From positions 1 to 64,000 of the IMG/VR virus record IMGVR_UViG_3300042691_047309: a stretch of 64,000 nt of DNA; one strand, given 5' to 3'. The stretch comes from a virus. Below are positions 1 to 64,000 of the stretch, one piece after another. The notes below the pieces were generated by a model. That model had not been told where the DNA came from. It did not search any database and saw only the letters and a program-made list of their open reading frames with translations. Positions within the stretch are counted from its first letter, which is position 1; every line of letters begins with the position of its first letter. Both the position numbers and the translations under genes were made by a program.

Positions 1-20
1 ATTTTATATATATTTGCATT

Positions 21-497
21 ATGAATTTAAAAGAACCATTTGTTATACTTCTTGTTGGTCCAACTTTATCGGGTAAATCTACCTGGATAAGAAATAACTA
101 TCCAAATGTAAATGTTATTTCTAGAGACGAAATAGTTATGGAAGTTGCTGGAACCAGAGATTATAATAAAGCATTTAATACTGTTGATCATAAGTTAGTT
201 GATAAAGTTTTAGCAGAAAGACTCACCGAATCAAACTCCAATAAAACATCGACTATTGTTGATATGACAAATATGACAGTAAAAAGAAGAGAACAAACTT
301 TGAGATATTTTGACGATAGTTTTTACAAAGTTGCTGTTATATTTCCTATACTTTCTGATGATGAATATCAAAAGAGAAACATCGATAGAAATGCAAAAGA
401 GAATAAGTGGATACCACCAACTGTTATTAAATCAATGATTGATTCTTATCAAGAGCCTACTACTGTAGAGGGATTTGATAATATTATTTCTCTATAA
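21..497 (+). CDS. P-loop kinase, AAA_33 / polynucleotide-kinase-like
   Basis: Walker A GPTLSGKS, ISRDEI, IVDMTN, and a lid-like RNxxR, as in T4 Pnk-type kinase domains. Confidence 0.75.
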   Translation: MNLKEPFVILLVGPTLSGKSTWIRNNYPNVNVISRDEIVMEVAGTRDYNKAFNTVDHKLVDKVLAERLTESNSNKTSTIVDMTNMTVKRREQTLRYFDDSFYKVAVIFPILSDDEYQKRNIDRNAKENKWIPPTVIKSMIDSYQEPTTVEGFDNIISL

Positions 498-511
498 AAA
501 ATCCTTAAAAT

Positions 512-543
512 TTTGGTAAAATCGAATATTTATACTATATTTG
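512..543 (+). promoter_or_regulatory. Bacteroidota primary-sigma promoter (-33 TTTG / -7 TAnnTTTG)
   Basis: TTTG 512-515, 20-nt spacer, TATATTTG 536-543, upstream of ORF 564. Confidence 0.75.
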
Positions 544-563
544 TATAAATAATAACGATATAT

Positions 564-920
564 ATGATTTCTACTGAGCACGTAATTGACTTTGACAACT
601 TAGTTCTAACAGATAAAGATGTTTTTGACGATTGGGAATATCTTATTTGCGAGCACGATGGTAGTTATAGTCAAGACTCACAATACCTTTATTTTGATTA
701 TAAAGGATTGGAAGTTGTGATTGGTTTTGAATTGACTATCAGAGGATGGTCTTGGTATAAACCATCATCATATATGGAACCAGAAGATGGTGAAACTAAA
801 ATTACTGATGTTGAGATAGATGTTGATTTCTTCTCAATTGAAGATGAAGAGGTAACCATTGATAAAGACTTGAAAAAGAATTTATTAGAGGTAGTAAAGA
901 AATATGTTAGTTATGAATAA
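564..920 (+). CDS. hypothetical acidic protein
   Basis: ORF behind a host-type promoter; no motif recognised. Confidence 0.6.
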   Translation: MISTEHVIDFDNLVLTDKDVFDDWEYLICEHDGSYSQDSQYLYFDYKGLEVVIGFELTIRGWSWYKPSSYMEPEDGETKITDVEIDVDFFSIEDEEVTIDKDLKKNLLEVVKKYVSYE

Positions 921-1230
921 AGTTTATTTTAACAAAGAAGAAAATTATTGGTTTGTAAATGAACCAGAAGATTTCTATTCCTTTAAATTTGTTAATATTG
1001 AAACTAACAAAGAGTCAAGTCAGATTTTATCATGGACTAGAGGACTTGGATTAGAAGAATATCCACATCATATTAGAATGTATGATGTTGATATTGAGGA
1101 TGTAAAATATTTCTTTCTTATGAGAAAAGAAGAAACATATTATATAATTGAATCTGAAAATCCAATGGAATTGGAAAAACTTATAAATAATCACAACATA
1201 TTTTTTGTAGGTGAAACTATGAATTCTTAG
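904..1230 (+). CDS. hypothetical protein
   Basis: ORF overlapping the upstream gene end; true start may be M4. Confidence 0.55.
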   Translation: MLVMNKVYFNKEENYWFVNEPEDFYSFKFVNIETNKESSQILSWTRGLGLEEYPHHIRMYDVDIEDVKYFFLMRKEETYYIIESENPMELEKLINNHNIFFVGETMNS

Positions 1231-1232
1231 TT

Positions 1233-1243
1233 TTAATATATAC
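1233..1243 (+). promoter_or_regulatory. putative phage late promoter TTAATATATAC
   Basis: Same WATATATA motif precedes many genes (2163, 5716, 36667, 42261, 55284, 63297); resembles T4 late TATAAATA. Confidence 0.55.
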
Positions 1244-1248
1244 TCCTA

Positions 1249-2103
1249 ATGAAAGTAAGAAAATTAGGAGATTGGAAACCAAAAGTTTTGGTTTTTCAGG
1301 GATCACCCAGAGATCCAGACACTTGTGCAAACATGGAGTCAAAAACTCATAAGATTGTTGAGTATATGATTTCTAAGTGGTCTCCATTTGTTAATTTTCA
1401 AGTAATTGATCTTTCAGTAAATCATTCAAAAAAACCAATAATTCAACCTTGTAAAGGTTGTGTTTCTACTGCTGGTGGATTTCACTGTCATTTTCAGTGC
1501 TCTTGTTTTTTTAAAGGAGACTCTGAAAAGCCAGACCTTCTAAAAGAACAAGACGTTTATACTAAACTTCAGGATTGTGATGCTTTTATCATAGTATCAC
1601 CAATACATTGGCATTCACTCACTGCTCAAATTAAGACTCTTTTTGATCGTTTAGTTTGTATCAATCAAACGCTTACGGTTGATGATGCAAAGAAATTAAT
1701 GGGAGACGACAATATAAAGAATTCAGAAATCACTGGTAAGTTTTCACGTTCTGGAAAATATGATCATTTATTAAGAAATCATCTTGAAGGAAAAGTTGCT
1801 GCCTTTTATGCTCATGGAGACAACGGAGCTGACGACTATGAAGGAAAAGAATTACCAGATTCATATTCAGATGTTTTTGATGATGGATTTGGTAATAATC
1901 CAAAAGCGACGGTAATGCCTTATGTGATGCAATTGAAATACTCTGGTGTTTATGTTCCTAATGAGTTAATAGAAGCATTCTATGTAAATCAAGGAATTGA
2001 TTATAACTTGGCAAATAAAACATTTAACAATACTAAAGATTTTTTTGATAGAGCTGATAATCTTTTAGAAAACCTACTAACTTATTTAGAAGAAAATAAA
2101 TAA
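1249..2103 (+). CDS. flavodoxin-fold NADPH-dependent FMN reductase / iron-sulfur flavoprotein-like
   Basis: FQGSPR FMN loop, CKGC-x8-C-x3-C cluster, SPIHW, KTLFDRL. Confidence 0.8.
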   Translation: MKVRKLGDWKPKVLVFQGSPRDPDTCANMESKTHKIVEYMISKWSPFVNFQVIDLSVNHSKKPIIQPCKGCVSTAGGFHCHFQCSCFFKGDSEKPDLLKEQDVYTKLQDCDAFIIVSPIHWHSLTAQIKTLFDRLVCINQTLTVDDAKKLMGDDNIKNSEITGKFSRSGKYDHLLRNHLEGKVAAFYAHGDNGADDYEGKELPDSYSDVFDDGFGNNPKATVMPYVMQLKYSGVYVPNELIEAFYVNQGIDYNLANKTFNNTKDFFDRADNLLENLLTYLEENK

Positions 2104-2176
2104 AGTATGAGATTATTAGAAATTTTTTTCTAAAATGAATATTAAAAATTGAATTGACAAAGTTAATATATAGAAT

Positions 2177-2686
2177 ATGAATTATCTAAAAAAGTTTAAT
2201 GAAGAAGTTGGTTTTGATGATGAGGAAACAAGAGATAGACTTGAAATACCCAATCTTAGAGGAGAATTTGAACCATATAGTCCAACTATGAAACCTTACT
2301 ATGTTCCAAGTGGTAAAATAAATACTTCTACTGAACTTAAAAAAATTCTTTTTAGATATCCTATATTAGAAGATTTTCATAAAGATTCAAAAAGAATAGA
2401 AGGTTCTATTTTAGAATCTTTTTATGCAACAAGTAAAACTCCTGTTAATGGAGAAGATTTTTACGCACAATTATCATTTGCTTTTCATGAAGGTCAGTAC
2501 TATATTGGTACTATTCTCAGAGATAGGTTGGATTGGAATAATGAAGAAAAATGGGTAAAGCATACTTTCTTTTTTGATAAAATAGAAGAGACTTTTTCGG
2601 TTGCAGAATCTTTTTTAAAATGTTGCGATAAACTTGGAATACTAGATTCTGATGATTTATCAAAATTTGACTCACTTTTTAATTAA
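2177..2686 (+). CDS. hypothetical protein with N-terminal capsid-targeting-like tag
   Basis: MNYLKKFNEE start; TTAATATATAG upstream. Confidence 0.65.
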   Translation: MNYLKKFNEEVGFDDEETRDRLEIPNLRGEFEPYSPTMKPYYVPSGKINTSTELKKILFRYPILEDFHKDSKRIEGSILESFYATSKTPVNGEDFYAQLSFAFHEGQYYIGTILRDRLDWNNEEKWVKHTFFFDKIEETFSVAESFLKCCDKLGILDSDDLSKFDSLFN

Positions 2687-2709
2687 TTTTTCATTTTTTT
2701 CTTAAAATA

Positions 2710-2741
2710 TTTGGTGAAATTAAATTCTTGCCTTATCTTTG
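2710..2741 (+). promoter_or_regulatory. Bacteroidota-type promoter for the tRNA-Tyr-like gene
   Basis: TTTG-N20-TATCTTTG. Confidence 0.75.
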
Positions 2742-2754
2742 TATTCACAACGAT

Positions 2755-2842
2755 GGGGAAGTTCCAGAGCGGCAAATGGAGTTACATAGTAATGTGACTG
2801 GTCTCAAAAGATCTTCGGTGGTTCGAGTCCAACCCTTTCCCA
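2755..2842 (+). tRNA. atypical tRNA-Tyr-like gene (8-nt anticodon loop ATAGTAAT, bulged T-stem)
   Basis: Acceptor GGGGAAG/CTTTCCC+A, Tyr-type D arm CCAGAGCGGCAAATGG, long variable arm, TTCGAGT T-loop. Confidence 0.7.
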
Positions 2843-2862
2843 CAAAATAAAATAAAAAAAGA

Positions 2863-2894
2863 TTTGGTAGATTGAAAAAGTTTACTTATCTTTG
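2863..2894 (+). promoter_or_regulatory. Bacteroidota-type promoter for a small structured RNA
   Basis: TTTG-N20-TATCTTTG. Confidence 0.75.
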
Positions 2895-2900
2895 TAAAAC

Positions 2901-2982
2901 AAATCACGGGTGGCTCCCTTAATAGTTAAGGCTGACCTTAAGCATCCACCGAGAGGTATACAGGGGCGAAAGTGATTTTTTT
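2901..2982 (+). ncRNA. unassigned ~80-nt structured RNA, possibly pseudoknotted
   Basis: Closing stem AAATCAC/GTGATTT, hairpins TTAAGG-CTGA-CCTTAA and ACC-GAGA-GGT, crossing pairings GGGTG/CATCC and TCCCT/AGGGG; own promoter and 3' T-run. Confidence 0.6.
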
Positions 2983-3064
2983 AAAATTAGACATTTAAGA
3001 TAGCCTAATCGGAAACAAATCGGAAACGTCTGATATAAGTTAAACAAAAATTTTTACAAAAAGA

Positions 3065-3096
3065 TTTGGTCAAAATAAAAAAAGTTCATATCTTTG
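3065..3096 (+). promoter_or_regulatory. Bacteroidota-type promoter for the tRNA-fMet / large ncRNA operon
   Basis: TTTG-N20-TATCTTTG. Confidence 0.75.
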
Positions 3097-3134
3097 TAAA
3101 ACAAATAAGAAATAAGAAATATAAAAATACACAT

Positions 3135-3207
<73 letters not shown>

Positions 3208-3213
3208 CAAAGA

Positions 3214-3258
3214 GTTCTCAACGGAGAACAACGTTCTTTGACATATTGATCTTTAACA
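3214..3258 (+). promoter_or_regulatory. rRNA-leader-like boxB hairpin plus tandem boxA antitermination sites
   Basis: Hairpin GTTCTC-AACG-GAGAAC, then GTTCTTTGACATATTG and TGATCTTTAACA (one mismatch to E. coli boxA TGCTCTTTAACA). Confidence 0.5.
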
Positions 3259-4090
3259 GTCGGTTTCGACTGACTGTGAAAAGAAGGGCGGCTTATAGTC
3301 CTTAAAATAAACCGTGAAAGCGGGATAAAGTAAATAGAATAGCTAAATCTGTTTGCGTCTTGAATCTTCGGATTTGAGGTCGAGTAAGCAAGTGGGACAC
3401 CACAAAACCTTATTAGTCGAGGGTAACACTGTAGATGAAATGGATTTGTGACCAGGCAATTGTAGTTGTTTGGTTGACCTCGGAAGAGGAATAGGATTAA
3501 CCCATAGGATTGTTGCAAGAAGTAGTGACTCACCGGTTGTTATCATTGCGGAATCCAACTTAATAGGTATCTTAAAGTTGAAAGACAATCATTCGTACAG
3601 GTGGTGCTGTTGTTTGACACTTTTCTCTCTACCAGGGGAGTTATGGTGAAGATATCTTGAAGAGTTGTGGTGGAGGCATCACACGGAGTAGTTCAGTATT
3701 CTTGAGGTCAAAAGCTTTGAGAGCTGAGAGGTAACCACTACTTCGACACAATCTACAAAGCACTAAATTTCACTATTAATGAAACATTTAAAAAGGAAAT
3801 CAAAAGTGTTACCTAGTTACTGATGAAAAGTACCTACTTAGTCGTGAGTGTTCACGGCCACTGAAGCTCGAAAGGCTGATGTGATTTCATCGAAAAGCTT
3901 ATAGAGGGTCGAACCTCGAGTCAGCTCGCAAGGTTGAGTAAGTGGATTAAATGGAGAGTAATTAGTAACTTAAGGAGTGGTTAGTCTAACTAACCGGTAC
4001 TGACAGAGTACTTCTCAAAAGGAAGTGGATAAGAAGGGAAACCATAATCTAACAAAAGTTCTGTCGTAATAAGGTGTAATCTCAACCTTT
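3256..4090 (+). ncRNA. large ornate ncRNA, GOLLD-like
   Basis: ~840 nt, richer in GC than its flanks, no plus-strand ORF, many UUCG/GNRA hairpins (ACAGTCGGT-TTCG-ACTGACTGT, CCGT-GAAA-GCGG, CCTC-GGAA-GAGG), inside a phage tRNA cluster; boundaries approximate. Confidence 0.65.
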
Positions 4091-4093
4091 TCT

Positions 4094-4140
4094 GGTCGGT
4101 TCATAGGAACCTCTGAGAGCGAGACTCAGACCGACCTCAA
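4094..4140 (+). ncRNA. minimal tRNA-like element (acceptor + T arm only)
   Basis: 7-bp GGTCGGT/ACCGACC stacked on 5-bp CTGAG/CTCAG with a 7-nt loop, then N-CAA as in neighbouring tRNAs. Confidence 0.5.
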
Positions 4141-4220
4141 AGTTTTCGTAGTGGTTAACTTCCCTTTAATTAGGGAGTCTGTCATAGACAGGATGGGTAC
4201 TTAACCCCATACTAAATCTT

Positions 4221-4326
4221 GGCCCGTTCGTCTAGAGGACTCTTAAAAGAGATACAGAAACTTTGTGAACGTAGAGGACGCCTAACTTTTCATTAGGAGA
4301 CATGGGTTCGAATCCCATACGGGCTA
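4221..4326 (+). tRNA. tRNA with Glu-type body, ~33-nt D-loop insertion and register-shifted anticodon loop
   Basis: Acceptor GGCCCGT/ACGGGCT, D-stem GTCT/GGAC, anticodon arm CCTAA-CTTTTCA-TTAGG, T arm ATGGG-TTCGAAT-CCCAT. Confidence 0.75.
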
Positions 4327-4383
4327 CTTATTTCTTTTATTTATAATATCAGATATATTCAAAATTTATGTATAATAAAATAT

Positions 4384-4487
4384 GGTCCTTTAGCTCAGTA
4401 GGTTAGAGCAACTGACTCTAAGTGTTATAAGTAAATTAACACAACGTTATAATCAGTAGGTCCACGGTTCGAACCCGTGAAGGACCA
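4384..4487 (+). tRNA. tRNA with Ile-type body and a 30-nt insertion in the anticodon loop
   Basis: Perfect acceptor GGTCCTT/AAGGACC, normal D and T arms, stem ACTGA/TCAGT enclosing 37 nt instead of 7. Confidence 0.85.
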
Positions 4488-4488
4488 C

Positions 4489-4519
4489 AAATCCATCAAA
4501 AAATTTGGTGGGTTTTTTT
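4489..4519 (+). terminator. intrinsic terminator of the RNA cluster, overlapping the next promoter
   Basis: ATCCATCAAA/TTTGGTGGGT stem plus T-run; TTTG-N20-TATATTTG at 4504-4535. Confidence 0.6.
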
Positions 4520-4540
4520 ATTTTTATTATATTTGTTATT

Positions 4541-4804
4541 ATGAATATTTTCACAAAAGCTGAACTAACTAGAGTATTATCAATAAAAGTAAAGGAAGAT
4601 GAGATAAAAAACTTTTGCCTGACCGATACTTATTTACATATTCAAAAATCAAAGAGGACTAGTTTTACTTTTAAATTATCTGATATATCTGATAAGATTT
4701 TGATAAAAGTTATTCGTAAAAAAACACCAAATCCTTCTGTTCAAAATATAAAAGATTTTTACAAGTCGGAAATTAGAAATTCAAAAATTTTAGAAATACT
4801 ATAA
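4541..4804 (+). CDS. hypothetical protein with C-terminal RxxK[IL]xx[IL] tag
   Basis: Start moved to ATG 4541 after the promoter; ends IRNSKILEIL. Confidence 0.65.
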   Translation: MNIFTKAELTRVLSIKVKEDEIKNFCLTDTYLHIQKSKRTSFTFKLSDISDKILIKVIRKKTPNPSVQNIKDFYKSEIRNSKILEIL

Positions 4805-5145
4805 TGAGTCCAGAAAGAGTACTATATCACATAGATAACCAAGTTTTGGATAAAATTAATTTAGGCCAAAGATGGGATGATATAATTGAATATTTAACTT
4901 CAAATGTAAAAAGATATAAAAAGAGAGACGCTTATATTCAGGTAAGTGAAAAATATCTTATAAATAACTGGGAAAGGATAGAGTGGAAAAAAAGAATGAC
5001 AACAATGCTTGTTATACAATCTATGAGAAGAATTTCAGATATAAAATGGATAAGCGAAAATCATAACAAATTTCCAAGATATAGTTCCCATAAAATGTAT
5101 AAATTAGTATCATTAAAGGATAAATTAAAGGCTAATATATGTTAG
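4804..5145 (+). CDS. hypothetical protein
   Basis: TAATG-coupled ORF. Confidence 0.6.
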   Translation: MSPERVLYHIDNQVLDKINLGQRWDDIIEYLTSNVKRYKKRDAYIQVSEKYLINNWERIEWKKRMTTMLVIQSMRRISDIKWISENHNKFPRYSSHKMYKLVSLKDKLKANIC

Positions 5146-5474
5146 AAAAACTTTGGAAAGACATTGAACTCATTTATGAATCTCAATTTAGATTACTAAA
5201 AAAACCAGGATATGTAGATGATATTATAATTATGTCACAAGATAATTATTACTACATACACCAAATTTCTAAAAGAATTGAAATCAAGATAGAAAAGAAT
5301 TACAACTTAGTTAGAATGTGGGGTGGTGATATACCATATGATATAACAAATTATAAAATTTATGTTAAAAGGGGTGACCAAATATACACCTCTGAAAACT
5401 CTATGATTGAATTGACTTATAAAATAATAACACCTCTTCTAAGAGATTCTAAATTAAAACAAATTGGAGTATGA
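5139..5474 (+). CDS. hypothetical protein with C-terminal tag
   Basis: Ends LRDSKLKQIGV. Confidence 0.65.
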   Translation: MLEKLWKDIELIYESQFRLLKKPGYVDDIIIMSQDNYYYIHQISKRIEIKIEKNYNLVRMWGGDIPYDITNYKIYVKRGDQIYTSENSMIELTYKIITPLLRDSKLKQIGV

Positions 5475-5713
5475 AAACATGGTATATGAAATTCAAATTA
5501 GGAGACGTTGTAAAATCAAAATGGAATACCTATGATAAAGATTCTTCTTGTATAGTTGATAGAATATATCAAAGACAAGACAAAATAGATATGGTGAGAT
5601 TGAAGTTTTATTATAACGGTGAAGAGAAGAGAATTAATGTTCCTGCACATTCTTGTGAAATAGACATATCATACGTCAGAAATGATAAGTTGAATAAACT
5701 TTTTGATAGTTAA
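5471..5713 (+). CDS. small SH3/KOW-like hypothetical protein with C-terminal tag
   Basis: FKLGDVV start; ends VRNDKLNKLFDS. Confidence 0.6.
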   Translation: MKTWYMKFKLGDVVKSKWNTYDKDSSCIVDRIYQRQDKIDMVRLKFYYNGEEKRINVPAHSCEIDISYVRNDKLNKLFDS

Positions 5714-5750
5714 ATTTAATATATACAATCTAAGTAAATAGTAGATAGAA

Positions 5751-6245
5751 ATGAATATTGAAATTGAAAGAAAGTTCCTCCTAAAGGCAATACCAAAAGG
5801 GGAACCAGTTGAAACCATTGAGATCTTTCAGTGGTATCTGAAAAATTCAGAGGGAATTTGGGAAAGAGCCAGATCCTGCTATTCTGATGTTAAAGGTTTT
5901 TATTTTGTTCACACAATCAAAAAGAATATTGCTCCTGGTATAAATGAAGAAGATGAAAAAATAATCACATCTGAAGAATTTAACCAGTTTGTAGAAAGAT
6001 GTAAAGTCTCACAATCAAAATATATTTCTAAAGAAAGACTAATCTACCCTGATGGTGATTTAAAATGGGAGGTAGATGTTTTTAATAATGGTCACCATCT
6101 TATTGTTGCTGAAATTGAAGTTCCATCTATGGAATATGAAGTTCAAATTCCTAAGTTTATTTCAGATAGACTTCTGATGGAAGTTACTGGAATGAAACAG
6201 TTTGGTAACAGAAACCTATCCAATAAATATGTTAGAAAAAGTTAG
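5751..6245 (+). CDS. CYTH-domain (triphosphate tunnel) protein
   Basis: EIERKFL, KER, WEVDVF, VAEIE motifs. Confidence 0.85.
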   Translation: MNIEIERKFLLKAIPKGEPVETIEIFQWYLKNSEGIWERARSCYSDVKGFYFVHTIKKNIAPGINEEDEKIITSEEFNQFVERCKVSQSKYISKERLIYPDGDLKWEVDVFNNGHHLIVAEIEVPSMEYEVQIPKFISDRLLMEVTGMKQFGNRNLSNKYVRKS

Positions 6246-6468
6246 AAAAGTCAAAGTAATTTTGACTTTGGATGATGTATTTCAAAAAGGTGAAACACTT
6301 TTTGAATTTTTGGACTATCCAGACCATTTTTATAAAGAAGATAATATTAAAGATTTTATTAATATTAAAACTATTTGTGAATATGGTCCATTTGAAATGT
6401 GGTTTGAAGAGTTAAAACCTGTTGAAAAAGAAAAAACACCTCAGTATAAACTTCTAATTTCTAAGTGA
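6229..6468 (+). CDS. hypothetical protein
   Basis: Likely ATG at 6229 (MLEKVRK). Confidence 0.5.
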   Translation: MLEKVRKVKVILTLDDVFQKGETLFEFLDYPDHFYKEDNIKDFINIKTICEYGPFEMWFEELKPVEKEKTPQYKLLISK

Positions 6469-6478
6469 TATAATTTTT

Positions 6479-7069
6479 ATGAACGAAAAATTAGAACTTA
6501 GAATGTATGGCTTAGTCCCCTACAATATTTCCGCCATCCAACAAGCAATTCAATTTGGACATGCTGTTGTCGAATATGGTCAGATGGTTAAACAACCACA
6601 ATCTCTTAGTAAGATGGCTATTAATGCTTCTTTTATTTATGATGATTGGGCTGATAATTGGAAGACCTTTATAGTACTTAATGGAGGTACAACTAATCAT
6701 AGAAACAATGATGATGGTCTTCCATTTGGAACTCTTAATAACCATGTTTTGGCATTGGATGAAAATAGAATTGATTTTGCAACTTTTAATGAACCTGATT
6801 TAGGTGATCAATTGACATCGGTTGTTTTTATTGTTGATGAAAGAGTTTTCAATCGTAAAAGATATCCTGATTTTGAAGATTGGGTTATGAATAATTATGG
6901 AGAATTGGTGAGAACAGATTACTACACGTCATCTTATATGTTAGCTCAAAAAATTAAAAATTCGGATAGTAAAGCTGATAAAAAAGTTTATGAAGAATGG
7001 ATAAAATTTGTTGGTGGAAATAAGAATGTCTTTTTAAGAGATTTTTTGAAAAATTTTAAATTAGCATGA
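6479..7069 (+). CDS. peptidyl-tRNA hydrolase PTH2-like protein
   Basis: QAIQFGHAVVEY, WKTFIVL, FNEPDLGDQLTSV match the PTH2-fold pattern of phage homologues. Confidence 0.65.
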   Translation: MNEKLELRMYGLVPYNISAIQQAIQFGHAVVEYGQMVKQPQSLSKMAINASFIYDDWADNWKTFIVLNGGTTNHRNNDDGLPFGTLNNHVLALDENRIDFATFNEPDLGDQLTSVVFIVDERVFNRKRYPDFEDWVMNNYGELVRTDYYTSSYMLAQKIKNSDSKADKKVYEEWIKFVGGNKNVFLRDFLKNFKLA

Positions 7070-7476
7070 TAAATAAGTGGTTTAAAATAAATGATGATAA
7101 CTTTACTGCTAAAGATATATCTATTCAATTTTCTATTGATACTGCTAATAATACTTTTGGATATGCAAAAATAGTTAATAGTGGACACCAAACAATAGAT
7201 ATAACTATATCAGTAGATTATAATCAAAATAATAAAGATTACTTTTTTAATCTTTTTGATAAAAGAAATCAGATGTTATCTGCTTCTGATTATAAGTTTA
7301 ATATATCATCTGCTGAATTTGTTGCAAATGGCTGTATAATAAGATCGATAACTTCTGATCCAACTACAAACTTAATTTTGATGGATATAAGAAGTGATTA
7401 TTCAAGTGTCAAACCAATAGATGAGAGAAGAGACGAAATAATAGATGAAATATTAAATGAAACTTCTAAAAAATAA
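7066..7476 (+). CDS. hypothetical protein with C-terminal tag
   Basis: Ends RRDEIIDEILNETSKK. Confidence 0.6.
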   Translation: MINKWFKINDDNFTAKDISIQFSIDTANNTFGYAKIVNSGHQTIDITISVDYNQNNKDYFFNLFDKRNQMLSASDYKFNISSAEFVANGCIIRSITSDPTTNLILMDIRSDYSSVKPIDERRDEIIDEILNETSKK

Positions 7477-7501
7477 AAACATATAATAAAAAAATATAAC
7501 T

Positions 7502-9619
7502 ATGATGAATAACAAACAAAATTTAGAGGGTAAAGATTATACATCACCTGATATTAAAATGGCATTAGAAGATGATGAGGATGATGATAGAGGATTTGGT
7601 TCAAAAAAATCAGAATCTAAATCCAAAACCCCAGTTTTAGATACATATAGCCGAGATTTAACTAAAATGGCAGAAGAAGGAAGACTTGATCCAATCGTTG
7701 GTAGAGAAAAAGAGATTGAAAGAGTTTCACAAATCTTATCACGTAGAAAGAAAAATAATCCTATTCTTATTGGTGATCCTGGTGTTGGTAAATCTTCAAT
7801 TGCTGAAGGCTTGGCACTTAGAATAGTACAAAGAAAAGTTTCAAGACTACTCTTTAATAAAAGAGTTGTTATGCTTGACTTAGCTTCTATGGTTGCTGGT
7901 ACTAAATATCGTGGTCAATTCGAAGAGCGTATAAAAGCACTTATGGCTGAATTAGAAAAAGAACCAGATGTTATTCTTTTTATTGATGAGATTCACACAA
8001 TTATCGGAGCAGGTGGTGCTTCTGGATCACTTGATGCCTCTAATATGTTGAAACCCGCACTTGCTCGTGGTGAAATTCAAATCATTGGTGCTACTACACT
8101 CGATGAGTATAGAAAACATATTGAAAAAGACGGAGCTCTTGAAAGACGTTTTCAAAAAGTTCAAGTTGAGCCGGCTACAGTTGAAGAAAGTATGCAAATT
8201 CTTAATAATATCAAAGATAGATATGAACAACACCATAATGTTAATTATACAGAAGATGCTATCAAAGCTTGTGTTGATTTGACAAATAGATATCTTACTG
8301 ATAGACATTTACCAGATAAGGCAATTGATGCACTTGATGAGGTAGGGGCTAGAGTTCATATTTCAAATATTAATGTTCCGAAGGAAATTACAGATATTGA
8401 AAAAAAGATTGTGGAAATCAAAGAAAAAAAGAATGATGTAATTCGTTCTCAAAAGTATGAAGAAGCTGCAAAATTAAGAGATGTTGAAAGACAACTTACT
8501 ACTGATTTAGAAATTGCTAGAAAAAATTGGGAAGACGACCAAAAAAATCACAGACAAACAGTAAGTGAAGAAGATGTGGCTGAGGTAGTATCTATGATGT
8601 GTGGAATTCCTCTTCAGAAAGTTTCTCAAAATGAAAACGAGAAACTATCTAAAATGGGTAACGAAATTACTGGTAAAGTAATTGGACAAGACGACGCTGT
8701 TAAGAAAGTTGTTAAAGCTATTCAAAGAGGTCGAGTTGGATTGAAAGATCCTAACAAGCCAATCTTCAGTGGAATTTTAATTGGAAACTCCGGTGTTGGT
8801 AAAACTGAGTTAGCTAAACAAATTGCTAAATACTTGTTTGACTCAGAAGATTCTCTTATTAGATTAGATATGTCTGAGTATATGGAAAAAATATCTTTGA
8901 CTAGAATTCAAGGTTCGGCTCCTGGATATGTTGGATATGACGATGCTAACGTTCTTGATAAAATAAGAAGAAAGCCTTATTCAGTAGTTCTTTTTGATGA
9001 AATTGAAAAAGCTCATTCTGATATATTCAACCTATTCTTACAAATGTTAGACGATGGTCATATGACTGACTCACATGGTAGAAAAGTAAGTTTCAAAAAC
9101 TGTGTCATTCTTATGACATCTAATGTTGGAACTAAGATTGTTAAGGATTTTGGATCAGGTGTTGGATTCTCAACTAAAGCTAAAAAGGAAAACTCTGATG
9201 AACAAATCAAAGGTATTCTTGAAAAAGAGTTGAAAAAGAAATTTGCACCAGAGTTTATTAATCGTTTAGATGAAATAATTTATTTTAAAGATTTAGGTAA
9301 AGATGAGATTCTTAAAATTGTGGATTTAGAATTAAATAAAACAATTTCAAGAGCTACAGAAATCGGTTATACATTACAAGTAACTGATAAAACCAAAGAA
9401 CATCTGGTTGAAGTAGGATATGATCCTCAATTTGGAGCTAGACCTTTGAAAAGAGCTATTCAAAAATGGATTGATGATTATGTAACTGAATATATCATCG
9501 ATAATAATCCAAAACAGGGAACTGAAATTACAGTTGATTATGATTCTGATAAAGATGAATCTGTAGTAATTGTACCAAAGAAATCTTCAACTCGAAAAAA
9601 GAAAAAATCTGAAGAGTAA
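7502..9619 (+). CDS. clpC: ClpC-type Hsp100 AAA+ ATPase lacking the N-terminal Clp-repeat domain
   Basis: Two Walker A (GDPGVGKS, GNSGVGKT), KYRGQFEER pore loop, UVR coiled coil, VGF ClpP-docking loop, GARPL. Confidence 0.9.
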   Translation: MMNNKQNLEGKDYTSPDIKMALEDDEDDDRGFGSKKSESKSKTPVLDTYSRDLTKMAEEGRLDPIVGREKEIERVSQILSRRKKNNPILIGDPGVGKSSIAEGLALRIVQRKVSRLLFNKRVVMLDLASMVAGTKYRGQFEERIKALMAELEKEPDVILFIDEIHTIIGAGGASGSLDASNMLKPALARGEIQIIGATTLDEYRKHIEKDGALERRFQKVQVEPATVEESMQILNNIKDRYEQHHNVNYTEDAIKACVDLTNRYLTDRHLPDKAIDALDEVGARVHISNINVPKEITDIEKKIVEIKEKKNDVIRSQKYEEAAKLRDVERQLTTDLEIARKNWEDDQKNHRQTVSEEDVAEVVSMMCGIPLQKVSQNENEKLSKMGNEITGKVIGQDDAVKKVVKAIQRGRVGLKDPNKPIFSGILIGNSGVGKTELAKQIAKYLFDSEDSLIRLDMSEYMEKISLTRIQGSAPGYVGYDDANVLDKIRRKPYSVVLFDEIEKAHSDIFNLFLQMLDDGHMTDSHGRKVSFKNCVILMTSNVGTKIVKDFGSGVGFSTKAKKENSDEQIKGILEKELKKKFAPEFINRLDEIIYFKDLGKDEILKIVDLELNKTISRATEIGYTLQVTDKTKEHLVEVGYDPQFGARPLKRAIQKWIDDYVTEYIIDNNPKQGTEITVDYDSDKDESVVIVPKKSSTRKKKKSEE

Positions 9620-9623
9620 AATT

Positions 9624-9656
9624 GAAAGAGAGAGAGTAACTTCTCTCTTTTTTTTT
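9624..9656 (+). terminator. intrinsic terminator
   Basis: AGAGAGA/TCTCTCT stem followed by a T-run after clpC. Confidence 0.7.
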
Positions 9657-9668
9657 ATATAATATTTT

Positions 9669-10061
9669 GTGGGAAACTGGAAAAGCGAACAAAATATAAA
9701 TTATTTTTTAGAGAATAGCTTCAGAGAATTGGCTCAGGATTTCTTAGATAAAGGATATGATTTTTATGTTGATGGATTCACATCTCAACCAATTTTCGGC
9801 ATCAATGTTATTAAAAAAGATGAAGATATAAATTGGGTTTTAGAAACTGTGAGTTTGCAGTGTCAAATAATTGGATTTGAAAACTATAAAGAAATGATTT
9901 CTATTTTAGAAGAAAAAGGTAAAGACAATTATGTTTTTATGTATGCTATAATGCCATTCCAAATGAGAATTGCTACTGTATCTTCAGAATACGATATACC
10001 AAACACAAGTAGAAAAGTGAGAATAAGAGAACAAAAAATAAACCAATTATTAAATGATTAA
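9669..10061 (+). CDS. hypothetical protein with C-terminal tag
   Basis: GTG start; ends IREQKINQLLND. Confidence 0.6.
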   Translation: MGNWKSEQNINYFLENSFRELAQDFLDKGYDFYVDGFTSQPIFGINVIKKDEDINWVLETVSLQCQIIGFENYKEMISILEEKGKDNYVFMYAIMPFQMRIATVSSEYDIPNTSRKVRIREQKINQLLND

Positions 10062-10338
10062 TAAAATTTTTCAATTTATAGAAGGCCACTTAAAAATGTT
10101 TGGTGATAAATTCGATTTATTACCTGAACATCAAAAAGAACAATTTCTTTTTCGTGTTAGTATATGTAAAGATGATTGTCTTAAAGATAAAGTTTGTAAG
10201 TATTGTGGGTGTATGGTTCCTGAAAAACTTTACGTTTGGCAATCTTGTAATAATGGTCAAAGATTTCCTGATATGATGGAAGAAGACGAATGGGAAACTT
10301 ATAAAGAAGAAAATAATATAAAAATAGAAATTAATTAA
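10054..10338 (+). CDS. small Cys-rich putative metal-binding protein
   Basis: C-x3-C, CKYCGC and a further Cys. Confidence 0.65.
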   Translation: MINKIFQFIEGHLKMFGDKFDLLPEHQKEQFLFRVSICKDDCLKDKVCKYCGCMVPEKLYVWQSCNNGQRFPDMMEEDEWETYKEENNIKIEIN

Positions 10339-11259
10339 ATGAATAAAGATTCTAAAATTTTTATTGCAGGTCACAATGGAATGGTTGGCTCTGCTTTAGT
10401 AAGAAAACTAAAAGACTTAGGTTATACAAACCTTCTACTTAAAACAAGAAAAGAGTTGGATTTGACTAATCAATTTCAAGTCAATCAATTTTTTCATTTC
10501 GAAAAACCAGAATATGTTTTTTTAGCAGCTGCTAGAGTTGGCGGAATAAAAGCAAATGACCAATTTAGAGCTGAGTTTATTTATCAAAATTTGATGATTC
10601 AGTCTAATATAATTAAGGCTTCTTATGATAATAAAGTCAAAAAACTATTATTTTTAGGCTCTTCTTGTATTTATCCTAAAATGTGTCCTCAACCAATCAA
10701 AGAAGAATACTTATTGACTGGTCCTTTAGAAACATCTAATGATGCCTATGCGGTTGCTAAAATTGCAGGAATCAAAATGTGCCAAGATTTTAATAAACAA
10801 TTTGGAACTAATTATATTTCTGTTATGCCAACTAATCTTTTTGGCCCGAATGATAATTACGACTTAAATAATTCTCACGTACTTCCTGCTTTAATTAGAA
10901 AGTTTCACGAGGCTAAGATAAATTGTAGTGATTTAGTTGAAATCTGGGGAACAGGTTCTCCGATGAGAGAATTTCTTTATGTAGATGATTTGGCAGATGC
11001 ATGTCACTATTTGATGTTAAATCATAACGGTTCTGACATTGTAAATGTTGGTACTGGAAAAGATATAACTATCAAAGATTTAGCATACACCATAAAAGAA
11101 GTAGTTGGATTTGAAGGTGATATCTACTTTAATACTGAAATGCCAGACGGTACCCCAAGAAAGCTTTTAGATGTAACAAAACTAAAAGAAATAGGTTGGG
11201 AATATAAAACTTCTTTAAGAGAGGGAATCAAAAAAACTTATTTAGATTATGTCAAATAA
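10339..11259 (+). CDS. fcl: GDP-L-fucose synthase
   Basis: AGHNGMVGSA, LAAARVGGI, LGSSCIYP, YAVAK, SHVLPALIRKF, WGTGSPMREF. Confidence 0.95.
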   Translation: MNKDSKIFIAGHNGMVGSALVRKLKDLGYTNLLLKTRKELDLTNQFQVNQFFHFEKPEYVFLAAARVGGIKANDQFRAEFIYQNLMIQSNIIKASYDNKVKKLLFLGSSCIYPKMCPQPIKEEYLLTGPLETSNDAYAVAKIAGIKMCQDFNKQFGTNYISVMPTNLFGPNDNYDLNNSHVLPALIRKFHEAKINCSDLVEIWGTGSPMREFLYVDDLADACHYLMLNHNGSDIVNVGTGKDITIKDLAYTIKEVVGFEGDIYFNTEMPDGTPRKLLDVTKLKEIGWEYKTSLREGIKKTYLDYVK

Positions 11260-12292
11260 AATTGCACTTATATCCGGTATAACCGGGATGGATGGCTCAC
11301 ATTTAGCTGAGTTACTTTTAGAGAAAGAATATGAAGTCCATGGTATTATTAGAAGAACATCTACTTTCAATACTGATAGAATAGACCATATTTTTGATAA
11401 ATTAAAACTACATTATGGTGATGTTACAGATCCATTAGTTATTTCAAATTTAGTTTCAAAAATTCAACCAGATGAAGTTTACAATTTAGCTGCTCAATCT
11501 CATGTTAAAGTGAGCTTTGAGATTCCTTACTATACGGCACAAGTTGATGGACTTGGAACTTTAGCAATACTTGAGGCTGTAAAAAATCATTGTCCTAAAG
11601 CTAAAGTTTATCAAGCTTCTACATCTGAACTATATGGTGGAATGGATTATAATATGCCTTCCACTGGATATACCGAAACATCTCAAATGCATCCAAGAAG
11701 TCCTTACGGGGTTGCTAAACTATATGGTTTATGGATTACAAAAAATTATAGAGAGTCTTATGGCATGCACATAAGTAATGGAATACTTTTCAATCATGAA
11801 GGTGAGCGTAGAGGTGAAACTTTTGTTACTAGAAAAATAACAATGGCTCTTGCTAAAATTAAAAAATCAATCGATAATGGTGATGATTTTCAAACACTAA
11901 AATTAGGTAATTTGTATTCTAAAAGAGATTGGGGTTATGCTAAAGATTATGTTGAAGGAATGTGGTTAATGTTACAACAAGAAAATCCTGATGATTATGT
12001 ATTAGCCACTGGTGAAACACATACTGTTAAAGAATTTGTTGAACTCTCTTGTAAAGAATGTGGATGGAACATAAACTGGGTTGGAGATGGAATTGATGAA
12101 AGGGGAATATTAGATAACGGAATTACTATTGTTGAAATAGATGACAGATATTATAGACCAGCAGAAGTTGATACTCTGTTAGGTGATCCTACCAAAGCTA
12201 AAGAAGTTTTAGGATGGGAACCAAAAATTAAATTCGAACAATTAGTAAAATTGATGATAACAAGTGATTTAAAAAATATTAATTCAATATGA
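11249..12292 (+). CDS. gmd: GDP-mannose 4,6-dehydratase
   Basis: GITGMDGS, NLAAQSHVKVSF, QASTSELYG, PRSPYGVAK, FVTRKIT, RDWGYA. Confidence 0.95.
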   Translation: MSNKIALISGITGMDGSHLAELLLEKEYEVHGIIRRTSTFNTDRIDHIFDKLKLHYGDVTDPLVISNLVSKIQPDEVYNLAAQSHVKVSFEIPYYTAQVDGLGTLAILEAVKNHCPKAKVYQASTSELYGGMDYNMPSTGYTETSQMHPRSPYGVAKLYGLWITKNYRESYGMHISNGILFNHEGERRGETFVTRKITMALAKIKKSIDNGDDFQTLKLGNLYSKRDWGYAKDYVEGMWLMLQQENPDDYVLATGETHTVKEFVELSCKECGWNINWVGDGIDERGILDNGITIVEIDDRYYRPAEVDTLLGDPTKAKEVLGWEPKIKFEQLVKLMITSDLKNINSI

Positions 12293-12993
12293 TACATATA
12301 CTATGGTGTACTTTACGCCCACAACAGTTTAAACAAATGCACTCTGAATGGATATCTAGATCGGATAAACCCGAAGATATACAAACTTATGTTGCTGTAA
12401 ATTGGCAAGAACATGCAACTGAATTAAAAGAATATCTTTCTAAAAACTATTTGATTACTCTTAACACTAACAAAATTGGAGTTTGTTATCCATCTTATCA
12501 ACTATCATCAAGCTTAGGTGTCAAAATGGGCAAGTGTGAAGATAGTGACATTGTAATTTTCGCCTCTGATGATTTTATGGCACCTAAAGGATGGGACACA
12601 TACCTAAAAAATAAACTTGGAGGTAAAGGAGATGTAGGTCTTATGGTAAGAGATGGATATCAACTACCAGACTCTTCTAATATGTTACATGCTGCTATTA
12701 CAATTCCGATTATGACTTACGGTTGTCTTAAAAAATTGAATATGACAATTTATCACCCAGCTTATAATCATATGTTTTCTGATTGTGAATTATATAACAA
12801 TTTAAAAGAATTAGACTTACTATATGATGATAGACTAAATGACGAAACAGTCTTTGAACATTTACATTACGCAGCTGGTAAAAGACAAGCAGACGGAGCT
12901 GATCAGGCTTATAATTCAAAGTGGCAAGAAGATGATATAACCTGGAATAAAAGAAAAATCATGCCAGTGGAAAAAAGATTAGAAGTAGCTTAA
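12289..12993 (+). CDS. putative GT-A fold glycosyltransferase
   Basis: FASDDF acidic motif, YNHMFSD, EHLH; glycan-island context. Confidence 0.65.
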   Translation: MIHILWCTLRPQQFKQMHSEWISRSDKPEDIQTYVAVNWQEHATELKEYLSKNYLITLNTNKIGVCYPSYQLSSSLGVKMGKCEDSDIVIFASDDFMAPKGWDTYLKNKLGGKGDVGLMVRDGYQLPDSSNMLHAAITIPIMTYGCLKKLNMTIYHPAYNHMFSDCELYNNLKELDLLYDDRLNDETVFEHLHYAAGKRQADGADQAYNSKWQEDDITWNKRKIMPVEKRLEVA

Positions 12994-12996
12994 TGT

Positions 12997-13704
12997 ATGA
13001 AAGTATTCACAACACTAAATCCAAATAGTAATCATGAAGCTCAAACTGAAGCTATGAACTCTTGGATTTCTAAATATCAAGTTTATTCAGTGAATACTAC
13101 TGATGAGATAGAAAAGTTATCTCAAATTTATCCTGATATAAATTTTATTGAAACTGATATTGTATATGAGTATAATGATAAAAAACTCATCAAGCTAAAC
13201 TCAATTTTATCCGCAATAGAATCAACTTGTAATAATTGTGATGTTGCTATTATAAATTCCGATATCATCTTAAATAGTAAATTCAAAAAATCAATTTTTG
13301 ATAAAAAATATAAAGACGGATTGACTATCGTTACGAGATATGAAATAGACAATGAAGAAGTTTATCCATTTACAGCTGGTTATGATCTTTTTATTTTTAA
13401 TACAAAATTTTTACCAATTTTTAAAAATGATAACTATGTTATAGGAATGCCTTGGTGGGATTTTTGGATTCCACTTATTGCTATAAAATCTGGTATAAAA
13501 GTTTATCATATAAAAAATCAATTAATTTTTCACAGAACTCACCAAACAAATTATGATTCAGATATTTGGACTAAGTTTGGTGAATATTTATATAGAGATA
13601 TTATGGTTGGTCTATTAAAAAATCCTTTAAATATTTCAGTATATGATTTTTGTATTGGTGTAAAAAATTTTATTGAAAAAAAACAAATTAATATAAAATT
13701 ATGA
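12997..13704 (+). CDS. putative glycosyltransferase
   Basis: IINSDI, GYDLF, GMPWWDFW; context. Confidence 0.55.
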   Translation: MKVFTTLNPNSNHEAQTEAMNSWISKYQVYSVNTTDEIEKLSQIYPDINFIETDIVYEYNDKKLIKLNSILSAIESTCNNCDVAIINSDIILNSKFKKSIFDKKYKDGLTIVTRYEIDNEEVYPFTAGYDLFIFNTKFLPIFKNDNYVIGMPWWDFWIPLIAIKSGIKVYHIKNQLIFHRTHQTNYDSDIWTKFGEYLYRDIMVGLLKNPLNISVYDFCIGVKNFIEKKQINIKL

Positions 13705-14438
13705 AAATAGTATTTTTTACAACATCAACATTTTCAGACATACAAGAAGTACAAACCGCTTGTATCAGAAAGTTTTTTCCAGAGTCTCATCACGTTAAGT
13801 TTGATGGTAGAAGAGGTTGGTTTATGGTTTGGTATCAATGGTTAGATTTTGCAAAAACCTATGAAGCAGATTGGTATGTACATATCGATGAAGATTGCTT
13901 TATCACTTCAAAAGAAGAAATTGAAAATTTAATTCAATATATGACTGATAACGAATATGATATCGCAGGCCCACCAGATGGTCATTTTGAATACAGAAGT
14001 GGAAATCATATGGCTTTTAACTCATTTTTTATGATTATGAATAGAAAATGCATTGATAGTTGGAATAATAGAACAATTATTCCACAATTTAAAAGTGAAT
14101 GGATAGAAGAGTATCCATATGAAAAAAAGAATCACTCTCACTATGAATATAATATGGAATTTGGATCTTCAGGAAAACCACTTGGATCTATTTGGAAACC
14201 TGAGACAGAACCCTATTATGATTTTATGTGGGTTTTAAAAGAAGCTGGTCTAAAGTTTCATTATTTAGAACCAGTTTTTGGTGAAGAATTTCAAACAACA
14301 AATCTTTTGAATGAAACTATAATACACATGTGGCATCAAAGAGAGAGATGGATAGATAATATTGTTTCTCCTTTACACAAAATGTCGAATAAACAAAGAT
14401 TTGATGGTGTCATAGAAAAATTAAAACAAATACTGTGA
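13701..14438 (+). CDS. putative GT-A glycosyltransferase
   Basis: HIDEDCF DxD motif, HMWH. Confidence 0.6.
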   Translation: MKIVFFTTSTFSDIQEVQTACIRKFFPESHHVKFDGRRGWFMVWYQWLDFAKTYEADWYVHIDEDCFITSKEEIENLIQYMTDNEYDIAGPPDGHFEYRSGNHMAFNSFFMIMNRKCIDSWNNRTIIPQFKSEWIEEYPYEKKNHSHYEYNMEFGSSGKPLGSIWKPETEPYYDFMWVLKEAGLKFHYLEPVFGEEFQTTNLLNETIIHMWHQRERWIDNIVSPLHKMSNKQRFDGVIEKLKQIL

Positions 14439-15091
14439 CTGATATTTTTGTTTGCTTTCATGACACTATTCCTAATTATTCAGATAAAGTAACTTATTTG
14501 AAATTGAATACGCAGTATATCAATAGATATCAATATTCCAACATAATTAATCAACCGAATAATTTACAATGTACTCAACCTTATCTCTCAGAATTTACAG
14601 GATTTAAAATGATACAGGATTTAAATTTGACTGACTCTAATTGGATTGCTACTCTTCAATATGATCATATAATATCTGAATCTGACATTGAATTCATTGA
14701 TAATAATGATTGTATTTTATTGTTTAATCCTTTTGGAACTGGATTAAGTCCTTTAAGAGAACAAGGTTATACAATTGGTAATAAAAACTTTATTGACTTT
14801 GTATTAGAAAGATATAATCAATATTTTTCTACTGACTATAAAGATATAGATTTGCAAAATATCCCATTCCCAAGTTGTTCATCTTTAAAAATCTCAAAAC
14901 AACAATTTGATAAAATAATGAATTTTATTTTTTCTAATGAATTAAATGAAATTTTAAGTTTGGGTTCAAGTTTATATTTTATACACAGATGGCCAGCTCA
15001 CTTATTTGAAAGAATGTTTGCAATATCCGTTATGATAGAAATATTAGAAGGTTCGGAATATAAAATTTATCAAATAGAACATCATGCTTAA
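14435..15091 (+). CDS. putative glycosyltransferase (DUF4422-like)
   Basis: YLSEFTG, LQYD, HLFERMF; context. Confidence 0.45.
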   Translation: MTDIFVCFHDTIPNYSDKVTYLKLNTQYINRYQYSNIINQPNNLQCTQPYLSEFTGFKMIQDLNLTDSNWIATLQYDHIISESDIEFIDNNDCILLFNPFGTGLSPLREQGYTIGNKNFIDFVLERYNQYFSTDYKDIDLQNIPFPSCSSLKISKQQFDKIMNFIFSNELNEILSLGSSLYFIHRWPAHLFERMFAISVMIEILEGSEYKIYQIEHHA

Positions 15092-15800
15092 TAAACTAAT
15101 TACTTTTACTTTATGGGGAGATGCCAAAATTTATTGGTATGGAGCAAGTCGAAATATTGAATTAGCAACTAAATATTATCCAGATTGGACACTGAGGTTT
15201 TATATAGATTCTAAATCGAATAAGGAATTAATTGAATCTATACAGGGTAATAATGTTGAAGTTATTCTTATGGAGCCAAACAACGATTATGTTTTCAGTA
15301 ATCAAAATCATCGATTTAATCATTCTGGTCTTTTCTGGAGATTTTTAGCACTAAAAGATCCAAACGTTGATATTGTTCTTTCAAGAGATTGTGATTCTAG
15401 ATTCTCACAAAGAGAAGTCGATGCTGTTAATGAATGGTTAGATTCGGACAAAGACTTTCATATTATGAGGGACCATCCACATCATCAAGTTCCGATATTA
15501 ACTGGAATGTGGGGAGCGAGAAATAAAGTTCTAAAAAATATTGGAGATTATTTATCAGATTGGACTCAGTGGCCTCATAAAGGAAGATATCAAGCAGAAG
15601 ACCAAGATTTTTTAGGTCAAATAATTTATCCTTTAATAAAAGACAAATCTTTAGAGCATTCTGAATTTGGTATAAATTATGGTGGTGAAATAAAATGTTT
15701 TCCATCGAGTCGTAATGATTATGAATTTATAGGAGATGTCTTTGATGAAAATGAGAATAGACATCCAGAATACTGGCATTATATAAAAAATAGAAGTTAA
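15084..15800 (+). CDS. putative glycosyltransferase
   Basis: FTLWG, FWRF, SRDCDSR, HIMRDHPHH, GMWG, DQDFL. Confidence 0.65.
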   Translation: MLNKLITFTLWGDAKIYWYGASRNIELATKYYPDWTLRFYIDSKSNKELIESIQGNNVEVILMEPNNDYVFSNQNHRFNHSGLFWRFLALKDPNVDIVLSRDCDSRFSQREVDAVNEWLDSDKDFHIMRDHPHHQVPILTGMWGARNKVLKNIGDYLSDWTQWPHKGRYQAEDQDFLGQIIYPLIKDKSLEHSEFGINYGGEIKCFPSSRNDYEFIGDVFDENENRHPEYWHYIKNRS

Positions 15801-15803
15801 AAT

Positions 15804-16652
15804 ATGAAAATTGATAAAATTTTATTTGTAAGTGATTCAAATATAAACTATTTAAGTTTTTGGAACTCGGTTTCAAAATACTATAAAACACGTTTTGGTT
15901 TAGACTGTAAGTTATTTTTCTTAGGTGAAAAAAATGAAGAAAACGAACAATTTCTTTCGGAAGAGTGGGGAGAAGTTGAGGTAGTTAAGCCTATTGAAAA
16001 TGTTCCTATTATAATACAGTCACTGTGGGCTAAATTTTGGTTTACTCAAACTGAATTAGAAACGAATTGGTTAATTGGAGATATTGATCTTTATTTACTT
16101 AATAAGGATTATTTAGATTTTTGTATGTCTCAAATTCCAGATGGAAACTACGGACATATTAATGCAAATGGTTATAAAGATGGCAATTGGTGGGAAAGAC
16201 CACTTACTGGAATTCCTGGTTATTTTCACTGTGGTCCTGGTAAGAAGTTTAAAGAGTATCTTGAGTTATCAGATTCTTTTGAAGAGGACTGTCTTTATAT
16301 TTATAATTCTAAAAAATATGGTATTCTATATAACGGACTTATAAGAAGTGAAGAACAAGCTCCACAAAGAGTCAAAGATAAAAAAGATTATGGATTTATT
16401 TGTTGTGAGGAAAATCTTACAACCGAAAGATTGGCTAAGTATAAAGATGAAATTACATCAATAACATATCCAACTAATTTGGTTAGAGTTGAAACTCCAT
16501 ATGCTTTGCATGGATTAGCAACACCAGATGACTTTGATTTTAGTCAAATGTTTAATCCTGATTATAAATCACACTATATTGATTTTCATGCACCAAGACC
16601 TTATACAGTTTTTGGAGAAAGGATTGAAAAATTATTAAGTCATTATGAATAG
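15804..16652 (+). CDS. putative glycosyltransferase
   Basis: GDIDL DxD motif, IDFHAPRP. Confidence 0.55.
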   Translation: MKIDKILFVSDSNINYLSFWNSVSKYYKTRFGLDCKLFFLGEKNEENEQFLSEEWGEVEVVKPIENVPIIIQSLWAKFWFTQTELETNWLIGDIDLYLLNKDYLDFCMSQIPDGNYGHINANGYKDGNWWERPLTGIPGYFHCGPGKKFKEYLELSDSFEEDCLYIYNSKKYGILYNGLIRSEEQAPQRVKDKKDYGFICCEENLTTERLAKYKDEITSITYPTNLVRVETPYALHGLATPDDFDFSQMFNPDYKSHYIDFHAPRPYTVFGERIEKLLSHYE

Positions 16653-17454
16653 TATTTCTCAGTGGTGTGGAAGATTTGGAAATAATATTCAACAAATTTC
16701 AAACGCTATTTATTATTGCAAAGAAAAAGGTTTGAATTTTAACTCTCCTGATAATGAGTTGGTTAATTCATTTGGTCAAATATTTGGTGATAATAATTGT
16801 CACTCAGCACTTTATTTCTTTCATATACCAAGTAAATTAGGACACGGAAGACCAGATTTTGAAATCAACAATTTAGAAAGTTTGTTTAGTGAAAGAAGAG
16901 AAATTTGTCAAAAATATATTTATCCAAATCTGAAAATAAATTTTGAAAACATAATAGAATTACCAGAAGATACTGTAGTAATGCATATAAGAAGTGGTGA
17001 TATTTTTAGTAGAAGAAATTATTACTGTCCTGTAGTTTCAAACTATTTACAAAATCCTCTTTCCTACTATACTAAAATTGCTGAAAAATATAACCGTATA
17101 ATTGTATTAACTGAAGATTATAATAATCCAGTAATATCGGAATTAGAAAAAAATGAAAAGATAGAAATTAAAATATTAGATATAACTCAAACTATAGAGA
17201 TTATGCTAAGTGCAAAAAATATTGTCACATCAGGTGTCTCAAGTTTTGCAATAGCTTGTGTTTTATTATCTAAAAATATAAAAAAAATGTATTGTTCTAA
17301 TTTAGTTGTTGAAGAAATTTTAAATCAAAGAGATTTACAAGACACTAAAGTTGAAATCGAAGTTATTGGTATTGATACAGAGAGATATATTAGATGGAAC
17401 GAATGGTTAAATACAGATGAACAAAGAAAATTAATGTTAGAATATGTTTTATAG
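16645..17454 (+). CDS. GT11-like fucosyltransferase (divergent)
   Basis: GRFGNNIQQ, HIRSGD, SSF motifs. Confidence 0.65.
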   Translation: MNSISQWCGRFGNNIQQISNAIYYCKEKGLNFNSPDNELVNSFGQIFGDNNCHSALYFFHIPSKLGHGRPDFEINNLESLFSERREICQKYIYPNLKINFENIIELPEDTVVMHIRSGDIFSRRNYYCPVVSNYLQNPLSYYTKIAEKYNRIIVLTEDYNNPVISELEKNEKIEIKILDITQTIEIMLSAKNIVTSGVSSFAIACVLLSKNIKKMYCSNLVVEEILNQRDLQDTKVEIEVIGIDTERYIRWNEWLNTDEQRKLMLEYVL

Positions 17455-18064
17455 TCAGTCAGGAGAAGATAAAGTACTTTATGATAAGTACTTAAATTAT
17501 GAGAATGGATTTTTTATAGAATTAGGAGCTATGGATGGTTTGATGTACTCAAATAGCTTGTTCTTTGAAAAGAATCTAAATTGGAAAGGCGTGTTAATCG
17601 AGCCAACAAATCAATATGATAGACTTATAATTAATAGACCAAATTGTTACAATTTCAATTTTGCTATAACAAAAGAAGAAGGCGTTGTCAATTTTTTAGG
17701 AAATGGAGCTGTAGGCGGAGTTGTTGAAACAATGCCAGAAGGACATAGAGTGGGGAATCGAATTGGTAATAATGTTTATCAAGTTAAGTCTTCTCCTATT
17801 TCAAATTTATTGAAAGAGTTGAATATTGAAAGAGTTGATTTATTCTCAATAGATGTTGAGGGTGGTGAATTACAAGTTCTTGAAACATTTGATTGGAATA
17901 TTCCAGTATATATTGTTTTGATTGAAATGTCAAGATATGTTCCTGAAAAAGATGAGATGTGTAGAGATTTTTTAAGAGAAAAAGGATTTGAGTTAGATAC
18001 ATCATCAGTCATAAACTATGGATGTGAAGAAATATGGATAAATAAAAATAATGTAAGAAAATGA
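17444..18064 (+). CDS. FkbM-family methyltransferase
   Basis: SQSGED, FIELGAMDG, SNS, LIEP, IDVEGGE. Confidence 0.85.
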   Translation: MFYSQSGEDKVLYDKYLNYENGFFIELGAMDGLMYSNSLFFEKNLNWKGVLIEPTNQYDRLIINRPNCYNFNFAITKEEGVVNFLGNGAVGGVVETMPEGHRVGNRIGNNVYQVKSSPISNLLKELNIERVDLFSIDVEGGELQVLETFDWNIPVYIVLIEMSRYVPEKDEMCRDFLREKGFELDTSSVINYGCEEIWINKNNVRK

Positions 18065-18906
18065 AAATACTCATATCAGACATATACTTAAAAGGAAAGG
18101 ATAACTGTGACTGGAAAGATGGATACGAATTATATTACGCATTTAAAAGTTTAGGCTATGAGTGTGATATTGCTGGTAAAAATGGAGATATACCAGAAGC
18201 CGAAATTCCAAACATAGCTAATAATTATGATTTAGTAATTATTACTGAAAACTATCATCAATATAGCCAATGGGAATGGTGGAACTGGAAAGAAGTAAAA
18301 ACTCCAAAGTTATTTTGGGCTATTGATACTCATTTAATAGATTTTACTGATTTCATTAACTATCACAATATAGACTATGTTGCATTCAACAACAAAAGAG
18401 ATATTGATAAAATGATAACATCTGCAAAGAAATTTTGGCTTCCTTATGGGATTTCAAAAAAACACTATGGTGTTGATTATGAAACTGAAAAAGTTCATGA
18501 TATTACATTTATTGGAGGATTAAATCCTGATAGACAAAGTTATATTTCAAAATATAATATGGAACACTTTCAACTTTATGGTCCTAACTATGTTAGGGAA
18601 ATGCAAAAGTCTAAAATTTGTTTTAATAAATCTATGTCTCATGATTTAAATGCTAAAAATATGGAAATAATTGGATCAGGAACTTTTATGTTATCAAATA
18701 TGAATCAAGATTTTTTAGATTTCATGGATAATAATGAAGATATAAAAGAAATGCTCTATCTAAATGATATTGACTTAGATATTAAAATAAAATATTACTT
18801 AGATAACGAAGAGAAAAGAGAAGAAATAGCAAAAAGAGCTCGTAAATATATTTTTGAAAACCACTCTTATGAGAAAAGAATGGAATACTTAATAACAAAT
18901 TTATAA
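18061..18906 (+). CDS. GT-B glycosyltransferase (CgeB-like C-terminal domain)
   Basis: DITFIGG, SKICFN, EIIGSG, REEIAKRA, HSY. Confidence 0.7.
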   Translation: MKILISDIYLKGKDNCDWKDGYELYYAFKSLGYECDIAGKNGDIPEAEIPNIANNYDLVIITENYHQYSQWEWWNWKEVKTPKLFWAIDTHLIDFTDFINYHNIDYVAFNNKRDIDKMITSAKKFWLPYGISKKHYGVDYETEKVHDITFIGGLNPDRQSYISKYNMEHFQLYGPNYVREMQKSKICFNKSMSHDLNAKNMEIIGSGTFMLSNMNQDFLDFMDNNEDIKEMLYLNDIDLDIKIKYYLDNEEKREEIAKRARKYIFENHSYEKRMEYLITNL

Positions 18907-18913
18907 AATAACT

Positions 18914-19723
18914 ATGAATAGAATTATATACTTACTTAAAAACGACAAAAAAGAAATTGGTATGTTGTTTCAAAGTTTAAAACTTTTGAAACAGAATTTT
19001 TTACCAAATAATAATTATCCTATTGTAATTATCCACGATGAAGAGATTGAAGATGAGATTTTTACTCAATTAAAATCTTATTCAGATGTAGATTTTGAAA
19101 CTATCTTAATAAGTTTTGATAGTGATGATTATAAAAGTAAAACAATAGGAGTTCCTGAATATGTTATGGTTCCGGGTATAGATAGAGGATTTGGAATCGG
19201 ATATAGACATATGTGTAGATTTTACTCATATGGATTGTATCAGATACCTCAATTGCAAGATACTAACTATTATTTGAGATTAGATTGTGACTCTTATTTT
19301 GTAAGTCCGGTTACATATGATATTTTTAAACATATGGAAGAAGGACGGTTTGTATATGGATACAATCAAATTACTACAGATAATCCATTGGTTTCAAAGA
19401 ACCTTTGGGAAGTTAGTAAGGAATATTCCAAAACGACAACTGTTTTAAAAACTCCTATAGATGAAGTTACACAATATAATGTTTATTATACAAACTTTGA
19501 GATAGCAAAATTTGACTGGTTTTCTAATTCAGGATATAAAGATTACTTTGAGTTTTTAGATGAACAAAATGGAATATATGAATATAGATGGGGTGACCAT
19601 TGTATAAAGTATTTGGGAGTTGAAATGTTTTTAGAAGACTCTAAAAAGTCACATATTAATTTACCATATAGACACGGAAATATTTTTGAAATAAATGATT
19701 TTGAACAATTTATTAATAGGTAA
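18914..19723 (+). CDS. GT15 (KRE2/Mnt1-like) glycosyltransferase
   Basis: YRHMCRFYS, YYLRLDCD, YYTNFEI, YRWGDH. Confidence 0.8.
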   Translation: MNRIIYLLKNDKKEIGMLFQSLKLLKQNFLPNNNYPIVIIHDEEIEDEIFTQLKSYSDVDFETILISFDSDDYKSKTIGVPEYVMVPGIDRGFGIGYRHMCRFYSYGLYQIPQLQDTNYYLRLDCDSYFVSPVTYDIFKHMEEGRFVYGYNQITTDNPLVSKNLWEVSKEYSKTTTVLKTPIDEVTQYNVYYTNFEIAKFDWFSNSGYKDYFEFLDEQNGIYEYRWGDHCIKYLGVEMFLEDSKKSHINLPYRHGNIFEINDFEQFINR

Positions 19724-20492
19724 TACTTCACAACTATCCTACTTTTTTCCTGAAGAGAACTTTATTAAAGTTTCTTCAAGAAATTTAGATTTAGAAAATT
19801 TTTCTACTAAAAAGTGGAATAGAATTTTTATATGCTTTGGTGAATCAAGAAAGTTCATAAGTGATATTAATCTACATGATGATATCAATTTTTATTTAAC
19901 GATAAAAGTAATAGATGCATTAAAAGAATGTTGTCAGTCTATTGTAGTCTATTCAAGTTGTGAATTGTGGAATAAATATGAAGGTCAAATTTCCTTAGAT
20001 TTAGATTTTAATTTTTATTCAAGTCCTTATACACAATCTAAATATAAACTATCTAAATATATTTTATCAAATCAAAATAAATACTCAAATGTTTTTATAC
20101 TTTATCCATTTAACTTTAACTCAGTTTATAGAAGCCAAAACTTTCTTTTTGGAAAAATATTTGATTCTATAATAAATAAAAAAGTAGTTGAAATAGGTGA
20201 TACTTATTTTTACAGAGATATTGTTCATCCAAAGTATATAGTTGATGAATCAATCACCGTTAATTCACATAAATTAATCGGTTCTGGTCGTAAAGTTTAT
20301 GTAAATGATTTTATAAGAGATTTATATAAACACTTTGATTTGAAATATGAAGATTATGTAGTGGAGGATTGTGATAAATTTAATGAGTATTCAAAGAAAA
20401 ATGAATACTATTTAAAATCCAATATTTGCACTTATACTTATAAACAATTACTTGAAGATACAATACAAGATATTAAATCAAATATGAAATAA
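19695..20492 (+). CDS. divergent NAD-dependent epimerase/dehydratase (SDR)
   Basis: YSS, YTQSK catalytic motif, RDIVH; glycine-rich loop degenerate. Confidence 0.6.
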   Translation: MILNNLLIGNTSQLSYFFPEENFIKVSSRNLDLENFSTKKWNRIFICFGESRKFISDINLHDDINFYLTIKVIDALKECCQSIVVYSSCELWNKYEGQISLDLDFNFYSSPYTQSKYKLSKYILSNQNKYSNVFILYPFNFNSVYRSQNFLFGKIFDSIINKKVVEIGDTYFYRDIVHPKYIVDESITVNSHKLIGSGRKVYVNDFIRDLYKHFDLKYEDYVVEDCDKFNEYSKKNEYYLKSNICTYTYKQLLEDTIQDIKSNMK

Positions 20493-21242
20493 ATGAATAT
20501 AAAATTATATGATGAGAATTTATTAAATTCTCAAAACTCTTATACTAAAGATAAATTAAATCTACTTAAATATAAATTTAAAGGTTTTGAAAATATAATA
20601 CAAAACTACTCAGCATCTCATCAAGATTTATTTGTACTTAGTATGTTAGATGGAAAACATAATGGACAATATGTTGATATTGGTGGAGGTGATCCGTATA
20701 TAAACTCCAATAGCTACTTATTGGAAAAATATTATGGTTGGAAAGGAGTTTCATTTGACCTAAAATCTGAATTAATAAATTCGTGGAAAGAAGATAGAGA
20801 AAATCCTTATTTAGTTGAAAATGCAATAACATTCAACTATTCAGATTATTTTAAAAATAATAACTTTCCTAAACAAATAGACTACTTATCTTTAGATATC
20901 GAGCCTGCTTATAATACACTGAACTGTCTCCGTAATTTACCACTTAATGATTATAGATTTAGTGTTATTACATACGAGACAGACTACTATGCAACTAGGC
21001 TTAATAACTCAGAGTCTTTAGCAAATGAAATAAGAGAAGAATCTAGAAGAATTTTACTTTCACATGGTTATATTTTAATCAGTGGTAATGTTTCAGCTAT
21101 ATCAACAGAGTGTCCTTATGAAGATTGGTACGTCGATCCTAATGTAATTGATAAATCAATCTATGAAATCTTTCTACAAACAAACGATGATAGTAAATTT
21201 TATGAAGATATCGTTTTAAAAAATAATAAAAAAAATGACTAA
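20493..21242 (+). CDS. FkbM-like methyltransferase
   Basis: QDLFV, YVDIGG, NSYLLE, IDYLSLDIEP, YEDWY. Confidence 0.75.
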   Translation: MNIKLYDENLLNSQNSYTKDKLNLLKYKFKGFENIIQNYSASHQDLFVLSMLDGKHNGQYVDIGGGDPYINSNSYLLEKYYGWKGVSFDLKSELINSWKEDRENPYLVENAITFNYSDYFKNNNFPKQIDYLSLDIEPAYNTLNCLRNLPLNDYRFSVITYETDYYATRLNNSESLANEIREESRRILLSHGYILISGNVSAISTECPYEDWYVDPNVIDKSIYEIFLQTNDDSKFYEDIVLKNNKKND

Positions 21243-22110
21243 AGTATTACTTATACATTCAGGTAACGAATTTCCACCACATATAAACGATTGTATATCA
21301 CAATTAATTAAATTTAATTTTGAAATTCATTTGGTTCTAAGTGAATCATTACATTCTTTTGTAGAGCAACCTGAAAACATTATACTTTCATCAATTGAAG
21401 AAAACACCGATTATAGATATGAAAGCTTTACTGTTAATCATGATATATCCTTTAGAGATTCTTTTTGGTTAAGAGTTTCAAATAGATTTTTTATTATTGA
21501 CAATTATGCAAAAAAAAATAATATAGAAAATTTTATCTATATCGAAAATGATGTATTATTATACAACAACTTTGAAAAAAATATAGAAATACTTAAAAAG
21601 ACTAATTGTGAAATTTGCGTATCAGTGGATTCTGAAAGAAGAGCTGTTCCTTGTTTGATATATTTTAGAGATTCTGAGGCTACATCAAACTTATCAAATC
21701 ATTATTACAATAATAGAAATTGGAATGATATGGAGAATCTTTTCATTTATTTCAATAATAACAGAGATAAAGTAATAAATTTTCCAATACTTCCGAATAA
21801 CTCGGGATTAGAACTCTGTAGTCAAACCGGAATCAGAGACACCGGAAACATTAATTACTCTTTTATGTTTGAAGAGTTTAGTTGTATATTTGATCCACAA
21901 GCAATTGGTCAGTATATTGGTGGATTAGACCAAAGAATACATCATCGCGATACGATAGGATTTGTAAATGAAACTACAATTTTTGATGTTTCAAAATTAG
22001 ATTTTATATGGATAGATTCTTTACCTTATATCAATTTTAATGATAGAAAAATTCCAATACATAATATACATGTTCATAGTAAGGATTTACAAAAATTAAT
22101 GAATATGTGA
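21235..22110 (+). CDS. putative glycosyltransferase
   Basis: YIENDVL, FDPQAIGQY, HNIHVHSK; context. Confidence 0.55.
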   Translation: MTKVLLIHSGNEFPPHINDCISQLIKFNFEIHLVLSESLHSFVEQPENIILSSIEENTDYRYESFTVNHDISFRDSFWLRVSNRFFIIDNYAKKNNIENFIYIENDVLLYNNFEKNIEILKKTNCEICVSVDSERRAVPCLIYFRDSEATSNLSNHYYNNRNWNDMENLFIYFNNNRDKVINFPILPNNSGLELCSQTGIRDTGNINYSFMFEEFSCIFDPQAIGQYIGGLDQRIHHRDTIGFVNETTIFDVSKLDFIWIDSLPYINFNDRKIPIHNIHVHSKDLQKLMNM

Positions 22111-22973
22111 TGGTAATTGACTGGATACAAGGTGATAAATTTGCATCATTAGCAAATGATAATATAGTTTTTTGTAGAACACATGATGTGAATAATTTTT
22201 TTAGAAATTGTCAAAAAGAAAAACCTTTCATATTGGTAACTCACAACAGTGATGGTTATATTACTGATAATCCAAGATATGTAAATACATTAGAGCCTCA
22301 TCATCATGCTGATGTAAGATTTATGCCTGATAATTTACATAAGTGGTTTGGTTGTATGGTTGAGTATAGTAGTGATAAAGTTATTTCTATTCCAATAGGA
22401 GTTGAGAATAATCAACACTTTGGTAACAAAGGTGAAATAATAAAATTAATAAATCAGCAAAATATTCAAAAAAGAGAAGACAAATTAGTTTATGTAAATT
22501 TCAAAATTTCCAATAATTATACAGAAAGAATTGCCTGTTATAATTCTCTTAAAGACAAAGATTTTTGTACATTCGCTGATAAAATGTTCACTGATGAGCA
22601 ATTAAATCCACCAACAGAACCTTTTCCACACATCTATAAAGAATCTTATGAACTTTTTGCTAATGAAATCAAGACTCATAAATTTGTTGTTTGTCCAGTA
22701 GGAAATGGACTTGAATCTCATCGACTCTGGGAAACACTATATTTAGGTTCTATTCCAATAACCAGACGAAATGTAAATTATGCTTTTTATGAAGACAAGA
22801 TACCTATTTTAATGATAGATGAATGGTCTGAAATAACAAAGGAATTACTTGAGGAAAAGTATATTGAAATAAATAATAAATTGAAAGAAGGTAAATATAA
22901 TCTAGAAATGCTTGAATTTTCTTATTGGTCTAATCTAATTTCAAAAGAATACAATAAATTAAAAGAAAAATGA
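22107..22973 (+). CDS. exostosin/GT47-like glycosyltransferase
   Basis: FVVCPVGNGLESHRLWETLYLGSIPI. Confidence 0.7.
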   Translation: MMVIDWIQGDKFASLANDNIVFCRTHDVNNFFRNCQKEKPFILVTHNSDGYITDNPRYVNTLEPHHHADVRFMPDNLHKWFGCMVEYSSDKVISIPIGVENNQHFGNKGEIIKLINQQNIQKREDKLVYVNFKISNNYTERIACYNSLKDKDFCTFADKMFTDEQLNPPTEPFPHIYKESYELFANEIKTHKFVVCPVGNGLESHRLWETLYLGSIPITRRNVNYAFYEDKIPILMIDEWSEITKELLEEKYIEINNKLKEGKYNLEMLEFSYWSNLISKEYNKLKEK

Positions 22974-23563
22974 AAAATTATATTCAAATAGGTACAAATA
23001 AAGGCAATGATGATTTTATGTCAATCATGAAAAATCTTGATGAAAAATCAAGAATAATTCTTATTGAGCCTCAACCTGAATTAATTGAATTAATAGAAAC
23101 TTCTTATTGTGAATTAAAAGAAATACATGACATAACTATTTTGAATGTTGGTATAGTAGTCGATAAAAAAATCAATACTTTGTATAAATACAAAAATGAT
23201 ACTGATTCTGCGCTTACTTCAATTATAGATAGAAAAAGTGTTGATTTAGAATCAGAGGAGATTAAATTTAAACCTCTCACCTTTCAAGAACTTTGTGATA
23301 ATTTTTGTATTTATGATATAGACTTACTATTCATAGATACAGAGGGATATGACTATGAAATAATAAACTCTATAGATTTTAGTAAAGTTAATATTGCGGA
23401 GATTATTTGCGAAAAATGGCCCTTTGATATTGATTCATCTGATGATATAAAAACAGGACCGTCATATTTCAACAATGTTCTGTTAAAAAAGTTATCAAAT
23501 TATGAATTGAAAGAATTTGATGAAAAAAATCACAAGTTTTTAAAGAAAAAAAATCAAATCTAA
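22970..23563 (+). CDS. FkbM-family methyltransferase
   Basis: YIQIGTN, LIEP, IDTEGYD. Confidence 0.8.
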   Translation: MKNYIQIGTNKGNDDFMSIMKNLDEKSRIILIEPQPELIELIETSYCELKEIHDITILNVGIVVDKKINTLYKYKNDTDSALTSIIDRKSVDLESEEIKFKPLTFQELCDNFCIYDIDLLFIDTEGYDYEIINSIDFSKVNIAEIICEKWPFDIDSSDDIKTGPSYFNNVLLKKLSNYELKEFDEKNHKFLKKKNQI

Positions 23564-23566
23564 AAA

Positions 23567-24331
23567 ATGATAACTGTTGAATTATTGGGTCGGCTTGGAA
23601 ATCAGATGTTTCAGTATGCTGTTTGTAGAACAATAGCTGAAAAAAACGGGTATAGTTTTCATATACCATATGATTTATCAATTAACGATGGTCATAACAT
23701 ATCAAACTATTTTAGTGTCGATATGGGTAGCTCGGATGGAGAAATAATTTATAAATTTTCAGAAGATGCGAGGATACAAAAATTTAATCCAGAAATATTT
23801 AATATTCCTGATGGAACTTTAATTTGGGGATTCTATCAAACAGATAAGTATTTCAAAGAAAATGAAAGTAATGTAAAAAGTTGGTTTAAAGTCGATTTAG
23901 ATGAAAAAACAGAAAGTATTCTTAATTTGTATAATAAAGAGGATTATTGCTTTATACATTTTAGAGGAACAGATTATAAGCAGTTTGATTCAGGATCTAG
24001 ATTTTTACCTAAGAAGTATTTTGAAGACGCTAAAAATTTAGTTAAGAAAAAAAAATCAGATATAAAATTTATTGTTATTACTGATGACATAGAAGAGGCT
24101 AAAAATTATTTTCCAGAAGATAAGTCAATATCTAATGAAATGATGGTGGATTTCAAATTACTTTATTATTCTAAATATTGTATTATACCAAATTCTACAT
24201 TTTCTTGGTGGGCTGCTTGGTTAAGTGATAAAATCATAACAGTAGCTCCTAATAATTGGTTAAACTACCAAATGCCACATCTAGGATTTTATCCTGTGGA
24301 TATTAAAGTTGAAAAATTTAATTATGTCTAA
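23567..24331 (+). CDS. GT11 alpha-1,2-fucosyltransferase
   Basis: GRLGNQMFQYA, GFYQ, HFRGTDY, NSTFSWWAAWL. Confidence 0.9.
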   Translation: MITVELLGRLGNQMFQYAVCRTIAEKNGYSFHIPYDLSINDGHNISNYFSVDMGSSDGEIIYKFSEDARIQKFNPEIFNIPDGTLIWGFYQTDKYFKENESNVKSWFKVDLDEKTESILNLYNKEDYCFIHFRGTDYKQFDSGSRFLPKKYFEDAKNLVKKKKSDIKFIVITDDIEEAKNYFPEDKSISNEMMVDFKLLYYSKYCIIPNSTFSWWAAWLSDKIITVAPNNWLNYQMPHLGFYPVDIKVEKFNYV

Positions 24332-24969
24332 TGTATATAAGCTTTGATTATCTTTGTAAAAATTACGGAACTCCTAAGGGAGTAATTCACATAGGCGCTC
24401 ACTTATTAGAAGAAAGAGATGCTTACCTAAGAAATGGAATAAAAAAAATATTATGGGTCGAAGGTAATCCATCTATATTTAATCAAATTAGTAGTATAAA
24501 TGATAATAACAATATCGAATACGAAAAGGTAGTCAATCATATCATATCCGATGTCGATGATGTTGAGTATGATTTCAAAATTACAAACAATGGCCAATCT
24601 TCTTCTATATTAGATTTAGACAGACATAAAATTTTTCACCCGGAAGTTTCTGTTGTTAGTTCGATAAAATTAAAATCAAAAAGAATGGATACTCTTATTG
24701 AAGAAATCTCATTAAACATTGATAATTTTAATTTTATCAATCTTGATATTCAGGGTGTTGAGTTACTGGCTCTAAAAGGATTTGGTGATTTGCTAAATAA
24801 AATAGACTTTGTTTATACTGAAGTAAATGTAGGATATGTCTATAAAGACTGTGCTTTAATCACAGAAATAGATGAGTATCTAAGCAGTTTTGGATTCTCA
24901 AGAACAGAGACTCATCTCACAGAAATGGAATGGGGTGATGCTTTTTATGTAAAAAAATACAATAAATAA
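24331..24969 (+). CDS. FkbM-family methyltransferase
   Basis: HIGAH, NGQSSSIL, LDIQGVEL, YTEV, WGDAFY. Confidence 0.85.
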   Translation: MYISFDYLCKNYGTPKGVIHIGAHLLEERDAYLRNGIKKILWVEGNPSIFNQISSINDNNNIEYEKVVNHIISDVDDVEYDFKITNNGQSSSILDLDRHKIFHPEVSVVSSIKLKSKRMDTLIEEISLNIDNFNFINLDIQGVELLALKGFGDLLNKIDFVYTEVNVGYVYKDCALITEIDEYLSSFGFSRTETHLTEMEWGDAFYVKKYNK

Positions 24970-25010
24970 AACTTTAATAAACTACTATATTATAAAAAAT
25001 AAAATAAATT

Positions 25011-25583
25011 ATGCCACCATTAGAAAAAAATTTGATTGATAATTGTTTATCAAAAATATCTAAATCATATACGGATTTTCCTGTTTTTATTGAAACTGGA
25101 ACTTTTATGGGAGAAACTACTCAATTAGCATTGGGTTTATTTGAAAAAACTTACACAATCGAACTTGAACCTAAATTATATGATAGAGCAGTATCGATAT
25201 TTTCAAATACTTCTAAAGTAGATGTAATGTTTGGTGATACTATTAAAGTACTCCCAGAAATTTTGAAAGAAGAAAAAAGGAATATCATTTTTTGGCTTGA
25301 TGGTCATAATTCAGGACCAGGAACCGCTGTTGGTGAAATCGACTTTCCTGCTTTACAAGAATGTGAAATTATAGATAATCAATTTAAAGGAGACTCAGGA
25401 TTAGTTTTAATTGACGATGTTAGATTGTTTGGAGTCGGTCACTCTCCTCAGATAGATGACTCACTATTGACAATAACAATTGATAAAATCATAAATTCAT
25501 TTAAAAATAAAAAAGTAGTTAATTATTGGATTTTACCAAGTTGTTTAGATCCTAATGATAGATTAGTTATTTATATCAATTAA
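25011..25583 (+). CDS. class I SAM-dependent methyltransferase-like
   Basis: FIETGT, TIEL, FWLDGH, LIDDVR. Confidence 0.7.
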   Translation: MPPLEKNLIDNCLSKISKSYTDFPVFIETGTFMGETTQLALGLFEKTYTIELEPKLYDRAVSIFSNTSKVDVMFGDTIKVLPEILKEEKRNIIFWLDGHNSGPGTAVGEIDFPALQECEIIDNQFKGDSGLVLIDDVRLFGVGHSPQIDDSLLTITIDKIINSFKNKKVVNYWILPSCLDPNDRLVIYIN

Positions 25584-25584
25584 T

Positions 25585-26682
25585 ATGAAATATGATTTTT
25601 TAATAGTTGGATCTGGATTCTTTGGCTCTATTTGTGCTCATGAATTGACAAAGAGAAATTTTAATTGCTTAGTAATTGAAAAGAGAAACCATATTGGTGG
25701 AAATTGTTATACTGAAAATAGAGATGGAATCAATATACACACGTATGGTCCTCATATCTTTCATACTTCAAATGGAACTGTTTGGAGCTGGATAAATCAA
25801 TTTGTAAAGTTCAATAATTTTACACTAAGACCAGTTGCTAATTATAAAGATGAAATTTACTCTTTACCTTTTAATATGTGGACGTTTTCTAAGTTGTGGA
25901 ATATAACTCACCCAGAACAAGCAAAAAAAATTATTGAAGAGCAATCTGCTGAAATTAATGAACCACAAAATTTAGAAGAACAAGCAATTAAACTAGTTGG
26001 TAAAGATGTCTATTATAAATTAATAAAAGGATACACAGAAAAACAATGGAGAAAGTCCGCAACTGAACTTCCTAAGGAGATTATAAAAAGACTACCTGTA
26101 AGATTTACTTATGATAATAACTATTTTAATGATAAGTATCAGGGAATTCCAATTGGTGGATATACTCAGATATTTGAAAAACTACTAGAAGGAGTAGAAG
26201 TAAAATTAGAAGTTGATTATTTAAAAGACAAAGATTATTGGAATTCAATTGCTAATAAAGTTATTTATACAGGACCAATAGATGCTTACTTTGATTATCA
26301 ATTTGGTGAATTAGAGTATAAAACAACTGAGTTTGAACACAAAAAGATTGATACTTCAAATTATCAAGGTATAGCTATGATGAACTATACAGATATCGAT
26401 GTTCCTTTTACTCGATGTATAGAACATAAACATTTTGAGGATATTATAACTGATTGTACTTGGATATCTTATGAATATCCGGTTGAATATAATAAATCAA
26501 AAGAACCTTATTATCCAGTGAATGATAATGTAAATAACTCTAAATATAATCAATATAAAAAACTTTCCGAATCTTCAGAAAATGTTTATTTTGGTGGAAG
26601 ACTCGCAGAGTATAAGTATTATGATATGCACCAGGTAATTGAGAGTGCTTTAAATTTTGTATCTGTTATATCCTCTGAATAA
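25585..26682 (+). CDS. glf: UDP-galactopyranose mutase
   Basis: VGSGFFG, HIGGNCY, YGPHIFHT, YTEKQW, EPYYP, GRLAEYKYYDM. Confidence 0.95.
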   Translation: MKYDFLIVGSGFFGSICAHELTKRNFNCLVIEKRNHIGGNCYTENRDGINIHTYGPHIFHTSNGTVWSWINQFVKFNNFTLRPVANYKDEIYSLPFNMWTFSKLWNITHPEQAKKIIEEQSAEINEPQNLEEQAIKLVGKDVYYKLIKGYTEKQWRKSATELPKEIIKRLPVRFTYDNNYFNDKYQGIPIGGYTQIFEKLLEGVEVKLEVDYLKDKDYWNSIANKVIYTGPIDAYFDYQFGELEYKTTEFEHKKIDTSNYQGIAMMNYTDIDVPFTRCIEHKHFEDIITDCTWISYEYPVEYNKSKEPYYPVNDNVNNSKYNQYKKLSESSENVYFGGRLAEYKYYDMHQVIESALNFVSVISSE

Positions 26683-27265
26683 TAGTAGGAACTTCACTTA
26701 ATTCAAGTACCTTACTTTGATTTAATAAGAACTCTATATCATAGAAATTGAAATGAAAGTTTAAAGTAAAATCTTTTGAAGAAACTTTTTGTTGTGAGTA
26801 ATTAAAGGTGTTTTCACTAAGACCTTTAAGAATAATTTCGTAAAATCTTATAACATATATTGCATCACGGTGAATATCAACACAAGTAATAGTAAAAGGA
26901 CTAATAAATGCATTTTCTGTATCTAAATAATGTTTTGTTATAATATCAAACATTAACCAATAATTCAAATCAGAATCTACACTTCGAAGAGTTACCGTTA
27001 AGTCGTGTGTTGTTGTGATATCTTGAACGTTTTTAGCGGGCTTGAATTGTCTTTCTTTACCTCTCATTGTAATTTGTTTTGGCATTTCAAATCCAATTCC
27101 AGGAAAATTAACACTTTTAATAGTAGAGTTAATATAGTCAATTACATTCTCATATTGAATCCAATTTTTTTCTAAAATAGGAGAATATGTATCAATAATT
27201 TCTGTAGGTAAGAAATCTGATGGTAGATTAAATATAAACTGGCTATTCTGACTACTTAACCTCAT
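26666..27265 (-). CDS. putative tail-tube-like virion protein
   Basis: IKSVNFPG...LTVTL...F-x-F pattern typical of T4 gp19/gp54-like tube folds; weak. Confidence 0.45.
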   Translation of the reverse strand: MRLSSQNSQFIFNLPSDFLPTEIIDTYSPILEKNWIQYENVIDYINSTIKSVNFPGIGFEMPKQITMRGKERQFKPAKNVQDITTTHDLTVTLRSVDSDLNYWLMFDIITKHYLDTENAFISPFTITCVDIHRDAIYVIRFYEIILKGLSENTFNYSQQKVSSKDFTLNFHFNFYDIEFLLNQSKVLELSEVPTIIQRI

Positions 27266-29415
27266 TTCTTAAATTTATTTTTTGACTTATCAAGCACTTC
27301 TTTAGCTTTAAGTTCTTGAGATTTTAATAAGTCTTTTGGTTTAGGATTAATTCCTTGTTTAATCAAGTCCTGTTTGTTAGTTGGTTTTGGAGTTGGTGCA
27401 ACTTCTTGAGATATATTTGAATTATTTTGTGGTAGATTTGTTTGAGCAGCCTGAGCTAAAGCTTGTGAAACAGCAGCTGATGTTAAGTTACTCAAAAGAG
27501 ATGGATCTAATTTTATCTCTTTAGCTAAATCTTCTTTAGAAGATTCTTTGATTGAGTCTTTAATACTTTGAGCATTAAGTTCTGCTAAATTCTTAGGACT
27601 ATCATGTAATTTAAATAGACCTGAGTAAATTAGCGAGGAGTTTGCCCCAGTAGAACCAACTATATAAAATATGTTTGAATTTGAATTAAATATCTTTTTG
27701 ATATCACCCATTCTATTTTCTGGTATTCTAAATACAACTTGTCCATTTTTTAAATTGACCTCATTAGATTGTGTGTATAGTGGAAAAGATGCTTCTAAGA
27801 CATCATTTTTTATAACAAATTTTAACTCGGTAAATCCAGTCAAATCGTAAAATTCTGGACTTTCATTTGTTCCTTTTGCTATACTAAACTTTAATACATT
27901 ATCAAATGGGTATAGGGTAATTGTCATTTTTGAATTGCCAAAATATTTGTTATTTCCAAAGTTTGCATTTTCACTTTTAGTAATAATATTAAACCTATCA
28001 TATAATACAGGATAGGGAACATTGACCGTTTGAATTGAAACTTGTGGATTTGCTGGTTGAGTAGATGCAGAGCTCATTGATGATATATTTGATGGTGCAT
28101 TTGAAACTAAACCATTATTAAGTGGATTGATATTATTATTTGAAATATTCACATCGTTTGTTAAAATCGAATTAGCCGAAGCCGGAGCAATTTGTCTTGG
28201 GGGAAGAGAAAGTCTATTTTTTCTAACTTTTATCATTCCCATTGAATTAGCCAAACCAACAAGTGATGGATCGATTGAATTCTTAATATTATAAATTTTT
28301 GGTTTAGATGCCTTTTGTAAATTTATTTTTATCAACTTTAATGAATATCTAGCAACCTCATCTTGTAACATACCGTAAGAACCTCTTCTTACTACATAAG
28401 TCTCATCAACAGCATCTATTAATCTCATTTCAACATCTATAATTGCGGTTGTCGTTGAGAATTTAATTATTGGTCTATATTCTATTGTTTCGTTGAAGTT
28501 ATCTGTCACTATAGTTGTCAATGTTTTACCTCTTACGTTCTGTTCAAAAGTAGTAATTTGATATTCAACATAGTATCTATGACCTGCATAAACAGAGTCA
28601 TCAATAAACTGTTTAAATCCACCAATTGTTCCGTTATATGTAGCGTAAATCTCAAAAAAATCACCATTGTTAGAGTGCTTAATCATAAGTCCTAAATCTT
28701 CTAGTTCTGGTGTTTGTGGAACTGTTGTTGAGATTTTAGGAGCTAAAATATAAGTTGAAATACCATTTACTGTTTGTATATTATTAATAAAATTAAAATC
28801 AATAAATACTGGAGAAGTTAAGCTAAAACCGGCATTGTTAGTTAGATTAGCATTTATACTATTTTCTTTTGGTCTATTATTTTGCCTTTGAAGAGCAATT
28901 GCCCCGAGTGCCGGAATATCAATTGTAATATTTTTACCCCAAAGTTTTTCTTGAAACAATAAAGGAGGAGATGAATAATTTAGTAAATAAGACTGACTCA
29001 CATCACTCATATCAAAATAAAAATTACTCAAATCAAAAGATTGTTGTAATACTGTGTCAAATCCATAAACTCTTATATAAAACCCAAGATATTCTCCAAA
29101 AGTCCAATTGACTGGTAAGTGTATTCTAATTGTATCGTGTTTTATTGGAGCGGGTGCTGAATAATTTCTTAATTGTAAAAATGTATAGTATGATGGATCA
29201 ATTTTACCATATCTATTAGAAATATTATCTAATCTAAAAAGAGAATTTCCTCTAGTGTTGTTAGTACCTGATGTAGAAGTAGCTAAATATGAGAATCTTT
29301 TTTCTTTAGAATTGACTAGTACTTCGTAAGCTTCTGATAAGTTATTCTCTGAATCATAAACATATTCTAGTAATATGTTTTTATCTAGTTTTACAAATTT
29401 AGAGATTTTCGACAT
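27262..29415 (-). CDS. large hypothetical protein, probably structural
   Basis: 717 aa, beta-rich, N/S/P linker, late-type motif upstream, coupled to the tube-like gene. Confidence 0.55.
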   Translation of the reverse strand: MSKISKFVKLDKNILLEYVYDSENNLSEAYEVLVNSKEKRFSYLATSTSGTNNTRGNSLFRLDNISNRYGKIDPSYYTFLQLRNYSAPAPIKHDTIRIHLPVNWTFGEYLGFYIRVYGFDTVLQQSFDLSNFYFDMSDVSQSYLLNYSSPPLLFQEKLWGKNITIDIPALGAIALQRQNNRPKENSINANLTNNAGFSLTSPVFIDFNFINNIQTVNGISTYILAPKISTTVPQTPELEDLGLMIKHSNNGDFFEIYATYNGTIGGFKQFIDDSVYAGHRYYVEYQITTFEQNVRGKTLTTIVTDNFNETIEYRPIIKFSTTTAIIDVEMRLIDAVDETYVVRRGSYGMLQDEVARYSLKLIKINLQKASKPKIYNIKNSIDPSLVGLANSMGMIKVRKNRLSLPPRQIAPASANSILTNDVNISNNNINPLNNGLVSNAPSNISSMSSASTQPANPQVSIQTVNVPYPVLYDRFNIITKSENANFGNNKYFGNSKMTITLYPFDNVLKFSIAKGTNESPEFYDLTGFTELKFVIKNDVLEASFPLYTQSNEVNLKNGQVVFRIPENRMGDIKKIFNSNSNIFYIVGSTGANSSLIYSGLFKLHDSPKNLAELNAQSIKDSIKESSKEDLAKEIKLDPSLLSNLTSAAVSQALAQAAQTNLPQNNSNISQEVAPTPKPTNKQDLIKQGINPKPKDLLKSQELKAKEVLDKSKNKFKK

Positions 29416-29464
29416 TGATATATTTCAACTATTTTAAAGTATATATAAAAAAAATAACCTTTCA

Positions 29465-29863
29465 TTACGAAAGGTTTTCTTTAATCAATCTTTGTCTGAC
29501 ATATTCTATTATATCATTTTCCGGAGTATCTGAATGTTTCAATTTGATGTTTCTCCAGAGCTCGGCTTCTTCTTGTCCTAGTTTTTCAATTTTTTCATTT
29601 AGAGGTTTTAAAGACTCTTCAAGTTTTTTTCCTTCTAATTCAGTACCATCTAAGACTTTAGTTATTTGTTTTAAAACTTCTTCAGAAGTTATGTCGGTTC
29701 GATTTTTCAAATTATTTTGAATTGTTGTGAGTTCATTTTGTAACTCTTCTAGTTTTGTCACCACATCACTAGCTTTTTTTCTATAAAAATTCATGCTATT
29801 GTTTAAACCAAGATATTCTCTTCTTATTTTTATAGCGGACTGAACTAAATTCTCATCTATCAT
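29465..29863 (-). CDS. coiled-coil hypothetical protein
   Basis: Heptad-rich ORF coupled to the upstream gene. Confidence 0.6.
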   Translation of the reverse strand: MIDENLVQSAIKIRREYLGLNNSMNFYRKKASDVVTKLEELQNELTTIQNNLKNRTDITSEEVLKQITKVLDGTELEGKKLEESLKPLNEKIEKLGQEEAELWRNIKLKHSDTPENDIIEYVRQRLIKENLS

Positions 29864-30876
29864 TTTTCGTCTGATTCTTTTTTAGCTCTGGGTTTTCTAG
29901 TAGTTGTTTTTTTAGGAAGGTCTTTTGATAAAACCGGTTCTTTCTCAAAAGAAAGTGGTTCATTTTTTTCAACTTGAGTAACCGAATCGGTAATTTGATC
30001 ATTTACTGTTTGAATATTTTTAGAATCTTTCTTTGTCTCTTTCTTCTCCTTATTTGTTGTATTGAAATTTGAGGATAGTGTGGTAGGGGCGCCATAAACA
30101 AGTTGTTTAATTTTACTTTTGATAGTTTCTCTTATAGTTGATGGATCTTGTAGAATTTTATTTGTAAATTCATCTGCTAAGAAATCAATCATTGAAATCT
30201 CATAAGAGTCTTCCATCATTTCAATAAAGTCTAATCTTGGAATTTTATCTGAAATTTCAACATTTATTTTAAATTCTACATTTCTTTTAGTTCGTTTAAA
30301 CATTGTTAAAATAGGATCTTCTACAGAAGTTACCTGTTGAACTGGATTATAATTTTGTTCAGGAATATCTCTATTTATTTCAATTCTTTGAACTGGTTCA
30401 TTAACTACTGGTCTGGCTATTGTCGGTAACTCATTTTCAGCATCCTCTCCTAACAATTTAGCAAATGCTTCGTTTTGTCTTGAGGTAGCCTCTATTGGAT
30501 TTGGATTTACTCCATATTTTCTAGCAAGTTCTGCTTTTTCATCTTCTTCTGTAGTCATAATAATTGCGCTTTCATTTGAAACCGGACCAAAGCTATCATA
30601 AGTGGTTGATGGATTTACTTTTATATTTCCATCATCATCGTCATTTATATGATTCGTTGGTATAGTTTTTATTTTTTCAAAAAGAGAATTGTAAGCTCCT
30701 TGATTATTGAAAAATTGATTTGGATCTATTTGTTCAGTATATTGATTCGAATCCATAAGTGTTCTAACATCTATTTTTTGTTTATTTTCAAGTATTGCAA
30801 TGTTTTCAAAAGAATCAATAACTTTGATTGTTTCACCAGTCTTATTATTTTTAAATGTTTTATTGGCTATACTCAT
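29860..30876 (-). CDS. hypothetical protein
   Basis: 338-aa ORF; TATAAATA upstream on the minus strand. Confidence 0.65.
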   Translation of the reverse strand: MSIANKTFKNNKTGETIKVIDSFENIAILENKQKIDVRTLMDSNQYTEQIDPNQFFNNQGAYNSLFEKIKTIPTNHINDDDDGNIKVNPSTTYDSFGPVSNESAIIMTTEEDEKAELARKYGVNPNPIEATSRQNEAFAKLLGEDAENELPTIARPVVNEPVQRIEINRDIPEQNYNPVQQVTSVEDPILTMFKRTKRNVEFKINVEISDKIPRLDFIEMMEDSYEISMIDFLADEFTNKILQDPSTIRETIKSKIKQLVYGAPTTLSSNFNTTNKEKKETKKDSKNIQTVNDQITDSVTQVEKNEPLSFEKEPVLSKDLPKKTTTRKPRAKKESDEK

Positions 30877-30940
30877 AATAATATATTACATTTTTATCTT
30901 TATTTATATAAAAAAATTATTTTTAGTTTATATAAAACAA

Positions 30941-30968
30941 AAAAATCCCACAAAAAAATTGTGGGATT
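30941..30968. terminator. stem-loop terminator downstream of the SSB gene
   Basis: AATCCCACAA/TTGTGGGATT inverted repeat with flanking A-run. Confidence 0.65.
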
Positions 30969-30986
30969 ATAAAATTTTATTTGTTA

Positions 30987-31952
30987 TTAGAGGTCACTAA
31001 AAAAGTCATCCTCGTCTTCTTCAACAGATGCTGATGAAGTAGATGCTGAGAAGTTATCTTCAAAGTCGAAATCATCAGAAGATGGTTTTGACTCAGTCTT
31101 AGCGTTTGAGTAAGAAGAAGAAGCTTTACCTGTTAAGAAATTAGTAATTTCTGTAATTTTAGATTGTTGTTCTTCGGTCAATTTCTTAGGAGAGTACTCT
31201 TCTAAGTCATGATCTCTTTCTAATAAAAATTCTCTGATTTTACCTTGAACAGATGCTTCAATTTTACCCTCATTAAGTGGTGCGTTTTTGAAAGCTCCTT
31301 TATCTTTAAAGTAAATAGGAAGAGAAGTTGTTTCTGGTTTAAACATACTCATTTTGTAATCAGGGTAAGTTTCATCACCAGTTTGGATTTCTTTAACTAC
31401 TAATACAAAATCTTTACCAGCAGCCAAGTCAAAAACATTACAAGGAACTCCGGAGATTTCTCCGTTTTTCTCAGCCATGATTTTATCTTTGATTGTTTTA
31501 CCATATTGGAAAATCATAATTTTACCAACGTTTTCTGGTTGTTGCTCATCTTCAAGAACTAAAACATAAGAGTAGTACTTCTTAGAATACTTCAATTGTT
31601 TTGATTTCTCAATAAGAATTGCATTTTTAGAATTTTGCATTGTGTAGTAAAGATCAGTCAAAGCGCATTTCTCATCGAAATTCTTTGGACTATCAAACCA
31701 TCCACTCAACTCTCTAGGTTGTTTAATATCAACATAGTGAGTGATTTTCTCAATTGCTGATTGACCAACTTTACCATCTTTGGTCAAATTAGGAAGAAAT
31801 CTCACTACAGATCTCCATCCTCTTTTTTTGTCCTTACATTTTGCAAGGTCAACACGGTAAATACCGTCGTTGTTTGTTGTTGTTTTTTGCTCATTTAAGA
31901 AGTCCATTTTGCTGTCTAAGCCTCCATTAAATAAATCATCAAAATCTGCCAT
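30987..31952 (-). CDS. T4 gp32-like single-stranded DNA-binding protein
   Basis: VVRFLP, YYSYVLV, GKIMIFQYGKTI, GKDF, YPDY, acidic tail DDFFSDL. Confidence 0.85.
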   Translation of the reverse strand: MADFDDLFNGGLDSKMDFLNEQKTTTNNDGIYRVDLAKCKDKKRGWRSVVRFLPNLTKDGKVGQSAIEKITHYVDIKQPRELSGWFDSPKNFDEKCALTDLYYTMQNSKNAILIEKSKQLKYSKKYYSYVLVLEDEQQPENVGKIMIFQYGKTIKDKIMAEKNGEISGVPCNVFDLAAGKDFVLVVKEIQTGDETYPDYKMSMFKPETTSLPIYFKDKGAFKNAPLNEGKIEASVQGKIREFLLERDHDLEEYSPKKLTEEQQSKITEITNFLTGKASSSYSNAKTESKPSSDDFDFEDNFSASTSSASVEEDEDDFFSDL

Positions 31953-32067
31953 AATTGCCTTTTATTTTTTTTTATTTCAGTCTATAAAACTGATAGTATT
32001 TATATTAAAATTTATTTGGAAAGTTTATAAATTTTTACTATAGTTCCAAACTTATTTTAACATAATA

Positions 32068-32805
32068 TTATATGAAATGATTTGTTACTTGTTTATCCAG
32101 ATTATGTTCATTGAATATATTAATAAGACTTTTATATTCTTCATCTGAACAATTTACTAAATATAAGTTTGAGTGTATAAAAGTTATCACATCACCGTTA
32201 TTTTCATCTACATAATCTTCTTTCCAGAAGCCATAAAGTGGTCTAAAATCAGTTGATTCATAAACCATTTTCAGTCTTTCTATTACCTCATCTAAATGTT
32301 CGGGTAGAAATATATCAAATGTCATATAAATAAAAGGATAAGCTTTTACTACTCCTCTTTCAATATTTTCTACAAGTAATTCCTCAAAAGTTTTACCAGT
32401 AACTCCAGACTTTTCAAGGTTAGTCCTTTTTTCTTCTACATCATCTAAATGTAACCACTCAACATTTCTTCTAAGAATTCCTTTATTTAGGTTTTTGACT
32501 GGATCCATAAAAAAATCAGACCATTTATCTCCAAATAAATCATAAGGTTTTTCTTCATACCAATTTCTTTCTTTCCACGACATCTCGTGATAAAGGTCAG
32601 ATTGAATAGTTCTATCCCATTTTTGTGGAAAGAAAAGATATCCACCGTCAATAAATTTACTCAAAGCTTCAGCACTATTATTATAGTTAAATTTAGTTAT
32701 CCCATCATCTTCTAACTCTATGAAGAAATCATGTAACTCTGTATATGTTGGAAAGTGTATTTTACCAACAGACTCAAATAATTTATATGATTTTATATAC
32801 TTCAT
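32068..32805 (-). CDS. N-tagged hypothetical protein (putative head-internal)
   Basis: MKYIKSYKLFES; HDFFIELEDDG family motif. Confidence 0.7.
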   Translation of the reverse strand: MKYIKSYKLFESVGKIHFPTYTELHDFFIELEDDGITKFNYNNSAEALSKFIDGGYLFFPQKWDRTIQSDLYHEMSWKERNWYEEKPYDLFGDKWSDFFMDPVKNLNKGILRRNVEWLHLDDVEEKRTNLEKSGVTGKTFEELLVENIERGVVKAYPFIYMTFDIFLPEHLDEVIERLKMVYESTDFRPLYGFWKEDYVDENNGDVITFIHSNLYLVNCSDEEYKSLINIFNEHNLDKQVTNHFI

Positions 32806-33641
32806 TACATTTTCAATAATATTTTTAAAGTATAATCATATATCGGTCTTGAAGTGTCAAAATATCTTTCATCCCTTGAAAAGGGCCAAAGAACTTCTTC
32901 ATAGTCTAATTCTGCTGTAATCAAGTCAATTCTATCATCTAATTCTTTTTCTAAGTCTAATAAACTCATTTGACCTGTTCTGTGAGAATCTACCGATGAC
33001 CAACCACCAATGTCAATTACCACACCTGGTTGATACATACTAAGAACATTTTCAGGAGAATATAATTTTAATTTTCTCATCTCATATTCTTTAAGTTCAG
33101 TAAATTCTGAGAAGTCAAAATTCTGACATTGCCACTTTTTATCTGTAACAAATTCAGATTCTGGTGCTGTTCTAAAATTGACTTCAGTATCTATCAATCT
33201 TGAACAAGATACCGTTGGTCTTACAATTTCAAAAATTATATTATGTAAAATATAACTTTTTCTTTTCATATCATCTGATTCAAAAATAGGCATAGTTCCA
33301 TTATACTTAAGCTCGTTAATATCATTTACTCTATCATAATCTCCATAAAGAACGGCACAATAAATATTCTTTTCTTTTTCATCAGGTAGAGTGTCATAGA
33401 TTTCAAGCATCGCATCTTTTATATGATTCAAATCAACTTCTGAAAGTATTTGAAACATTCTATCAACATGAGACTTTATTTTCTGCCACCAACCATCTCC
33501 TACAAAATGGTCAGTCCATCTTTCTAATTGTGATATATCATTATTTGACCAGTGATTATTTCTAAGATAATCATAGAAATCAAAAATAGAATATTCTTTT
33601 TGAGACTCTAAAAAAGATTTATATGTTTCTAATTTTTTCAT
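32805..33641 (-). CDS. N-tagged hypothetical protein
   Basis: MKKLETYKSFLES. Confidence 0.7.
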   Translation of the reverse strand: MKKLETYKSFLESQKEYSIFDFYDYLRNNHWSNNDISQLERWTDHFVGDGWWQKIKSHVDRMFQILSEVDLNHIKDAMLEIYDTLPDEKEKNIYCAVLYGDYDRVNDINELKYNGTMPIFESDDMKRKSYILHNIIFEIVRPTVSCSRLIDTEVNFRTAPESEFVTDKKWQCQNFDFSEFTELKEYEMRKLKLYSPENVLSMYQPGVVIDIGGWSSVDSHRTGQMSLLDLEKELDDRIDLITAELDYEEVLWPFSRDERYFDTSRPIYDYTLKILLKM

Positions 33642-35344
33642 CTTAAAGTTTTTATTCTTTCTACTTGATATTTCATTATATCAACATCTTGATTTTGTTT
33701 AAGTAAATCAATTATCTTTTGATACATTTGTATTGTTATCCTACAGTCTGTAATGGCGTCGTGATAACCCATCATATTAACTCCTAAGACCGGTCCTATT
33801 TTAGCCATTGATGATGATATAAGTCCGTTATCTCTTGTAGATGTTCCTATAAAATCAATCATTTCTTTATATTTAGTATCTGTTTCAGCTAATGTTTGTA
33901 ATAGAGGTAAGAAATATAACTGAATCAACATTTTAGTATCAAATACTTCGCTTTCAATTTTGTGACCGTATCTTCCACTTAGCATTGCCATATCAAAACT
34001 CGCATTTTGAGCAACTAATATATTTGGTGAGTAATTACTAACCCATCTGAAAAAGTCATCTACTATATCTTTTTCATTTTTATATTTATAATCACCTGAT
34101 CCATAGTGATTAAACCCCAATACCCACTTAGTTTTATCCTCAGGTTGTAGAAACTTTGATTTAGTTTCATCTGTTAATTTTATCTTTTCATCAAATGTTC
34201 CTATTTCACTAAAATTGTTTGATTTGAAATCATACTGAGTTGCTATTGCAGATACTTGAGTTAATTGTTGTTGTTTTGGACCACCTAACCCAGTCGTTTC
34301 GGTGTCGCACCAGATAAACGGCAGTGTGGATTTAGATTCTAACCACTCTAATATTTCTGGTATAGTTTTATACCACATTTTATTTTCATTCAATCCTTCC
34401 TCTACCTTATCAAAATGTATATAAACTTGCTCAGATATCGTTCCTTCATTAAGTGTTTTAATTTTTGTTGAAAATCCTTCAGATTCTAAATAACTTATAG
34501 TTGCCTCAACAACAGGACTTATTTCATTCCAAAACTCATCGTGAGTTAGTCTTCTTTGATTTTTAATCCAAACATAAGGACCATGTAACCAATAGTGTTT
34601 TTTATCTTTCGGTCTTATTAAGTCAATAAATGAATTAAGTTTGGAAGGTGACTCTGTGAATCCACTGATATGTGGTCTGTATCCTAAATCTTCTAATTCT
34701 AAAAGAATATTTCTTAAATAAGATTCCAATTCCAATCTAATTGGACTAGTTGGTAGTTTCCACTCAGAGTCATATTCTATACCTTCATGTTTAATTGATT
34801 CATTTGTTTTATAGTCAAATTTAACTTTTTCACCCGATGGCATTGAGTAAGTAATCTTATCAACATTTTTTACTTCATATTTATAACCAGGATTGACATA
34901 CTTTTTACCTGTTCCCTTTTTAACATAAGCAATTGTTATGTGTGGTTTGTAATCAGGATACTGATCTGAATTAGGAAACTTAGAAAGCTCATCGTGTAAG
35001 TATTGTAAAGCACCATCCGGTTTTACATTAAACTTAACAACATCAAACTTCTCATTCTCAAAGATATCTATACCATCTACTACTATGTTTATATTGTCTG
35101 TAAAGTTATCAAATACAGATTTTACCATATCTGGAGTTACCGTATCATGAAGACCATAGAGTAAAGTAAGGTGTGGGTTATTTTGAATTCCGTATGTTGA
35201 ATCTCCTTCTTCTTCATAAATATCTTCCTCATCAATAGATGATGTTATCTCATTCCAGTTACTAACTGGGATTTCGACCATAACACATCCATATTGATAG
35301 CCTGATGACTCCTTAATAAATTGTATGTAGTTTTTGATTTTCAT
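33638..35344 (-). CDS. N-tagged multidomain protein: 2H phosphoesterase + family domain + DEDDh exonuclease
   Basis: MKIKNYIQFIKES; HLTL and HITI; DTETTG, QNASFD, HDAITD; junctions KTNES and LNEN. Confidence 0.8.
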   Translation of the reverse strand: MKIKNYIQFIKESSGYQYGCVMVEIPVSNWNEITSSIDEEDIYEEEGDSTYGIQNNPHLTLLYGLHDTVTPDMVKSVFDNFTDNINIVVDGIDIFENEKFDVVKFNVKPDGALQYLHDELSKFPNSDQYPDYKPHITIAYVKKGTGKKYVNPGYKYEVKNVDKITYSMPSGEKVKFDYKTNESIKHEGIEYDSEWKLPTSPIRLELESYLRNILLELEDLGYRPHISGFTESPSKLNSFIDLIRPKDKKHYWLHGPYVWIKNQRRLTHDEFWNEISPVVEATISYLESEGFSTKIKTLNEGTISEQVYIHFDKVEEGLNENKMWYKTIPEILEWLESKSTLPFIWCDTETTGLGGPKQQQLTQVSAIATQYDFKSNNFSEIGTFDEKIKLTDETKSKFLQPEDKTKWVLGFNHYGSGDYKYKNEKDIVDDFFRWVSNYSPNILVAQNASFDMAMLSGRYGHKIESEVFDTKMLIQLYFLPLLQTLAETDTKYKEMIDFIGTSTRDNGLISSSMAKIGPVLGVNMMGYHDAITDCRITIQMYQKIIDLLKQNQDVDIMKYQVERIKTLR

Positions 35345-35766
35345 TAAAATGCTCTTCGTCGTTCTTTTTTATTTTTAAATATTTCGATAAATATATAATC
35401 TCTATATTCTGAAAATTGCAATTTATAATCAGGATATTTATCTGATAATCTTTTTAGACTAACTTTGACTTCTTGTAATAACTCGTTGTTAGTGTTATGA
35501 TTTTCAATATGGTTATAAATAGAAGAATTTTGGTCACCAATAAGATTTGCTGTCTTAGCAGTTTTGTGGTCTATATCAACTATCGTTTTTAATGTAATAG
35601 TTATATATGGTTCTGTTTGATCACCCATCAACATGGAGACTGAATCTCTTTCTATTAATTTTATTTCAGCTCTCTCATCATCTAATAATTCGGCAAAACA
35701 TTGATAAACATAATCATAATCTATGTAATCATTTTCACTTTCATTAAATCTTCTTAGCCTTTTCAT
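35344..35766 (-). CDS. N-tagged hypothetical protein, paralogue of 35803-36195
   Basis: MKRLRRFNES; IDYDYVYQCFAELLDD shared. Confidence 0.7.
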   Translation of the reverse strand: MKRLRRFNESENDYIDYDYVYQCFAELLDDERAEIKLIERDSVSMLMGDQTEPYITITLKTIVDIDHKTAKTANLIGDQNSSIYNHIENHNTNNELLQEVKVSLKRLSDKYPDYKLQFSEYRDYIFIEIFKNKKERRRAF

Positions 35767-35802
35767 TATATTTCTCCTATTTTATATAGTTTTTTATTTT
35801 CA

Positions 35803-36195
35803 TTAAAATGGATATTGTTCTTTTTTCTCTTCACCACCAAATATGTTAATATGAATTGAATAACCAAATATGTCAAAATTAATTTTATAAGTTGGATATT
35901 CTTCTGATAATCTATTTAAAGCAACTTCAACTTCTTGTAACAATTCGCTATTTGATTTTACGCCGTTTATGTAGTCAAATAATTTAGACCTTTCAATAGT
36001 GACAGTTCCTCCGTTATCTCTTCTTTCTGGATTAGATTGATTAATTTTCAAATCTATGGTAATATACTTTTGATAATCATTTTCAAATTCTCTAATTTGT
36101 GCTTTATTATCATCTAACAATTCAGCGAAGCACTGATAAACATAATCATAATCTATATCAATTTTACTTTCATTAAATCTTCTTAGTCTTTTCAT
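35803..36195 (-). CDS. N-tagged hypothetical protein, paralogue of 35344-35766
   Basis: MKRLRRFNES; ELLQEV..L.RLS..YP.YK shared. Confidence 0.7.
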   Translation of the reverse strand: MKRLRRFNESKIDIDYDYVYQCFAELLDDNKAQIREFENDYQKYITIDLKINQSNPERRDNGGTVTIERSKLFDYINGVKSNSELLQEVEVALNRLSEEYPTYKINFDIFGYSIHINIFGGEEKKEQYPF

Positions 36196-36662
36196 TATAT
36201 TTCTTCTATTTTATATTTCATAAATCTCATAAACTTGTTATGTAATTCATTTCTATCCTCTACATTAAATACAAGGTTATTAACTTTCATGTAACTAACC
36301 ATTCTTGGAAAATCATCTATTTTAGATATCTTATAACCTAAGTAGTCTAAACTATCTTCTAAGTGTTGATATTCTTCTGGATAAATCCTACTCAAATCTC
36401 CAGTTGTTTGTTTATAAACAAACATGTCAAATCCACTTTCATCTGGAACTAATTTTATTAAAAATAAAAAAGAACGTTCTTTTTCAGGTACACTATTTAA
36501 AAATTCATCTATGTCTAAATTAATAAAGAATATATCTTTACTATCATCATTTTTTATAACAGCTATCTTATAGTCGTCTATTTGATTCTCAAAACAAGAA
36601 AGAATGACTTCTTCTAATTCCTGTTTAGACTCAAATAATTTATATGATTTAAGAAACCTCAT
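36195..36662 (-). CDS. N-tagged hypothetical protein
   Basis: MRFLKSYKLFES; late motif at 36667-36677. Confidence 0.7.
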   Translation of the reverse strand: MRFLKSYKLFESKQELEEVILSCFENQIDDYKIAVIKNDDSKDIFFINLDIDEFLNSVPEKERSFLFLIKLVPDESGFDMFVYKQTTGDLSRIYPEEYQHLEDSLDYLGYKISKIDDFPRMVSYMKVNNLVFNVEDRNELHNKFMRFMKYKIEEI

Positions 36663-36724
36663 AATTGTATATATTAATTTGTCATCTTAAAAAGGATTAT
36701 TATCTTTGTAGAAATAATTAAAAG

Positions 36725-36916
36725 ATGGCAAGAGAAAAAGATATTATTAGATTAGAGAAAGAGATTAAAAGTAAAATGGCTCAGATTAAAAACAAAAAAT
36801 TAGCACCATCTGAGTCTGGTATTGGAAAACTTATCAATCTAATGAAAACTTTTGATGAGCCTCTTTTTGATAAATTGATGTCTGATTATAAACAGATACT
36901 CAAAGATATAAAGTAA
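36725..36916 (+). CDS. small hypothetical protein
   Basis: TTTG-N19-TATCTTTG promoter at 36678-36708. Confidence 0.6.
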   Translation: MAREKDIIRLEKEIKSKMAQIKNKKLAPSESGIGKLINLMKTFDEPLFDKLMSDYKQILKDIK

Positions 36917-38449
36917 TTATTTAACTTTAATCTTCATCTTAGTTCCGGTTGATATCTTTTCACAACTAAGTTCAAATCCGTGCTCTTTGATAATTGCTAA
37001 ACAGATATTCAGACCAAGTCCGGCCTCTTCAATATCTTTGTGTTTAGCTTTAATAATCTTTTCAAATTGTCTTTCTGAAAGACCTCTACCATTGTCTTCT
37101 ACAACTATGTTATCTTCTTCTAAATAAATCTTGACTAATTTATTCTCACTATCATTATATTTGAGACCATTTTTAATTAAGTTGTCAACAGCATTCCAGA
37201 AAAGTGTTTCATTTGCCTCTAAAGTTGTAAGTTCTCCTAATTCAACTTGCTGATGATAAGAAGTTTTAGAAATTGAATCTTCTAATAATTGTCTGATATC
37301 AACTTCTTTCTTTTCCAAAACAACATTTTGTTTTACTAAGTTTGTAAATTCATAAACACTCTTATAAACTTTTTGAGTGTGATTTAAACCTTCTCTAATC
37401 ATTTTAACTGATCCGTCAATCTTTAGATTTTTTAACTCATCTGGAGTAATTCTTTTTTCCAAAGATGAAATTCCTCTTGGTATATAAGTATTGATTCCTG
37501 AATGCATATCGTGTCTGATTATTCTAGCAGCATGTTCTAAATAAGTATTCTTTTTATTTATGTCTTCTAATTGTCTTTCAATTTCTTTATCTTGAACTTT
37601 AATAGTTCTTCTTTGTAAAAGTGCTAATACAGAAAGTATAAGAACGGTGATTGCTAAAATAGCACCCCATAGCCAATTTTTGATAACTTGTTTCTCTTCC
37701 TTTAATGTTTCTTTGTCAATATTCAAATCAATTACTTGTTTCTCTTTCTTTAAGGATTTGATATTAACATCTTTAGCATCAATTAGGTCTTGACTGCCAT
37801 TGTTATCTATTAATTGCTTTTTTTCTTTTTGGATTTTTTCAATTTGATTATCAATTTGTTTAGAAAGATTTTCTAAATCTTCTTTTGATAAACTATTAAA
37901 TGTTTGTGGAAGATTTTTAAGAAAATCTGCATCTTTTTTAAGACTTTGTAATTCAGAAATACTCAATTCTGTTTTAGATTCTTCAGTTTTTTTCTCCAAT
38001 TTATATTCTTTTTCTAACTCATTTCTAATTTCCTTTCTAATTTGAGAAATATTATTATAGTATGAGCTATCTCTAAAAACGTCTTTTAGTCTAACTCCTT
38101 TTTTTTCAGAAAATCTTTTAATTTTAGAAAGGTAAAAGTCAGCTTCTTGATAAAGGCCTTTATTATAAAACTCTACTCCTAACTCTCTATAAAGTCTTGC
38201 TTGTTCAGTAGTTATTTTATTTACATCTTCTAATGAAGCTGGATTTAATTTATAAATTAATTCCATTATAGTCTCATCTTCCGGCAAGATAGGAACACCT
38301 TGGTCATAAACTGCCTCATATTCATTTATCTTATTGTAAATAACATTTTCAGACTTATTTTTTAATGTGTCAATATATTGATTAAAATTTATTTGAGAAA
38401 ATAAATTGCATGAGAATAAAGTTATTAAAGTTAAAAGTAGTGGTTTCAT
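36917..38449 (-). CDS. membrane sensor histidine kinase
   Basis: Signal peptide, extracytoplasmic coiled coil, TM helix, H-box IRHDMHS, N-box NLIKNGLKY, EDNGRG, GLGL. Confidence 0.85.
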   Translation of the reverse strand: MKPLLLTLITLFSCNLFSQINFNQYIDTLKNKSENVIYNKINEYEAVYDQGVPILPEDETIMELIYKLNPASLEDVNKITTEQARLYRELGVEFYNKGLYQEADFYLSKIKRFSEKKGVRLKDVFRDSSYYNNISQIRKEIRNELEKEYKLEKKTEESKTELSISELQSLKKDADFLKNLPQTFNSLSKEDLENLSKQIDNQIEKIQKEKKQLIDNNGSQDLIDAKDVNIKSLKKEKQVIDLNIDKETLKEEKQVIKNWLWGAILAITVLILSVLALLQRRTIKVQDKEIERQLEDINKKNTYLEHAARIIRHDMHSGINTYIPRGISSLEKRITPDELKNLKIDGSVKMIREGLNHTQKVYKSVYEFTNLVKQNVVLEKKEVDIRQLLEDSISKTSYHQQVELGELTTLEANETLFWNAVDNLIKNGLKYNDSENKLVKIYLEEDNIVVEDNGRGLSERQFEKIIKAKHKDIEEAGLGLNICLAIIKEHGFELSCEKISTGTKMKIKVK

Positions 38450-38473
38450 AAATCTATATATTAATAAAAAATA

Positions 38474-38749
38474 TTAATAGAAAGTATTTTTCAACTCAAA
38501 TTCAATGTCATCATCATCACTTTTTTCAAAATCAAAATCGAATCCCATATTTACAATATATGATGCGACACAATCAACCATCATTGGATCCGCTCCTCTT
38601 TCTTCCATGTATTTCATATAGTCTTGAATAGTGAAACTACCTTTCTCATTTTTTAGTTTTTGTAATTTAGGTAAAATGTCTTTAGCGATATCTTCATGAA
38701 TATCAGAGTCTAATTTTCCGTAAGATTCAAAAGTTTTTAAATGTCTCAT
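38474..38749 (-). CDS. N-tagged hypothetical protein
   Basis: MRHLKTFES. Confidence 0.65.
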   Translation of the reverse strand: MRHLKTFESYGKLDSDIHEDIAKDILPKLQKLKNEKGSFTIQDYMKYMEERGADPMMVDCVASYIVNMGFDFDFEKSDDDDIEFELKNTFY

Positions 38750-38762
38750 ATCTATATTTTTT

Positions 38763-40829
38763 TTACATTTCTTCTACCCAAGGTTTCTTACCTCTTCTTT
38801 CAAGTTTCTCACACATATCTTTCCACTCATTAGGCTCAAATTTAAGTGCATTTTCTTTTAAGAATTGTCCTACTTGTTTTTTTAAGTCACCATTTGGAAG
38901 TTTTCTTGTATGACCCATCCAAGCAAAAGCATCAACAAATCCAGATTTACAACCTTTTGACATTTGGTCATTTATAATATCCATTCTACCATATTCAGCA
39001 GCCCATTTAACTACAAAGTTTTTACCAGCTTCTTCTGATTTAACTCCATATTTTAATAACATTTGGTATCCAGCAAAATAAGATTCTCCAATCTCTGTAA
39101 GACTTTTCCAAGATCCTTTACAAACTTTTCTGATTGGAAGATTTGAATTAAAGTTAGCATCAGCTCCTGCTTTTAAACAGAATTCTAAAGCATCTTCATC
39201 ACAAACAATGTTATTAAATACATCACCTGTAAGAACCGCGTGATTAGAAACTAACAACTTAATCATTTCCATATCTTTAGCTTTAGCAATTGCTGAATCA
39301 GCTCCTTTTTGTAAGTTAGGTGTTCCACCCAACGCAAAAATCATTTTAACTCTTTCTATATCATTATCTTCAACAGCATTGATAAGAGCTTTTCCATTAT
39401 CTCTATTTATGTCAGCTCCAAATTCTTTAACATATCCTTGTAAATCAGCCGCTGTAATAGTCCTTTCTCTACCAGTTTCTGGGTCCGGAATAGTTTTCTT
39501 AATAATAAATCTTTCAGCGTCTTTTGCTCTCTTTCTTCTGTCAATTTCTTCTTGACTAAGAGGTTGTAAGATATCAAAAAGACTATCACCAATCTCGTAT
39601 TCATTCTCCCATTGTTTTAAGAGTGATTTAAACTCACCACCTATATAATTATTATTCACTGTTTGACAAGCACCATTATCCCAACTTCTATTCGGTTTCA
39701 TTGTAATTCCAATAGTCCATCTAGTATTTGTAGATGAAAGATTAAAATTATAAATGTAGTATTGAATATTATACTCACCTAAATAACTATTCCAGTGAGA
39801 CTCGGTATTCACAATACAGTGTGAGCAGTGAGAGTTTAGCATTTTGTTAGCCGCGTAAGAATTGACCTCTACTATCATAATACCAGATACATTGTAAATA
39901 ACTTTACATCCTTTAACACCAAGTAAGTCATTTACTTTATTAATCTTTTCAATTCTATCAGAGTATCCTTCTGTTCCAGAGGCGTCTAAGTGTTGTTTTG
40001 CAGCTCTGATAAACTCAACAAGTGGATTTTCCTCATTATTAAATCTAGCTAATCTACTTCTCCAAACTAATTTTCCAAAATTTGGATTTGGTTTTCCATC
40101 TCTTGTTGTCTCCCAATTATCAACAAGCATTTCGCCAAAGAAAGTTTTCCAAATAATTTCTTTTTTATCATCTGGAGTGATACTTTCAAAACCAACAGCT
40201 ATTTCTATTAGTTGTTCCATTTGAAGTTCAGTTGCTGAGTTAGCAGCTTTTTTCAATTTTGGAGGAAGAGTATCAATAATTTTTTTAACCTTTCTATAGT
40301 CTCCTAATTTATCTAATTCATCCGAAAGAATCTCAGCATTTGTATGATTGTTAGATGGATTTGGAATTGACTCATCTATAAAGTTAATATCAAATTTCTT
40401 TGGAAGTTTATCTAACAAGTCTTTATATTCTATAAGAAGACCATAAAGTCTTTCAACTTCTTCATAAGATATTCCTTCAATGAAATACATATAAACAAAA
40501 TTATAAAGATATCCGATGTTTGGTTGAAAAAGGTCTCTTAGCTTAACAAACTCTTCATTGCGTTCAAGATTTCTAACTTGTTCATCTGTTAATCTAACAT
40601 CTCTCATTTTCATTCTGATTTCGTTAAATTGTTCCGGTGTAAAGTCATTTTTAGAAAGACCTTTCTTTTCACCATTTCTTAATTGGTAATCTAACTCAGA
40701 ATCAACAAATTTTAAATCAGTAGCCAACTTTTTTATAACAAATTGGTCTTTCAAAAACTTTTTTGATTTATCAAGATTCTCATTAAGAGGATGTAAATTA
40801 GTAAATTGGTTATATCTAAATAACTTCAT
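38763..40829 (-). CDS. N-tagged protein with C-terminal ankyrin-like repeats
   Basis: Start moved to MKLFRYNQF...LNEN; GADIN..ALINAV, MIKLLV, AGADAN, WAAEYG repeats. Confidence 0.7.
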   Translation of the reverse strand: MKLFRYNQFTNLHPLNENLDKSKKFLKDQFVIKKLATDLKFVDSELDYQLRNGEKKGLSKNDFTPEQFNEIRMKMRDVRLTDEQVRNLERNEEFVKLRDLFQPNIGYLYNFVYMYFIEGISYEEVERLYGLLIEYKDLLDKLPKKFDINFIDESIPNPSNNHTNAEILSDELDKLGDYRKVKKIIDTLPPKLKKAANSATELQMEQLIEIAVGFESITPDDKKEIIWKTFFGEMLVDNWETTRDGKPNPNFGKLVWRSRLARFNNEENPLVEFIRAAKQHLDASGTEGYSDRIEKINKVNDLLGVKGCKVIYNVSGIMIVEVNSYAANKMLNSHCSHCIVNTESHWNSYLGEYNIQYYIYNFNLSSTNTRWTIGITMKPNRSWDNGACQTVNNNYIGGEFKSLLKQWENEYEIGDSLFDILQPLSQEEIDRRKRAKDAERFIIKKTIPDPETGRERTITAADLQGYVKEFGADINRDNGKALINAVEDNDIERVKMIFALGGTPNLQKGADSAIAKAKDMEMIKLLVSNHAVLTGDVFNNIVCDEDALEFCLKAGADANFNSNLPIRKVCKGSWKSLTEIGESYFAGYQMLLKYGVKSEEAGKNFVVKWAAEYGRMDIINDQMSKGCKSGFVDAFAWMGHTRKLPNGDLKKQVGQFLKENALKFEPNEWKDMCEKLERRGKKPWVEEM

Positions 40830-40833
40830 AAAT

Positions 40834-41811
40834 TTATTTTTTCTTTTTTGATTCTCCAGCAAACGGACTTAATAAATGTTTTAGATTCCAAGATGGAATA
40901 AATTTCTTATTATGTTTTTCATAGTCTTCGTATGATTCAATTCCTGAATCTACAACATTTTGATAGTATTGGATATTAGCACCTTGTTTATTTAAGTCGG
41001 ATATTCTATCTCCAATGTCAATTCCTTTGGTCATTTTTCTTAACTTATTCCATTGATCGACCGTTTGTTGTCTTGGAAGAGATTCGTTTACATAATCTAC
41101 AAAGTTTAAAATCTTAGACTCAGATAACTGACCTTTAGACATTTCAATCACCTCTTTTGATGTTGTTGTGAAATAAAGACCGTCTTTTATAAACTCATTT
41201 CTGTTTGCAATTGAAACTCCATTTTTACCAGGAAAAGCCGTTATAACAGAAAGAACTACTTTATCTCCTAATTTACCTAATTTAGCTCCAATAAAACTTA
41301 AAAAGGTAGTTTTTTCACCTTCACCCTGTTTTACTTTAATATTAAATTCATTACCTCTAGAATCTTTGTATGTATAAACATTCATAGATTTAAATTCATC
41401 TGAATTAGCATCTAACTGATGGACATTTTCAACACCAACATCTGTTTTAGAATCTAAACCTAACCATTTAAACTTTTCAGCTTCATCTGGATTTGTAACT
41501 TTTGTTTCACTTGGACCAAACCCTTTGGTCATTTCAGTTGGTTTATTATTTTTAACTAACTCAACGATTGCTTTCTTTAAATCAACTCCTTTATCAAATT
41601 TAGAACCTGGTATAGTTTCTTCAACATGTGAATCTGTTATATGAGATAAATCTCCTAATAATAGAATAAAGTCACCGGATTCATAAACTGTATCTTTATT
41701 TGCCTCAACTTTTCCTTTCAGAAATTGATTATTATCAATCATCGATTGAATTTGAGAGTATATTAATTCTTCCCCATCTTCTACATTTTCAAATAATCTT
41801 ATGTGTTTCAT
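40834..41811 (-). CDS. N-tagged two-domain hypothetical protein
   Basis: MKHIRLFEN; internal second tag LSESKILNFVDYVNES. Confidence 0.7.
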   Translation of the reverse strand: MKHIRLFENVEDGEELIYSQIQSMIDNNQFLKGKVEANKDTVYESGDFILLLGDLSHITDSHVEETIPGSKFDKGVDLKKAIVELVKNNKPTEMTKGFGPSETKVTNPDEAEKFKWLGLDSKTDVGVENVHQLDANSDEFKSMNVYTYKDSRGNEFNIKVKQGEGEKTTFLSFIGAKLGKLGDKVVLSVITAFPGKNGVSIANRNEFIKDGLYFTTTSKEVIEMSKGQLSESKILNFVDYVNESLPRQQTVDQWNKLRKMTKGIDIGDRISDLNKQGANIQYYQNVVDSGIESYEDYEKHNKKFIPSWNLKHLLSPFAGESKKKK

Positions 41812-42242
41812 TGTTGTAATAATTCTTTTATATCATTCAAAAGTTCAGATACATCATCAAATGAACCAGAGAAAGCATATCCGTCTCCACCACAACTAAA
41901 TTCAAAAATAACTTTTGAGTTGTATTTATTTTTACCTTCAGTTCTTCTTTCATACATATCAAATTCATCTGGAATGCTTTCGTAAGTATTATCCATGTTC
42001 ATTCTTACAAAATCATCAGCAATACTTTCAGATTCTTGTTCTGATTTACCTGCTGATATAAGGCTATTGTAAACTAATGTGTTTATAATATTTTCTAATG
42101 TACTTTCAGAACCATAACTGTAACGGGCTTCAACCTTTTCGTTTAGATGGTCCTCAAATTGTTCAAGTGTTGTTTCATCAGTCACTACGAATTCTTCATC
42201 TTCGTTAGATTCAAATAACTTAAATGATTTAATATATTTCAT
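41808..42242 (-). CDS. N-tagged acidic hypothetical protein
   Basis: MKYIKSFKLFES; late motif at 42261-42271. Confidence 0.7.
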   Translation of the reverse strand: MKYIKSFKLFESNEDEEFVVTDETTLEQFEDHLNEKVEARYSYGSESTLENIINTLVYNSLISAGKSEQESESIADDFVRMNMDNTYESIPDEFDMYERRTEGKNKYNSKVIFEFSCGGDGYAFSGSFDDVSELLNDIKELLQQ

Positions 42243-42276
42243 ATTAAAAATTAATTTTTAGTATATATTAAAAGTA

Positions 42277-42302
42277 AAAAACCCACTTTTTAAAAGTGGG
42301 TT
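42277..42302 (-). terminator. terminator after nrdB
   Basis: AACCCACTTT/AAAGTGGGTT inverted repeat. Confidence 0.7.
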
Positions 42303-42330
42303 AAAAACAAAAAAAGAAAAAAACAAACGA

Positions 42331-43290
42331 TTAGAAATCATCATCTAAGTTATCAAAGTCGATAGCTTTGTCAGATGCCTTTTGATATTCAGAAACCCTC
42401 TTCTCAAAAAAGTTAGACTTGTTTTGAAGTGATAACATTTCCATAAAATCAAATGGATTTTCCACACCGTAAACTTTTGAACAACCAAGTTCAGTTAGCC
42501 AAAAGTCAGCAACATACTCAATATATTGTTGCATAAGTTTAGAATTCATACCAATCAGTGCCACTGGCAGTGAATCTGTAATAAATTCTTTCTCAATCTC
42601 AACTGCTTCACATATAATTTGTTTAATTCTATCTTCAGTGACTTTATTTTGGACATATTTACTGTGTAGCATACAAGCAAACATACAGTGAAGTCCTTCA
42701 TCTCTTGAGATTAACTCATTTGAAAAAGTAAGACCCGGCATAAGACCTCTCTTTTTTAACCAGAAAATTGAACAAAAAGATCCAGAAAAGAAAATACCTT
42801 CAACAGCTGCAAATGCAATAAGTCTTTCAGCAAATGATTCTGATGAAATCCATTTAAGAGCCCAATCAGCCTTCTTTTTAACCGCAGGTACTGTTTGAAT
42901 AGCATTAAAAAGATAATCTCTTTCCTGTGAGTTTTTGATGTAAGTGTCAATTAAAAGAGAATAAGTTTCAGAGTGAATATTTTCAATTGCTATTTGAAAT
43001 CCATAAAAACATTTTGCTTCTGGATATTGTACTTCTTTTAAAAAGTTTTCAGCTAAATTCTCATTTACAATTCCGTCAGATGCTGCAAAGAAAGCCAAAA
43101 CATGTTTAATGTAATGTCTTTCATCATCATTTAATTTTTCATTCCAATCCGTAAGATCTTGCGCCAAGTCAATTTCTTCAGCAGTCCAGAATGAATGTTC
43201 AGCAGTTTTGTACAATTCCCAAATATCATTGTATTTCAATGGGAAAAGAACAAATCGATTAGGGTTTTCTGTTAATATGTGTTCGTTCAT
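42331..43290 (-). CDS. nrdB: ribonucleotide reductase class Ia beta subunit
   Basis: [50 protein letters not shown]. Confidence 0.95.
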
Positions 43291-43375
43291 AAATTTTATT
43301 TTGATTTAGATTATATATTGAAAAAAGACACTGTTGTTTATATTAATTTTGTAAATTATGAAAAGAAAAAATATT

Positions 43376-43470
43376 TAAAAACGAAAAGGGGAAGTAGCGA
43401 ATTTCCCCTTTTCTATTAGCATAACTAATACCGGTCCTAAAGATGGGACTTTCGTCCTCCGGTTCATACC
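43376..43470 (-). ncRNA. candidate ~90-nt structured small RNA
   Basis: Minus strand: late motif TAATATATAA, then ACCGG/CCGGT stem, GGAC-GAAA-GTCC hairpin, terminator AAAAGGGGAA/TTCCCCTTTT. Confidence 0.55.
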
Positions 43471-43477
43471 TTATATA

Positions 43478-44299
43478 TTATTTTCTCATTTCGGTTGGTA
43501 GTGGTAAATCAGCTCTTAGTCCTAAAGTTATTACTGCTTGATTTCCACTAAATCCTAATATGTTATATTTTTTACCGAAATTTGTTAAATCAATTTGACC
43601 ATAGAATTTACTAACTTCTAATCTTGAAGAAAGTTTTAAACCATTAAATCCAAGAGCATCGGTTCCCAAAAATTCTTTTCTTAATTCGGAATTTTGATTT
43701 AAACCATAATCTCCACCTAATCTTCTAGTAACAAAACCACCAGATATTAATAGTCTAATTTTTTCATTTGATCTATTCAACATATTTACATCTAGTAATC
43801 TTAAAACTATATCTCCCGAAAAAGATGATATAGTTACTGGTAATTCAATAGATGATTTTTGCCAAGTCGTATTATTCACTCTATAATCAATTTGTATTCC
43901 AACTGATCTAATTAATTTTTGCCTAATTGTTCTTTTAATATAAATAGAATCTTTTTTATAAAAACTTTCTAGCCCAGCTATGAATTGAAAGTTAGATATA
44001 TTTGAAGAAGAGTTTTGAGGAAGCAATAAGTTAGTTCCAAATAATTTAGTCTCTGATAAATTATCAGTTGTTATTTGTTCATTTTGAGAATGCACAGTGA
44101 ATGTAGAAGAGCAATAAACTCTATCTACTTCAAATAAAACTCCAAGTGTTCCAACCGCTGATTGAGATTCTTTTCTTGTATCAGAAGCTGATGAAGCATA
44201 CTTTATATCAGTGTTTAAATAAACTCTTAAATCGTTTGTATCCTTTTGAGAAAGAGATATAAATGGTAGTAAAAATATAATAACTTTTAAGATTTTCAT
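43478..44299 (-). CDS. secreted, beta-rich (outer-membrane-like) protein
   Basis: Bacteroidota-style signal peptide ending SLSQ; alternating beta pattern near the C-terminus. Confidence 0.55.
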   Translation of the reverse strand: MKILKVIIFLLPFISLSQKDTNDLRVYLNTDIKYASSASDTRKESQSAVGTLGVLFEVDRVYCSSTFTVHSQNEQITTDNLSETKLFGTNLLLPQNSSSNISNFQFIAGLESFYKKDSIYIKRTIRQKLIRSVGIQIDYRVNNTTWQKSSIELPVTISSFSGDIVLRLLDVNMLNRSNEKIRLLISGGFVTRRLGGDYGLNQNSELRKEFLGTDALGFNGLKLSSRLEVSKFYGQIDLTNFGKKYNILGFSGNQAVITLGLRADLPLPTEMRK

Positions 44300-44397
44300 C
44301 TTTAATTTTTATTTTTATATATCAAAAATATCATTGTCGTATTTAAACTTTCTGTTTTATTATCATAGAAACTTAGTAATTTGTAATTAAAAATAAA

Positions 44398-44709
44398 ATG
44401 GTTAAACACGAAATTAGAGTGGAATTAGAAAAGTCAAATGAGATTTTATCATTAATTGAAAAGGCTTATTTTGAAGAAGGACTCGGTGGTAAAATTTTAG
44501 GTAAAGAACACTACCTTACAATTGATAAAGAAGATGAAATCAATTGGACAATATTCAGTGGTCTTCATAATACAACTGTTAAAATATCCAACACAGATGT
44601 TATTGATGGAACTATGAGATTTGTAATAGATGAAAGTGAGGAAGAAATTAAACTTTATCCAATTTCAATTTATTGCATCAAAGAAGACGATAGATATATC
44701 TTTTATTAA
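44398..44709 (+). CDS. hypothetical protein
   Basis: Clean ORF with A-rich leader. Confidence 0.6.
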   Translation: MVKHEIRVELEKSNEILSLIEKAYFEEGLGGKILGKEHYLTIDKEDEINWTIFSGLHNTTVKISNTDVIDGTMRFVIDESEEEIKLYPISIYCIKEDDRYIFY

Positions 44710-44724
44710 AAAATAAAAATTATT

Positions 44725-45741
44725 ATGAAACTAGATTGGAATGACATTTCTATAATACCAGAATGTTTGAGCTCAATTTCTTCAAGAAAAGAAATTAATT
44801 CAAGTTACGTCGGAAAACTACCATTATTTACCGCACCGATGGACAAAGTAGTTGATGAGACTAATGTTGATGATTTTGTAAATAATAATATTAATGTTTG
44901 CTTACCCCGTCATGTCAAATATGAAGTGGTAAAAAATGATGATTATTTCTACTCTTATGGATTGGATGAAATAATTGATCTTTTAAATAAAAAATCACAA
45001 CTCCCTAAACGAGTATTGATTGATGTAGCTAACGGTCATATGAAAAAGCTTTATGATACTGCTAAACTAATTAAAGAAACTTTTGGTAATAATATTGAAT
45101 TAATGGTCGGGAATATCGCCAATCCTGACACTTACCGAAAGTATTGTGAAATTGGCGTCGATTATATAAGAGTTGGAATTGGCGGAGGCAGCGCATGTAC
45201 TACCTCTGCCAATGTTTCCATCCATTATCCGATGGCATCATTAATAGAAGAATGTGCTTACTATAAAGGAGTATATGATAACCCAACTAAAATAGTTGCT
45301 GATGGTGGCTTTAGAAATTTCTCTGACATTATTAAAGCTCTTGCTTTAGGAGCTGACTATGTAATGTTAGGTGGTGTATTTAATAAATGTTTAGAAAGTT
45401 GTGGTGATAATTTCCTAAAAGATGCAAATGGTATTTATCATACAATTGAACCAGAAATAGCAACTTTGAATTTTAATACTGGGATTGATGTCTATAAATA
45501 TTATAGAGGTATGTCTACTAAAGAAGTTCAAAAGTCTTGGAATAAATCTGAGTTAAAAACTGGAGAAGGTATAACTAAATACAATAAGGTTGATTATACT
45601 TTAGAAGGTTGGTGTGAGAACTTTACAGATTACTTAAAATCCGCTATGTCATATACAGATAGTAGAGAACTTAAAGATTTCATAGGTCAAGTCAGATGGG
45701 AAGTTATTAGTCAAAACTCATTTAATCGATTCAACAAGTAA
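44725..45741 (+). CDS. guaC: GMP reductase (IMPDH/GMPR family)
   Basis: IDVANGH, VGIGGGSACTT, ADGG, GADYVMLG, YRGMS; no CBS domain. Confidence 0.75.
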   Translation: MKLDWNDISIIPECLSSISSRKEINSSYVGKLPLFTAPMDKVVDETNVDDFVNNNINVCLPRHVKYEVVKNDDYFYSYGLDEIIDLLNKKSQLPKRVLIDVANGHMKKLYDTAKLIKETFGNNIELMVGNIANPDTYRKYCEIGVDYIRVGIGGGSACTTSANVSIHYPMASLIEECAYYKGVYDNPTKIVADGGFRNFSDIIKALALGADYVMLGGVFNKCLESCGDNFLKDANGIYHTIEPEIATLNFNTGIDVYKYYRGMSTKEVQKSWNKSELKTGEGITKYNKVDYTLEGWCENFTDYLKSAMSYTDSRELKDFIGQVRWEVISQNSFNRFNK

Positions 45742-45783
45742 GAGATCTTGACTCTTAAAAATCAAGTGGTGTTCCGTGTGAGC

Positions 45784-45812
45784 AAAAAACCCAGTCGATG
45801 ACTGGGTTTTTT
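45784..45812. terminator. bidirectional intrinsic terminator
   Basis: AAAAAACCCAGTC-GAT-GACTGGGTTTTTT between convergent genes. Confidence 0.85.
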
Positions 45813-46609
45813 TATTTTTTTACCATAAAAAAGAAACTTGACGTTGATTGACCTTTGATTTCCTCTTCGACTTCTTTAACTTCTTCTTTACCTTGAGTAA
45901 CCAAGTCTGCTGCTTGAATTTTAACACCGCCTGGTAGAGTAAAGTCATATCGACCAACTAAATTTCCAAGTTGTTGTTTTGAATATCCCACTACATATTT
46001 AAAAAATAAATCATCTCTAAAAAGATTTTCCTGTGGAATATTCGCATAAGCTTCCATAATTACATCATACTTAACATTTGTCAAAATATGTATTCTGTGA
46101 TTTAGTTGATTAAATTGATATTTTAAAGTATATTTGTTAAAAACATTTAACATATCAGACATTGAATCTAATATTGTTTTATAAACTCCTAATTCTCCAA
46201 TAGTTGTTACATATGAAGAAAGATATGGTTGATTTGTAACCCCTAGATTAACTGATAAGTTTGGCGTATTTATACCTAATTGATATAAACTATCTCCTCT
46301 AACTTCATAAAGATATGTTACCGATTGAATCTCACAAGGAACATTAACAAAATTATATTTGGTAAATTCTTCTGCAAAAAATGCTTCTTTTCTAATTAAA
46401 AAATACATTTTTTGTACAGCAAATTGGTAACTACGATAAAACCAAGGAAGAGCTCTGGTCTCAATAATTTGTCTAATGTTTGCGTCAGGTAAAGTTTTAG
46501 GTAATGAACATGATATTGTTAATTCGTTCTGAACAAAATCAATTAATTCATCTATAGTATAACCACCTTGATATGGTATATATGTATCCCCTAATCCGTT
46601 AGTAGCCAT
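45812..46609 (-). CDS. T4 gp13-like neck protein
   Basis: C-terminal LGNLVGRYDFTLPGGVKI...GKEEVKEVEEEI resembles the gp13 family; late motif upstream. Confidence 0.7.
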   Translation of the reverse strand: MATNGLGDTYIPYQGGYTIDELIDFVQNELTISCSLPKTLPDANIRQIIETRALPWFYRSYQFAVQKMYFLIRKEAFFAEEFTKYNFVNVPCEIQSVTYLYEVRGDSLYQLGINTPNLSVNLGVTNQPYLSSYVTTIGELGVYKTILDSMSDMLNVFNKYTLKYQFNQLNHRIHILTNVKYDVIMEAYANIPQENLFRDDLFFKYVVGYSKQQLGNLVGRYDFTLPGGVKIQAADLVTQGKEEVKEVEEEIKGQSTSSFFFMVKK

Positions 46610-46674
46610 ATAGTATTATTATTTTTTTTATATATTAAATTGAGAATTTCATTAATTATGCTTATATTTGTATT

Positions 46675-46854
46675 ATGAAAAAGGGTAAAATACACTTAGG
46701 AACTTTTACTAAATTAGACTCATTGAAAGCATCTAAGAAGGCTTCTCGTGAGATGGAATTACAAAATTCTACTGGATGGATTGCAAAACATAAAGTGCAT
46801 AAATCTGTTAAAGATTATACTCGAAAGTTAAAACACAAAAATGAAACTTTTTAA
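46675..46854 (+). CDS. small basic protein, ArfA-like (absent from the ORF track)
   Basis: 59 aa ending HKVHKSVKDYTRKLKHKNETF; TATATTTG at 46663-46670. Confidence 0.55.
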   Translation: MKKGKIHLGTFTKLDSLKASKKASREMELQNSTGWIAKHKVHKSVKDYTRKLKHKNETF

Positions 46855-47362
46855 AGAATTTATATCTTATTTTAATAATCCTTTTGTTAGGCCAAAAATA
46901 AAATTTTATATTGGTAAGGTTGCTGTTGGAACTCCTTATTTTTTTCCAAGAAAAACTATCAAAGATCCTGATAAACCAAAATATCTAAAATTTATTCCAA
47001 AAAAAATTGGATTTGACATTGTTTCTTTAGGTTGGAAAACAAAATGGTCTCAATTTAGATTTGAGTGGGCTCCTGTAGTTTCTTTTGTTTTCTTTAAATG
47101 GCAAATTGCTATAACCATTGTAGCTCCTGAACAAGACCATTACTGGGAAAGTTGGCTTTACTATCAGTATGAAACTGATAAAAAAAAGTCTAAATTAGAA
47201 AGAGCTATACAGTGTCAAAAAGAATATCCTCAAAATTGGAAATCAACAAGAAATGGTGTTGAAACAAAAATAAACTTCTATGACATTATTTTAAAAAAGA
47301 AATATCGTATAAAAAATATTGATGAAATAAGAGAAGATAAATTAAACTCTTTATTTAAATAA
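46841..47362 (+). CDS. hypothetical protein with C-terminal tag
   Basis: Trp-rich; ends IREDKLNSLFK. Confidence 0.65.
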   Translation: MKLFKEFISYFNNPFVRPKIKFYIGKVAVGTPYFFPRKTIKDPDKPKYLKFIPKKIGFDIVSLGWKTKWSQFRFEWAPVVSFVFFKWQIAITIVAPEQDHYWESWLYYQYETDKKKSKLERAIQCQKEYPQNWKSTRNGVETKINFYDIILKKKYRIKNIDEIREDKLNSLFK

Positions 47363-47393
47363 AAAAACCTGTTCTTAATTGAACAGGTTTTTT
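47362..47393. terminator. bidirectional terminator
   Basis: AAAAAACCTGTTC-TTAATT-GAACAGGTTTTTT. Confidence 0.8.
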
Positions 47394-47542
47394 ATCTTTA
47401 TCTTTCTTTTAAAATTCTTATGATATGATCCTGATAAGTATTCGGTATATGAAATATTTCTATCTATTTGTTCTGCTACATATTCACTATAAGCAATAGA
47501 TTCAAATAACTTCTCTTTAAGATACTCTTGATATTCTATCAT
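47375..47542 (-). CDS. 55-aa protein with three 14-residue repeats and a C-terminal tag (absent from the ORF track)
   Basis: [55 protein letters not shown]; ATGA overlap with the dnaJ stop. Confidence 0.65.
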
Positions 47543-48618
47543 ACTGTGAAATTATTTGAGTTTTTTAGTTTTTCTAAAACGAATTTCTCTTCAAGTGAAA
47601 TGTTTTTAGGAATTTTAATTTCAATTTTCACTAATAAATCACCAAGACCTAAATTTAGATCAGGAATTCCTTTACCAGATATTCTGATTATCTTACCCGG
47701 TTCTGTTCCTGGTTCAATAGTAAGTGGTAAATCACCGTGTGGTGTTTTTACTTTTAAGTGAGATCCAATAATTGCATCTAAAACAGAAATTTGTTTTTCA
47801 ACAATCAAGTTATTATTATCTCTTTTGAAATAAAACTCCACAATTTCATCAATAACAATCTGTAAGTCACCAGGAGTTCCATCTTTAACATGATTACCAT
47901 AACCGTTAAGAGTGAAAATCATATTTTTACTAACACCTGCTGGAATATCCACATCAACAACTTGTTCTTTAATTATTGTACCTTCTCCTTTGCAATCTTT
48001 ACAAAGGTTATTAATTACTTTACCACTACCTTGGCAATCTGGACAACCAGTCTCTTGTCTAATCTGACCAAATGGAGTATTTTGAACAACTGTTCTTCGA
48101 CCTGAACCATTACACGGTAGGCAATTTCTTGAATCAGATCCACCTTTACCGCTACAACTTTGACAAGTTTCCTGTCTTTTGTATTTTAATTTTTTAGAGC
48201 ATCCCTTTAAAACTTCTTCAATAGTCAAACTAACTTTCAGTCTTAAATCACCTCCCCTTCTTTTTTGGTTTCTCCAACGTCCTCCATTTTGATTTCCAAA
48301 GTTTCCAAAGATATCTCCAAATTGAGAAAAAATATCATCCATTGAAAAGCCATGACCAAATCCGCTATTTCCAAATGGATTTCCTCCACCAAATGGATTA
48401 GAATCAGATGTACCGAATCTATCATAATTATTTCTCTTTTGAGAATCACTCAGTACATCATAAGCTTCTGCTGCCTCTTTAAACTTTGACTCAGCTTCGG
48501 GATTATCAGGATTTTTGTCAGGATGATACTGCATGGCCATCTTACGGTAAGCTTTTTTAATCTCATCTTCCGATGATTCTTTATTAACTCCTAAAATGTT
48601 GTAATAATCTTTGCTCAT
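47539..48618 (-). CDS. dnaJ: chaperone DnaJ
   Basis: J-domain HPD, G/F region, four CxxCxGxG repeats. Confidence 0.95.
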
Positions 48619-48935
48619 AATTTATTAAATATTTTTTCTAATTTAATATCTCTATATATCTGTTTAGTTGTATCTGTTAGCTTTATATCAACCCATCTGT
48701 TGTATTTAATTACAAACTCTTCTCCGTAAATATTTGCTCTCATTATTGGTAACTCTTCAATTATTTCTGAAAAAATAACCTCAATGTCTTCTAATTTATA
48801 ATCATTAATTTCTGATAATCTTTTGCAAAAATAATTCATACATGGTGATGCAGTTTTTATAACATTATTTAAATAATTATCTCCTTTAAAATTTTCCGGA
48901 GCTGCCTCGGATATTTCAACGTACCAATCAATCAT
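48615..48935 (-). CDS. hypothetical protein with C-terminal tag
   Basis: Ends [13 protein letters not shown]. Confidence 0.65.
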
Positions 48936-49480
48936 TTTACCAAATTTTTAATTTTTAAATCTCTAATATCTTCTTTTATATCATTAGACTCTAAAACTAA
49001 TTTAACAAGTTTTCCGATATAGTTATCAACAATTATTTCTAAAGTTGTAGATGTTTTATCAATGTATTGAAACTTTTCTAAACAATTCCTAGATGAAATA
49101 AGGTAATCAATTAGATATTCTATAAACTCATCAATATTATAGTGTAATTGAAAAAGTTCTAATCTACCATCCGGAACATATCCTTTAATTGCTTTTATTT
49201 CGGGTAACGTTTGAAATATTTTAGGTGGATCAATAAAAACTTTAGCAAAAACTCTTCTAACCGATGGTAGTATTAAGTCTAATATTTCATCTTCGCTTTC
49301 ATACATAGAACCCTCAAATTCTGGCGTATCAAATAAATGATATTTTTCTTCAATAATATAATTTAAAGTCATTTCATAATACTCTAAATATTCATCTGGT
49401 ATTCCTCCAGTTAGAGCATCAATGAGAGCATTTTTATAATTTTCATCTTTATGAATGGTAAAGAAGTTAGGTTTATCCAT
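48932..49480 (-). CDS. hypothetical protein with C-terminal tag
   Basis: Ends [11 protein letters not shown]. Confidence 0.65.
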   Translation of the reverse strand: MDKPNFFTIHKDENYKNALIDALTGGIPDEYLEYYEMTLNYIIEEKYHLFDTPEFEGSMYESEDEILDLILPSVRRVFAKVFIDPPKIFQTLPEIKAIKGYVPDGRLELFQLHYNIDEFIEYLIDYLISSRNCLEKFQYIDKTSTTLEIIVDNYIGKLVKLVLESNDIKEDIRDLKIKNLVK

Positions 49481-49940
49481 TTTTACCTAAAATAATTTTT
49501 GGATATCTAAACGGTCTTCCATTTAAAGTATATCCTTTACTGACAACATCAACCACTTTTGTTTCATCCATTGGAATAACACTTATTACTTCATGTAGTT
49601 CATCATCGTAAGTTTCGGTTTGAATTGTTTCGATACCTTGTGACTTTAAAAAAGTATCAAGTTTAGAAAGAATTAAAGAGGTGCCTTCTGATACTTCACC
49701 AGATGATTTAATTGCAAAACTTAAATCATTGTCCATATCTAAAATAGATTGTAAAAGTTTTACCTTAGTATTAGTAAGTAGTTCTTCTTTATCTTTAATT
49801 ACTCTTTTTTTATAGTTTTCAAAGTCCGCATAAAGAAGAAGATACTTTTTTTCTGATTCTTCAAGTTGTTGTTTTAGTGAATCTTCTAAACTAATTTCAA
49901 CATTTTCTTGTTCTAATTGTTCATTTTTATTCTCTTCCAT
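49473..49940 (-). CDS. grpE: nucleotide exchange factor GrpE
   Basis: ADFENYKKR, LHEVI, KGYTLNGRPFR. Confidence 0.9.
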   Translation of the reverse strand: MEENKNEQLEQENVEISLEDSLKQQLEESEKKYLLLYADFENYKKRVIKDKEELLTNTKVKLLQSILDMDNDLSFAIKSSGEVSEGTSLILSKLDTFLKSQGIETIQTETYDDELHEVISVIPMDETKVVDVVSKGYTLNGRPFRYPKIILGKNG

Positions 49941-49944
49941 ATTC

Positions 49945-50436
49945 TTAATAGTTAAATTTTAAAAGCTTCTTTATATTATTTGAGTTATAAAACTCATAAG
50001 TTACATTTTTATCAACGATTTTATGAATTTCTAATTTTTCCAATTCATCTTTCATTTCATTTATACAAACAACTAAATCTTTTAACGAGTTTGTCCAATT
50101 CACGGTTGGTTCCCAGTAATCAGGAAACTTATCTAAGAACTTATCAACTGCTGTATCAAAAGTTTTCTTTCTAATTAGAAGTCCATCTTTTTGAGGAGAA
50201 TGAATAGATTTATTTGTTAATATTTCAACTACATAAGTGTTGAATTTGTGAATTAGATTATCTGTCTCAATGACTTTCAAGAGACCTATGATAAGAGCAT
50301 CTCTTTCAGTCAATCTTATTGGACTATTCTCTTTTAGTATTTTCTCAGCTTCTTTTTCAGAACCTAATACATAATACACATAGTTGTCCCACACGCACAT
50401 TTTTATAACTTCTTCTGGGTAAATTTCAATTAGCAT
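49945..50436 (-). CDS. hypothetical protein
   Basis: First gene of the grpE-dnaJ run. Confidence 0.6.
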   Translation of the reverse strand: MLIEIYPEEVIKMCVWDNYVYYVLGSEKEAEKILKENSPIRLTERDALIIGLLKVIETDNLIHKFNTYVVEILTNKSIHSPQKDGLLIRKKTFDTAVDKFLDKFPDYWEPTVNWTNSLKDLVVCINEMKDELEKLEIHKIVDKNVTYEFYNSNNIKKLLKFNY

Positions 50437-50546
50437 AAATTAAATTATATTTTTGATTTATAGTCAGATTGTGACATAAAGTTTTTTATTTTAGATATTG
50501 ACAATTTTATAAATATAATTATATTTGTAAAAAATAATAACTGAAC

Positions 50547-50735
50547 ATGGAAATTTCAGAAAAAATCGAACTTAATAAACAACTAAAATCTTACAAAGGA
50601 GATAACTCTTTTGCTCTTTCATTACAAAAACAATTAAAGACTTCTAAATACTTAGATAAAGTTGAAGTCAATGGTAAGATGGTTAAAGTATTGAGTGAAA
50701 AACAATATGAAGCCGCTAAAACAGTTTTAGATTAA
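50547..50735 (+). CDS. small hypothetical protein
   Basis: TATATTTG at 50520-50527; LSEKQ motif. Confidence 0.6.
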   Translation: MEISEKIELNKQLKSYKGDNSFALSLQKQLKTSKYLDKVEVNGKMVKVLSEKQYEAAKTVLD

Positions 50736-51104
50736 TTTAAAAATTAAACTAAAAGATAATCCAAAAAGAATTCGAGCAATTAAAAAATAAATAGCTGTTA
50801 AGAAAATTGTTCCACAACCAACTGCTATAAAAAATAAACCTAAAAATATAGTAAAGTTGTGAATCAATTTAAAAAGATGCCAAGCATCAGTAAAACCAAC
50901 AAAGATGGTTGATGATCCTAAAAATTTCTCACCATTCTTAGGATTACCATCTTTCCATTTATTCATCCATGAAAATCCTGGATACCAAAATCTTTGATTT
51001 TTAAACTTTTTAAAAATAGAAGTATCATAATGAAACTGCAAAGTATCCATTATGGCTTCTGTCATTCCAGATAGGATAATTAAAAACAATCCAATTAAAA
51101 TCAC
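50727..51104 (-). CDS. membrane protein
   Basis: Three hydrophobic segments; TDAWH motif. Confidence 0.65.
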   Translation of the reverse strand: MILIGLFLIILSGMTEAIMDTLQFHYDTSIFKKFKNQRFWYPGFSWMNKWKDGNPKNGEKFLGSSTIFVGFTDAWHLFKLIHNFTIFLGLFFIAVGCGTIFLTAIYFLIARILFGLSFSLIFKLI

Positions 51105-51298
51105 TTCTTTGAATCCTTCTTATTTTTAATTAACCAGATAATGTTTGCTACCAATCCACCATAAATAGCAACAAAAGATCCAATAAGAGGATACCATTCG
51201 TCTAAATAACCATCTCTTAACCAAAATGGCCATAATACTGCAGCTGTTCCCAACAAAGCTATTGAAATCCAACTTGTAAATCCGTCAAAAAATCTCAT
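51101..51298 (-). CDS. small two-TM membrane protein
   Basis: Two hydrophobic helices and a basic tail. Confidence 0.6.
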   Translation of the reverse strand: MRFFDGFTSWISIALLGTAAVLWPFWLRDGYLDEWYPLIGSFVAIYGGLVANIIWLIKNKKDSKK

Positions 51299-51313
51299 AA
51301 TATAATTATTTTT

Positions 51314-51904
51314 TTACATTTCACCGAATCTTTTGATTCTAAAAATAGATCCGATGTTATTTAATTTAGCCTTTATCTCATTTAAGAGCAAAAGGTGTGT
51401 TCTGTTAAATTGTCTATGTTTCTCAATATCATCAACTATTCTCCAAGTTTCTTCAAAGTATTTGTTTCTGAATCTTTCATTGGCTGTAAAAGCATCTGAT
51501 ATGTTTTGTAGTCTATCTGCTAATTTGATAATAAGAGCATCATCAGACATTTCTATCATTTTATCTGACAAGTAAGCCGCTTTATCATTTTGATAAACCT
51601 TTTCTATTTCTTCTTTTGAAGAAGTTAATTCAGCAACTAATCCACCAACTCTACTTCCAAAAATCTCAGAGATTTCATGTAAGCCTACTTCTAAGTCGTC
51701 GTAACAATCTTCTGCAACATCATGTAAGATGGATGCACAAAGAATATCTTCATCTGTTGTATGTTGTTTAACAATAGCATTTACTTTTTTAACATGTGCA
51801 TCAAAATAAGGAAGTCCGATAAATCTCCTTACTTGTCCTTTATGTGCTGATTTGGCAAACTTCCAAGCCTCGGTTTCTTTTCTTGTTATTGGTCTATTTG
51901 GCAT
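51314..51904 (-). CDS. HD-domain (p)ppGpp hydrolase-like (Mesh1/SpoT-type small alarmone hydrolase)
   Basis: AHKGQVR, PY..H, LHDVAED, IKLADRLQN. Confidence 0.8.
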   Translation of the reverse strand: MPNRPITRKETEAWKFAKSAHKGQVRRFIGLPYFDAHVKKVNAIVKQHTTDEDILCASILHDVAEDCYDDLEVGLHEISEIFGSRVGGLVAELTSSKEEIEKVYQNDKAAYLSDKMIEMSDDALIIKLADRLQNISDAFTANERFRNKYFEETWRIVDDIEKHRQFNRTHLLLLNEIKAKLNNIGSIFRIKRFGEM

Positions 51905-51962
51905 ATAAACTATATATAAACTTTACAAAATTAAAGATGTATAATATAAAAAATAAATTATT

Positions 51963-52142
51963 ATGATGGATGAAGTAATGTCAGAAAGACCAAGCTACCG
52001 TTGGGATAACAAAGAGTATCTTGTAGAGGTTATGATGAAGCAATTAGGTATCACAGAAGAAGATTTAGAAAATGATCCTTCTTGGATGAAAGCTAAAGTT
52101 CGTGAAATGAATATCGAAAGAGTTTTAGAAAACGAAAATTAA
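51963..52142 (+). CDS. 59-aa hypothetical protein with C-terminal tag (absent from the ORF track)
   Basis: MMDEVMSERP...KVREMNIERVLENEN; followed by terminator AACCTCA/TGAGGTT. Confidence 0.6.
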   Translation: MMDEVMSERPSYRWDNKEYLVEVMMKQLGITEEDLENDPSWMKAKVREMNIERVLENEN

Positions 52143-52196
52143 AAATTAACCTCACTTAGTTGAGGTTTTTTTATGCTTTTTCCTTATCTTTGTATT

Positions 52197-52613
52197 ATGA
52201 TAACAAGAGAGAAAGTCCTACAGGTTCAAAATAAAATCAAAGAAGCAATTGCTCAAATTGAAAAAGATGAAAATGTTAAAATTGATTTTGGTTCATTAAG
52301 CTTTAATCCACAAAAGTATTCAACTTCTATGACGGTATCAACTTTAGAGAAATCTGAAAGAGTTGAGTCTGTTCTTGAAAGAACTTGTCGAGCAATTGGT
52401 TTTACTCAAAATGTTATTGGAATGACTTTTGATTTTCGTGGTGATAAATATGAAATCACTGATATCAAAACTAAAAACAGAAAGTATCCTGTTATTGCTA
52501 CTGAAATTAGAACTAAAAAAGGTTATAAATTTGCAGTAGAGACTATCAGAAAAGCATTGGGTGGTGATGCTCAAATTAATAGAAATAAGAATTTAGATAA
52601 ATTGGTTGATTAA
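52197..52613 (+). CDS. hypothetical protein with C-terminal tag
   Basis: Start moved after TATCTTTG 52185-52192; ends NRNKNLDKLVD. Confidence 0.65.
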   Translation: MITREKVLQVQNKIKEAIAQIEKDENVKIDFGSLSFNPQKYSTSMTVSTLEKSERVESVLERTCRAIGFTQNVIGMTFDFRGDKYEITDIKTKNRKYPVIATEIRTKKGYKFAVETIRKALGGDAQINRNKNLDKLVD

Positions 52614-53038
52614 TGTATCTTTACATAGGTGATAAAAATTACTGGTTAGACTTTGGATGTTTTCCTGAGAAAATATCTCGCCTAAAAAAATTGAATCAAA
52701 TTAAATTTAAAATAAATTTATATGATTATGACAACGTGAAATCAACGTCTGCTGGATCTCAAATTGAATTTGCTAATAAATTTACTTTTTTAAAATCATT
52801 AAAAACACTTCCCCAAACAATTTATGCTTCAAAAAGCGACCACTACTGGTGGTCATTTGATGGATGTCAACTTTTAGATAAAAAGATATATCAAGATAAA
52901 GACTACTATGATTATGATGGTAGAGATATAAAAAAATGGAATATTGAATTAACAATATCTTATAAAGATGTGTATGGTTCTAATAAAAAACAAGTCTTAG
53001 AAAGAGATATAAAATTAAAGAAACTATTTAATGAGTAA
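52613..53038 (+). CDS. hypothetical protein with C-terminal tag
   Basis: Ends ERDIKLKKLFNE. Confidence 0.65.
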   Translation: MYLYIGDKNYWLDFGCFPEKISRLKKLNQIKFKINLYDYDNVKSTSAGSQIEFANKFTFLKSLKTLPQTIYASKSDHYWWSFDGCQLLDKKIYQDKDYYDYDGRDIKKWNIELTISYKDVYGSNKKQVLERDIKLKKLFNE

Positions 53039-53279
53039 TATATCAAATAGAGTTTCAGAAACTAGACTTTTCAAAGAAAGAAGGAGTTTAGGAATTGAAT
53101 TTTGCTGGGAAACAGCAACTGAAGCTGTATTTTCCAGACCAGAAGATGATTTAGATATATTAGGTGAATATTACTTAATTGAATCTTTTTCAACCGGTGT
53201 TATTTCAGTCACTGACATAAAAGGAAATGTCTTAGATAAAACTGATAGAATCTTAAATTTATTTAGACTTGGTGTTTGA
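53031..53279 (+). CDS. hypothetical protein
   Basis: Coupled ORF. Confidence 0.55.
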   Translation: MSNISNRVSETRLFKERRSLGIEFCWETATEAVFSRPEDDLDILGEYYLIESFSTGVISVTDIKGNVLDKTDRILNLFRLGV

Positions 53280-53693
53280 TTTTTCCGATTTATAGCTCTC
53301 AATAACTCTCATTCTTAATTCAGTTGTAGAAAATGAATGTTTTCTTGAGTTATAATACATTTCAATATGTTCTAACTCTTTTCCTGTAAAATCTTTATCC
53401 TTATACTCTTCTCCTACAACTCTTATATTTATTGGATATGAATGTAGAATATCTAATAAATCTTTTTCAGTTGCATAGACTACAACCTCATCTACATATT
53501 TACAAGCTTCTAATTGAATAAACCTTTCAACAACAGATTGAATTGGTTTGTTTTTTTCAGGTCTATCAATAGTAGGGTCAGTTTGTAATCCTACAATTAG
53601 ATAATCACAAACCGACTTTGATTCCTTTAACATCATAATATGACCTGCATGAAATAGGTCAAAACATGAGCAAGTAAATCCTACTTTTTTCAT
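53259..53693 (-). CDS. TagD-like cytidylyltransferase
   Basis: FDLFHAGH (HxGH), VGEEY, RKHSFSTT. Confidence 0.85.
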   Translation of the reverse strand: MKKVGFTCSCFDLFHAGHIMMLKESKSVCDYLIVGLQTDPTIDRPEKNKPIQSVVERFIQLEACKYVDEVVVYATEKDLLDILHSYPINIRVVGEEYKDKDFTGKELEHIEMYYNSRKHSFSTTELRMRVIESYKSEKSNTKSK

Positions 53694-53881
53694 AGTGACT
53701 TTTTAATTTGTTTTGGTAGTTGTTCATTTGATAACTCAAATTCTCTAATACCACTTCTAGTATTACTCACCATTAAAAATTTAAAATTGAAACTATCATT
53801 AGTTTTTGTTCTAACATGATAGTATTCGTCAATTGATCCACTTGTGTGAATTGTTCCTAAATGTTTTTTATCTGTATTCAT
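53690..53881 (-). CDS. small hypothetical protein
   Basis: ATGA-coupled to the cytidylyltransferase gene. Confidence 0.5.
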   Translation of the reverse strand: MNTDKKHLGTIHTSGSIDEYYHVRTKTNDSFNFKFLMVSNTRSGIREFELSNEQLPKQIKKSL

Positions 53882-53940
53882 ATCTTTTTTATGATAATTT
53901 TTACAAAAGTTTTCACTATATTTGCAGAATATATAACTCT

Positions 53941-55260
53941 ATGAAGTTATTCAGATATATGGAATTTATAAAAGAAAGCGTTACTCAATACTCTATACCT
54001 TCTTATGAAGAGGCGGTTGAGATGTGCTCTAAACCAGATGCTGCTTTTTATGAATCAAAAACTGAAGTTGATGGTTTTCCAATAAGCATCTTCAATTATA
54101 GACTTGCTCAATTTAGTGATTTTAATCTACCATTGGAGAATAAACCAGAAGTTAAAGCTTTTGAAATGAGAGGTCTTACTTTTGTTTTTAATAAAGATGG
54201 TTCTCTTTATAAAAGATTTGTGCTACTTGAAAAGTTCTTTAACTTGAATCAAGTTCCTAATTCTATGTATTCTGTTGTTAAAGATTACAAAATTCGTTAT
54301 GTTAATAACAAAGAAGATGGTTCTATTGCTTCATTTATTCAATTACCAAATGGAAAGATTATAGGTCGTTCTAAAATGGGGTTTGATAATGACCAAGCAA
54401 ATGGTATAAACAAAATCTATAAAACAAATGCGGATATAAATCAATTTGTTAATTGGTGTTTATCACAAGACATAACTCCGATATTCGAGTATGTCGCGCC
54501 CCACAACCGTGTAGTTTTAAGATACTCACAAGAAGAGCTGATACTTTTAAGACTAAGAGATAACAAGACCGGAAAACATATCGATATCAAAGACCATTTA
54601 GATAAAATTGGTTCAATTAAGATTGCACCTTTTGAGGATGACCACACTTTGGATGACCTAATTGAAAAGTCAAAAACTGAAGCAGAGAGAGAAGGATGGA
54701 TTGTTCAGTTTGATAATGATCACATGCTTAAAATCAAAACTGATTGGTATTGCCAAAGACACGGACTTTTAACAAATGACATTTATAGAGAACATATTAT
54801 TATAGGATATATCTTAGATGATAAGATTGATGATATTTTAGGTCAAATTCCTGAGGATGAAAAAGAAGCACACGAAAGAATACAAAAGATAATTTCAATT
54901 GTTAAAAGAGAAATTAACAATTTAGTTTCACAGATGAATTCTGCTTACTCGGAATTTGTTAAGTCAGGTGCTGATAAAAGAGATTATGCTATTAATCATA
55001 GAGTTGGAAATCCTAACTTTCATTTTGTTATGAGTATGGATAAATATGATAAATTAAAATCTATGTCTAAAGAAGATATATTAGAGTATTATGATTCAGT
55101 TGAAGCTTGGGAAAAGGCAATTGAAAAATATCAACCTTATAACTTAGCTGTTGAGACAATAAGAGATAAAACTAAGAGATTGGAAATAGCCAGAGAATGG
55201 TTAGAATCAAAAGATCCTGGATTATTTTTTAGAGATCCAGAAGAGTCAGAGGAGAATTAA
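53941..55260 (+). CDS. T4 Rnl1-like RNA ligase with N-terminal tag
   Basis: Start moved to MKLFRYMEFIKES; EMRGL, KFFN, motif I KEDGS, FEY, EGWIV, KIK. Confidence 0.85.
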   Translation: MKLFRYMEFIKESVTQYSIPSYEEAVEMCSKPDAAFYESKTEVDGFPISIFNYRLAQFSDFNLPLENKPEVKAFEMRGLTFVFNKDGSLYKRFVLLEKFFNLNQVPNSMYSVVKDYKIRYVNNKEDGSIASFIQLPNGKIIGRSKMGFDNDQANGINKIYKTNADINQFVNWCLSQDITPIFEYVAPHNRVVLRYSQEELILLRLRDNKTGKHIDIKDHLDKIGSIKIAPFEDDHTLDDLIEKSKTEAEREGWIVQFDNDHMLKIKTDWYCQRHGLLTNDIYREHIIIGYILDDKIDDILGQIPEDEKEAHERIQKIISIVKREINNLVSQMNSAYSEFVKSGADKRDYAINHRVGNPNFHFVMSMDKYDKLKSMSKEDILEYYDSVEAWEKAIEKYQPYNLAVETIRDKTKRLEIAREWLESKDPGLFFRDPEESEEN

Positions 55261-55286
55261 GAGAGGTTTTTAACCTCTCTTTTTTT
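55259..55286 (+). terminator. intrinsic terminator
   Basis: AGAGAGGTT/AACCTCTCT plus T-run. Confidence 0.8.
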
Positions 55287-55298
55287 ATATATACTTTT

Positions 55299-56111
55299 AT
55301 GAAAATAAAGAAATACATAGAATTCATATCTGAAGAGATTTTTAACCTGACATCATGGCCTTCTTTATTTGATGATGAGAAAAACGGATATGTTCTTCCT
55401 ATGTTATTGTGGTCTGTTGATATTTCTGATGGTTCTTTTAGAGAAGGTGATTATGAAACACCTGTAGCATCTTCGGGTGTCAAATTAGTTAAGAGTTGGA
55501 ATTTAGAAAATAATTTAGTTGGTTCTTACTTTGAATTTATCGGACAAAAAAGAGGAGTAATATTTACACATATTAAAGAAGTTAATTTGGAATTTTGCGA
55601 CTCTAAAGAAAAAGGTTATACGCTTCCGAAAAATTTAAGTGAAAGAGTAAATAATTTATATAACCAGTATGGTTTAGGAACACCTATTTTTGCAACAGTT
55701 GTTAAAGGGTTTGAAGATGGTGTAAAGGTTGTGACCACTGGTTCTAACTGGCACTTAGTTTCTAAATTAGGTATTAAAAAACTAGGAACAACTACATATA
55801 GAGGATTTGTTAGAGAAACAAAAATTCCACTTTATAGTGATGATACTCAAACGCCGGAATCAAAAGAAGCTATTTGGAAAAAACTTTTACAGGATGAAAG
55901 TTGTGAAATAACTATTTGGTCTCAAAATATGAAGAAAGAATTTCCAATTCAAATGGTTGATGGAAATCCTTACTACAATGGAAATATACCTGTTTATTTT
56001 GGAGATAAAGAAATAAACCAACAAGTTTTAGATTTAGCTGGTGAAGACGAAGAGAAGTATAAAAAGATGAAATCTCTAACAAAAAACTTAAAATTGAAAT
56101 CAGTCAAATGA
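55299..56111 (+). CDS. N-tagged protein, possible GNAT-like fold
   Basis: MKIKKYIEFISEE; KLGTTTY...LYSD..QT..S...W pattern. Confidence 0.55.
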   Translation: MKIKKYIEFISEEIFNLTSWPSLFDDEKNGYVLPMLLWSVDISDGSFREGDYETPVASSGVKLVKSWNLENNLVGSYFEFIGQKRGVIFTHIKEVNLEFCDSKEKGYTLPKNLSERVNNLYNQYGLGTPIFATVVKGFEDGVKVVTTGSNWHLVSKLGIKKLGTTTYRGFVRETKIPLYSDDTQTPESKEAIWKKLLQDESCEITIWSQNMKKEFPIQMVDGNPYYNGNIPVYFGDKEINQQVLDLAGEDEEKYKKMKSLTKNLKLKSVK

Positions 56112-56935
56112 AATATCTAAAAACATATACTCTCTTCGAGAGAGTCTCTAATGAGACTAAATTATTTGAAGCATTAGTAGAAGATATTACTTTTATTAGA
56201 ATGTCTCATACCGATATGTTAAATGGTAGAGAAGCAGGTTGGTATCAACCAAAACAAAGAAGAATGATAGGTCCTGATACTTTTAATGACTCTTTGGTAA
56301 AAGCTGGATTCCCTGATAAACAAAGTTGTGTTCATTTTATGTCGGAGTCATCTTACGATGTTGGGTACTCTTATATTTATGGTAAAAATTTATTTCAAGT
56401 GGTAATAGATGATAAATCTAAATTAGGATGGTCATTTGTTGCTCCAATAAATGATTGGTTTTATAAAGGAAATTCTATTCAAAACTCACTTAGAAGTGGA
56501 AATGAATTGGTGTCTGATATTATGAAAAGTACATTTAATAAGATATATGCTGATTCTCAAACTGGTGAGGGTGTTGATGAGTCATTAAATTATTTGTTAG
56601 ATTTTAAAGCTATAGGAACAGGAACAATTGAAGATTTAAAAAGGTCACCACACTTTGGGAAATATAATTTATATGTTTGGACAACTGATAAAGTATATCT
56701 TAAAAGATATGTTAAAGAAAGTGAGATAAAGGAAAAAGAACCAAAACCTTATAAAAATCAACCAGTTTTAGATACTGAAGATTTTACTGAAAGAGGAATT
56801 AAACCAGAGGAAATTGGTAATTTTTATCAATCTGAGTGGGGAAGAAGATTTAAAAGACTTCAACCTACTGCAGATTACAATTTAAGAAGAGAAGAAGCTC
56901 TAAAACTTTTAGATGAATGGATAAAAACAAGATGA
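56108..56935 (+). CDS. N-tagged hypothetical protein (double-tag cassette)
   Basis: MKYLKTYTLFERVSNETKLFEA. Confidence 0.7.
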   Translation: MKYLKTYTLFERVSNETKLFEALVEDITFIRMSHTDMLNGREAGWYQPKQRRMIGPDTFNDSLVKAGFPDKQSCVHFMSESSYDVGYSYIYGKNLFQVVIDDKSKLGWSFVAPINDWFYKGNSIQNSLRSGNELVSDIMKSTFNKIYADSQTGEGVDESLNYLLDFKAIGTGTIEDLKRSPHFGKYNLYVWTTDKVYLKRYVKESEIKEKEPKPYKNQPVLDTEDFTERGIKPEEIGNFYQSEWGRRFKRLQPTADYNLRREEALKLLDEWIKTR

Positions 56936-57702
56936 GATACTTAAAAACATACAAATTATTTGAATCCAACTGGTATGATATGAAAGACCATATCAAAGTC
57001 CTTTCAGATATGTCACTTTCACTATGGGATAGAGATTTTAATGTTCAGGTCGCTGATGAGATTATAAGTAGAGAACACCAATGTGTAGTTGTCAATATAG
57101 TTAAAAAAGGTTCTACTAAATTTACTTTTCCAGTAATTAAAGAAGAGTTATTAGAAATGGTGGATTATATGGATAGTGAAGGTTGGGAAGTTTTAAATAT
57201 TGAATTGAGTGATTTATCTTCTGGTTACTTTTATTGTTATTTAGAAGGAGATAAATTACTTGCTCTTCATACAGATAGAGAAATCACGGAAGAATTTGAC
57301 CAACTCATAGTTAAGTTTGTTGAAAAACGAGAAGTTAAAACAAACGAATCTACTGAAGAAGATGTTCATAGAGAGATGATGATTAAAAAGTATGGTTTAG
57401 AAGAAATAGAGGAGTGTGATGAGGTTATTAGAAATATTAGTGATATGGGTTTAGAAGTCGAAGACTTAGGTATAACTGTATTAGTTGGTTATAGTCCTAT
57501 GACTTATATGTCTGCTGAATCAACTCCTAAAATTTCAGTTAGTGTTATTGCTGATGCAATACTTTTTGCGGGAAATATTGCTGATATAGATATTTTCACA
57601 GATACATTATTGAGTTATGTAAAATCATTAGGTTTTTCAACAGGTAAAAACACTTTTACAACAGACCGAAAAATGACAAGGCAAATTCTAATACAAAAAT
57701 GA
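56932..57702 (+). CDS. N-tagged two-domain family protein
   Basis: MRYLKTYKLFES; internal KTNES; second domain paralogous to 57699. Confidence 0.7.
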   Translation: MRYLKTYKLFESNWYDMKDHIKVLSDMSLSLWDRDFNVQVADEIISREHQCVVVNIVKKGSTKFTFPVIKEELLEMVDYMDSEGWEVLNIELSDLSSGYFYCYLEGDKLLALHTDREITEEFDQLIVKFVEKREVKTNESTEEDVHREMMIKKYGLEEIEECDEVIRNISDMGLEVEDLGITVLVGYSPMTYMSAESTPKISVSVIADAILFAGNIADIDIFTDTLLSYVKSLGFSTGKNTFTTDRKMTRQILIQK

Positions 57703-57781
57703 GAAAGTTAAAAACATATCAAAATTTTAATGAATCTACTGAAGAAGATGTTCATAGAGAAATGATGATTAAAAAGTATGG
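57346..57781 (+). repeat. 50-nt near-identical direct repeat (57346-57395 and 57732-57781)
   Basis: GAATCTACTGAAGAAGATGTTCATAGAGARATGATGATTAAAAAGTATGG, one mismatch. Confidence 0.85.
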
Positions 57782-58124
57782 ATCAGAAGAAATAGAAGAG
57801 TGCGACTCAGTTATAAGTGATGTAAAAGATATGTTATTAGAATTAAATGATTTAGAAATTTTTACAATTATAGATTATACATCAATGACATATATGTGTT
57901 TTGAAAAGACATCACCTAAGTTATTTCTAAATATTAAGTGTGGTAGTAAATTATGGGATTCTAATGAGAGTTTAATTGATGGTGTGATTTCCACAATAAA
58001 AGAATTTGTTAGAAGTTATGGATATAGTATCGGAACCAATGTTAAAAAAGAAGAAAAACGGCAAGTTACTATTCCAATTACTGACATATTTGAGGTTGAA
58101 TATCAAATGTTAATACAAAAATGA
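57699..58124 (+). CDS. N-tagged family protein
   Basis: MRKLKTYQNFNES; KDMLLELND. Confidence 0.7.
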   Translation: MRKLKTYQNFNESTEEDVHREMMIKKYGSEEIEECDSVISDVKDMLLELNDLEIFTIIDYTSMTYMCFEKTSPKLFLNIKCGSKLWDSNESLIDGVISTIKEFVRSYGYSIGTNVKKEEKRQVTIPITDIFEVEYQMLIQK

Positions 58125-59407
58125 AAAAGTTAAAAACATATAAGAGATTTTTAGAATCTAATTCTGAAGACATTAGTGAAGTTATGAGTGTCTTAAATGA
58201 CATGTCATTGGAATTAAGAGACAAAGGCTTTTTTGTTGAACAACAATCTTTATCATATGGAAAAATGGGAGTAATAAAGGGGTTTAGAATTGTCGTTGTA
58301 AAATCAAATGATGGTGGTGGTTTTATGTGGCATAATACAAAAAAATTTTACTTTCAGGACATTAAAGAAAATATATTAGAAATGACAGAATATTTAGAAT
58401 CTGAAGGATTTTCTATAGATACAATTGATTTTATTGATGATTCTGGTGTTGTTGATGGTATTTTAAAAGATGGTAATTTATATAACAATTTTTCAAAAGA
58501 AGAGGTAAATCACCTGACAGATGGCTTTATAATTAGGTTCATTAAATCAGATAAAACTAATGAATCTTCTGACAAACCAAGACAGACGGAATCTGATAAT
58601 CTTAATTTAACGAATAAATTTAATTTTGTTATTGGTAAAGAATATTCATTTGATGAATTACCACAAAATATAAAAGATGATATTTATATACAATTTGACG
58701 AATACTCTGATTTACAACCCGAAGACTATTACTATGTTGCTAAATTATTAAAACCAGAAGAAACAGAAGAATATTTACATAATCAATTTGGTGAATATAA
58801 CATTCAAGACGCACTTGAAGAACCGTATATGAAAAAAATTATTAGAGATATCCAAATAAATGGTTTAGATTATCCAGCTGTTGGAATAGAAGGAAATCAT
58901 AGAGCATTGGCTTTTTTGTATTTGAAAAAAGACTTACCATATTTAGAAATGATTGAGATTGCTAAATTGGATAAAACTAACGAATCATCTTCGGAAAGAT
59001 GGTCAAACACACAACAACAACTTAGAGAAGATAGTAATTTTATTTCTGACACTTGTTTAGAATTAGATGATAAAGGATTTAAAACTTGTGGAGCTCGAAC
59101 TCAAACAAATAAAATTAATGTCGTTCAATTTGGTCAGAGTCCAGTGTTGAAAATTAATGAAACTACACCTTATTTTATTATTGGACATCCTGTAGGTAGA
59201 TACTTCAAATTCTCGGAGATAAAAGATGAGCTTCTACAAATCAAATCTTATTTGGGTGATAGATGGATAAAATGTGGCGTTCTGTATGAGTTTTCACATG
59301 AGAGAATAGAGGTCTTTATAGATGAAAAAGATTATGACCATTTAGATGATTGGTTTCAAACTTCAGCTGCAGGAATTATAAATCTGGTTGTGTTCTTTAA
59401 TATATAG
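58121..59407 (+). CDS. N-tagged three-domain protein (family + ParB/Srx-like + family)
   Basis: MKKLKTYKRFLES; two DKTNESS junctions; middle GLDYPAVGIEGNHRALA. Confidence 0.7.
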   Translation: MKKLKTYKRFLESNSEDISEVMSVLNDMSLELRDKGFFVEQQSLSYGKMGVIKGFRIVVVKSNDGGGFMWHNTKKFYFQDIKENILEMTEYLESEGFSIDTIDFIDDSGVVDGILKDGNLYNNFSKEEVNHLTDGFIIRFIKSDKTNESSDKPRQTESDNLNLTNKFNFVIGKEYSFDELPQNIKDDIYIQFDEYSDLQPEDYYYVAKLLKPEETEEYLHNQFGEYNIQDALEEPYMKKIIRDIQINGLDYPAVGIEGNHRALAFLYLKKDLPYLEMIEIAKLDKTNESSSERWSNTQQQLREDSNFISDTCLELDDKGFKTCGARTQTNKINVVQFGQSPVLKINETTPYFIIGHPVGRYFKFSEIKDELLQIKSYLGDRWIKCGVLYEFSHERIEVFIDEKDYDHLDDWFQTSAAGIINLVVFFNI

Positions 59408-59410
59408 TTT

Positions 59411-59839
59411 ATGAAATTTTTAAAACCATATACTAAGTTCAACGAAGGTTTATCTGATTATCAAATCGAACAACTTGAAGAGGATAAAAATTTCATTTCA
59501 GATACACTTTTAGAATTGAAAGATAAAGAATTCCGTATAAATGTAGAGCATAATGTGAATTCTATAATAGGTAAGGTATTTATTGATTCTTTATCAATAA
59601 CTGAACCTATGCCTATATTAATAATAGGTGCTCCTGAAAATTCTCAATTTCAATTTTCAGATGTAAAAGACGAACTTCTACAAATTAAATCTTATTTGGA
59701 TGATAGATGGTATAAGTGTGGTGTTATGTTTAACTCGGAAATAATTGATGTTTTAATAGATGAAAAAGATTATGACAATCTAGATGATAAAACTTCAGCG
59801 GGTGGAATATTTTATTTGGCTGTATTTTTTAATATATAG
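59411..59839 (+). CDS. N-tagged family protein, paralogue of the last domain of 58121
   Basis: MKFLKPYTKFNEG; KDELLQIKSYL.DRW.KCGV shared. Confidence 0.7.
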   Translation: MKFLKPYTKFNEGLSDYQIEQLEEDKNFISDTLLELKDKEFRINVEHNVNSIIGKVFIDSLSITEPMPILIIGAPENSQFQFSDVKDELLQIKSYLDDRWYKCGVMFNSEIIDVLIDEKDYDNLDDKTSAGGIFYLAVFFNI

Positions 59840-59842
59840 TTA

Positions 59843-60316
59843 ATGAGACATTTAAAATCATACAAATTATTTGAATCAGTATCTGAGCAAACAGTAAGAG
59901 ACATATTATTAGAGATAACTGATGATAGTAATTTCAATGTTGAAATCAAAGAAGTAGATAATCATTTAGAAGTTTATATAACGAGAGGATCTTTTTTAGA
60001 TGGAAGAAAAACGAGAGAAATACCAGGAGCTCCTACTCCTCCAGGTAGTGGATATCCAGCTAATTTATTTTTATGGTTTGAAATAAAAGACACTATTATA
60101 AGATTATGTGAGTATGTTTATTCAGAAACTGATTTAGAACCGATTGAGAATAAACCATTTCAACAATGGTATTTACAACAGGGACATTTTGCAAAATCAC
60201 CATTTAGAATGAAAAATGGTGGAACCGAGTTTGGTATAGGATGGCACAAAGCAGAAGATTTTACTTTAGGTGATTTTATTTCTTTTACTGGTCTAAAATT
60301 AATAATTAAGTTGTGA
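59843..60316 (+). CDS. N-tagged family protein
   Basis: MRHLKSYKLFES; RDILLEITDD. Confidence 0.7.
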   Translation: MRHLKSYKLFESVSEQTVRDILLEITDDSNFNVEIKEVDNHLEVYITRGSFLDGRKTREIPGAPTPPGSGYPANLFLWFEIKDTIIRLCEYVYSETDLEPIENKPFQQWYLQQGHFAKSPFRMKNGGTEFGIGWHKAEDFTLGDFISFTGLKLIIKL

Positions 60317-61179
60317 AATACTTAAGAAGAATAAATGAAAGTTTGAATTCTAAAACTCTAACTAAACAAGAAGTTATTGAGTTATTGGAAAGAAACTGCC
60401 AAAAGTTTTTAAGTTATCCTAATAAAAATCAATCCAATCTCATATTCAGAAAAGATGAGGACCGTGGAGATTTTGCCTTAGTTAATCCTAAGTTATCAAC
60501 TTCTAAAAGAATTGCTCCTTATGCTCCAACAAATGTTCATAATTTACTTATTTCCAATTTAGATTCTTGGAAAGGTTGGCCTCGTAGAAATAAATCTTTG
60601 ATTTTTGCTTCTGATAAAGCGGCACTCTATCATAGCTCTGAGAATGAAGATTTGATTGTTGATTATGTTGTAATTCCATTTGATAGTACAAAAATAGCAA
60701 CCGGAGATAGAAGTGATTTTTGGGATTGTTTTGGAAAAATTCCAAACAGAAAGCAATTTCACAAAGATTTTTCACCAGACAACTATCCGAGACCTAGTAT
60801 TGCTTGGTATATCCGGAATTTAATGTTCGATTTAGAAATTAAAGAAGAATACCCAGAGACTGATTGGCAAAAAATAAAAACATTATTAGAAGAGGCCGAA
60901 CTTGTTGACCAAACACTTATTAAAAAATACTTTGAGATCGAAGGAGAAATTGTTTGGAATCCTAATATGAATCTTTTGGAAAACCTGAATCATATTTTAG
61001 ATCCAATTTATAACGATTTTAAATTAGGTGATGTTACTTCAACTATGGACTTATACTCACAATTAAATCCTAATGATTCTGACTATCTTAAAACTGCTTT
61101 AGAATCTTGGTCTGAAGATGAGGTCATACTTATAAAGTATAATATGTTAAATGAAATTTTAAATGAATTAGAATCATGA
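60313..61179 (+). CDS. N-tagged hypothetical protein, paralogue of 62242
   Basis: MKYLRRINES; KTLT, SNL.SWK..P, IPFD..KIA shared. Confidence 0.7.
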   Translation: MKYLRRINESLNSKTLTKQEVIELLERNCQKFLSYPNKNQSNLIFRKDEDRGDFALVNPKLSTSKRIAPYAPTNVHNLLISNLDSWKGWPRRNKSLIFASDKAALYHSSENEDLIVDYVVIPFDSTKIATGDRSDFWDCFGKIPNRKQFHKDFSPDNYPRPSIAWYIRNLMFDLEIKEEYPETDWQKIKTLLEEAELVDQTLIKKYFEIEGEIVWNPNMNLLENLNHILDPIYNDFKLGDVTSTMDLYSQLNPNDSDYLKTALESWSEDEVILIKYNMLNEILNELES

Positions 61180-61478
61180 AAAGAATAAAGACATATACTC
61201 TATTTGAGAGAGTCTCTAATGAGACTAAATTATTTGAGTCTGCTCAAAACTGGATAGAGATTGATGGAAAACTTTGTAGAGATTTCGAGTTTTCTGACTT
61301 CAATCAGGCTTTACAATTCATAAATAAAATCTCACAAATTTGTGAATCAGAAAATCACCACCCAGAAATAAATTGGGTTTATAATGAGATAACTCTAAAA
61401 TTATCAACTCATGATGCTGGTGATATTATTACTGAGAAAGATATAAAATTAGCTGAATTGATAGATGAAGTGGCTTAA
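61176..61478 (+). CDS. phhB: pterin-4-alpha-carbinolamine dehydratase with N-terminal tag
   Basis: F.DF..A..F, NHHPEI, STHDAG, DIKLA. Confidence 0.85.
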   Translation: MKRIKTYTLFERVSNETKLFESAQNWIEIDGKLCRDFEFSDFNQALQFINKISQICESENHHPEINWVYNEITLKLSTHDAGDIITEKDIKLAELIDEVA

Positions 61479-62238
61479 GACATATGAGACATTTAGACCA
61501 TTAAATTATCCAATTGGTGTTTTTGATTCTGGATATGGAGGACTTACAATACTAAATCGCTTAAAAAATGACTACCCGGATTGGAATATAATTTATTTAG
61601 GAGATAATCTAACTGCACCATATGGAAATATGAGTGATTCAGAGGTTGTTTTAAACACAAAAAAGTGTTTAGATTTTCTTAACAGTAAAGGTTGTAAAAA
61701 AATAATTTTAGCCTGTAACACAGCTTCTTCAAAATCAGAATTAATTAATAATGATACTATAGATATAATTTCACCTACCAAAGAATTTATTAAAAATTCA
61801 TCATCCAATATTGGTTTAGTTGCTACTAAAAGTACTGTTAATTCTGAAGTTTATAATAGTTCTAATGTCACTCAACTTGCTTGTCCTGACTGGGTTAGAA
61901 TAGTTGAAGAAGCAAACTTTTCAAATGAGTCTGTAAATATAATTAAATCTGATTTAGAAAAATTATTTGAATTGAATTCAGAAATTGAAACTATAATTTT
62001 AGCTTGCACTCATTTTAATGTTTTAAAAAATATAATTAATAGAATAATACCAAGTATTGAAATTATTAGCCAAGATTCTCTTCTGAGTAACTATTTAAAA
62101 ACTATAAAGATGAGTCCAAGTTATGGTGGTCAAGTGGAATATTATACAACTGGTGATAGTCATGAATTCTCAACCGAAACTATGAATATATTCGGAGAAT
62201 CAATTTTAGCAAAATCAATTAGTTTAACAAATATATAA
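61465..62238 (+). CDS. murI: glutamate racemase with N-terminal tag
   Basis: GVFDSGYGG, PYG, ACNTAS, ACTHF (both catalytic Cys present). Confidence 0.9.
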   Translation: MKWLKTYETFRPLNYPIGVFDSGYGGLTILNRLKNDYPDWNIIYLGDNLTAPYGNMSDSEVVLNTKKCLDFLNSKGCKKIILACNTASSKSELINNDTIDIISPTKEFIKNSSSNIGLVATKSTVNSEVYNSSNVTQLACPDWVRIVEEANFSNESVNIIKSDLEKLFELNSEIETIILACTHFNVLKNIINRIIPSIEIISQDSLLSNYLKTIKMSPSYGGQVEYYTTGDSHEFSTETMNIFGESILAKSISLTNI

Positions 62239-62241
62239 GTT

Positions 62242-63012
62242 ATGAGATATTTGAAGAAATATAAAGTATTTGAAAATTATAATAAATTTGGAACTAAAAC
62301 TCTAACTGAAGTAGAGTTTGACCAAATCAGAAAAGAAAATTGTAAAAACTGGACTAAAGTTGAAACTGAACTTTATAGAGGTATGCCTGATTTAGGAGAC
62401 TATTTGATTGTGGATCCCCTAAAAGGTGACTTCAGAAGTTCAATTGAAAATACTAACATTCACTTAGACTTACTTTCAAATTTACCAAGTTGGAAAGATT
62501 ATCCTAAATATGAAAGATGTGTAATAGGAGGAACTCGTGGATCAGCGACTGGTACTTATGGAGAAACTGTCTATGAAATGATACCATTTGACGGTGTTAA
62601 AATAGCAGTTTGTCCAGAATCAACCATCTGGGAATCATTCGGGAATGATGATGATGAATTTGGTGGTGATATTAATTTAGTTGATGGATTCTTATATATA
62701 TATCCTATAGTTTCAGCTCCAGGTGAAACACTAGAAGAGAGATTAAAATCTTTAGGAAAAATTGTCGAAATACCTCATATAGATGGATATCCAGGTGTTA
62801 ATGAATTTCTAATGAGACATGCCGAATTTAGTTGGAAAAAACCAAATGAAATTACTGGTGAAGATTGTTTTAATTTTATTAACAACAGTCTTTTTAATCC
62901 AAAAGTTAGAGGTTTTCAATTATTAAACTATGACCAAAATTTCAAAACTCAAACTGGAAAACAAATTTGGACTGAAGGACCAGTTTTACTTATCAAATCA
63001 CATTTAGTTTAG
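62242..63012 (+). CDS. N-tagged hypothetical protein, paralogue of 60313
   Basis: MRYLKKYKVFEN; LYRG. Confidence 0.7.
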   Translation: MRYLKKYKVFENYNKFGTKTLTEVEFDQIRKENCKNWTKVETELYRGMPDLGDYLIVDPLKGDFRSSIENTNIHLDLLSNLPSWKDYPKYERCVIGGTRGSATGTYGETVYEMIPFDGVKIAVCPESTIWESFGNDDDEFGGDINLVDGFLYIYPIVSAPGETLEERLKSLGKIVEIPHIDGYPGVNEFLMRHAEFSWKKPNEITGEDCFNFINNSLFNPKVRGFQLLNYDQNFKTQTGKQIWTEGPVLLIKSHLV

Positions 63013-63293
63013 AAACTTCTAAAGTCTTTTACACCTCCAATATTCATTAACTTAGGTGCCATATTTTTAATTCCAGATTGTGGTGAAATAGAAGTTATAT
63101 TTTTAAAATCAATTTTATCATACATTAAATCAGGATTTTCTGTAAAATAGTTTGTTAAAAAATCCATATTTTCTTCTTCAGATTTATCTTTATCCCATAA
63201 ATGAAGTAATCTAGTTTTATTCTTTTCAATAAAATCTACAACATCTTTATTTAAAATAGGATTCCAATTTTCAAATTTTTTTAAAAATTTCAT
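63009..63293 (-). CDS. N-tagged hypothetical protein
   Basis: MKFLKKFEN; late motif at 63297-63307. Confidence 0.65.
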   Translation of the reverse strand: MKFLKKFENWNPILNKDVVDFIEKNKTRLLHLWDKDKSEEENMDFLTNYFTENPDLMYDKIDFKNITSISPQSGIKNMAPKLMNIGGVKDFRSF

Positions 63294-63340
63294 AATGTAT
63301 ATATAAACTTTTTTGAATAGAATTGTATAAAATAAGTGTT

Positions 63341-63392
63341 TGTCATTAAGACTGTCATTCTGTCAGTAAAAAACTAATGGCACACCATTTGA
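63341..63392 (+). promoter_or_regulatory. sigma54-like -24/-12 element with upstream TGTCA repeats
   Basis: TGGCAC-ACCAT-TTGAC at 63377-63392; TGTCA at 63341, 63353, 63361. Confidence 0.45.
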
Positions 63393-63420
63393 CAAAGTAT
63401 AACTAAAAAATAAATAAAAT

Positions 63421-64000
63421 ATGGCAAAAGATGTAATTATAGGAATTGACTTAGGCACAACTAACTCTTGTGTTGCTGTGGTAGAAGGTGGAGAACCAAT
63501 CGTTATCACAAACGCTGAGGGTAAAAGAACAACACCATCAGTGGTTGGTTTTACCGACAAAGACAGAAAGATTGGTGATCCTGCTAAAAGACAAGCAGTA
63601 ACTAATCCAAACAAAACCGTTTATTCTATCAAAAGATTTATCGGTAAAGATTTTTCAGTTTGTAAGGATGAGGTAACTCGTGTTCCTTATGAAGTTACTA
63701 ACACTGGAACTAATGTTCCTGGTGTGAAAATCGATGATAGAGTTTATACTCCACAAGAAATTTCAGCAATGATCCTTCAGAAGATGAAAAAAACTGCTGA
63801 AGACTATTTAGGTTATGAAGTAAAAAGAGCAGTTATCACTGTCCCGGCTTACTTTGGAGATGCTGAAAGAACCGCTACTATTGAAGCTGGTGAAATCGCT
63901 GGTCTAAAAGTAGAGAGAATTATCAACGAACCAACAGCTGCGGCACTGGCTTATGGTTTAGATAAGAAAAACACAGACTCTAAAATCTTAGTATTTGACT
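63421..64000 (+). CDS. dnaK: chaperone DnaK (5' part, runs off the window)
   Basis: [39 protein letters not shown]. Confidence 0.95.

What the first reader, a model, noticed from the sequence alone, without database searches (positions are those of the whole stretch)
21..55260. Separately encoded kinase + 2H phosphoesterase + Rnl1 ligase: a possible tRNA heal-and-seal (Trl1-like) pathway
Seen: a Pnk-like kinase (21-497), a 2H domain (N-terminus of 33638-35344) and an Rnl1-like ligase (53941-55260); the last two carry the N-tag. Known: fungal Trl1 combines ligase, kinase and 2H cyclic phosphodiesterase to join tRNA halves, and T4 Pnk/Rnl1 repair PrrC-cut tRNA. Inference: the set could splice the interrupted tRNAs at 4221 and 4384, or repair host tRNA, possibly straight after injection. 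Caveat: phage 2H proteins such as Acb1 can instead degrade cyclic-nucleotide immune signals.
Basis: partly seen in the sequence, partly recalled or inferred. Interest (0 to 1): 0.7.

Follow-up and report, generated by a model that had tools for sequence, protein, structure and literature searches.

The report
Dispersed tRNA-repair enzyme set, huge phage
A fragment of a very large uncultured phage encodes a T4-type RNA ligase, a polynucleotide-kinase-type kinase and a cyclic-phosphodiesterase/exonuclease fusion that most likely mend broken tRNA. This kind of toolkit is already described for jumbo phages; the unusual part is that the ligase and the fusion carry a leader like the tag T4 uses to load proteins into its head.

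Summary
**Observation: confirmed.** All three genes are real and their catalytic motifs are intact.
- 21-497 is a complete 158-aa Pnk-type kinase.
- 33638-35344(-) is a 2H phosphoesterase, a middle module and an RNase T-like DEDDh exonuclease.
- 53941-55260 is a T4 RnlA-family ligase.
- The last two carry a portable T4-CTS-like leader. Both interrupted tRNAs exist.

**Interpretation: partly supported.**
- Kinase plus ligase is a credible heal-and-seal pair. Two cultured phages have the same two families as an overlapping operon. More distant kinase relatives are fused to HD or Pnkp-type HAD healing domains.
- The 735-kb relative has RtcB, only a truncated ligase, and neither the kinase nor a 2H gene.
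- "Trl1-like" is not supported. The ligase is T4-type, and no Tpt1 was found here or in four complete relatives.
- The 2H subfamily cannot be resolved between a LigT-type RNA cyclic phosphodiesterase and Acb1.
- A likelier healing partner, a cREC gene, lies just upstream of the kinase in relatives, beyond this contig's end.
- Splicing of the tRNA inserts stays speculative: no splicing endonuclease, bulge-helix-bulge motif or ribozyme was found.

Jumbo-phage RNA-repair sets of this composition are already described (PMC7824862). Unchecked notes from this scan report leader-tagged repair enzymes in other phages. Nothing here was tested biochemically.

The parts
21..497 (+). Standalone 158-aa Pnk-type P-loop kinase (probable 5'-OH polynucleotide kinase); no N-terminal leader
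   Evidence: AAA_33 1.3e-18 and PHROG 505 5e-14. TIGR04075 Pnkp kinase domain 1.5e-9. C. thermocellum Pnkp kinase structure 4gp6, E 1e-3. G13, G18, K19, D36, R90, R119 and R123 are invariant in 25 diverse relatives.
3135..3208 (+). tRNA-Met(CAU), first gene of the RNA cluster downstream of the kinase
   Evidence: ARAGORN and Rfam, 66.2 bits. The order kinase, tRNA-Met, GOLLD, tRNA-Glu-like is kept in LR745206; LR756502 keeps kinase, GOLLD and the tRNA-Glu-like genes.
3684..4088 (+). GOLLD RNA (context, not part of the enzyme set)
   Evidence: Rfam RF02032, 291 bits, E 1.4e-83. Also present after the kinase in two relatives.
4221..4327 (+). tRNA-Glu(UUC)-like gene with a roughly 33-nt two-hairpin insert in the D-loop (about 4242-4274)
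   Evidence: Sequence and fold. A near-identical insert occurs in three close relatives while the T-arm shows compensatory changes. Inserts of 17-43 nt sit at the same site in LR745206, LR756502 and a 611-kb contig.
4384..4488 (+). tRNA with a 30-nt insert in the anticodon loop. The anticodon reads CUA if the insert is 4421-4450, or UAU if it is 4418-4447
   Evidence: Rfam tRNA 61.8 bits with a 32-nt gap; ARAGORN with introns allowed. The gene at this position in a close relative is an uninterrupted tRNA(CAU).
35309..35344 (-). N-terminal leader of the 2H-exonuclease protein (aa 1-12, ends FIKE|S)
   Evidence: Conserved on nearly all of the 120 listed homologues, and re-attached to the exonuclease half where the gene is split. 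Model pLDDT is below 50 for aa 1-15.
34808..35296 (-). 2H phosphoesterase domain (aa about 17-179)
   Evidence: Two invariant HxT motifs. 2H fold with Z 9.5-13.1 to 19 solved 2H structures. Profile against PDB: LigT-like PH0099 1.1e-5, Acb1 0.019.
34388..34795 (-). Middle alpha/beta module (aa about 184-319) of unknown function, bounded by TNE|S and LNE|N linkers
   Evidence: Absent from the ~438-aa homologues and present in the exonuclease-only forms. Low-confidence linkers at aa 180-183 and 315-322.
33641..34384 (-). DEDDh 3'-5' exonuclease domain, RNase T-like
   Evidence: Pfam RNase_T 4e-7. Invariant D347/E349, D451, H528/D533. Foldseek top matches are E. coli RNase T, E 4e-7, TM about 0.6.
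51314..51904 (-). Small alarmone-hydrolase-type HD protein, syntenic with Rnl1 in LR745206 (context)
   Evidence: Pfam HD_4 4.8e-16. PDB matches are Mesh1 and SpoT/Rel hydrolase domains, about 2e-11. It does not resemble the HD domain of an HD-kinase fusion.
53259..53693 (-). Cytidylyltransferase-like (NMNAT-fold) gene, divergent from Rnl1. In relatives its near-identical orthologue overlaps the start of a cREC gene
   Evidence: Pfam CTP_transf_like 1.2e-15. Gene tables and translations of L030 and L031.
53941..55260 (+). T4 RnlA-family RNA ligase 1 with a 12-aa N-terminal leader (53941-53976) and an acidic C-terminal tail
   Evidence: T4 Rnl1 structures 1.9e-27, with KEDG, EGW and KIKTDWY aligned to the T4 motifs. 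TIGR02308 4.7e-43 covering positions 4-353 of 373. The leader is present in LR745206 and LR756502 orthologues and absent in LR756504 and LR756501.

Best explanation
The three genes belong to a dispersed, T4-style (not Trl1-style) RNA/tRNA end-repair toolkit of a huge phage.

**Proposed steps**
- A host nuclease cuts tRNA and leaves 2',3'-cyclic-phosphate and 5'-OH ends (inferred).
- The 158-aa Pnk-type kinase phosphorylates the 5'-OH (inferred from family, motifs and gene neighbourhood).
- A phosphoesterase opens or removes the cyclic phosphate. Candidates are the 2H domain and, in relatives, the cREC protein encoded just upstream of the kinase (inferred).
- The T4 RnlA-type ligase seals 3'-OH to 5'-phosphate (family membership is shown; the substrate is inferred).

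**Delivery**
- The ligase, the 2H/RNase T-like protein and a CCA-adding enzyme elsewhere on the contig start with a portable T4-CTS-like leader.
- They are probably made late, loaded into the head, trimmed after Glu and delivered with the DNA.
- The kinase is untagged, so it would act only after it is expressed.
- The 2H-exonuclease may be a polyprotein cut at two further hydrophobic-x-Glu linkers.
For: **Domains and catalytic residues are intact**.

**Kinase**
- The best curated hits are the Pnkp kinase domain (1.5e-9) and PSTK. The best solved relative is the Pnkp kinase 4gp6.
- Relatives below 50% identity include HD+kinase fusions, the architecture of the characterised Runella HD-Pnk end-healing enzyme (PMC6097658), and a kinase+HAD_PNKP fusion.

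**Gene linkage elsewhere**
- RcXuper has an Rnl1-family ligase (PF09511, 1.7e-23) overlapping a 165-aa homologue of this kinase. RpAliso is annotated with the same pair.

**Distribution among complete relatives**
- LR745206, LR756502 and LR756504 have full-length Rnl1, the kinase and 2H, and no RtcB.
- LR756501 has RtcB (7.6e-55), a ligase truncated to 270 aa, no kinase and no 2H.
- cREC_REC is in all four relatives. It lies 2.5-5.5 kb upstream of the kinase in five loci.

**Other context**
- The kinase lies 2.6-4 kb from a conserved tRNA/GOLLD cluster.
- A leader-tagged CCA-adding enzyme is at contig positions 120709-121881.
- The leader matches the published T4 capsid-targeting sequence MKTYQEFIAE (PMC8442874). 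It is portable and predicted disordered.
- PMC7824862 describes this toolkit in jumbo phages: Rnl1/Rnl2 with polynucleotide kinase, 2H, cRec or HAD enzymes and a CCA-adding enzyme.
Against: - The three genes are not clustered in this window and lie on different strands.
- The kinase lacks the leader that the ligase and the 2H-exonuclease carry, so the set cannot act as one injected unit.
- A 2H enzyme usually leaves a 2'- or 3'-phosphate, which a T4-type ligase should not accept (knowledge of the families). No Pnkp-type phosphatase is conserved: there is only a weak 21.7-bit HAD on this contig and none in three relatives. No Tpt1 was found.
- The 2H domain has Acb1-like features: Pfam Acb1 24.9 bits, a PDYKPHITIAY motif, and the highest identity in the structural alignment.
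- The 2H and exonuclease halves are separate, distant genes in LR756502.
- One more distant kinase homologue sits next to DHFR rather than repair genes.
- The complementary distribution rests on only five related genomes.
- No enzyme activity or virion content has been tested.
Confidence: 0.5

Rival explanations
1. The 2H-DEDDh protein is not part of any RNA-repair pathway. It is a virion-delivered anti-signalling enzyme: an Acb1-like 2H domain opens cyclic oligonucleotide immune signals and the exonuclease degrades the linear products. The kinase and Rnl1 work without it.
For: - Pfam Acb1 scores 24.9 bits against a cut-off of 27.
- Most homologues carry a precomputed PF23474 (Acb1) hit.
- The second HxT motif sits in a PDYKPHITIAY context almost identical to that of phage FBB1 Acb1, 7t26.
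- Acb1 has the highest sequence identity, 22%, among structural matches.
- The leader suggests action before phage gene expression.
- In relatives cREC lies next to the kinase and could be the real healing phosphoesterase.
Against: - The profile search favours archaeal LigT-like PH0099 (1.1e-5) over Acb1 (0.019).
- TIGR02258, RNA 2',3'-cyclic phosphodiesterase, scores 2.8e-6.
- The Acb1 model is below its own threshold.
- Fold scores do not separate Usb1, AKAP18, LigT, CPDase and Acb1 (Z 11-13).
- 2H genes are present in the genomes that have Rnl1 plus the kinase and absent from the RtcB genome.
- A DEDD exonuclease needs a 3'-OH, which Acb1-type cleavage does not leave (knowledge of the families).
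Confidence: 0.25
2. The enzymes splice the phage's own interrupted tRNAs. An unidentified endonuclease cuts out the 30-33-nt inserts, and the kinase, a phosphoesterase and Rnl1 rejoin the halves.
For: - Both inserts are real.
- The anticodon-loop insert must be removed for the tRNA to decode.
- The two inserts share a CUCUWAA start and an AACGU near the 3' end.
- The kinase lies 3.7-3.9 kb upstream in conserved synteny.
- Among the complete relatives whose tRNA regions were examined (LR745206, LR756502 and LR756501), each genome with interrupted tRNAs has one of the two known splicing-ligase routes: Rnl1 plus kinase, or RtcB in LR756501. LR756504 was not checked for interrupted tRNAs.
Against: - No tRNA splicing endonuclease scores above threshold in the contig or in four complete relatives.
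- The folds show no bulge-helix-bulge.
- No Rfam ribozyme matches the inserts at E up to 1.
- D-loop inserts at the same site vary from 17 to 43 nt and form hairpins with compensatory changes. Position 20 of the D-loop faces solvent, so they may be retained expansions.
- The ligase and the kinase differ in tagging.
Confidence: 0.1
3. There is no shared pathway. The kinase acts on a nucleotide or other small molecule, the Rnl1 homologue serves mainly in tail-fibre attachment as T4 gp63 does, and the 2H-exonuclease works on DNA near the gp32-like gene.
For: - The genes are dispersed.
- AAA_33 is a broad kinase family, and one homologue lies next to DHFR.
- PHROG 562 is named for both ligase and tail-fibre attachment functions.
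- PHROG 192 and PHROG 17, DNA polymerase exonuclease families, match the DEDD domain.
- A gp32-like gene lies 1.7 kb away.
Against: - Ligase-kinase operons exist in cultured phages.
- Fused relatives of the kinase carry end-healing domains.
- All ligase catalytic motifs are conserved.
- The set is replaced by RtcB in LR756501.
Confidence: 0.15

Closest known systems
Phage T4 Pnkp (pseT) plus RNA ligase 1 (rnlA, gp63): tRNA healing and sealing against the PrrC anticodon nuclease
   Same: - The ligase belongs to the same family. Motif I KEDG, motif IV EG and motif V KIKxDWY align with the T4 motifs, and the match runs into the C-terminal domain.
- The kinase shares the Pnk-type P-loop, Asp base and RNxxR lid.
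- The phage carries its own tRNAs.
   Different: - The kinase is a standalone 158-aa protein with no HAD 3'-phosphatase domain.
- Candidate cyclic-phosphate enzymes are a 2H domain and, in relatives, cREC.
- The ligase has a CTS-like leader and an acidic tail that T4 Rnl1 lacks.
- The genes are 54 kb apart.
Jumbo-phage RNA-repair toolkits described by comparative genomics (Iyer et al. 2021, PMC7824862)
   Same: The component list matches: Rnl1/Rnl2 ligases with polynucleotide kinases; 2H, cRec or HAD phosphoesterases to clear cyclic ends; a CCA-adding enzyme; and many phage tRNAs.
   Different: None of the passages read for that paper mention a capsid-targeting-like leader on these enzymes or the 2H-DEDDh fusion. 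The genomes here are 0.6-0.74-Mb uncultured phages.
Fungal/plant Trl1 tRNA ligase (ligase + kinase + 2H CPDase) with Tpt1
   Same: The same three enzyme classes are present, and PF09511 covers both T4 Rnl1 and the Trl1 ligase domain.
   Different: - The three activities are on separate proteins.
- The ligase matches only T4 Rnl1 among solved structures.
- No Tpt1 is present.
- The kinase resembles Pnkp and HD-Pnk kinases.
- The 2H domain cannot be assigned to the CPDase subfamily.
Acb1 (T4 gp57B), the anti-CBASS 2H phosphodiesterase
   Same: It has the 2H fold and two HxT motifs. The second motif context is almost identical to Acb1 of phage FBB1.
   Different: - The match is below the Pfam Acb1 threshold, and the first half of the domain is closer to LigT.
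- The domain is fused to a middle module and a DEDDh exonuclease.
- It carries a leader.
T4 capsid-targeting sequence on internal proteins IPI-III, removed by the gp21 prohead protease
   Same: - It is a 10-13-residue N-terminal leader with an aromatic residue and a hydrophobic-x-Glu end. One protein on this contig starts MKIKKTYQEFIKES, against T4 MKTYQEFIAE.
- The leader is portable between unrelated proteins.
   Different: - It sits on enzymes (ligase, 2H-exonuclease, CCA-adding enzyme) rather than small basic internal proteins.
- Only weak, sub-threshold S77 protease matches occur in the relatives.
- Packaging and cleavage have not been shown.
Runella slithyformis HD-Pnk end-healing enzyme
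   Same: Relatives of the window's kinase at about 40% identity have the same N-terminal HD plus C-terminal P-loop kinase layout (PMC6097658).
   Different: - The window's kinase has no HD domain.
- The HD protein near Rnl1 is an alarmone-hydrolase type.
- Orthology of the fused relatives to the Runella enzyme was not tested.

Membership tests
T4 RnlA-family RNA ligase 1 (PF09511 / TIGR02308) | Nucleotidyltransferase motif I lysine in KxDG | tested here: met
   NKEDGS aligns with T4 TKEDGS (Lys99).
T4 RnlA-family RNA ligase 1 (PF09511 / TIGR02308) | Motifs IV (EG) and V (KxKxDWY) and the Rnl1-specific FExVAP segment | tested here: met
   EGWIV, KIKTDWY and FEYVAPHNRVV align with T4 EGYVA, KIKSDWY and FEFVAPTNRIV.
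T4 RnlA-family RNA ligase 1 (PF09511 / TIGR02308) | Score above the curated family cut-off | tested here: inconclusive
   Pfam 74.1 bits passes its 28.3-bit cut-off. The TIGR02308 equivalog scores 147.7 bits against 242.25, so this is a divergent member.
T4 RnlA-family RNA ligase 1 (PF09511 / TIGR02308) | C-terminal domain that gives tRNA specificity in T4 Rnl1 | tested here: inconclusive
   The model match runs to position 353 of 373, but identity there is low. The LR756501 orthologue lacks this domain.
T4 RnlA-family RNA ligase 1 (PF09511 / TIGR02308) | ATP-dependent sealing of 3'-OH/5'-phosphate RNA ends | not testable with these tools
   Needs an enzyme assay.
Pnk-type 5'-OH polynucleotide kinase (T4 Pnkp / bacterial Pnkp / HD-Pnk kinase domain) | P-loop GxxxxGK(S/T) | tested here: met
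   GPTLSGKST is present. G13, G18 and K19 are invariant.
Pnk-type 5'-OH polynucleotide kinase (T4 Pnkp / bacterial Pnkp / HD-Pnk kinase domain) | Catalytic Asp after the second strand, and the RxxxR lid | tested here: met
   D36, R119 and R123 are invariant and align with D38, R116 and R120 of C. thermocellum Pnkp.
Pnk-type 5'-OH polynucleotide kinase (T4 Pnkp / bacterial Pnkp / HD-Pnk kinase domain) | Arg three residues after the catalytic Asp (T4 R38, C. thermocellum R41) | tested here: not met
   The aligned position is Met/Val. A conserved Arg precedes the Asp instead (SRD).
Pnk-type 5'-OH polynucleotide kinase (T4 Pnkp / bacterial Pnkp / HD-Pnk kinase domain) | Association with end-healing or sealing partners | tested here: met
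   Relatives are fused to HD or HAD_PNKP domains. Cultured phages have an overlapping Rnl1-kinase gene pair.
Pnk-type 5'-OH polynucleotide kinase (T4 Pnkp / bacterial Pnkp / HD-Pnk kinase domain) | Phosphorylation of 5'-OH RNA | not testable with these tools
   Needs an enzyme assay.
2H phosphoesterase superfamily | Two Hx(T/S) motifs on the 2H fold | tested here: met
   H58xT60 and H135xT137 are invariant. Z is 9.5-13.1 to 19 solved 2H structures.
Acb1 (PF23474) | Score above the Pfam gathering threshold | tested here: not met
   24.9 bits against 27. The profile scores E 0.019 against 7t26.
LigT/ThpR RNA 2',3'-cyclic phosphodiesterase (TIGR02258) | Score above the curated cut-off | tested here: not met
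   27.3 bits against 65.7. PH0099 is nevertheless the best PDB profile hit, 1.1e-5.
Trl1-type tRNA splicing pathway | Tpt1/KptA to remove the junction 2'-phosphate | tested here: not met
   PF01885 is absent from the contig and from four complete relatives. A host enzyme cannot be excluded.
Trl1-type tRNA splicing pathway | Ligase that requires a 2'-phosphate | not testable with these tools
   By sequence the ligase matches only T4 Rnl1 among solved structures.
Trl1-type tRNA splicing pathway | tRNA splicing endonuclease and bulge-helix-bulge introns | tested here: not met
   PF01974 has no match above its cut-off. The folds show no bulge-helix-bulge.
DEDDh exonuclease (RNase T / DnaQ type) | ExoI DxE, ExoII D and ExoIII HxxxxD motifs | tested here: met
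   D347/E349, D451 and H528/D533 are invariant. RNase T is the top fold match.
T4-type capsid-targeting sequence cargo | Short N-terminal leader ending in hydrophobic-x-Glu that is portable between unrelated proteins | tested here: met
   The T4 sequence is given in PMC8442874.
T4-type capsid-targeting sequence cargo | gp21-type (S77) prohead protease in the genome | tested here: inconclusive
   Only sub-threshold matches (20-25 bits) in the four relatives, and none on this partial contig.
T4-type capsid-targeting sequence cargo | Presence of the processed protein in virions | not testable with these tools
   Needs virion proteomics.

The most novel reading that the evidence does not exclude
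**Reading 1: a ready-made tRNA repair kit in the virion.** The phage would load a true Rnl1 ligase, a 2H/RNase T-like polyprotein and a CCA-adding enzyme into its head through a T4-like address tag. It would inject them with the DNA, so tRNA damage is reversed before any phage gene is expressed.

**Reading 2: protein-catalysed tRNA splicing.** The same heal-and-seal enzymes would also rejoin phage tRNAs after removal of a new class of 30-33-nt inserts. That would be protein-catalysed tRNA splicing in a bacterial virus.

The probability given is for reading 2. Reading 1 alone is about 0.35.
Probability: 0.1. Interest if true: 0.85.

Novelty: new variant of a known kind. Interest (0 to 1): 0.5.

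Why it matters
tRNA cleavage is a widespread bacterial anti-phage strategy. T4 Pnkp/Rnl1 is the only phage counter-measure worked out biochemically (from my own knowledge of the field).

- **Different healing chemistry.** This locus pairs a bona fide Rnl1 with a kinase that has no phosphatase domain, and with 2H and/or cREC as candidate healing enzymes.
- **Possible virion delivery.** Part of the kit carries a head-loading-type leader. If those proteins are injected, repair would start before phage transcription, and huge capsids would act as carriers of enzyme cargo.
- **A testable prediction.** Among relatives the set alternates with RtcB, which can be checked across large phage genomes.
- **Open side question.** The interrupted tRNAs beside GOLLD RNA raise a separate question about RNA processing in these phages.

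Tried and rejected
- **tRNA splicing endonuclease (PF01974).** Only sub-threshold fragments, some containing stop codons, in two relatives.
- **Tpt1 (PF01885).** None found.
- **RtcB.** None in the contig or in LR745206, LR756502 and LR756504; present only in LR756501.
- **Pnkp-type HAD phosphatase (PF25109).** Only a 21.7-bit match to a 121-aa HAD beside a PRPP synthetase gene. It also matches a PHROG named phosphoheptose isomerase, so it is ambiguous.
- **Ribozymes.** An Rfam scan at E up to 1 over 2600-4900 found none in the tRNA inserts.
- **Pre-tRNA folds.** No bulge-helix-bulge.
- **2H subfamily.** Foldseek and VIA-align on a separate 2H-domain model (pLDDT 84.9) could not separate Usb1, AKAP18, LigT, CPDase and Acb1.
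- **Kinase neighbourhoods.** Three more distant homologues were uninformative: one sits next to DHFR and two are on very short contigs.
- **Tagged 444-aa P-loop protein (contig 146011-147345).** It was considered as a packaged kinase. It has only weak Pnk-like matches (PHROG 505 2.6e-5, no PDB relative), so it is left open.
- **HD protein near Rnl1.** It was considered as an HD-Pnk-type phosphoesterase. It is an alarmone-hydrolase type and is unrelated to the HD domain of an HD-kinase fusion.
- **P-loop gene upstream of Rnl1 in LR745206.** It is an adenylate kinase by its motifs.
- **Alternative genetic code.** Rejected, because the contig is 92% covered by ORFs under the standard code.
- **Longer ligase ORF from TTG 53833.** Rejected in favour of ATG 53941, because orthologues conserve the leader from that Met.
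- **BCSR5 phosphodiesterase.** A literature search for this phage 2H structure found nothing.

Full report
**What the window is.** The window is the first 64 kb of a 175,894-bp IMG/VR viral contig. It is AT-rich (28.8% G+C) and reads in the standard code, with 92% ORF coverage. The nearest public genomes are uncultured phages of 635-735 kb: LR745206, LR756502, LR756504 and LR756501/3. From memory, these are the huge phages of Al-Shayeb et al. 2020; I did not check this.

**The kinase (21-497).**
- Pfam AAA_33 scores 1.3e-18 and PHROG 505 'polynucleotide kinase' 5e-14.
- The ORF is open to the contig end, but the gene is whole. The 120 closest of 793 homologues are 150-163 aa, nearly all 158, and three complete relatives have 166-167-aa open frames.
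- Its best curated matches are the kinase domain of bacterial Pnkp (TIGR04075, 1.5e-9) and L-seryl-tRNA(Sec) kinase (1.2e-6). The best solved relative is the Clostridium thermocellum Pnkp kinase (4gp6, E 1e-3).
- In 25 relatives down to 30% identity, the P-loop, the Asp of SRD and the two Arg of RNxxR are invariant. The Arg three residues after the Asp in T4 and C. thermocellum Pnkp is not conserved.
- An exhaustive search gave 2,793 relatives, mostly standalone proteins of 155-180 aa. A subset is fused to an N-terminal HD domain, which is the layout of the characterised Runella HD-Pnk end-healing enzyme (PMC6097658). One is fused to a C-terminal HAD_PNKP phosphatase, as in T4 Pnkp.
- Rhodobacter phage RcXuper has an Rnl1-family ligase (PF09511, 1.7e-23; E 2e-22 to the window's ligase) whose stop overlaps the start of a 165-aa homologue of this kinase. 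Ruegeria phage RpAliso is annotated with the same pair. This is evidence from other phages that the two families work together.

**The ligase (53941-55260).**
- It matches T4 Rnl1 structures at 1.9e-27. Motif I KEDG, motif IV EG and motif V KIKxDWY are aligned.
- TIGR02308 scores 4.7e-43 over positions 4-353 of 373, below the equivalog cut-off, so this is a divergent member.
- No Trl1 ligase structure appears among the matches.
- Compared with T4 Rnl1 it has about 15 extra N-terminal residues, the leader, and an acidic C-terminal tail.
- Orthologues in LR745206 and LR756502 keep the leader. Those in LR756504 and LR756501 start directly at the catalytic domain. The LR756501 copy ends after motif V.

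**The 2H-exonuclease (33638-35344, minus strand).**
- The 2H domain has two invariant HxT motifs and a clear 2H fold. Its separate model has pLDDT 84.9, with Z 9.5-13.1 to 19 solved 2H structures.
- The subfamily is unresolved.
  - A profile of 24 homologues hits the LigT-like PH0099 at 1.1e-5, Acb1 at 0.019 and YjcG at 0.044.
  - Pfam Acb1 is just below threshold.
  - Fold scores do not separate the families.
- The C-terminal domain is a complete DEDDh exonuclease whose best structural matches are RNase T.
- The fusion is widespread, with 182 homologues. Forms of about 438 aa lack the middle module and forms of 550-570 aa have it. In LR756502 the two halves are separate, distant genes.
- In split forms the exonuclease half carries its own copy of the leader.
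- The full-length model (pLDDT 81.7) has three low-confidence stretches: aa 1-15, 180-183 and 315-322. Each coincides with a hydrophobic-x-Glu motif (FIKE|S, TNE|S, LNE|N). This fits a polyprotein cut by a head protease, but it remains an inference.

**The leader.**
- The two proteins start MKIKNYIQFIKES and MKLFRYMEFIKES.
- Another protein on the contig starts MKIKKTYQEFIKES. The published T4 capsid-targeting sequence is MKTYQEFIAE (PMC8442874).
- A permissive pattern finds about 19 such starts among 227 ORFs. One belongs to a CCA-adding enzyme at contig 120709-121881.
- The kinase is untagged.
- The four complete relatives have only weak S77 (T4 gp21-type) protease matches.

**Other pathway parts.**
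- No Tpt1 was found, and no tRNA splicing endonuclease scores above threshold.
- A cREC_REC gene is in all four relatives. PMC7824862 predicts this domain to clear 2',3'-cyclic ends and reports its linkage to RNA ligases.
- That gene lies 2.5-5.5 kb upstream of the kinase in five loci. Our contig begins at the kinase, so its copy would lie beyond the contig's 5' end.
- LR756501 has RtcB (7.6e-55), a truncated Rnl1 and neither the kinase nor 2H. The three other relatives have full-length Rnl1, the kinase and 2H, and no RtcB. This is what a kinase/2H dependence of the ATP-dependent ligase predicts, but it rests on five related genomes.

**The interrupted tRNAs.**
- Both are real. They lie beside a GOLLD RNA (E 1.4e-83), in an order conserved after the kinase in LR745206 and LR756502.
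- The tRNA-Glu-like genes carry D-loop inserts of 17-43 nt at one site. Each forms a conserved first hairpin and a variable second one. LR756502 also has an uninterrupted copy.
- The anticodon-loop insert can be read to leave either CUA or UAU. The gene at that position in a close relative is an uninterrupted tRNA(CAU).
- There is no bulge-helix-bulge and no ribozyme match. Splicing by these enzymes is possible but has no direct support.

**Comparison with what is known.**
- PMC7824862 already describes jumbo-phage RNA-repair sets of this composition.
- Notes from this scan report leader-tagged repair enzymes in other phages, and the same 2H-DEDDh fusion read as Acb1-like. I treat these notes as leads only, not as evidence.

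**Verdict.**
- The heal-and-seal idea is supported for the kinase plus ligase. It is undecided for the 2H domain. It is not supported as Trl1-like, and it is speculative for tRNA splicing.
- What is new is the address-tag-like leader on a true Rnl1 and on the 2H-exonuclease, and the apparent polyprotein design.

Noticed in passing
window 3684-4088 (+): A GOLLD RNA (Rfam RF02032, 291 bits) lies between tRNA-Met and the tRNA-Glu-like gene. The same arrangement follows the kinase in LR745206 and LR756502.
   Followed up: partly
window 4384-4488 (+): The interrupted tRNA reads as an amber suppressor (CUA) or as tRNA-Ile(UAU), depending on where the 30-nt insert ends. The contig itself uses the standard code.
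   Followed up: partly
G000 contig 120709-121881 (+), locus L020:4709-5881: A CCA-adding/poly(A)-polymerase-type nucleotidyltransferase (PolyA_pol 3.6e-30; PRK13299 2e-42). Earlier scan note e1-5684961 reports the same kind of N-terminal leader (MKIKRYRQFLE) for it; I did not print its N-terminus myself.
   Followed up: partly
G000 contig 146011-147345 (-), locus L021:12011-13345: A leader-tagged 444-aa protein with a P-loop (GAPGIGKS) and only weak Pnk-like matches. Its C-terminal half has no recognisable family.
   Followed up: partly
G000 contig 158136-158501 (+), locus L022:6136-6501: A 121-aa HAD phosphatase with a DIDGT motif directly after a PRPP-synthetase-like gene. It has weak matches to Pnkp-type phosphatase models and a stronger one to a PHROG named phosphoheptose isomerase.
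   Followed up: partly
window 51314-51904 (-): A small alarmone-hydrolase-type HD protein (Mesh1/SpoT-like), syntenic with Rnl1 in LR745206. From my own knowledge, such hydrolases can also remove pyrophosphate that toxic RelA/SpoT homologues add to tRNA 3' ends.
   Followed up: partly
window 53259-53693 (-); L030:34-872: An NMNAT-fold cytidylyltransferase-like gene lies divergently next to Rnl1 here. In relatives its near-identical orthologue overlaps the start of the cREC gene upstream of the kinase.
   Followed up: partly
window, 9 sites including 1233, 2163, 36668, 59397 and 59829: TTAATATATA occurs 9 times, against 1.5 expected. It usually lies 5-7 nt before a start codon. One site heads the minus-strand gene run that contains the 2H-exonuclease, and a near-match lies 6 nt before the Rnl1 start.
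   Followed up: partly
window 55221-55260 and orthologues in L002, L003: The leader-bearing Rnl1 proteins end in a conserved acidic tail (LFFxDPEExEE...). The untagged orthologues lack it.
   Followed up: no
L027 (LR756501 202001-216000): The 735-kb relative has tRNA genes of 112 and 119 nt with long inserts, in a cluster about 7 kb from its truncated Rnl1.
   Followed up: partly
window 10339-26682 (+): About 20 consecutive same-strand ORFs of 190-365 aa, often with overlapping stops and starts. They look like a paralogue array; I did not examine them.
   Followed up: no

Follow-up and report, generated by a model that had tools for sequence, protein, structure and literature searches.

A shared N-terminal tag in a megaphage genome

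Why would many unrelated genes of one phage open with variants of a single short peptide? The question is raised by the window analysed here, a 64,000-nt stretch (positions 1 to 64,000) of IMG/VR record IMGVR_UViG_3300042691_047309; the full record, of 175,894 bp, is a fragment of an uncultured freshwater megaphage and aligns collinearly with the 418-558 kb stretch of Mahaphage LR745206.1 (634 kb in all). An earlier note on this DNA listed 24 open reading frames (ORFs) that start with the peptide, which it took for a portable label that loads proteins into the phage head. On inspection, all 24 begin with the motif and all 24 are real ORFs (the minus-strand coordinates in that listing are those of the low, stop-side end of the gene). 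The 53833 ORF does start at 53941, as listed there, whereas the TTG at 40862 is not the start of the 38763 gene, which begins at 40829; the 56917 ORF has a corrected start at 56932.

We built a tag profile from the 24 window tags and ran it over the 242 genes of the whole record, where it identifies the tag in 37-41 genes (about 1 gene in 6) with a single internal match; 17 further tagged genes lie outside the window, in the rest of the record. With the Met column removed, the profile still gives 30 N-terminal matches versus 2 internal ones across 55,873 residues. At a threshold of at least 7 bits, 15% of the real genes are tagged. None of 322 decoy ORFs taken out of frame is, and the rates are 0.3% for random N-termini of matched composition and 0.46% for real N-termini after shuffling. 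The AT-codon artefact that the earlier note had named as a way for its reading to fail is thus not borne out. No tags were found in pT24 (28.7% GC) or Lak-A1 (26% GC), which are equally AT-rich and have gp21-type proteases. The search across the genome and its relatives that the note had proposed also finds the tag out of sample: 103-118 of the 950 genes of LR745206.1 are tagged, nearly all of the "internal" matches there coming after an in-frame Met, and in 80 IMG/VR loci all 18 tag matches fall at protein starts. The tag is real, strictly N-terminal, conserved at the protein level and clade-wide.

The tag occupies the 9-13 residues at the extreme N-terminus. Of 148 tags, 131 have F or Y at residue 7, 71 have F (the commonest residue there) at residue 10, and 146 have a Glu at residue 8-12; the arrangement hydrophobic-x-E is present in 88% of tags versus 29% of untagged starts. 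There are two tag forms, the common one (type A) ending in L-F-E-S or F-N-E-S and not in I-A-E. At P3 of the putative cleavage site, about a third of the tags have L or I (51 of 148), the others including F (45), Y (18), T (15) and A (4). The conserved residues are encoded by varied codons (TTA, CTT, CTA and TTG for Leu; ATA, ATT and ATC for Ile; both TCN and AGY for Ser), which argues for selection at the amino-acid level, and L/I and K/R swap for each other. The predicted mature parts of the tagged proteins are net acidic, at -0.06 per residue.

The tag is attached to unrelated proteins

Tagged genes sit in hypervariable arrays, and their products include six enzyme types: RNA ligase 1 (Rnl1), a 2H-exonuclease, pterin-4a-carbinolamine dehydratase (PCD), glutamate racemase, a CCA-type nucleotidyltransferase and a class III cyclase. 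The first tagged gene of the window (2177..2686, plus strand; 169 aa) has the short tag M-N-Y-L-K-K-F-N-E-E and is preceded by the promoter-like TAATATATA, which ends 4 nt before the ATG; the N-terminus of its LR745206.1 ortholog has diverged.

The minus-strand array begins with a 144-aa gene with a type A tag (41808..42242; promoter motif 19 nt upstream), followed by a 325-aa gene with a short tag (40834..41811; 8.3 bits) and by a gene of 688 aa from the Met at 40829 (38763..40829), which has no Pfam match and whose product is probably an ankyrin-repeat protein, by the Atlas lead alone (score 0.98). Further along the same strand lie a 91-aa gene (38474..38749) whose identity to its ortholog is 0.83 in the tag and 0.43 in the remaining protein, an operon head of 155 aa with a type A tag (36195..36662; TAATATATA ends 5 nt before the ATG), and two short-tagged paralogs of 130 aa (35803..36195) and 140 aa (35344..35766) with 39% identity. 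The 568-aa product of 33638..35344 joins a type B tag to a 2H phosphoesterase (PF13563, 2.4e-9, from residue 47) and an RNase T-type exonuclease (PF00929, 4e-7); its 2H part is weakly Acb1-like, with PF23474 below its cut-off, and its ortholog retains the tag. Beyond it are genes of 278 aa (32805..33641; no Pfam or PHROG match) and 245 aa (32068..32805; type A tag, 21.5 bits; no Pfam match).

On the plus strand, a 439-aa T4-type Rnl1 with a type B tag (53941..55260; PF09511, 2e-20) is followed by an 8-kb hypervariable array, opened by a 270-aa gene with a type B tag (55299..56111) for which no homolog was found in LR745206.1. Tagged genes of 275 aa (56108..56935), 256 aa (56932..57702), 141 aa (57699..58124), 428 aa (58121..59407; no family match), 142 aa (59411..59839; promoter motif ending 4 nt before the ATG), 157 aa (59843..60316; 23.2 bits) and 288 aa (60313..61179; GTG start codon, short tag, a paralog of the gene at 62242) come next, then the 100-aa PCD (61176..61478; PF01329, 4.6e-26), the 257-aa glutamate racemase (61465..62238) and a 256-aa gene (62242..63012). 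A 94-aa tagged gene lies on the minus strand at 63009..63293.

Paralog pairs are few among the tagged genes, and most pairs have no similarity beyond residue 16. That the label is portable, as the earlier note proposed, is borne out by its presence on the six unrelated enzyme types and by a leader common to two unrelated genes. This 52-nt leader is 94% identical between the 275-aa gene (56118-56169) and the PCD gene (61186-61237), and the identity stops exactly after the Glu codon; the 22-residue leader peptide holds two L-F-E sites. The related claim that the tag is an extra piece ahead of the normal fold holds for Rnl1 (16 residues) and the racemase (14-16 residues) and fails for the PCD, which is no longer than cellular PCDs and in which the tag overlays the native, non-conserved N-terminus. 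In Rnl1, residues 24-332 align to residues 8-307 of T4 Rnl1, an offset that implies about 16 extra residues, and the lysine motif K-E-D-G-S is present. The racemase has its catalytic Cys pair, and in its AF2 model (pLDDT 92.9) the fold begins at residue 17 and the tag is exposed and flexible (residues 1-10, pLDDT 50); the five nearest racemase homologs have tag-like starts, whereas Bacteroidota MurI does not. Between orthologs, identity is 0.60 within the tag versus 0.36 elsewhere in the protein. The tag is an add-on to unrelated folds and travels by recombination.

Comparison with T4 and phiKZ-like phages

Like the megaphage tag, the T4 tag (sequence from 10.1101/2021.01.19.427310) is a peptide of some 10 residues at the N-terminus with aromatics three apart, and it is all that unrelated, fast-changing cargo has in common, the T4 internal-protein loci being hypervariable (PMC3012670). 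In T4 the aromatics are followed by [IL]-x-E (PMC9026906), a motif with the L or I present in about a third of the megaphage tags. Mutagenesis in T4 assigned targeting to residues 4 and 7 (Y4, F7) and processing to residues 8 and 10, and gp21 cleaves at L/I-x-E (PMC9026906). On the window-trained model the T4 tag scores 11.2-11.7 bits, a level reached by 0-4 of 20,000 random peptides (top 0.02%), which places it inside the sequence space of the megaphage tag family. The systems differ in that T4 has a handful of tagged genes, against 41 of 242 in this record and over 100 of 950 in LR745206.1; in that the megaphage has two tag forms, of which the common type A lacks the I-A-E ending; in that the megaphage cargo is acidic and includes whole enzymes, whereas T4 internal proteins are basic; and in that the T4 tag packages proteins, whereas packaging by the megaphage tag is a prediction.

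The head module is not on the 175,894-bp record, a fragment, and is read from relatives with a median protein identity of 57%. As in T4, the clade has a gp20 portal, Gp23 as its capsid protein and a protease that probably belongs to the gp21 family: LR745206.1 and the 80 IMG/VR loci encode a T4-type portal (PF07230, 2.7e-57), a Gp23 capsid protein (1.8e-26) and a protease-scaffold. The protease matches phrog_207 at 4e-30, and tblastn links it, at E-values as low as 2e-16, to genes that carry a gp21 or prohead core protease annotation in 749 phage records, among them S-PM2 and many T4-like phages; it scores 16.8 bits against Pfam S77 (PF03420), below the cut-off of 27, has no PDB match by sequence or profile search, and yields an AF2 model (pLDDT 45.5) too poor for structure comparison. 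It is fused to a scaffold with an acidic tail, which in 77 relatives has 6-10 repeats carrying [ILV]-A-E-[NH], the unit being a tandem 14-residue repeat with Y-S-E-Y-[IL]-A-E-N. The protease-scaffold is enriched 15-fold in the motif [ILV]-x-E-N, which also occurs where the protease begins and, in two copies, in the capsid protein's invariant N-terminus; these sites and the [ILV]-A-E-N sites are putative protease cleavage sites.

The T4 scaffold gp22 has comparable stretches (Q-L-I-A-E, K-I-A-E and E-W-L-A-E-N), and both scaffolds would be cleaved into short peptides at [IL]-A-E, although in T4 the scaffold and protease genes are separate and there is no regular repeat, whereas in the megaphages they are fused and the repeat stands in 6-10 tandem copies. 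The T4 tag itself scores 27 of 35 against the megaphage scaffold repeat, a score reached by 0 of 100,000 random peptides; type A megaphage tags show a weak likeness to this repeat. A 55-aa mini-gene of scaffold-repeat units in the window (47375..47542, minus strand; 16.6 bits on the repeat model), with a separate C-terminal tag at its end, matches the repeat region of the relative's protease-scaffold, which implies that this phage's own scaffold has the relatives' repeat.

The phages phiKZ, 201phi2-1 and SPN3US also have many different head-internal proteins, at least 50 species, processed after Glu by a distant gp21 homolog; their propeptides are thought to target the prohead, and some paralogs have identical N-termini (PMC5694885, PMC9026906). 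However, these propeptides mostly exceed 100 residues and have an S/A-x-E motif, no single short tag is common to unrelated proteins, and their capsid and portal proteins are distant from those of T4-type phages. The megaphage tag does not fit a phiKZ-type propeptide in its length or in the very few S or A residues at P3 (A in 4 of 148 tags).

The phage-specific, promoter-like upstream motif [AT]ATATATA heads the operons of 93% of tagged genes in the record and 80% in the relative, compared with a host-type motif for 0-7% of tagged genes. It is also upstream of the portal, protease-scaffold, capsid and baseplate genes. This promoter class drives 35-38% of the other genes as well, including DnaJ and a topoisomerase-like gene, and is not exclusive to structural genes. 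The C-terminal tag was never found on N-terminally tagged genes.

What the tag may do

The features open to computation all fit a T4-type capsid-targeting propeptide and lend partial support to the interpretation in the earlier note; we put the probability that the tag is a portable propeptide of this type at about 0.5. Its close resemblance to the T4 head-loading tag suggests that the phage probably packs dozens of unrelated proteins into its head. At the N-terminus the tag would fold into a short amphipathic helix that has basic residues and, three positions apart, two that are aromatic or hydrophobic. This helix would dock cargo onto the scaffolding core during prohead assembly; the putative gp21-family prohead protease would then cleave after the conserved Glu (hydrophobic-x-E, then mostly S or N), and the mature protein would be retained in the head and enter the host with the DNA. 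Several observations count against a propeptide: strict L/I at P3 is confined to a minority of tags, the cargo is acidic where that of T4 is basic, the promoter class is shared with non-structural genes, type A tags are weakly scaffold-like, and the racemase and PCD have no obvious role if injected. The tagged share, at 11-17% of all genes, is also far above any packaged set that we know of.

A wider reading, possible though tentative, would join the two tags in a genome-wide address code whose mutually exclusive labels together mark more than 20% of proteins. The N-terminal label, with the late/head-gene promoter class, would mimic one scaffold-repeat unit and so co-assemble with the scaffold and be cut at the same site, loading more than 100 different proteins per head; the C-terminal label, with host-type promoters, would direct a different set of small proteins to another hub, and the T4 tag would be a small relic or offshoot of the scaffold-mimicry principle.

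Hsp70 binds amphipathic mixes of basic and hydrophobic residues. The tag is a mix of this kind, and DnaJ (47539-48618), a GrpE-like gene (49473-49940) and DnaK (63421-65304) adjoin the arrays; the tag could be a docking helix for a hub outside the capsid, either these phage chaperones or a replication/assembly compartment. The mutually exclusive C-terminal tag, which shows that this phage has more than one use for peptide handles, also favours such a hub, and a cytoplasmic role would better suit the racemase and PCD. We regard it as rather doubtful nonetheless, since it leaves unexplained why a Glu at a set distance hardly ever varies, why the tag matches that of T4 at the residues mapped there, why the shared leader ends right after Glu and why tagged genes are tied to the promoter class of head genes.

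Alternatively, the tag may target the scaffolding core while its bearers serve in assembly or modulate size and shape, and are then lost along with the scaffold, by degradation or expulsion, without being delivered. In T4, cleavage of the propeptides and of the core proteins gp67 and gp68 is followed by their exit from the head (PMC9026906, PMC5694885), the 22-residue leader has its two L-F-E sites, and the mature parts are acidic, as is the scaffold tail. Many tagged proteins, however, are intact enzymes with catalytic motifs (racemase, Rnl1, CCA-type, cyclase), for which a role as scaffold parts is hard to explain, and we consider this unlikely.

Still less probable is an N-terminal degradation or timing signal by which a cellular or phage protease would limit the lifetime of late accessory proteins. 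Some N-terminal ClpX recognition motifs consist of Met, a basic residue and hydrophobic residues, an order that the tag resembles, and the racemase model leaves the tag exposed and flexible. Such a signal gives no reason for the conserved Glu or the likeness to the scaffold repeat, marking 11-17% of the phage's own genes for destruction seems wasteful, and the tag is more conserved across orthologs than the protein bodies.

Readings of the tag as a nucleotide-level feature of AT-rich and possibly leaderless mRNAs or of their translation starts, or as an AT-codon artefact, are largely refuted. In half of the tagged genes a promoter-like motif ends 4-5 nt ahead of the ATG, a spacing suggestive of leaderless transcripts, and second-codon AAA is common in many genes; but the conserved residues use varied, even unrelated codons, 21 tagged genes inside operons lack the motif, 14 untagged genes have it at equal spacing, and tags are absent from the decoy ORFs, pT24 and Lak-A1. 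That the tag is simply the N-terminus conserved within a single large and highly diverged family of paralogs is refuted for the whole set: true paralogs occur among a few tagged neighbours, but six unrelated enzyme folds of cellular ancestry carry the tag and most pairs have nothing in common past residue 16.

Implications

Relative to the T4 tag, what is new is a massive expansion in scale. To our knowledge, the docking partner of the T4 tag is still not defined; the likeness of that tag to a scaffold unit suggests a simple docking mechanism, namely scaffold mimicry. If the megaphage tags are capsid-targeting propeptides, they would add to the short tags with which foreign proteins can be loaded into phage capsids. 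If they work as in T4, the pre-packed protein payload of these phages would far exceed that of any other known phage in size and variety; it would include RNA-repair enzymes, nucleases, a cyclase and ankyrin-like proteins, and the injected proteome of uncultured phages could be read directly from sequence.

The tag is a protein-level feature of gene starts

The record is a 175,894-bp IMG/VR virus of ~29% GC, with the window as its first 64 kb. Each of the 24 window coordinates for which the earlier note had claimed a shared N-terminal tag (the low coordinate, in the case of minus-strand genes) does belong to an ORF with a product starting in the motif. Gene calls are simple ORF picks; corrected starts are 40829 (not the upstream TTG at 40862), 53941, and 56932, and gene 60313 uses GTG as its start codon. 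The tag takes two sequence forms: type A is M-[KR]-x-[LI]-[KR]-x-[YF]-x-x-F-E-S and also has a shorter variant that ends in F-N-E-S or F-E-S; type B is M-K-x-x-x-Y-x-x-F-[IL]-x-E.

A tag profile trained on the 24 window tags matches 37–41 of the 242 genes of the record, 17 of them outside the window, with only 1 internal match; once the Met column is removed, there are 30 N-terminal versus 2 internal matches in 55,873 residues. At least 7 bits are reached by 15% of real genes. The rate is 0 in 322 out-of-frame ATG ORFs, 0.46% after shuffling of real N-termini, and 0.30% for random peptides matched to N-terminal composition. Running the model beyond the window brought further tagged genes both in the record and in its Mahaphage relative LR745206.1 (103–118 of 950 genes); most of our counts come from relatives, as does the head module considered below. 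The tag was not found in Tenacibaculum phage pT24 (28.7% GC, 298 genes) or Prevotella phage Lak-A1 (26% GC, 275 genes in 280 kb, TAG read as Gln), two very AT-rich phages with gp21-type proteases that serve only as negative controls. Conserved positions in the 18 ungapped type A tags are each encoded by several codons (Leu by TTA, CTT, CTA, CTC, and TTG; Ile by ATA, ATT, and ATC; Ser by both TCN and AGY), and L/I and K/R swaps occur at tag positions. The tag is conserved at the protein level and not at the nucleotide level. The possibility that the motif is an AT-codon artefact, which the earlier note had put forward against itself, is rejected on the varied codons, the decoy and shuffle controls, and the lack of tags in pT24 and Lak-A1.

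The same leader precedes unrelated proteins

Only nine pairs of tagged proteins show similarity past residue 16. The bodies that can be recognised belong to unrelated kinds: T4-type RNA ligase 1 (Rnl1), a 2H phosphoesterase that also has a DEDD exonuclease, pterin-4a-carbinolamine dehydratase (PCD), and glutamate racemase (MurI), joined outside the window by a class III cyclase and a CCA/poly(A)-polymerase-type nucleotidyltransferase. A 688-residue tagged cargo is probably an ankyrin-repeat protein, as an Atlas lead only. The claim that the tag is an extra piece ahead of the normal fold holds, against solved structures, for Rnl1 (~16 residues) and the racemase (14–16) and fails for PCD, where the tag takes the place of a native, non-conserved N-terminus without extending it. 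The AF2-modelled racemase (pLDDT 92.9) has a fold that starts at residue 17; ahead of it, the pLDDT is 50 for residues 1–10, and residues 5–9 form a short helix. Of the homologs of the racemase, the five closest (42–66% identity) have tag-like starts directly before the conserved P-I-G-V-F-D-S-G, and the next closest, Bacteroidota MurI proteins at 36–41% identity, have short, unrelated starts, which indicates that the racemase is host-derived and that its tag was gained within the phage lineage. Genes 56108 and 61176, which are otherwise unrelated, have in common a 52-nt stretch (three mismatches) running from about codon 5 to exactly past the Glu codon of K-L-F-E, which is direct evidence for a leader that is moved as a unit and has the proposed cleavage site as its edge.

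The record is a megaphage fragment with hypervariable tagged arrays

Homologs of 140 of the 242 record proteins are found in LR745206.1 (634,780 bp; median identity 57%), collinear over its positions 418–558 kb. This relative is among the four largest genomes of Al-Shayeb et al. 2020, belongs to the Mahaphage clade, and has Bacteroidetes as its predicted host (PMC7162821). Because just 140 kb of a 634-kb genome is collinear with the record, which contains no head module, the record is, on this sequence comparison, a fragment of a megaphage, and the CheckV estimate of 73% completeness is probably too high. Where a tagged gene has a homolog in the relative, the homolog passes the tag model in 19 of 25 cases and has a weaker tag-like start in the remaining six. 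Ortholog identity is 0.60 in the tag, 0.37 over the next 30 residues, and 0.36 overall.

The interval between Rnl1 and DnaK holds an 8-kb hypervariable insertion (55299–63293) with 12 tagged genes, none of which has a homolog in the relative; the counterpart of this interval in the relative is 1.9 kb long, with two different tagged genes. Such hypervariable tagged arrays resemble the internal-protein loci of T-even phages, where the targeting sequence alone is conserved (PMC3012670). Phage-encoded chaperone genes adjoin the tagged arrays: DnaJ (47539–48618, minus strand), a GrpE-like gene (49473–49940, minus strand), and DnaK (63421–64000, plus strand, continuing to 65304), the last 85% identical to that of the relative. 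Elsewhere in the window, positions 3054–4500 are non-coding apart from one tRNA-Met at 3135–3208 (ARAGORN). A 16-kb run of plus-strand genes (10339–26682) has few homologs in the relative; N-termini in 10339–12292 resemble those of GDP-sugar dehydratase and epimerase genes, and our guess is that the rest are glycosyltransferase or methyltransferase genes.

The relative carries a T4-type head module with a repetitive scaffold

Searches of the record itself gave no match to the T4 protease and Gp23 families, and when ten large ORFs from beyond the window were compared with PHROG, the sole structural match was a gp6-like baseplate wedge; the protease and Gp23 are absent because the record is a fragment. 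The head genes of LR745206.1 are of T4 type and include a portal (PF07230, 2.7e-57) and a Gp23 capsid protein (1.8e-26) with an N-terminus that aligns weakly with the N-terminal segment of T4 gp23. Directly after the capsid gene lies a tagged gene (202508–202897) for a 129-aa NFACT-R RNA-binding-domain protein (PF05670, 1.5e-16).

The first ~265 residues of a 707-residue protein of the relative match phrog_207 "head maturation protease" (4e-30). By tblastn, this domain matched 749 phage records at 28–36% identity (E down to 2e-16), including the S-PM2 gene annotated gp21 and the "prohead core protease" of many T4-like phages. Its score against Pfam S77 is under the cut-off, and a PDB search, with the single sequence and with a profile, did not find gp21; a match there to ribosomal protein uS7 (E = 0.04) was rejected as chance. 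AF2 modelling of the domain gave nothing usable (pLDDT 45.5).

The rest of the protein is a scaffold of ten 14-residue repeats, N-I-A-Y-S-E-Y-[IL]-A-E-N-L-D-K, and ends in an acidic tail. The repeat is present in 6–10 copies in 77 IMG/VR relatives, with Y, E, Y, [ILV], A, and E almost invariant. T4 gp21 cuts after L/I-x-E and has L-I-E in its own N-terminal region (PMC9026906). In LR745206.1, [ILV]-x-E-N occurs 13 times in the protease-scaffold protein, compared with 1.24 times per 1000 residues proteome-wide, and also at the conserved protease N-terminus and twice in the capsid protein, within its first 50 residues, which are invariant. We infer that the megaphage protease would cut after [ILV]-x-E. 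The window contains a 55-aa mini-gene (47375–47542, minus strand) made of two scaffold-repeat units after a tag-like start and ending in a separate, C-terminal tag (see below), and the relative has a similar 83-aa gene at 460435–460686. Since the mini-gene consists of repeat units, the phage studied here should have the same kind of scaffold.

The tag resembles the T4 targeting sequence and, in part, the scaffold repeat

The T4 tag, M-K-T-Y-Q-E-F-I-A-E (10.1101/2021.01.19.427310), depends on residues 4 and 7 for targeting and on residues 8 and 10 for processing (PMC9026906). Scored on a model trained only on the window, it receives 11.2–11.7 bits, a value reached by 0–4 of 20,000 composition-matched peptides. 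Its pattern is kept here as an aromatic pair three apart, followed by L-F-E (type A) or [IL]-x-E (type B). Of 148 tags, 140 have a Glu at residue 8, 9, 11, or 12, and 146 have one within residues 7–16; hydrophobic-x-E is present in 88%, compared with 29% of untagged starts, and the tag Glu is followed by S in 45% of tags, by N in 14%, and by E in 11%.

On a matrix of the megaphage scaffold repeat, the T4 tag scores 27, where 35 is the maximum and 0 of 100,000 random peptides came as high, and type B tags score 15–22. The whole tag set lies modestly above its own shuffles (7.9 versus 6.0, p = 2e-6), and a scaffold-repeat HMM does not clearly pick out the tags. Because only type B tags (~9%) are strongly repeat-like by the position matrix, we do not claim repeat copying for all tags; the similarity suggests, as a lead, mimicry of a scaffold unit at least by the T4 tag and by type B tags. 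In T4 itself, gp22 (NC_000866.4, 104117–104926) has several [IL]-A-E sites and E-W-L-A-E-N, and Inh starts with a D-Y-I-A-E motif; both motifs are close to how the T4 targeting sequence ends and to the megaphage repeat core Y-S-E-Y-[IL]-A-E-N (protein encoded at LR745206.1, 198546–200669). The targeting sequence may itself have been copied from a scaffold cleavage unit. The repeat core was not found in the protease-scaffold proteins of pT24 and Lak-A1. Tag and repeat co-occur in one lineage of the three compared, a thin, suggestive association. In IMG/VR relatives, tags adjoin head modules and are always at protein starts.

Most tagged genes fall in the promoter class of head genes

In the relative, a promoter-like [AT]ATATATA lies 20–30 nt upstream of the start codons of the portal, protease-scaffold, capsid, and baseplate genes. 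The same motif precedes 46–50% of tagged versus 17–19% of untagged genes (p = 1e-4 and 6e-12). When these motif-based classes are assigned per operon, 93% (own record) and 80% (relative) of tagged genes belong to the [AT]ATATATA class and 0–7% to the Bacteroidota host-type TAnnTTTG class. As [AT]ATATATA also drives some non-structural genes, we regard the timing of tagged genes as no more than consistent with head assembly. The motif was not found just upstream of any gene in the 10339–26682 run.

A C-terminal tag, R-x-x-K-[IL]-x-x-[IL], is present on 30 proteins of the record and 107 of LR745206.1, never on a protein with the N-terminal tag (p = 0.004 and 1e-6), and its genes are 43–44% host-type TAnnTTTG class and 10–11% [AT]ATATATA class. 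Given this exclusivity and promoter bias, the two tags look like exclusive address labels with different timing, the N-terminal one tied to the promoter class of head genes.

The promoter-like motif TAATATATA ends 4–5 nt before the ATG of many genes (79 such in the relative); in the window, it lies near an ATG at 2165–2176, 36663–36675, 38450–38462, 53928–53940, 59399–59410, 59831–59842, 62230–62241, and 63294–63306. At structural genes, it is 16–30 nt upstream. By analogy with T4 late promoters, the close spacing would put the transcript start at or beside the ATG and yield leaderless mRNAs. An untagged 510-aa protein within the minus-strand tagged array (36917–38449, minus strand) has its own TAATATATA motif upstream; the protein has a signal peptide of Bacteroidota type and, C-terminally, an ATPase domain of histidine-kinase type (PF02518, 8e-11).

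A putative capsid-targeting propeptide

The best-supported reading, to which we give a probability of about one half, is that the N-terminal tag is a T4-type capsid-targeting propeptide. The tag would dock cargo to the scaffold core, a gp21-family protease would cleave after the tag Glu, and the cargo would be left in the head and delivered with the DNA. Head capacity would in principle be no problem, because T4 heads hold ~1000 internal-protein molecules (PMC3012670) and SPN3US is described as carrying >40 MDa of ejection proteins (PMC7411985). Several points count against the propeptide reading: the cargo is acidic, the third residue before the putative cut is often neither L nor I, the number of tagged genes is unprecedented, and housekeeping-type enzymes are odd as cargo.

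Docking to a different hub, for instance the Hsp70 system that the phage itself encodes, is an unlikely function for the tag, and targeting to the core with no delivery is quite improbable. We hold a degradation signal to be very improbable. An mRNA or translation feature is largely refuted by codon variety, the distribution of the motif over genes, decoy ORFs, and tag-free pT24 and Lak-A1, and least of all do we credit a diverged paralog family, likewise largely refuted, as tagged bodies are unrelated and few pairs are similar past residue 16.

Good descriptions exist for the T4 tag and for the long propeptides found in phiKZ-like phages (PMC9026906, PMC5694885). The term "capsid targeting" does not occur in the highest-ranked papers on huge phages, megaphages, or Lak phages in the library searched, and the Mahaphage paper (PMC7162821) mentions no such tag.

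What the first reader, a model, noticed from the sequence alone, without database searches (positions are those of the whole stretch)
4221..4487. Two tRNAs interrupted at different sites by ~30-nt inserts with a shared signature: a candidate new mini-intron class
Seen: the Glu-type D-loop insert reads GACT|CTTAA..TACAGA-AAC-TTTGTG-AACGT. The Ile-type anticodon insert reads GACT|CTAA-GTGTTA-N9-TAACAC-AACGT. Both have the same 5' junction, a 6-bp hairpin of different sequence, and the same AACGT after it. Removing 4242-4274 (33 nt) and 4418-4447 (30 nt) restores 73- and 74-nt tRNAs. Known: bacterial tRNA introns are large self-splicing group I; protein-spliced ones use bulge-helix-bulge, which I could not build here. 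Inference: a protein-dependent, non-BHB phage tRNA splicing system or a tiny mobile insertion.
Basis: partly seen in the sequence, partly recalled or inferred. Interest (0 to 1): 0.87.

Follow-up and report, generated by a model that had tools for sequence, protein, structure and literature searches.

The report
Hairpin mini-inserts in two phage tRNAs

Summary
Both interrupted tRNAs are real. The interpretation needs correcting.

- **tRNA 2 (4384-4487):** this is a tRNA(CAU), Ile2 or elongator-Met type. Uninterrupted homologues (72/74 identical exons) and BLAST breakpoints place the 30-nt insert at 4419-4448, between C34 and A35.
- **A recurrent class:** I found 16 interrupted tRNA(CAU) genes (15 distinct) in viral and metagenome contigs. 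Each has one 21-42-nt hairpin at this junction. There were none among 185,579 prokaryote species genomes. Two are homologous to the window's insert, with a covarying stem and a conserved loop.
- **tRNA 1 (4221-4326):** this is a Glu-like tRNA fused behind a GOLLD RNA. Relatives carry D-loop hairpins of 0-33 nt at the same spot. Two closer relatives keep this exact insert.
- **The shared signature fails:** GACTC is exon sequence in tRNA 2. AACGT is not conserved in homologous inserts. Such word sharing occurs in 3.5% of shuffles.
- **Known mechanisms:** no bulge-helix-bulge, no group I core, no EndA or RtcB. A T4 Rnl1-type ligase and a Pnk-like kinase are encoded.

This scan has noted similar mini-inserts on other phage DNA.

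The parts
3135..3208 (+). Intact initiator-type tRNA(CAU). It has a C1 mismatch and three G-C pairs in the anticodon stem. It is the first gene of the RNA cluster.
   Evidence: ARAGORN; Rfam tRNA 66.2 bits.
3684..4088 (+). Conserved 3' domain of a GOLLD RNA. The variable 5' part probably starts near 3256.
   Evidence: Rfam RF02032, 291 bits, E 1e-83, full model.
4094..4140 (+). Remnant of Glu-like tRNA copy A. The acceptor and T arm are kept; the D and anticodon arms are deleted.
   Evidence: Same acceptor (GGTCGGT...ACCGAC) and same position as the full-length copy A in L001, L039 and L041. Also present in L046 and L047.
4141..4220 (+). Conserved structured spacer between Glu-like copies A and B.
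   Evidence: Begins GTTTTCGTAGTGGTTAAC. Present in L001, L039, L041, L046 and L047.
4221..4326 (+). tRNA 1: a Glu-like tRNA (copy B) with an expanded D loop and the anomalous anticodon loop CUUUUCA.
   Evidence: ARAGORN with introns allowed. Clean cloverleaf after deleting 33 nt. 97% column identity to L046 and L047, with two compensatory T-stem pairs.
4240..4272 (+). D-loop insert of tRNA 1 (33 nt, boundaries about +/-2). It holds hairpin CTCT-TAAA-AGAG (4240-4251), hairpin 4253-4258/4262-4267, then AACGT.
   Evidence: Fold. Relatives carry 0, 16, 20, 22 or about 33 nt at the same place after G18 G19 N. The insert is almost invariant in L046 and L047.
4384..4487 (+). tRNA 2: an elongator-type tRNA(CAU), most likely the AUA-reading tRNA-Ile2, interrupted inside the anticodon.
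   Evidence: Rfam tRNA 61.8 bits with insertion. Exons are 72/74 identical to uninterrupted tRNA(CAT) genes of L050, L101, L107 and L109.
4419..4448 (+). 30-nt insert between C34 and A35: TAA, stem 4422-4427, loop TAAGTAAAT 4428-4436, stem 4437-4442, tail AACGTT.
   Evidence: Alignments of uninterrupted homologues break at 4418/4449. Homologous inserts in L151 and L153/L155 have three different Watson-Crick pairs at stem position 4.
4489..4525 (+). Intrinsic terminator that closes the RNA cluster.
   Evidence: Terminator scan: 12-pair stem followed by a T run.
53833..55260 (+). T4 Rnl1-type RNA ligase (the tRNA anticodon-loop repair ligase family). Candidate for the sealing step.
   Evidence: Pfam PF09511 74.8 bits. 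PHROG 562, E 7e-62. Genome search.
3..497 (+). C-terminal P-loop kinase domain of the polynucleotide-kinase class. The ORF is cut by the contig end. Candidate for the 5'-end healing step.
   Evidence: Pfam AAA_33 68.3 bits and KTI12. PHROG 505 'polynucleotide kinase', E 4.6e-14.

Best explanation
The window holds two different kinds of hairpin-type intervening sequence in phage tRNA genes. It does not hold one class with one signature.

**tRNA 2.** This is a tRNA(CAU), probably the AUA-reading tRNA-Ile2. Its anticodon is split between C34 and A35 by a 30-nt hairpin. The insert belongs to a recurrent, phage-restricted family of 21-42-nt single-hairpin inserts at exactly this junction. In every member the seven anticodon-loop bases (CUC / AUAA) lie on the two strands between the anticodon stem and the inserted hairpin, mostly unpaired.

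The tRNA helices and the insert hairpin are kept by compensatory changes, so the interrupted gene is in use. The anticodon cannot work while split. I therefore infer that the hairpin is removed from the RNA by protein enzymes:
1. An unidentified endonuclease cuts at both feet of the hairpin.
2. The halves stay held together by the anticodon stem.
3. They are healed and sealed by the phage's Pnk-like kinase and T4 Rnl1-type ligase, the pair that mends anticodon-loop breaks in T4.

**tRNA 1.** This is a Glu-like tRNA that always sits directly behind GOLLD RNA. Its D-loop hairpins are a lineage-variable expansion at one fixed spot. They are either removed by the same route or kept in a tRNA-like RNA.

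**Shown:** the gene anatomy, the exact junction, recurrence, selection, and absence of BHB, group I, EndA and RtcB.
**Inferred:** the removal itself, the enzymes involved, and the Ile2 identity.
For: - **Junction.** Intact homologues have the loop CTCATAA. Exon identity is 72/74. BLAST breaks at 4418/4449.
- **Recurrence.** L043, L118, L123, L129=L135 and L138. L142, L143=L144, L145-L151, L153=L155 and L154. Every insert folds as one hairpin.
- **Restricted to phages.** 0 true cases among 185,579 species genomes. The metagenome loci tested (L146, L150, L155) carry phage protein families.
- **Selection on tRNA 2.** All 81 pair cells are standard. 7 pairs change on both sides, against 2.4 in shuffles (0 of 500 shuffles reach the observed value). 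The insert stem pair takes the forms UA, GC and AU. The insert is 77-80% identical where the exons are 77-89% identical.
- **Selection on tRNA 1.** The insert has one G.U-to-G-C change and one loop deletion, while the T stem has two compensatory pairs.
- **Sealing enzymes.** An Rnl1-type ligase and a Pnk-like kinase are present. Rnl1 is also found in 2 of 5 other records, including the only near-complete one.
- **Codon fit.** AUA makes up 29 per 1000 codons. The other intact elongator tRNAs are Leu(UAA) and Arg(UCU), the set expected for an AT-rich phage.
Against:
- No endonuclease candidate was found. No protein family is shared by the neighbourhoods of 3 or more interrupted genes.
- Predicted cut-site geometry differs between members: 0-6 unpaired bases on the 5' side and 2-10 on the 3' side. 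One structure-specific nuclease is therefore not obvious.
- Rnl1 and Pnk are common in large phages for tRNA repair, so their presence is weak evidence.
- tRNA 1 also has an abnormal anticodon loop and a decayed sister copy. That fits a non-decoding tRNA-like role, in which the D-loop hairpins would simply stay in the RNA.
- No protein-based tRNA splicing is known in bacteria or their phages.
Confidence: 0.5

Rival explanations
1. The inserts are retained. Both RNAs are non-decoding tRNA-like molecules. They could be processing handles for RNase P and RNase Z at the 3' end of GOLLD, partners or cargo of the GOLLD cage, or decoys for host tRNA-targeting enzymes. On this view the hairpins are functional expansion segments.
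For: - tRNA 1 and its relatives always lie 5-10 nt behind GOLLD.
- Copy A in this phage is reduced to an acceptor/T-arm minihelix.
- The anticodon loops of the Glu-like and Tyr-like tRNAs carry one extra base across relatives.
- D-loop hairpins vary freely in length and sequence, as expansion segments do. One has a GNRA loop.
- The loop of the tRNA 2 insert (TAAGTARRT) is conserved in sequence, which a mere spacer would not need.
Against: - The interrupted tRNA(CAU) genes are not linked to GOLLD.
- Their exons stay nearly identical to working tRNA(CAU) genes, including all seven anticodon-loop bases. A non-decoding RNA would not need that.
- A decoy should keep the loop its target recognises intact.
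- This phage has no other elongator tRNA(CAU), although AUA is frequent.
Confidence: 0.28
2. The interrupted genes are dead or dying. A short selfish or accidental DNA insertion destroyed them. Examples would be the scar of a lost larger intron or homing element, or an insertion that shields the site from a homing endonuclease. The similarity to intact tRNAs would then only reflect recent events.
For: - The window's exons are closer to an uninterrupted gene (97%) than to the homologous interrupted genes (89% and 77%). The insert therefore moves, or is gained and lost.
- This scan has notes (unchecked) that phage tRNA(CAU) genes are known targets of homing endonucleases and group I introns.
- tRNA 1 has a decayed sister copy next to it.
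Against: - Compensatory changes occur in every tRNA helix and in the insert stem among three diverged interrupted genes.
- The tRNA 1 insert is nearly invariant while its flanks and T stem changed.
- There is no other copy of either insert in the 176-kb contig.
- At least 15 independent genes keep perfect loop halves CTC and ATAA.
Confidence: 0.13
3. The inserts are archaeal/eukaryal-type introns, removed by a splicing endonuclease at a bulge-helix-bulge. Alternatively they are miniature self-splicing introns.
For: ARAGORN in intron mode models tRNA 2 with a 30-nt intron at the canonical 37/38 position.
Against: - The 37/38 register would give CUA, which contradicts the homologues.
- At the true junction, the central 4-bp helix of a BHB has 0-3 of 4 pairs in all 16 genes, in either orientation.
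- Exhaustive search finds no BHB whose removal restores a tRNA.
- There is no EndA or RtcB in the contig.
- There is no Rfam intron or ribozyme hit.
- 30 nt is far below any known self-splicing core.
Confidence: 0.03

Closest known systems
'Enigmatic' introns in tRNA genes of Lak megaphages (Devoto et al. 2019, Nat Microbiol, PMC6784885)
   Same: - Non-group-I intervening sequences in the anticodon loop of tRNA genes of very large phages.
- Conserved between related phages.
- Present or absent between strains.
- Mechanism unknown.
- Software miscalls the junction by a base or more.
   Different: - Lak inserts are 79-114 nt. In the published Table S6 they contain a tRNA-like acceptor/T-arm module.
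- They lie after the anticodon.
- The window's tRNA 2 insert is a bare 30-nt hairpin inside the anticodon (34/35).
- The tRNA 1 insert is in the D loop.
Archaeal/eukaryal protein-spliced tRNA introns (bulge-helix-bulge, EndA/TSEN plus RtcB or Trl1)
   Same: - Short introns (from about 12 nt upward) without ribozyme activity.
- Found in anticodon loops and, in some archaea and red algae, in D loops.
- The intron extends the arm as a helix.
- Removal is by cut-and-ligate.
   Different: - There is no BHB at the junctions.
- The junction is 34/35, not 37/38.
- No EndA or RtcB is encoded.
- The host domain is Bacteria.
T4 tRNA restriction-repair (host PrrC cuts tRNA-Lys 5' of the wobble base; T4 Pnkp and Rnl1 heal and seal)
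   Same: This phage encodes an Rnl1-type ligase and a Pnk-type kinase domain. A break in the anticodon loop held together by the anticodon stem is the natural Rnl1 substrate. This rests on established knowledge of T4 Rnl1.
   Different: Repair restores a broken mature tRNA and removes nothing. Here two cuts and the loss of a 30-nt hairpin would be needed, and no nuclease is known for that.
Group I introns in bacterial, plastid and phage tRNA anticodon loops (e.g. tRNA-Leu(UAA) at 34/35, Azoarcus tRNA-Ile(CAU))
   Same: They interrupt the anticodon loop of tRNA genes, including CAU tRNAs, and some sit between positions 34 and 35 (from my own knowledge).
   Different: These introns are 200 nt or longer, with a P3-P9 catalytic core. 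The inserts here are 21-42 nt single hairpins with no Rfam intron match.
GOLLD RNA with neighbouring or embedded tRNAs (Rfam RF02032; Kretsch et al. 2024 preprint, doi 10.1101/2024.12.08.627333)
   Same: GOLLD here lies in a tRNA cluster, downstream of a Met tRNA, as described for env-38 GOLLD.
   Different: I did not find the constant Glu-like tRNA directly at the GOLLD 3' end, with D-loop hairpins and an 8-nt anticodon loop, described in the papers I read.

Membership tests
Hairpin mini-inserts at C34|A35 of phage tRNA(CAU) genes (a class seen here and in earlier notes of this scan; unpublished as far as I found) | The exons rebuild a full tRNA with loop CTC+ATAA when the insert is removed. 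| tested here: met
   Window minus 4419-4448 gives a 74-nt tRNA(cat). It is 72/74 identical to intact genes.
Hairpin mini-inserts at C34|A35 of phage tRNA(CAU) genes (a class seen here and in earlier notes of this scan; unpublished as far as I found) | The insert is one short hairpin (about 20-45 nt) placed between the anticodon-loop halves CUC and AUAA. | tested here: met
   Constrained folds of 16 genes. The window gene folds as a 3x3 internal loop, 3 bp, a 4-nt bulge, 6 bp and a 9-nt loop.
Hairpin mini-inserts at C34|A35 of phage tRNA(CAU) genes (a class seen here and in earlier notes of this scan; unpublished as far as I found) | The insert is removed from the RNA (this is what would make it an intron). 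| not testable with these tools
Bulge-helix-bulge (archaeal/eukaryal) tRNA introns | Two 3-nt bulges that hold the splice sites, separated by a 4-bp helix. | tested here: not met
   The central helix has 0-3 of 4 pairs at the required register in all 16 genes, in both orientations. No BHB-like site restores a tRNA in either window gene.
Bulge-helix-bulge (archaeal/eukaryal) tRNA introns | Splicing endonuclease (EndA, PF01974) and RtcB ligase (PF01139) are available. | tested here: not met
   No match in the 176-kb contig. The contig is about 73% complete and the host genome is unknown, so absence is not proof.
Group I self-splicing introns | A catalytic core of roughly 200 nt or more that covariance models recognise. 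| tested here: not met
   The inserts are 30 and 33 nt. There was no Rfam intron or ribozyme match at gathering or E<=1 thresholds.
Lak-type 'enigmatic' phage tRNA introns | A non-ribozyme insert in the anticodon loop of a tRNA gene of a large phage, conserved among relatives. | tested here: met
   True for tRNA 2. tRNA 1's insert is in the D loop instead.
Lak-type 'enigmatic' phage tRNA introns | Length of 79-114 nt with an internal tRNA-like T-arm module (my reading of Table S6 in PMC6784885). | tested here: not met
   The window inserts are 30-33 nt hairpins without a T-loop motif.
   - Absent from 15 other interrupted tRNA(CAU) genes, including the homologous inserts (ATTGT, AACAA).
- Absent from D-loop inserts of L001, L039 and L041.
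- The only other genomic match is a terminator.
- Chance level is 3.5%.
T4 Rnl1 family RNA ligase (window 53833-55260) | Match to the family profile above the curated cut-off. | tested here: met
   PF09511 scores 74.8 bits against a cut-off of 28.3. PHROG 562, E 7e-62. Activity on these tRNAs was not tested.

The most novel reading that the evidence does not exclude
Large bacteriophages have a protein-based, non-BHB tRNA splicing pathway. It excises bare hairpins from tRNA loops: between anticodon bases 34 and 35 of tRNA(CAU), and possibly from the D loop of GOLLD-linked tRNAs. An unknown nuclease cuts, and a T4-type Pnk/Rnl1 pair seals. The split anticodon would keep the precursor invisible to MetRS, to anticodon nucleases or, at DNA level, to homing endonucleases until it matures.
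Probability: 0.42. Interest if true: 0.9.

Novelty: new variant of a known kind. Interest (0 to 1): 0.72.

Why it matters
Protein-dependent tRNA splicing is regarded as a trait of archaea and eukaryotes. Bacteria and their viruses are thought to have only self-splicing introns in tRNAs.

Here there is a conserved, recurrent family of 21-42-nt hairpins that split the anticodon of phage tRNA(CAU) genes. Selection acts on both exons and insert. The inserts have no ribozyme and no BHB. Two outcomes are possible:
- an undescribed cut-and-rejoin route exists in phage-infected bacteria, which would give T4-type RNA repair enzymes a maturation role; or
- these are a new kind of non-decoding tRNA-like RNA.

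Either outcome is directly testable with one RT-PCR.

There are practical consequences too. tRNA finders miss or misname these genes: the window gene is called amber suppressor 'Pyl(cta)' and others are called Leu, Lys or Glu. That can create false evidence of stop-codon recoding in phage genomes.

The constant Glu-like tRNA at the 3' end of GOLLD also gives a handle on how that RNA is processed.

Tried and rejected
- **Amber suppressor reading (CUA, 37/38).** I rejected this. ORF statistics show no TAG recoding, and the homologues have CAT.
- **UAU reading.** Rejected on the same comparison.
- **Mobile multi-copy element.** Neither insert has another copy in the contig. The one extra GACTCT..AACGT match is a bidirectional terminator.
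- **Target-site duplication.** AGAGGAC flanks the tRNA 1 insert. Removing one copy plus the insert leaves a 3-nt D loop without G18 G19, so I rejected it as a transposon footprint.
- **Conserved neighbouring nuclease gene.** All-against-all BLASTP of ORFs around 16 interrupted genes found no family shared by 3 or more loci.
- **GOLLD as a general partner of interrupted tRNA(CAU).** No GOLLD lies within about 5 kb in five other loci.
- **TilS.** None in the contig.
- **Wide pattern for Ile-like tRNAs with inserts.** This mostly retrieved eukaryote-type tRNA-Ile(UAU) introns of giant viruses, which are not relatives.
- **Wasted scan.** One viral scan returned nothing because I set the gap too short. 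The corrected scan found only the two known relatives.
- **Ile2 versus Met naming.** Annotated phage records say only 'tRNA-Met', which does not discriminate.
- **Literature.** One paper search timed out. The others found no description of hairpin mini-inserts in phage tRNAs beyond the Lak paper.

Full report
**Setting**

The window is the first 64 kb of a 175.9-kb IMG/VR phage contig (29.5% GC, about 73% complete). Standard code 11 fits. Reading TAG as sense adds only about 3% to long-ORF length, and TAG ends 14 of 163 long ORFs.

An RNA gene cluster lies on the + strand:
- a Tyr-like tRNA with an 8-nt loop (2755-2842);
- an intact initiator tRNA (3135-3208);
- a GOLLD RNA (3684-4088, Rfam 291 bits);
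- a 47-nt acceptor/T-arm minihelix (4094-4140);
- an 80-nt conserved spacer;
- tRNA 1 (4221-4326);
- tRNA 2 (4384-4487);
- a strong terminator (4489-4525).

The nearest public relatives are uncultured huge phages LR745206 and LR756502 (about 74% identity over the GOLLD region).

**Observation**

Standard ARAGORN misses both genes. With introns allowed it reports Glu(ttc) with a 41-nt intron and 'Pyl(cta)' with a 30-nt intron. Rfam's tRNA model matches tRNA 2 at 61.8 bits across a 32-nt insertion. After in-silico deletion both give clean 74-nt cloverleaves.

**tRNA 2: where the insert sits and what the gene is**

I scanned IMG/VR for its 5' third and retrieved 69 loci. All full-length members are uninterrupted. 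Those with the same D arm carry the loop CTCATAA, apart from a few Asn(GTT) genes.

L050, L101, L107 and L109 share the same anticodon stem (ACTGA/TCAGT) and 72 of 74 exon bases. Only the split CTC | ATAA rebuilds that loop. BLAST alignments of six uninterrupted homologues stop at window 4418 and resume at 4449.

The insert is therefore 4419-4448, between C34 and A35. The gene is an elongator-type tRNA(CAU).

I favour tRNA-Ile2 over elongator Met for three reasons:
- AUA is 29 per 1000 codons (34% of Ile codons).
- The phage's other intact elongator tRNAs are Leu(UAA) and Arg(UCU), the usual AT-rich supplement.
- From memory, the body resembles Bacillus and E. coli tRNA-Ile2. That is a lead, not a test.

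Database annotations say only 'tRNA-Met'.

**tRNA 2: a recurrent class**

I used patterns that require the Ile/Met-type D arm, 'CT(C)', 12-45 free bases, '(AT)AA' and the T arm. They found interrupted tRNA(CAU) genes in:
- IMG/VR: L118 (35 nt), L123 (28 nt), L129=L135 (37 nt) and L138 (20 nt, at 34/35 or 35/36);
- huge phage LR756502: L043 (31 nt);
- JGI/ENA metagenome contigs: L142 (22), L143=L144 (21), L145 (28), L146 (25), L147 (38), L148 and L149 (26, related), L150 (42), L151 (30), L153=L155 (30) and L154 (21).

The same pattern over one genome for each of 185,579 prokaryote species gave three hits. All three are duplicated tRNA pieces, not inserts. The metagenome loci I checked carry phage protein families.

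Every insert folds as a single hairpin that leaves the seven loop bases flanking it. Several of these loci hold further tRNAs with long hairpin-extended anticodon arms.

**Selection**

L151 and L153/L155 carry inserts homologous to the window's. They have the same length and begin with TAR. The stem is GTGNTA/TANCAC, the loop is TAAGTARRT, and a 6-nt tail follows.

On the three-sequence alignment all 81 pair cells are standard pairs. Seven pairs change on both sides, against 2.4 in shuffles (0 of 500 shuffles reach the observed value). Slid controls fall to 32-43% paired. The fourth pair of the insert stem is U-A, G-C and A-U in the three sequences.

Insert identity (77-80%) matches exon identity (77-89%). 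The window's exons are closer to an uninterrupted gene (97%) than to the interrupted homologues. The insert has therefore been gained, lost or moved between tRNA(CAU) genes.

**tRNA 1**

Relatives show that GOLLD is followed within about 10 nt by one or two Glu-like tRNAs: copy A (acceptor GGTCGGT) and copy B (GGCCCGT). A conserved spacer separates them. The window's 4094-4140 minihelix is what remains of copy A.

These tRNAs keep the tRNA-Glu D stem. Their anticodon loop is C-UUUUC-R-G, either 8 nt or 6 bp plus 6 nt. The window lineage has the 7-nt form CUUUUCA, which ARAGORN reads as Lys(ttt) with C37.

Directly after G18 G19 N the D loop carries:
- nothing (L002, L039 copy A);
- a 16-nt hairpin (L001 copy B);
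- 20 nt (L001 copy A);
- 22 nt (L040/L041);
- about 33 nt with two hairpins (L039 copy B, and the window).

L046 and L047 are the closer relatives (their neighbouring flavoprotein is 81% identical). They have the window's insert with one substitution, which turns a G.U pair into G-C, and one loop deletion. Meanwhile the T stem shows two compensatory pair changes and the spacer differs widely. The insert is therefore constrained. Its boundaries cannot be fixed from DNA alone. By analogy with relatives I give 4240-4272.

**The proposed shared signature**

- GACTC in tRNA 2 consists of stem bases 30-31 plus C32 U33 C34. Intact tRNA(CAU) homologues with the same anticodon stem carry it too.
- AACGT is ATTGT in L151 and AACAA in L153.
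- None of the other interrupted genes or D-loop inserts has the words.
- A shared 6-mer between two arms of this size is expected in 47% of shuffles. A 6-mer plus a downstream 5-mer in order with similar spacing is expected in 3.5%.
- The only other genomic match is a terminator.

I conclude that the signature is coincidental or at most lineage-specific, and that the two inserts are two phenomena.

**Mechanism**

Group I is excluded by size and by Rfam.

BHB is excluded. At the true junction the central helix has 0-3 of 4 pairs in all 16 genes in either orientation. An exhaustive search finds no BHB whose removal restores a tRNA. The minimum-energy fold of the window arm has its bulges staggered the opposite way from a BHB.

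The contig has no EndA, RtcB or Rnl2-type ligase. It does encode a T4 Rnl1-type ligase (53833-55260) and a Pnk-class kinase domain (3-497, cut by the contig end). Rnl1 is also present in 2 of 5 other records with interrupted genes, including the only near-complete one.

A split anticodon cannot decode, yet the genes are maintained. I therefore think removal by an unknown nuclease, followed by Pnk/Rnl1-type sealing, is the most likely route (about 0.5). Retention as a non-decoding tRNA-like RNA is the main rival (about 0.28). It is stronger for tRNA 1 than for tRNA 2. Gene death is unlikely given the compensatory changes (about 0.13).

**Comparison with what is known**

The closest published case is the 'enigmatic introns' of Lak megaphage tRNAs (PMC6784885). 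Those are 79-114 nt, lie after the anticodon, and contain a tRNA-like module. I found no paper describing bare hairpin inserts at 34/35 or in D loops of phage tRNAs. A 2026 jumbo-phage review does not mention them.

This scan's own earlier notes report similar 21-37-nt inserts at 34/35 in phage Ile2 and initiator tRNA(CAU) genes on other DNA. I treat those notes as leads. My searches reached the same class independently.

**Verdict**

The 'signature' is not. tRNA 2 adds a well-supported member, with covariation, to an apparently unpublished class of phage tRNA mini-inserts. tRNA 1 reveals a GOLLD-linked Glu-like tRNA with a variable D-loop expansion.

Noticed in passing
L120 13587-13679; also L121, L122, L125, L127, L131, L137: These are tRNA-Ile-like genes with two tandem anticodon-arm-like hairpins after position 26. 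The first has loop CTTATAC (UAU) and the second has loop CTGATAA (GAU). The first stem covaries between contigs. This is either a 20-nt hairpin insert at 26/27, or a class-II-like tRNA whose long variable arm is an old anticodon arm.
   Followed up: no
window 2755-2842 and 4221-4326; L001 1130-1217, 2586-2680, 2764-2853; L002 2639-2712; L039 851-925: GOLLD-cluster Tyr-like and Glu-like tRNAs carry one extra base 5' of the anticodon. The loops read N-U-x-GUA-A-N' and N-U-x-UUC-R-N', with N and N' complementary. ARAGORN therefore reports 2-base 'anticodons'. The feature is conserved across diverged phages, so it is selected and not decay.
   Followed up: partly
window 4094-4140: The 'mini-tRNA' after GOLLD is the remnant of Glu-like tRNA copy A of relatives. 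It has the same acceptor stem but has lost the D and anticodon arms. It is kept in L046 and L047 too, which suggests the acceptor/T-arm minihelix is what matters there (an RNase P/Z handle for the GOLLD 3' end?).
   Followed up: partly
window 4141-4220: A conserved 80-nt structured spacer (GTTTTCGTAGTGGTTAAC plus two hairpins with compensatory changes) lies between the two Glu-like tRNAs in the window, L001, L039, L041, L046 and L047. It has no Rfam family.
   Followed up: no
L123 1997-2104; L146 6670-6788 (-); L150 4824-4930; L042, L044: Further phage tRNA genes have an anticodon arm replaced by a long, nearly perfect hairpin (33-55 extra nt). No anticodon loop can be recognised, so the isotype cannot be read from DNA.
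   Followed up: no
window 3214-3235: The hairpin GTTCTC-AACG-GAGAAC after tRNA-fMet is also followed by AACGTT. AACGT occurs 4 times in 2700-4520, against 0.27 per kb genome-wide. The word is not conserved at this place in L046 or L001, so this is probably the local composition of the G+C-richer RNA region.
   Followed up: partly
window 53259-53693 (-), 51314-51904 (-): A cytidylyltransferase-like gene and an HD-domain gene lie beside the Rnl1-type ligase. This may be a small RNA/nucleotide-processing neighbourhood.
   Followed up: no
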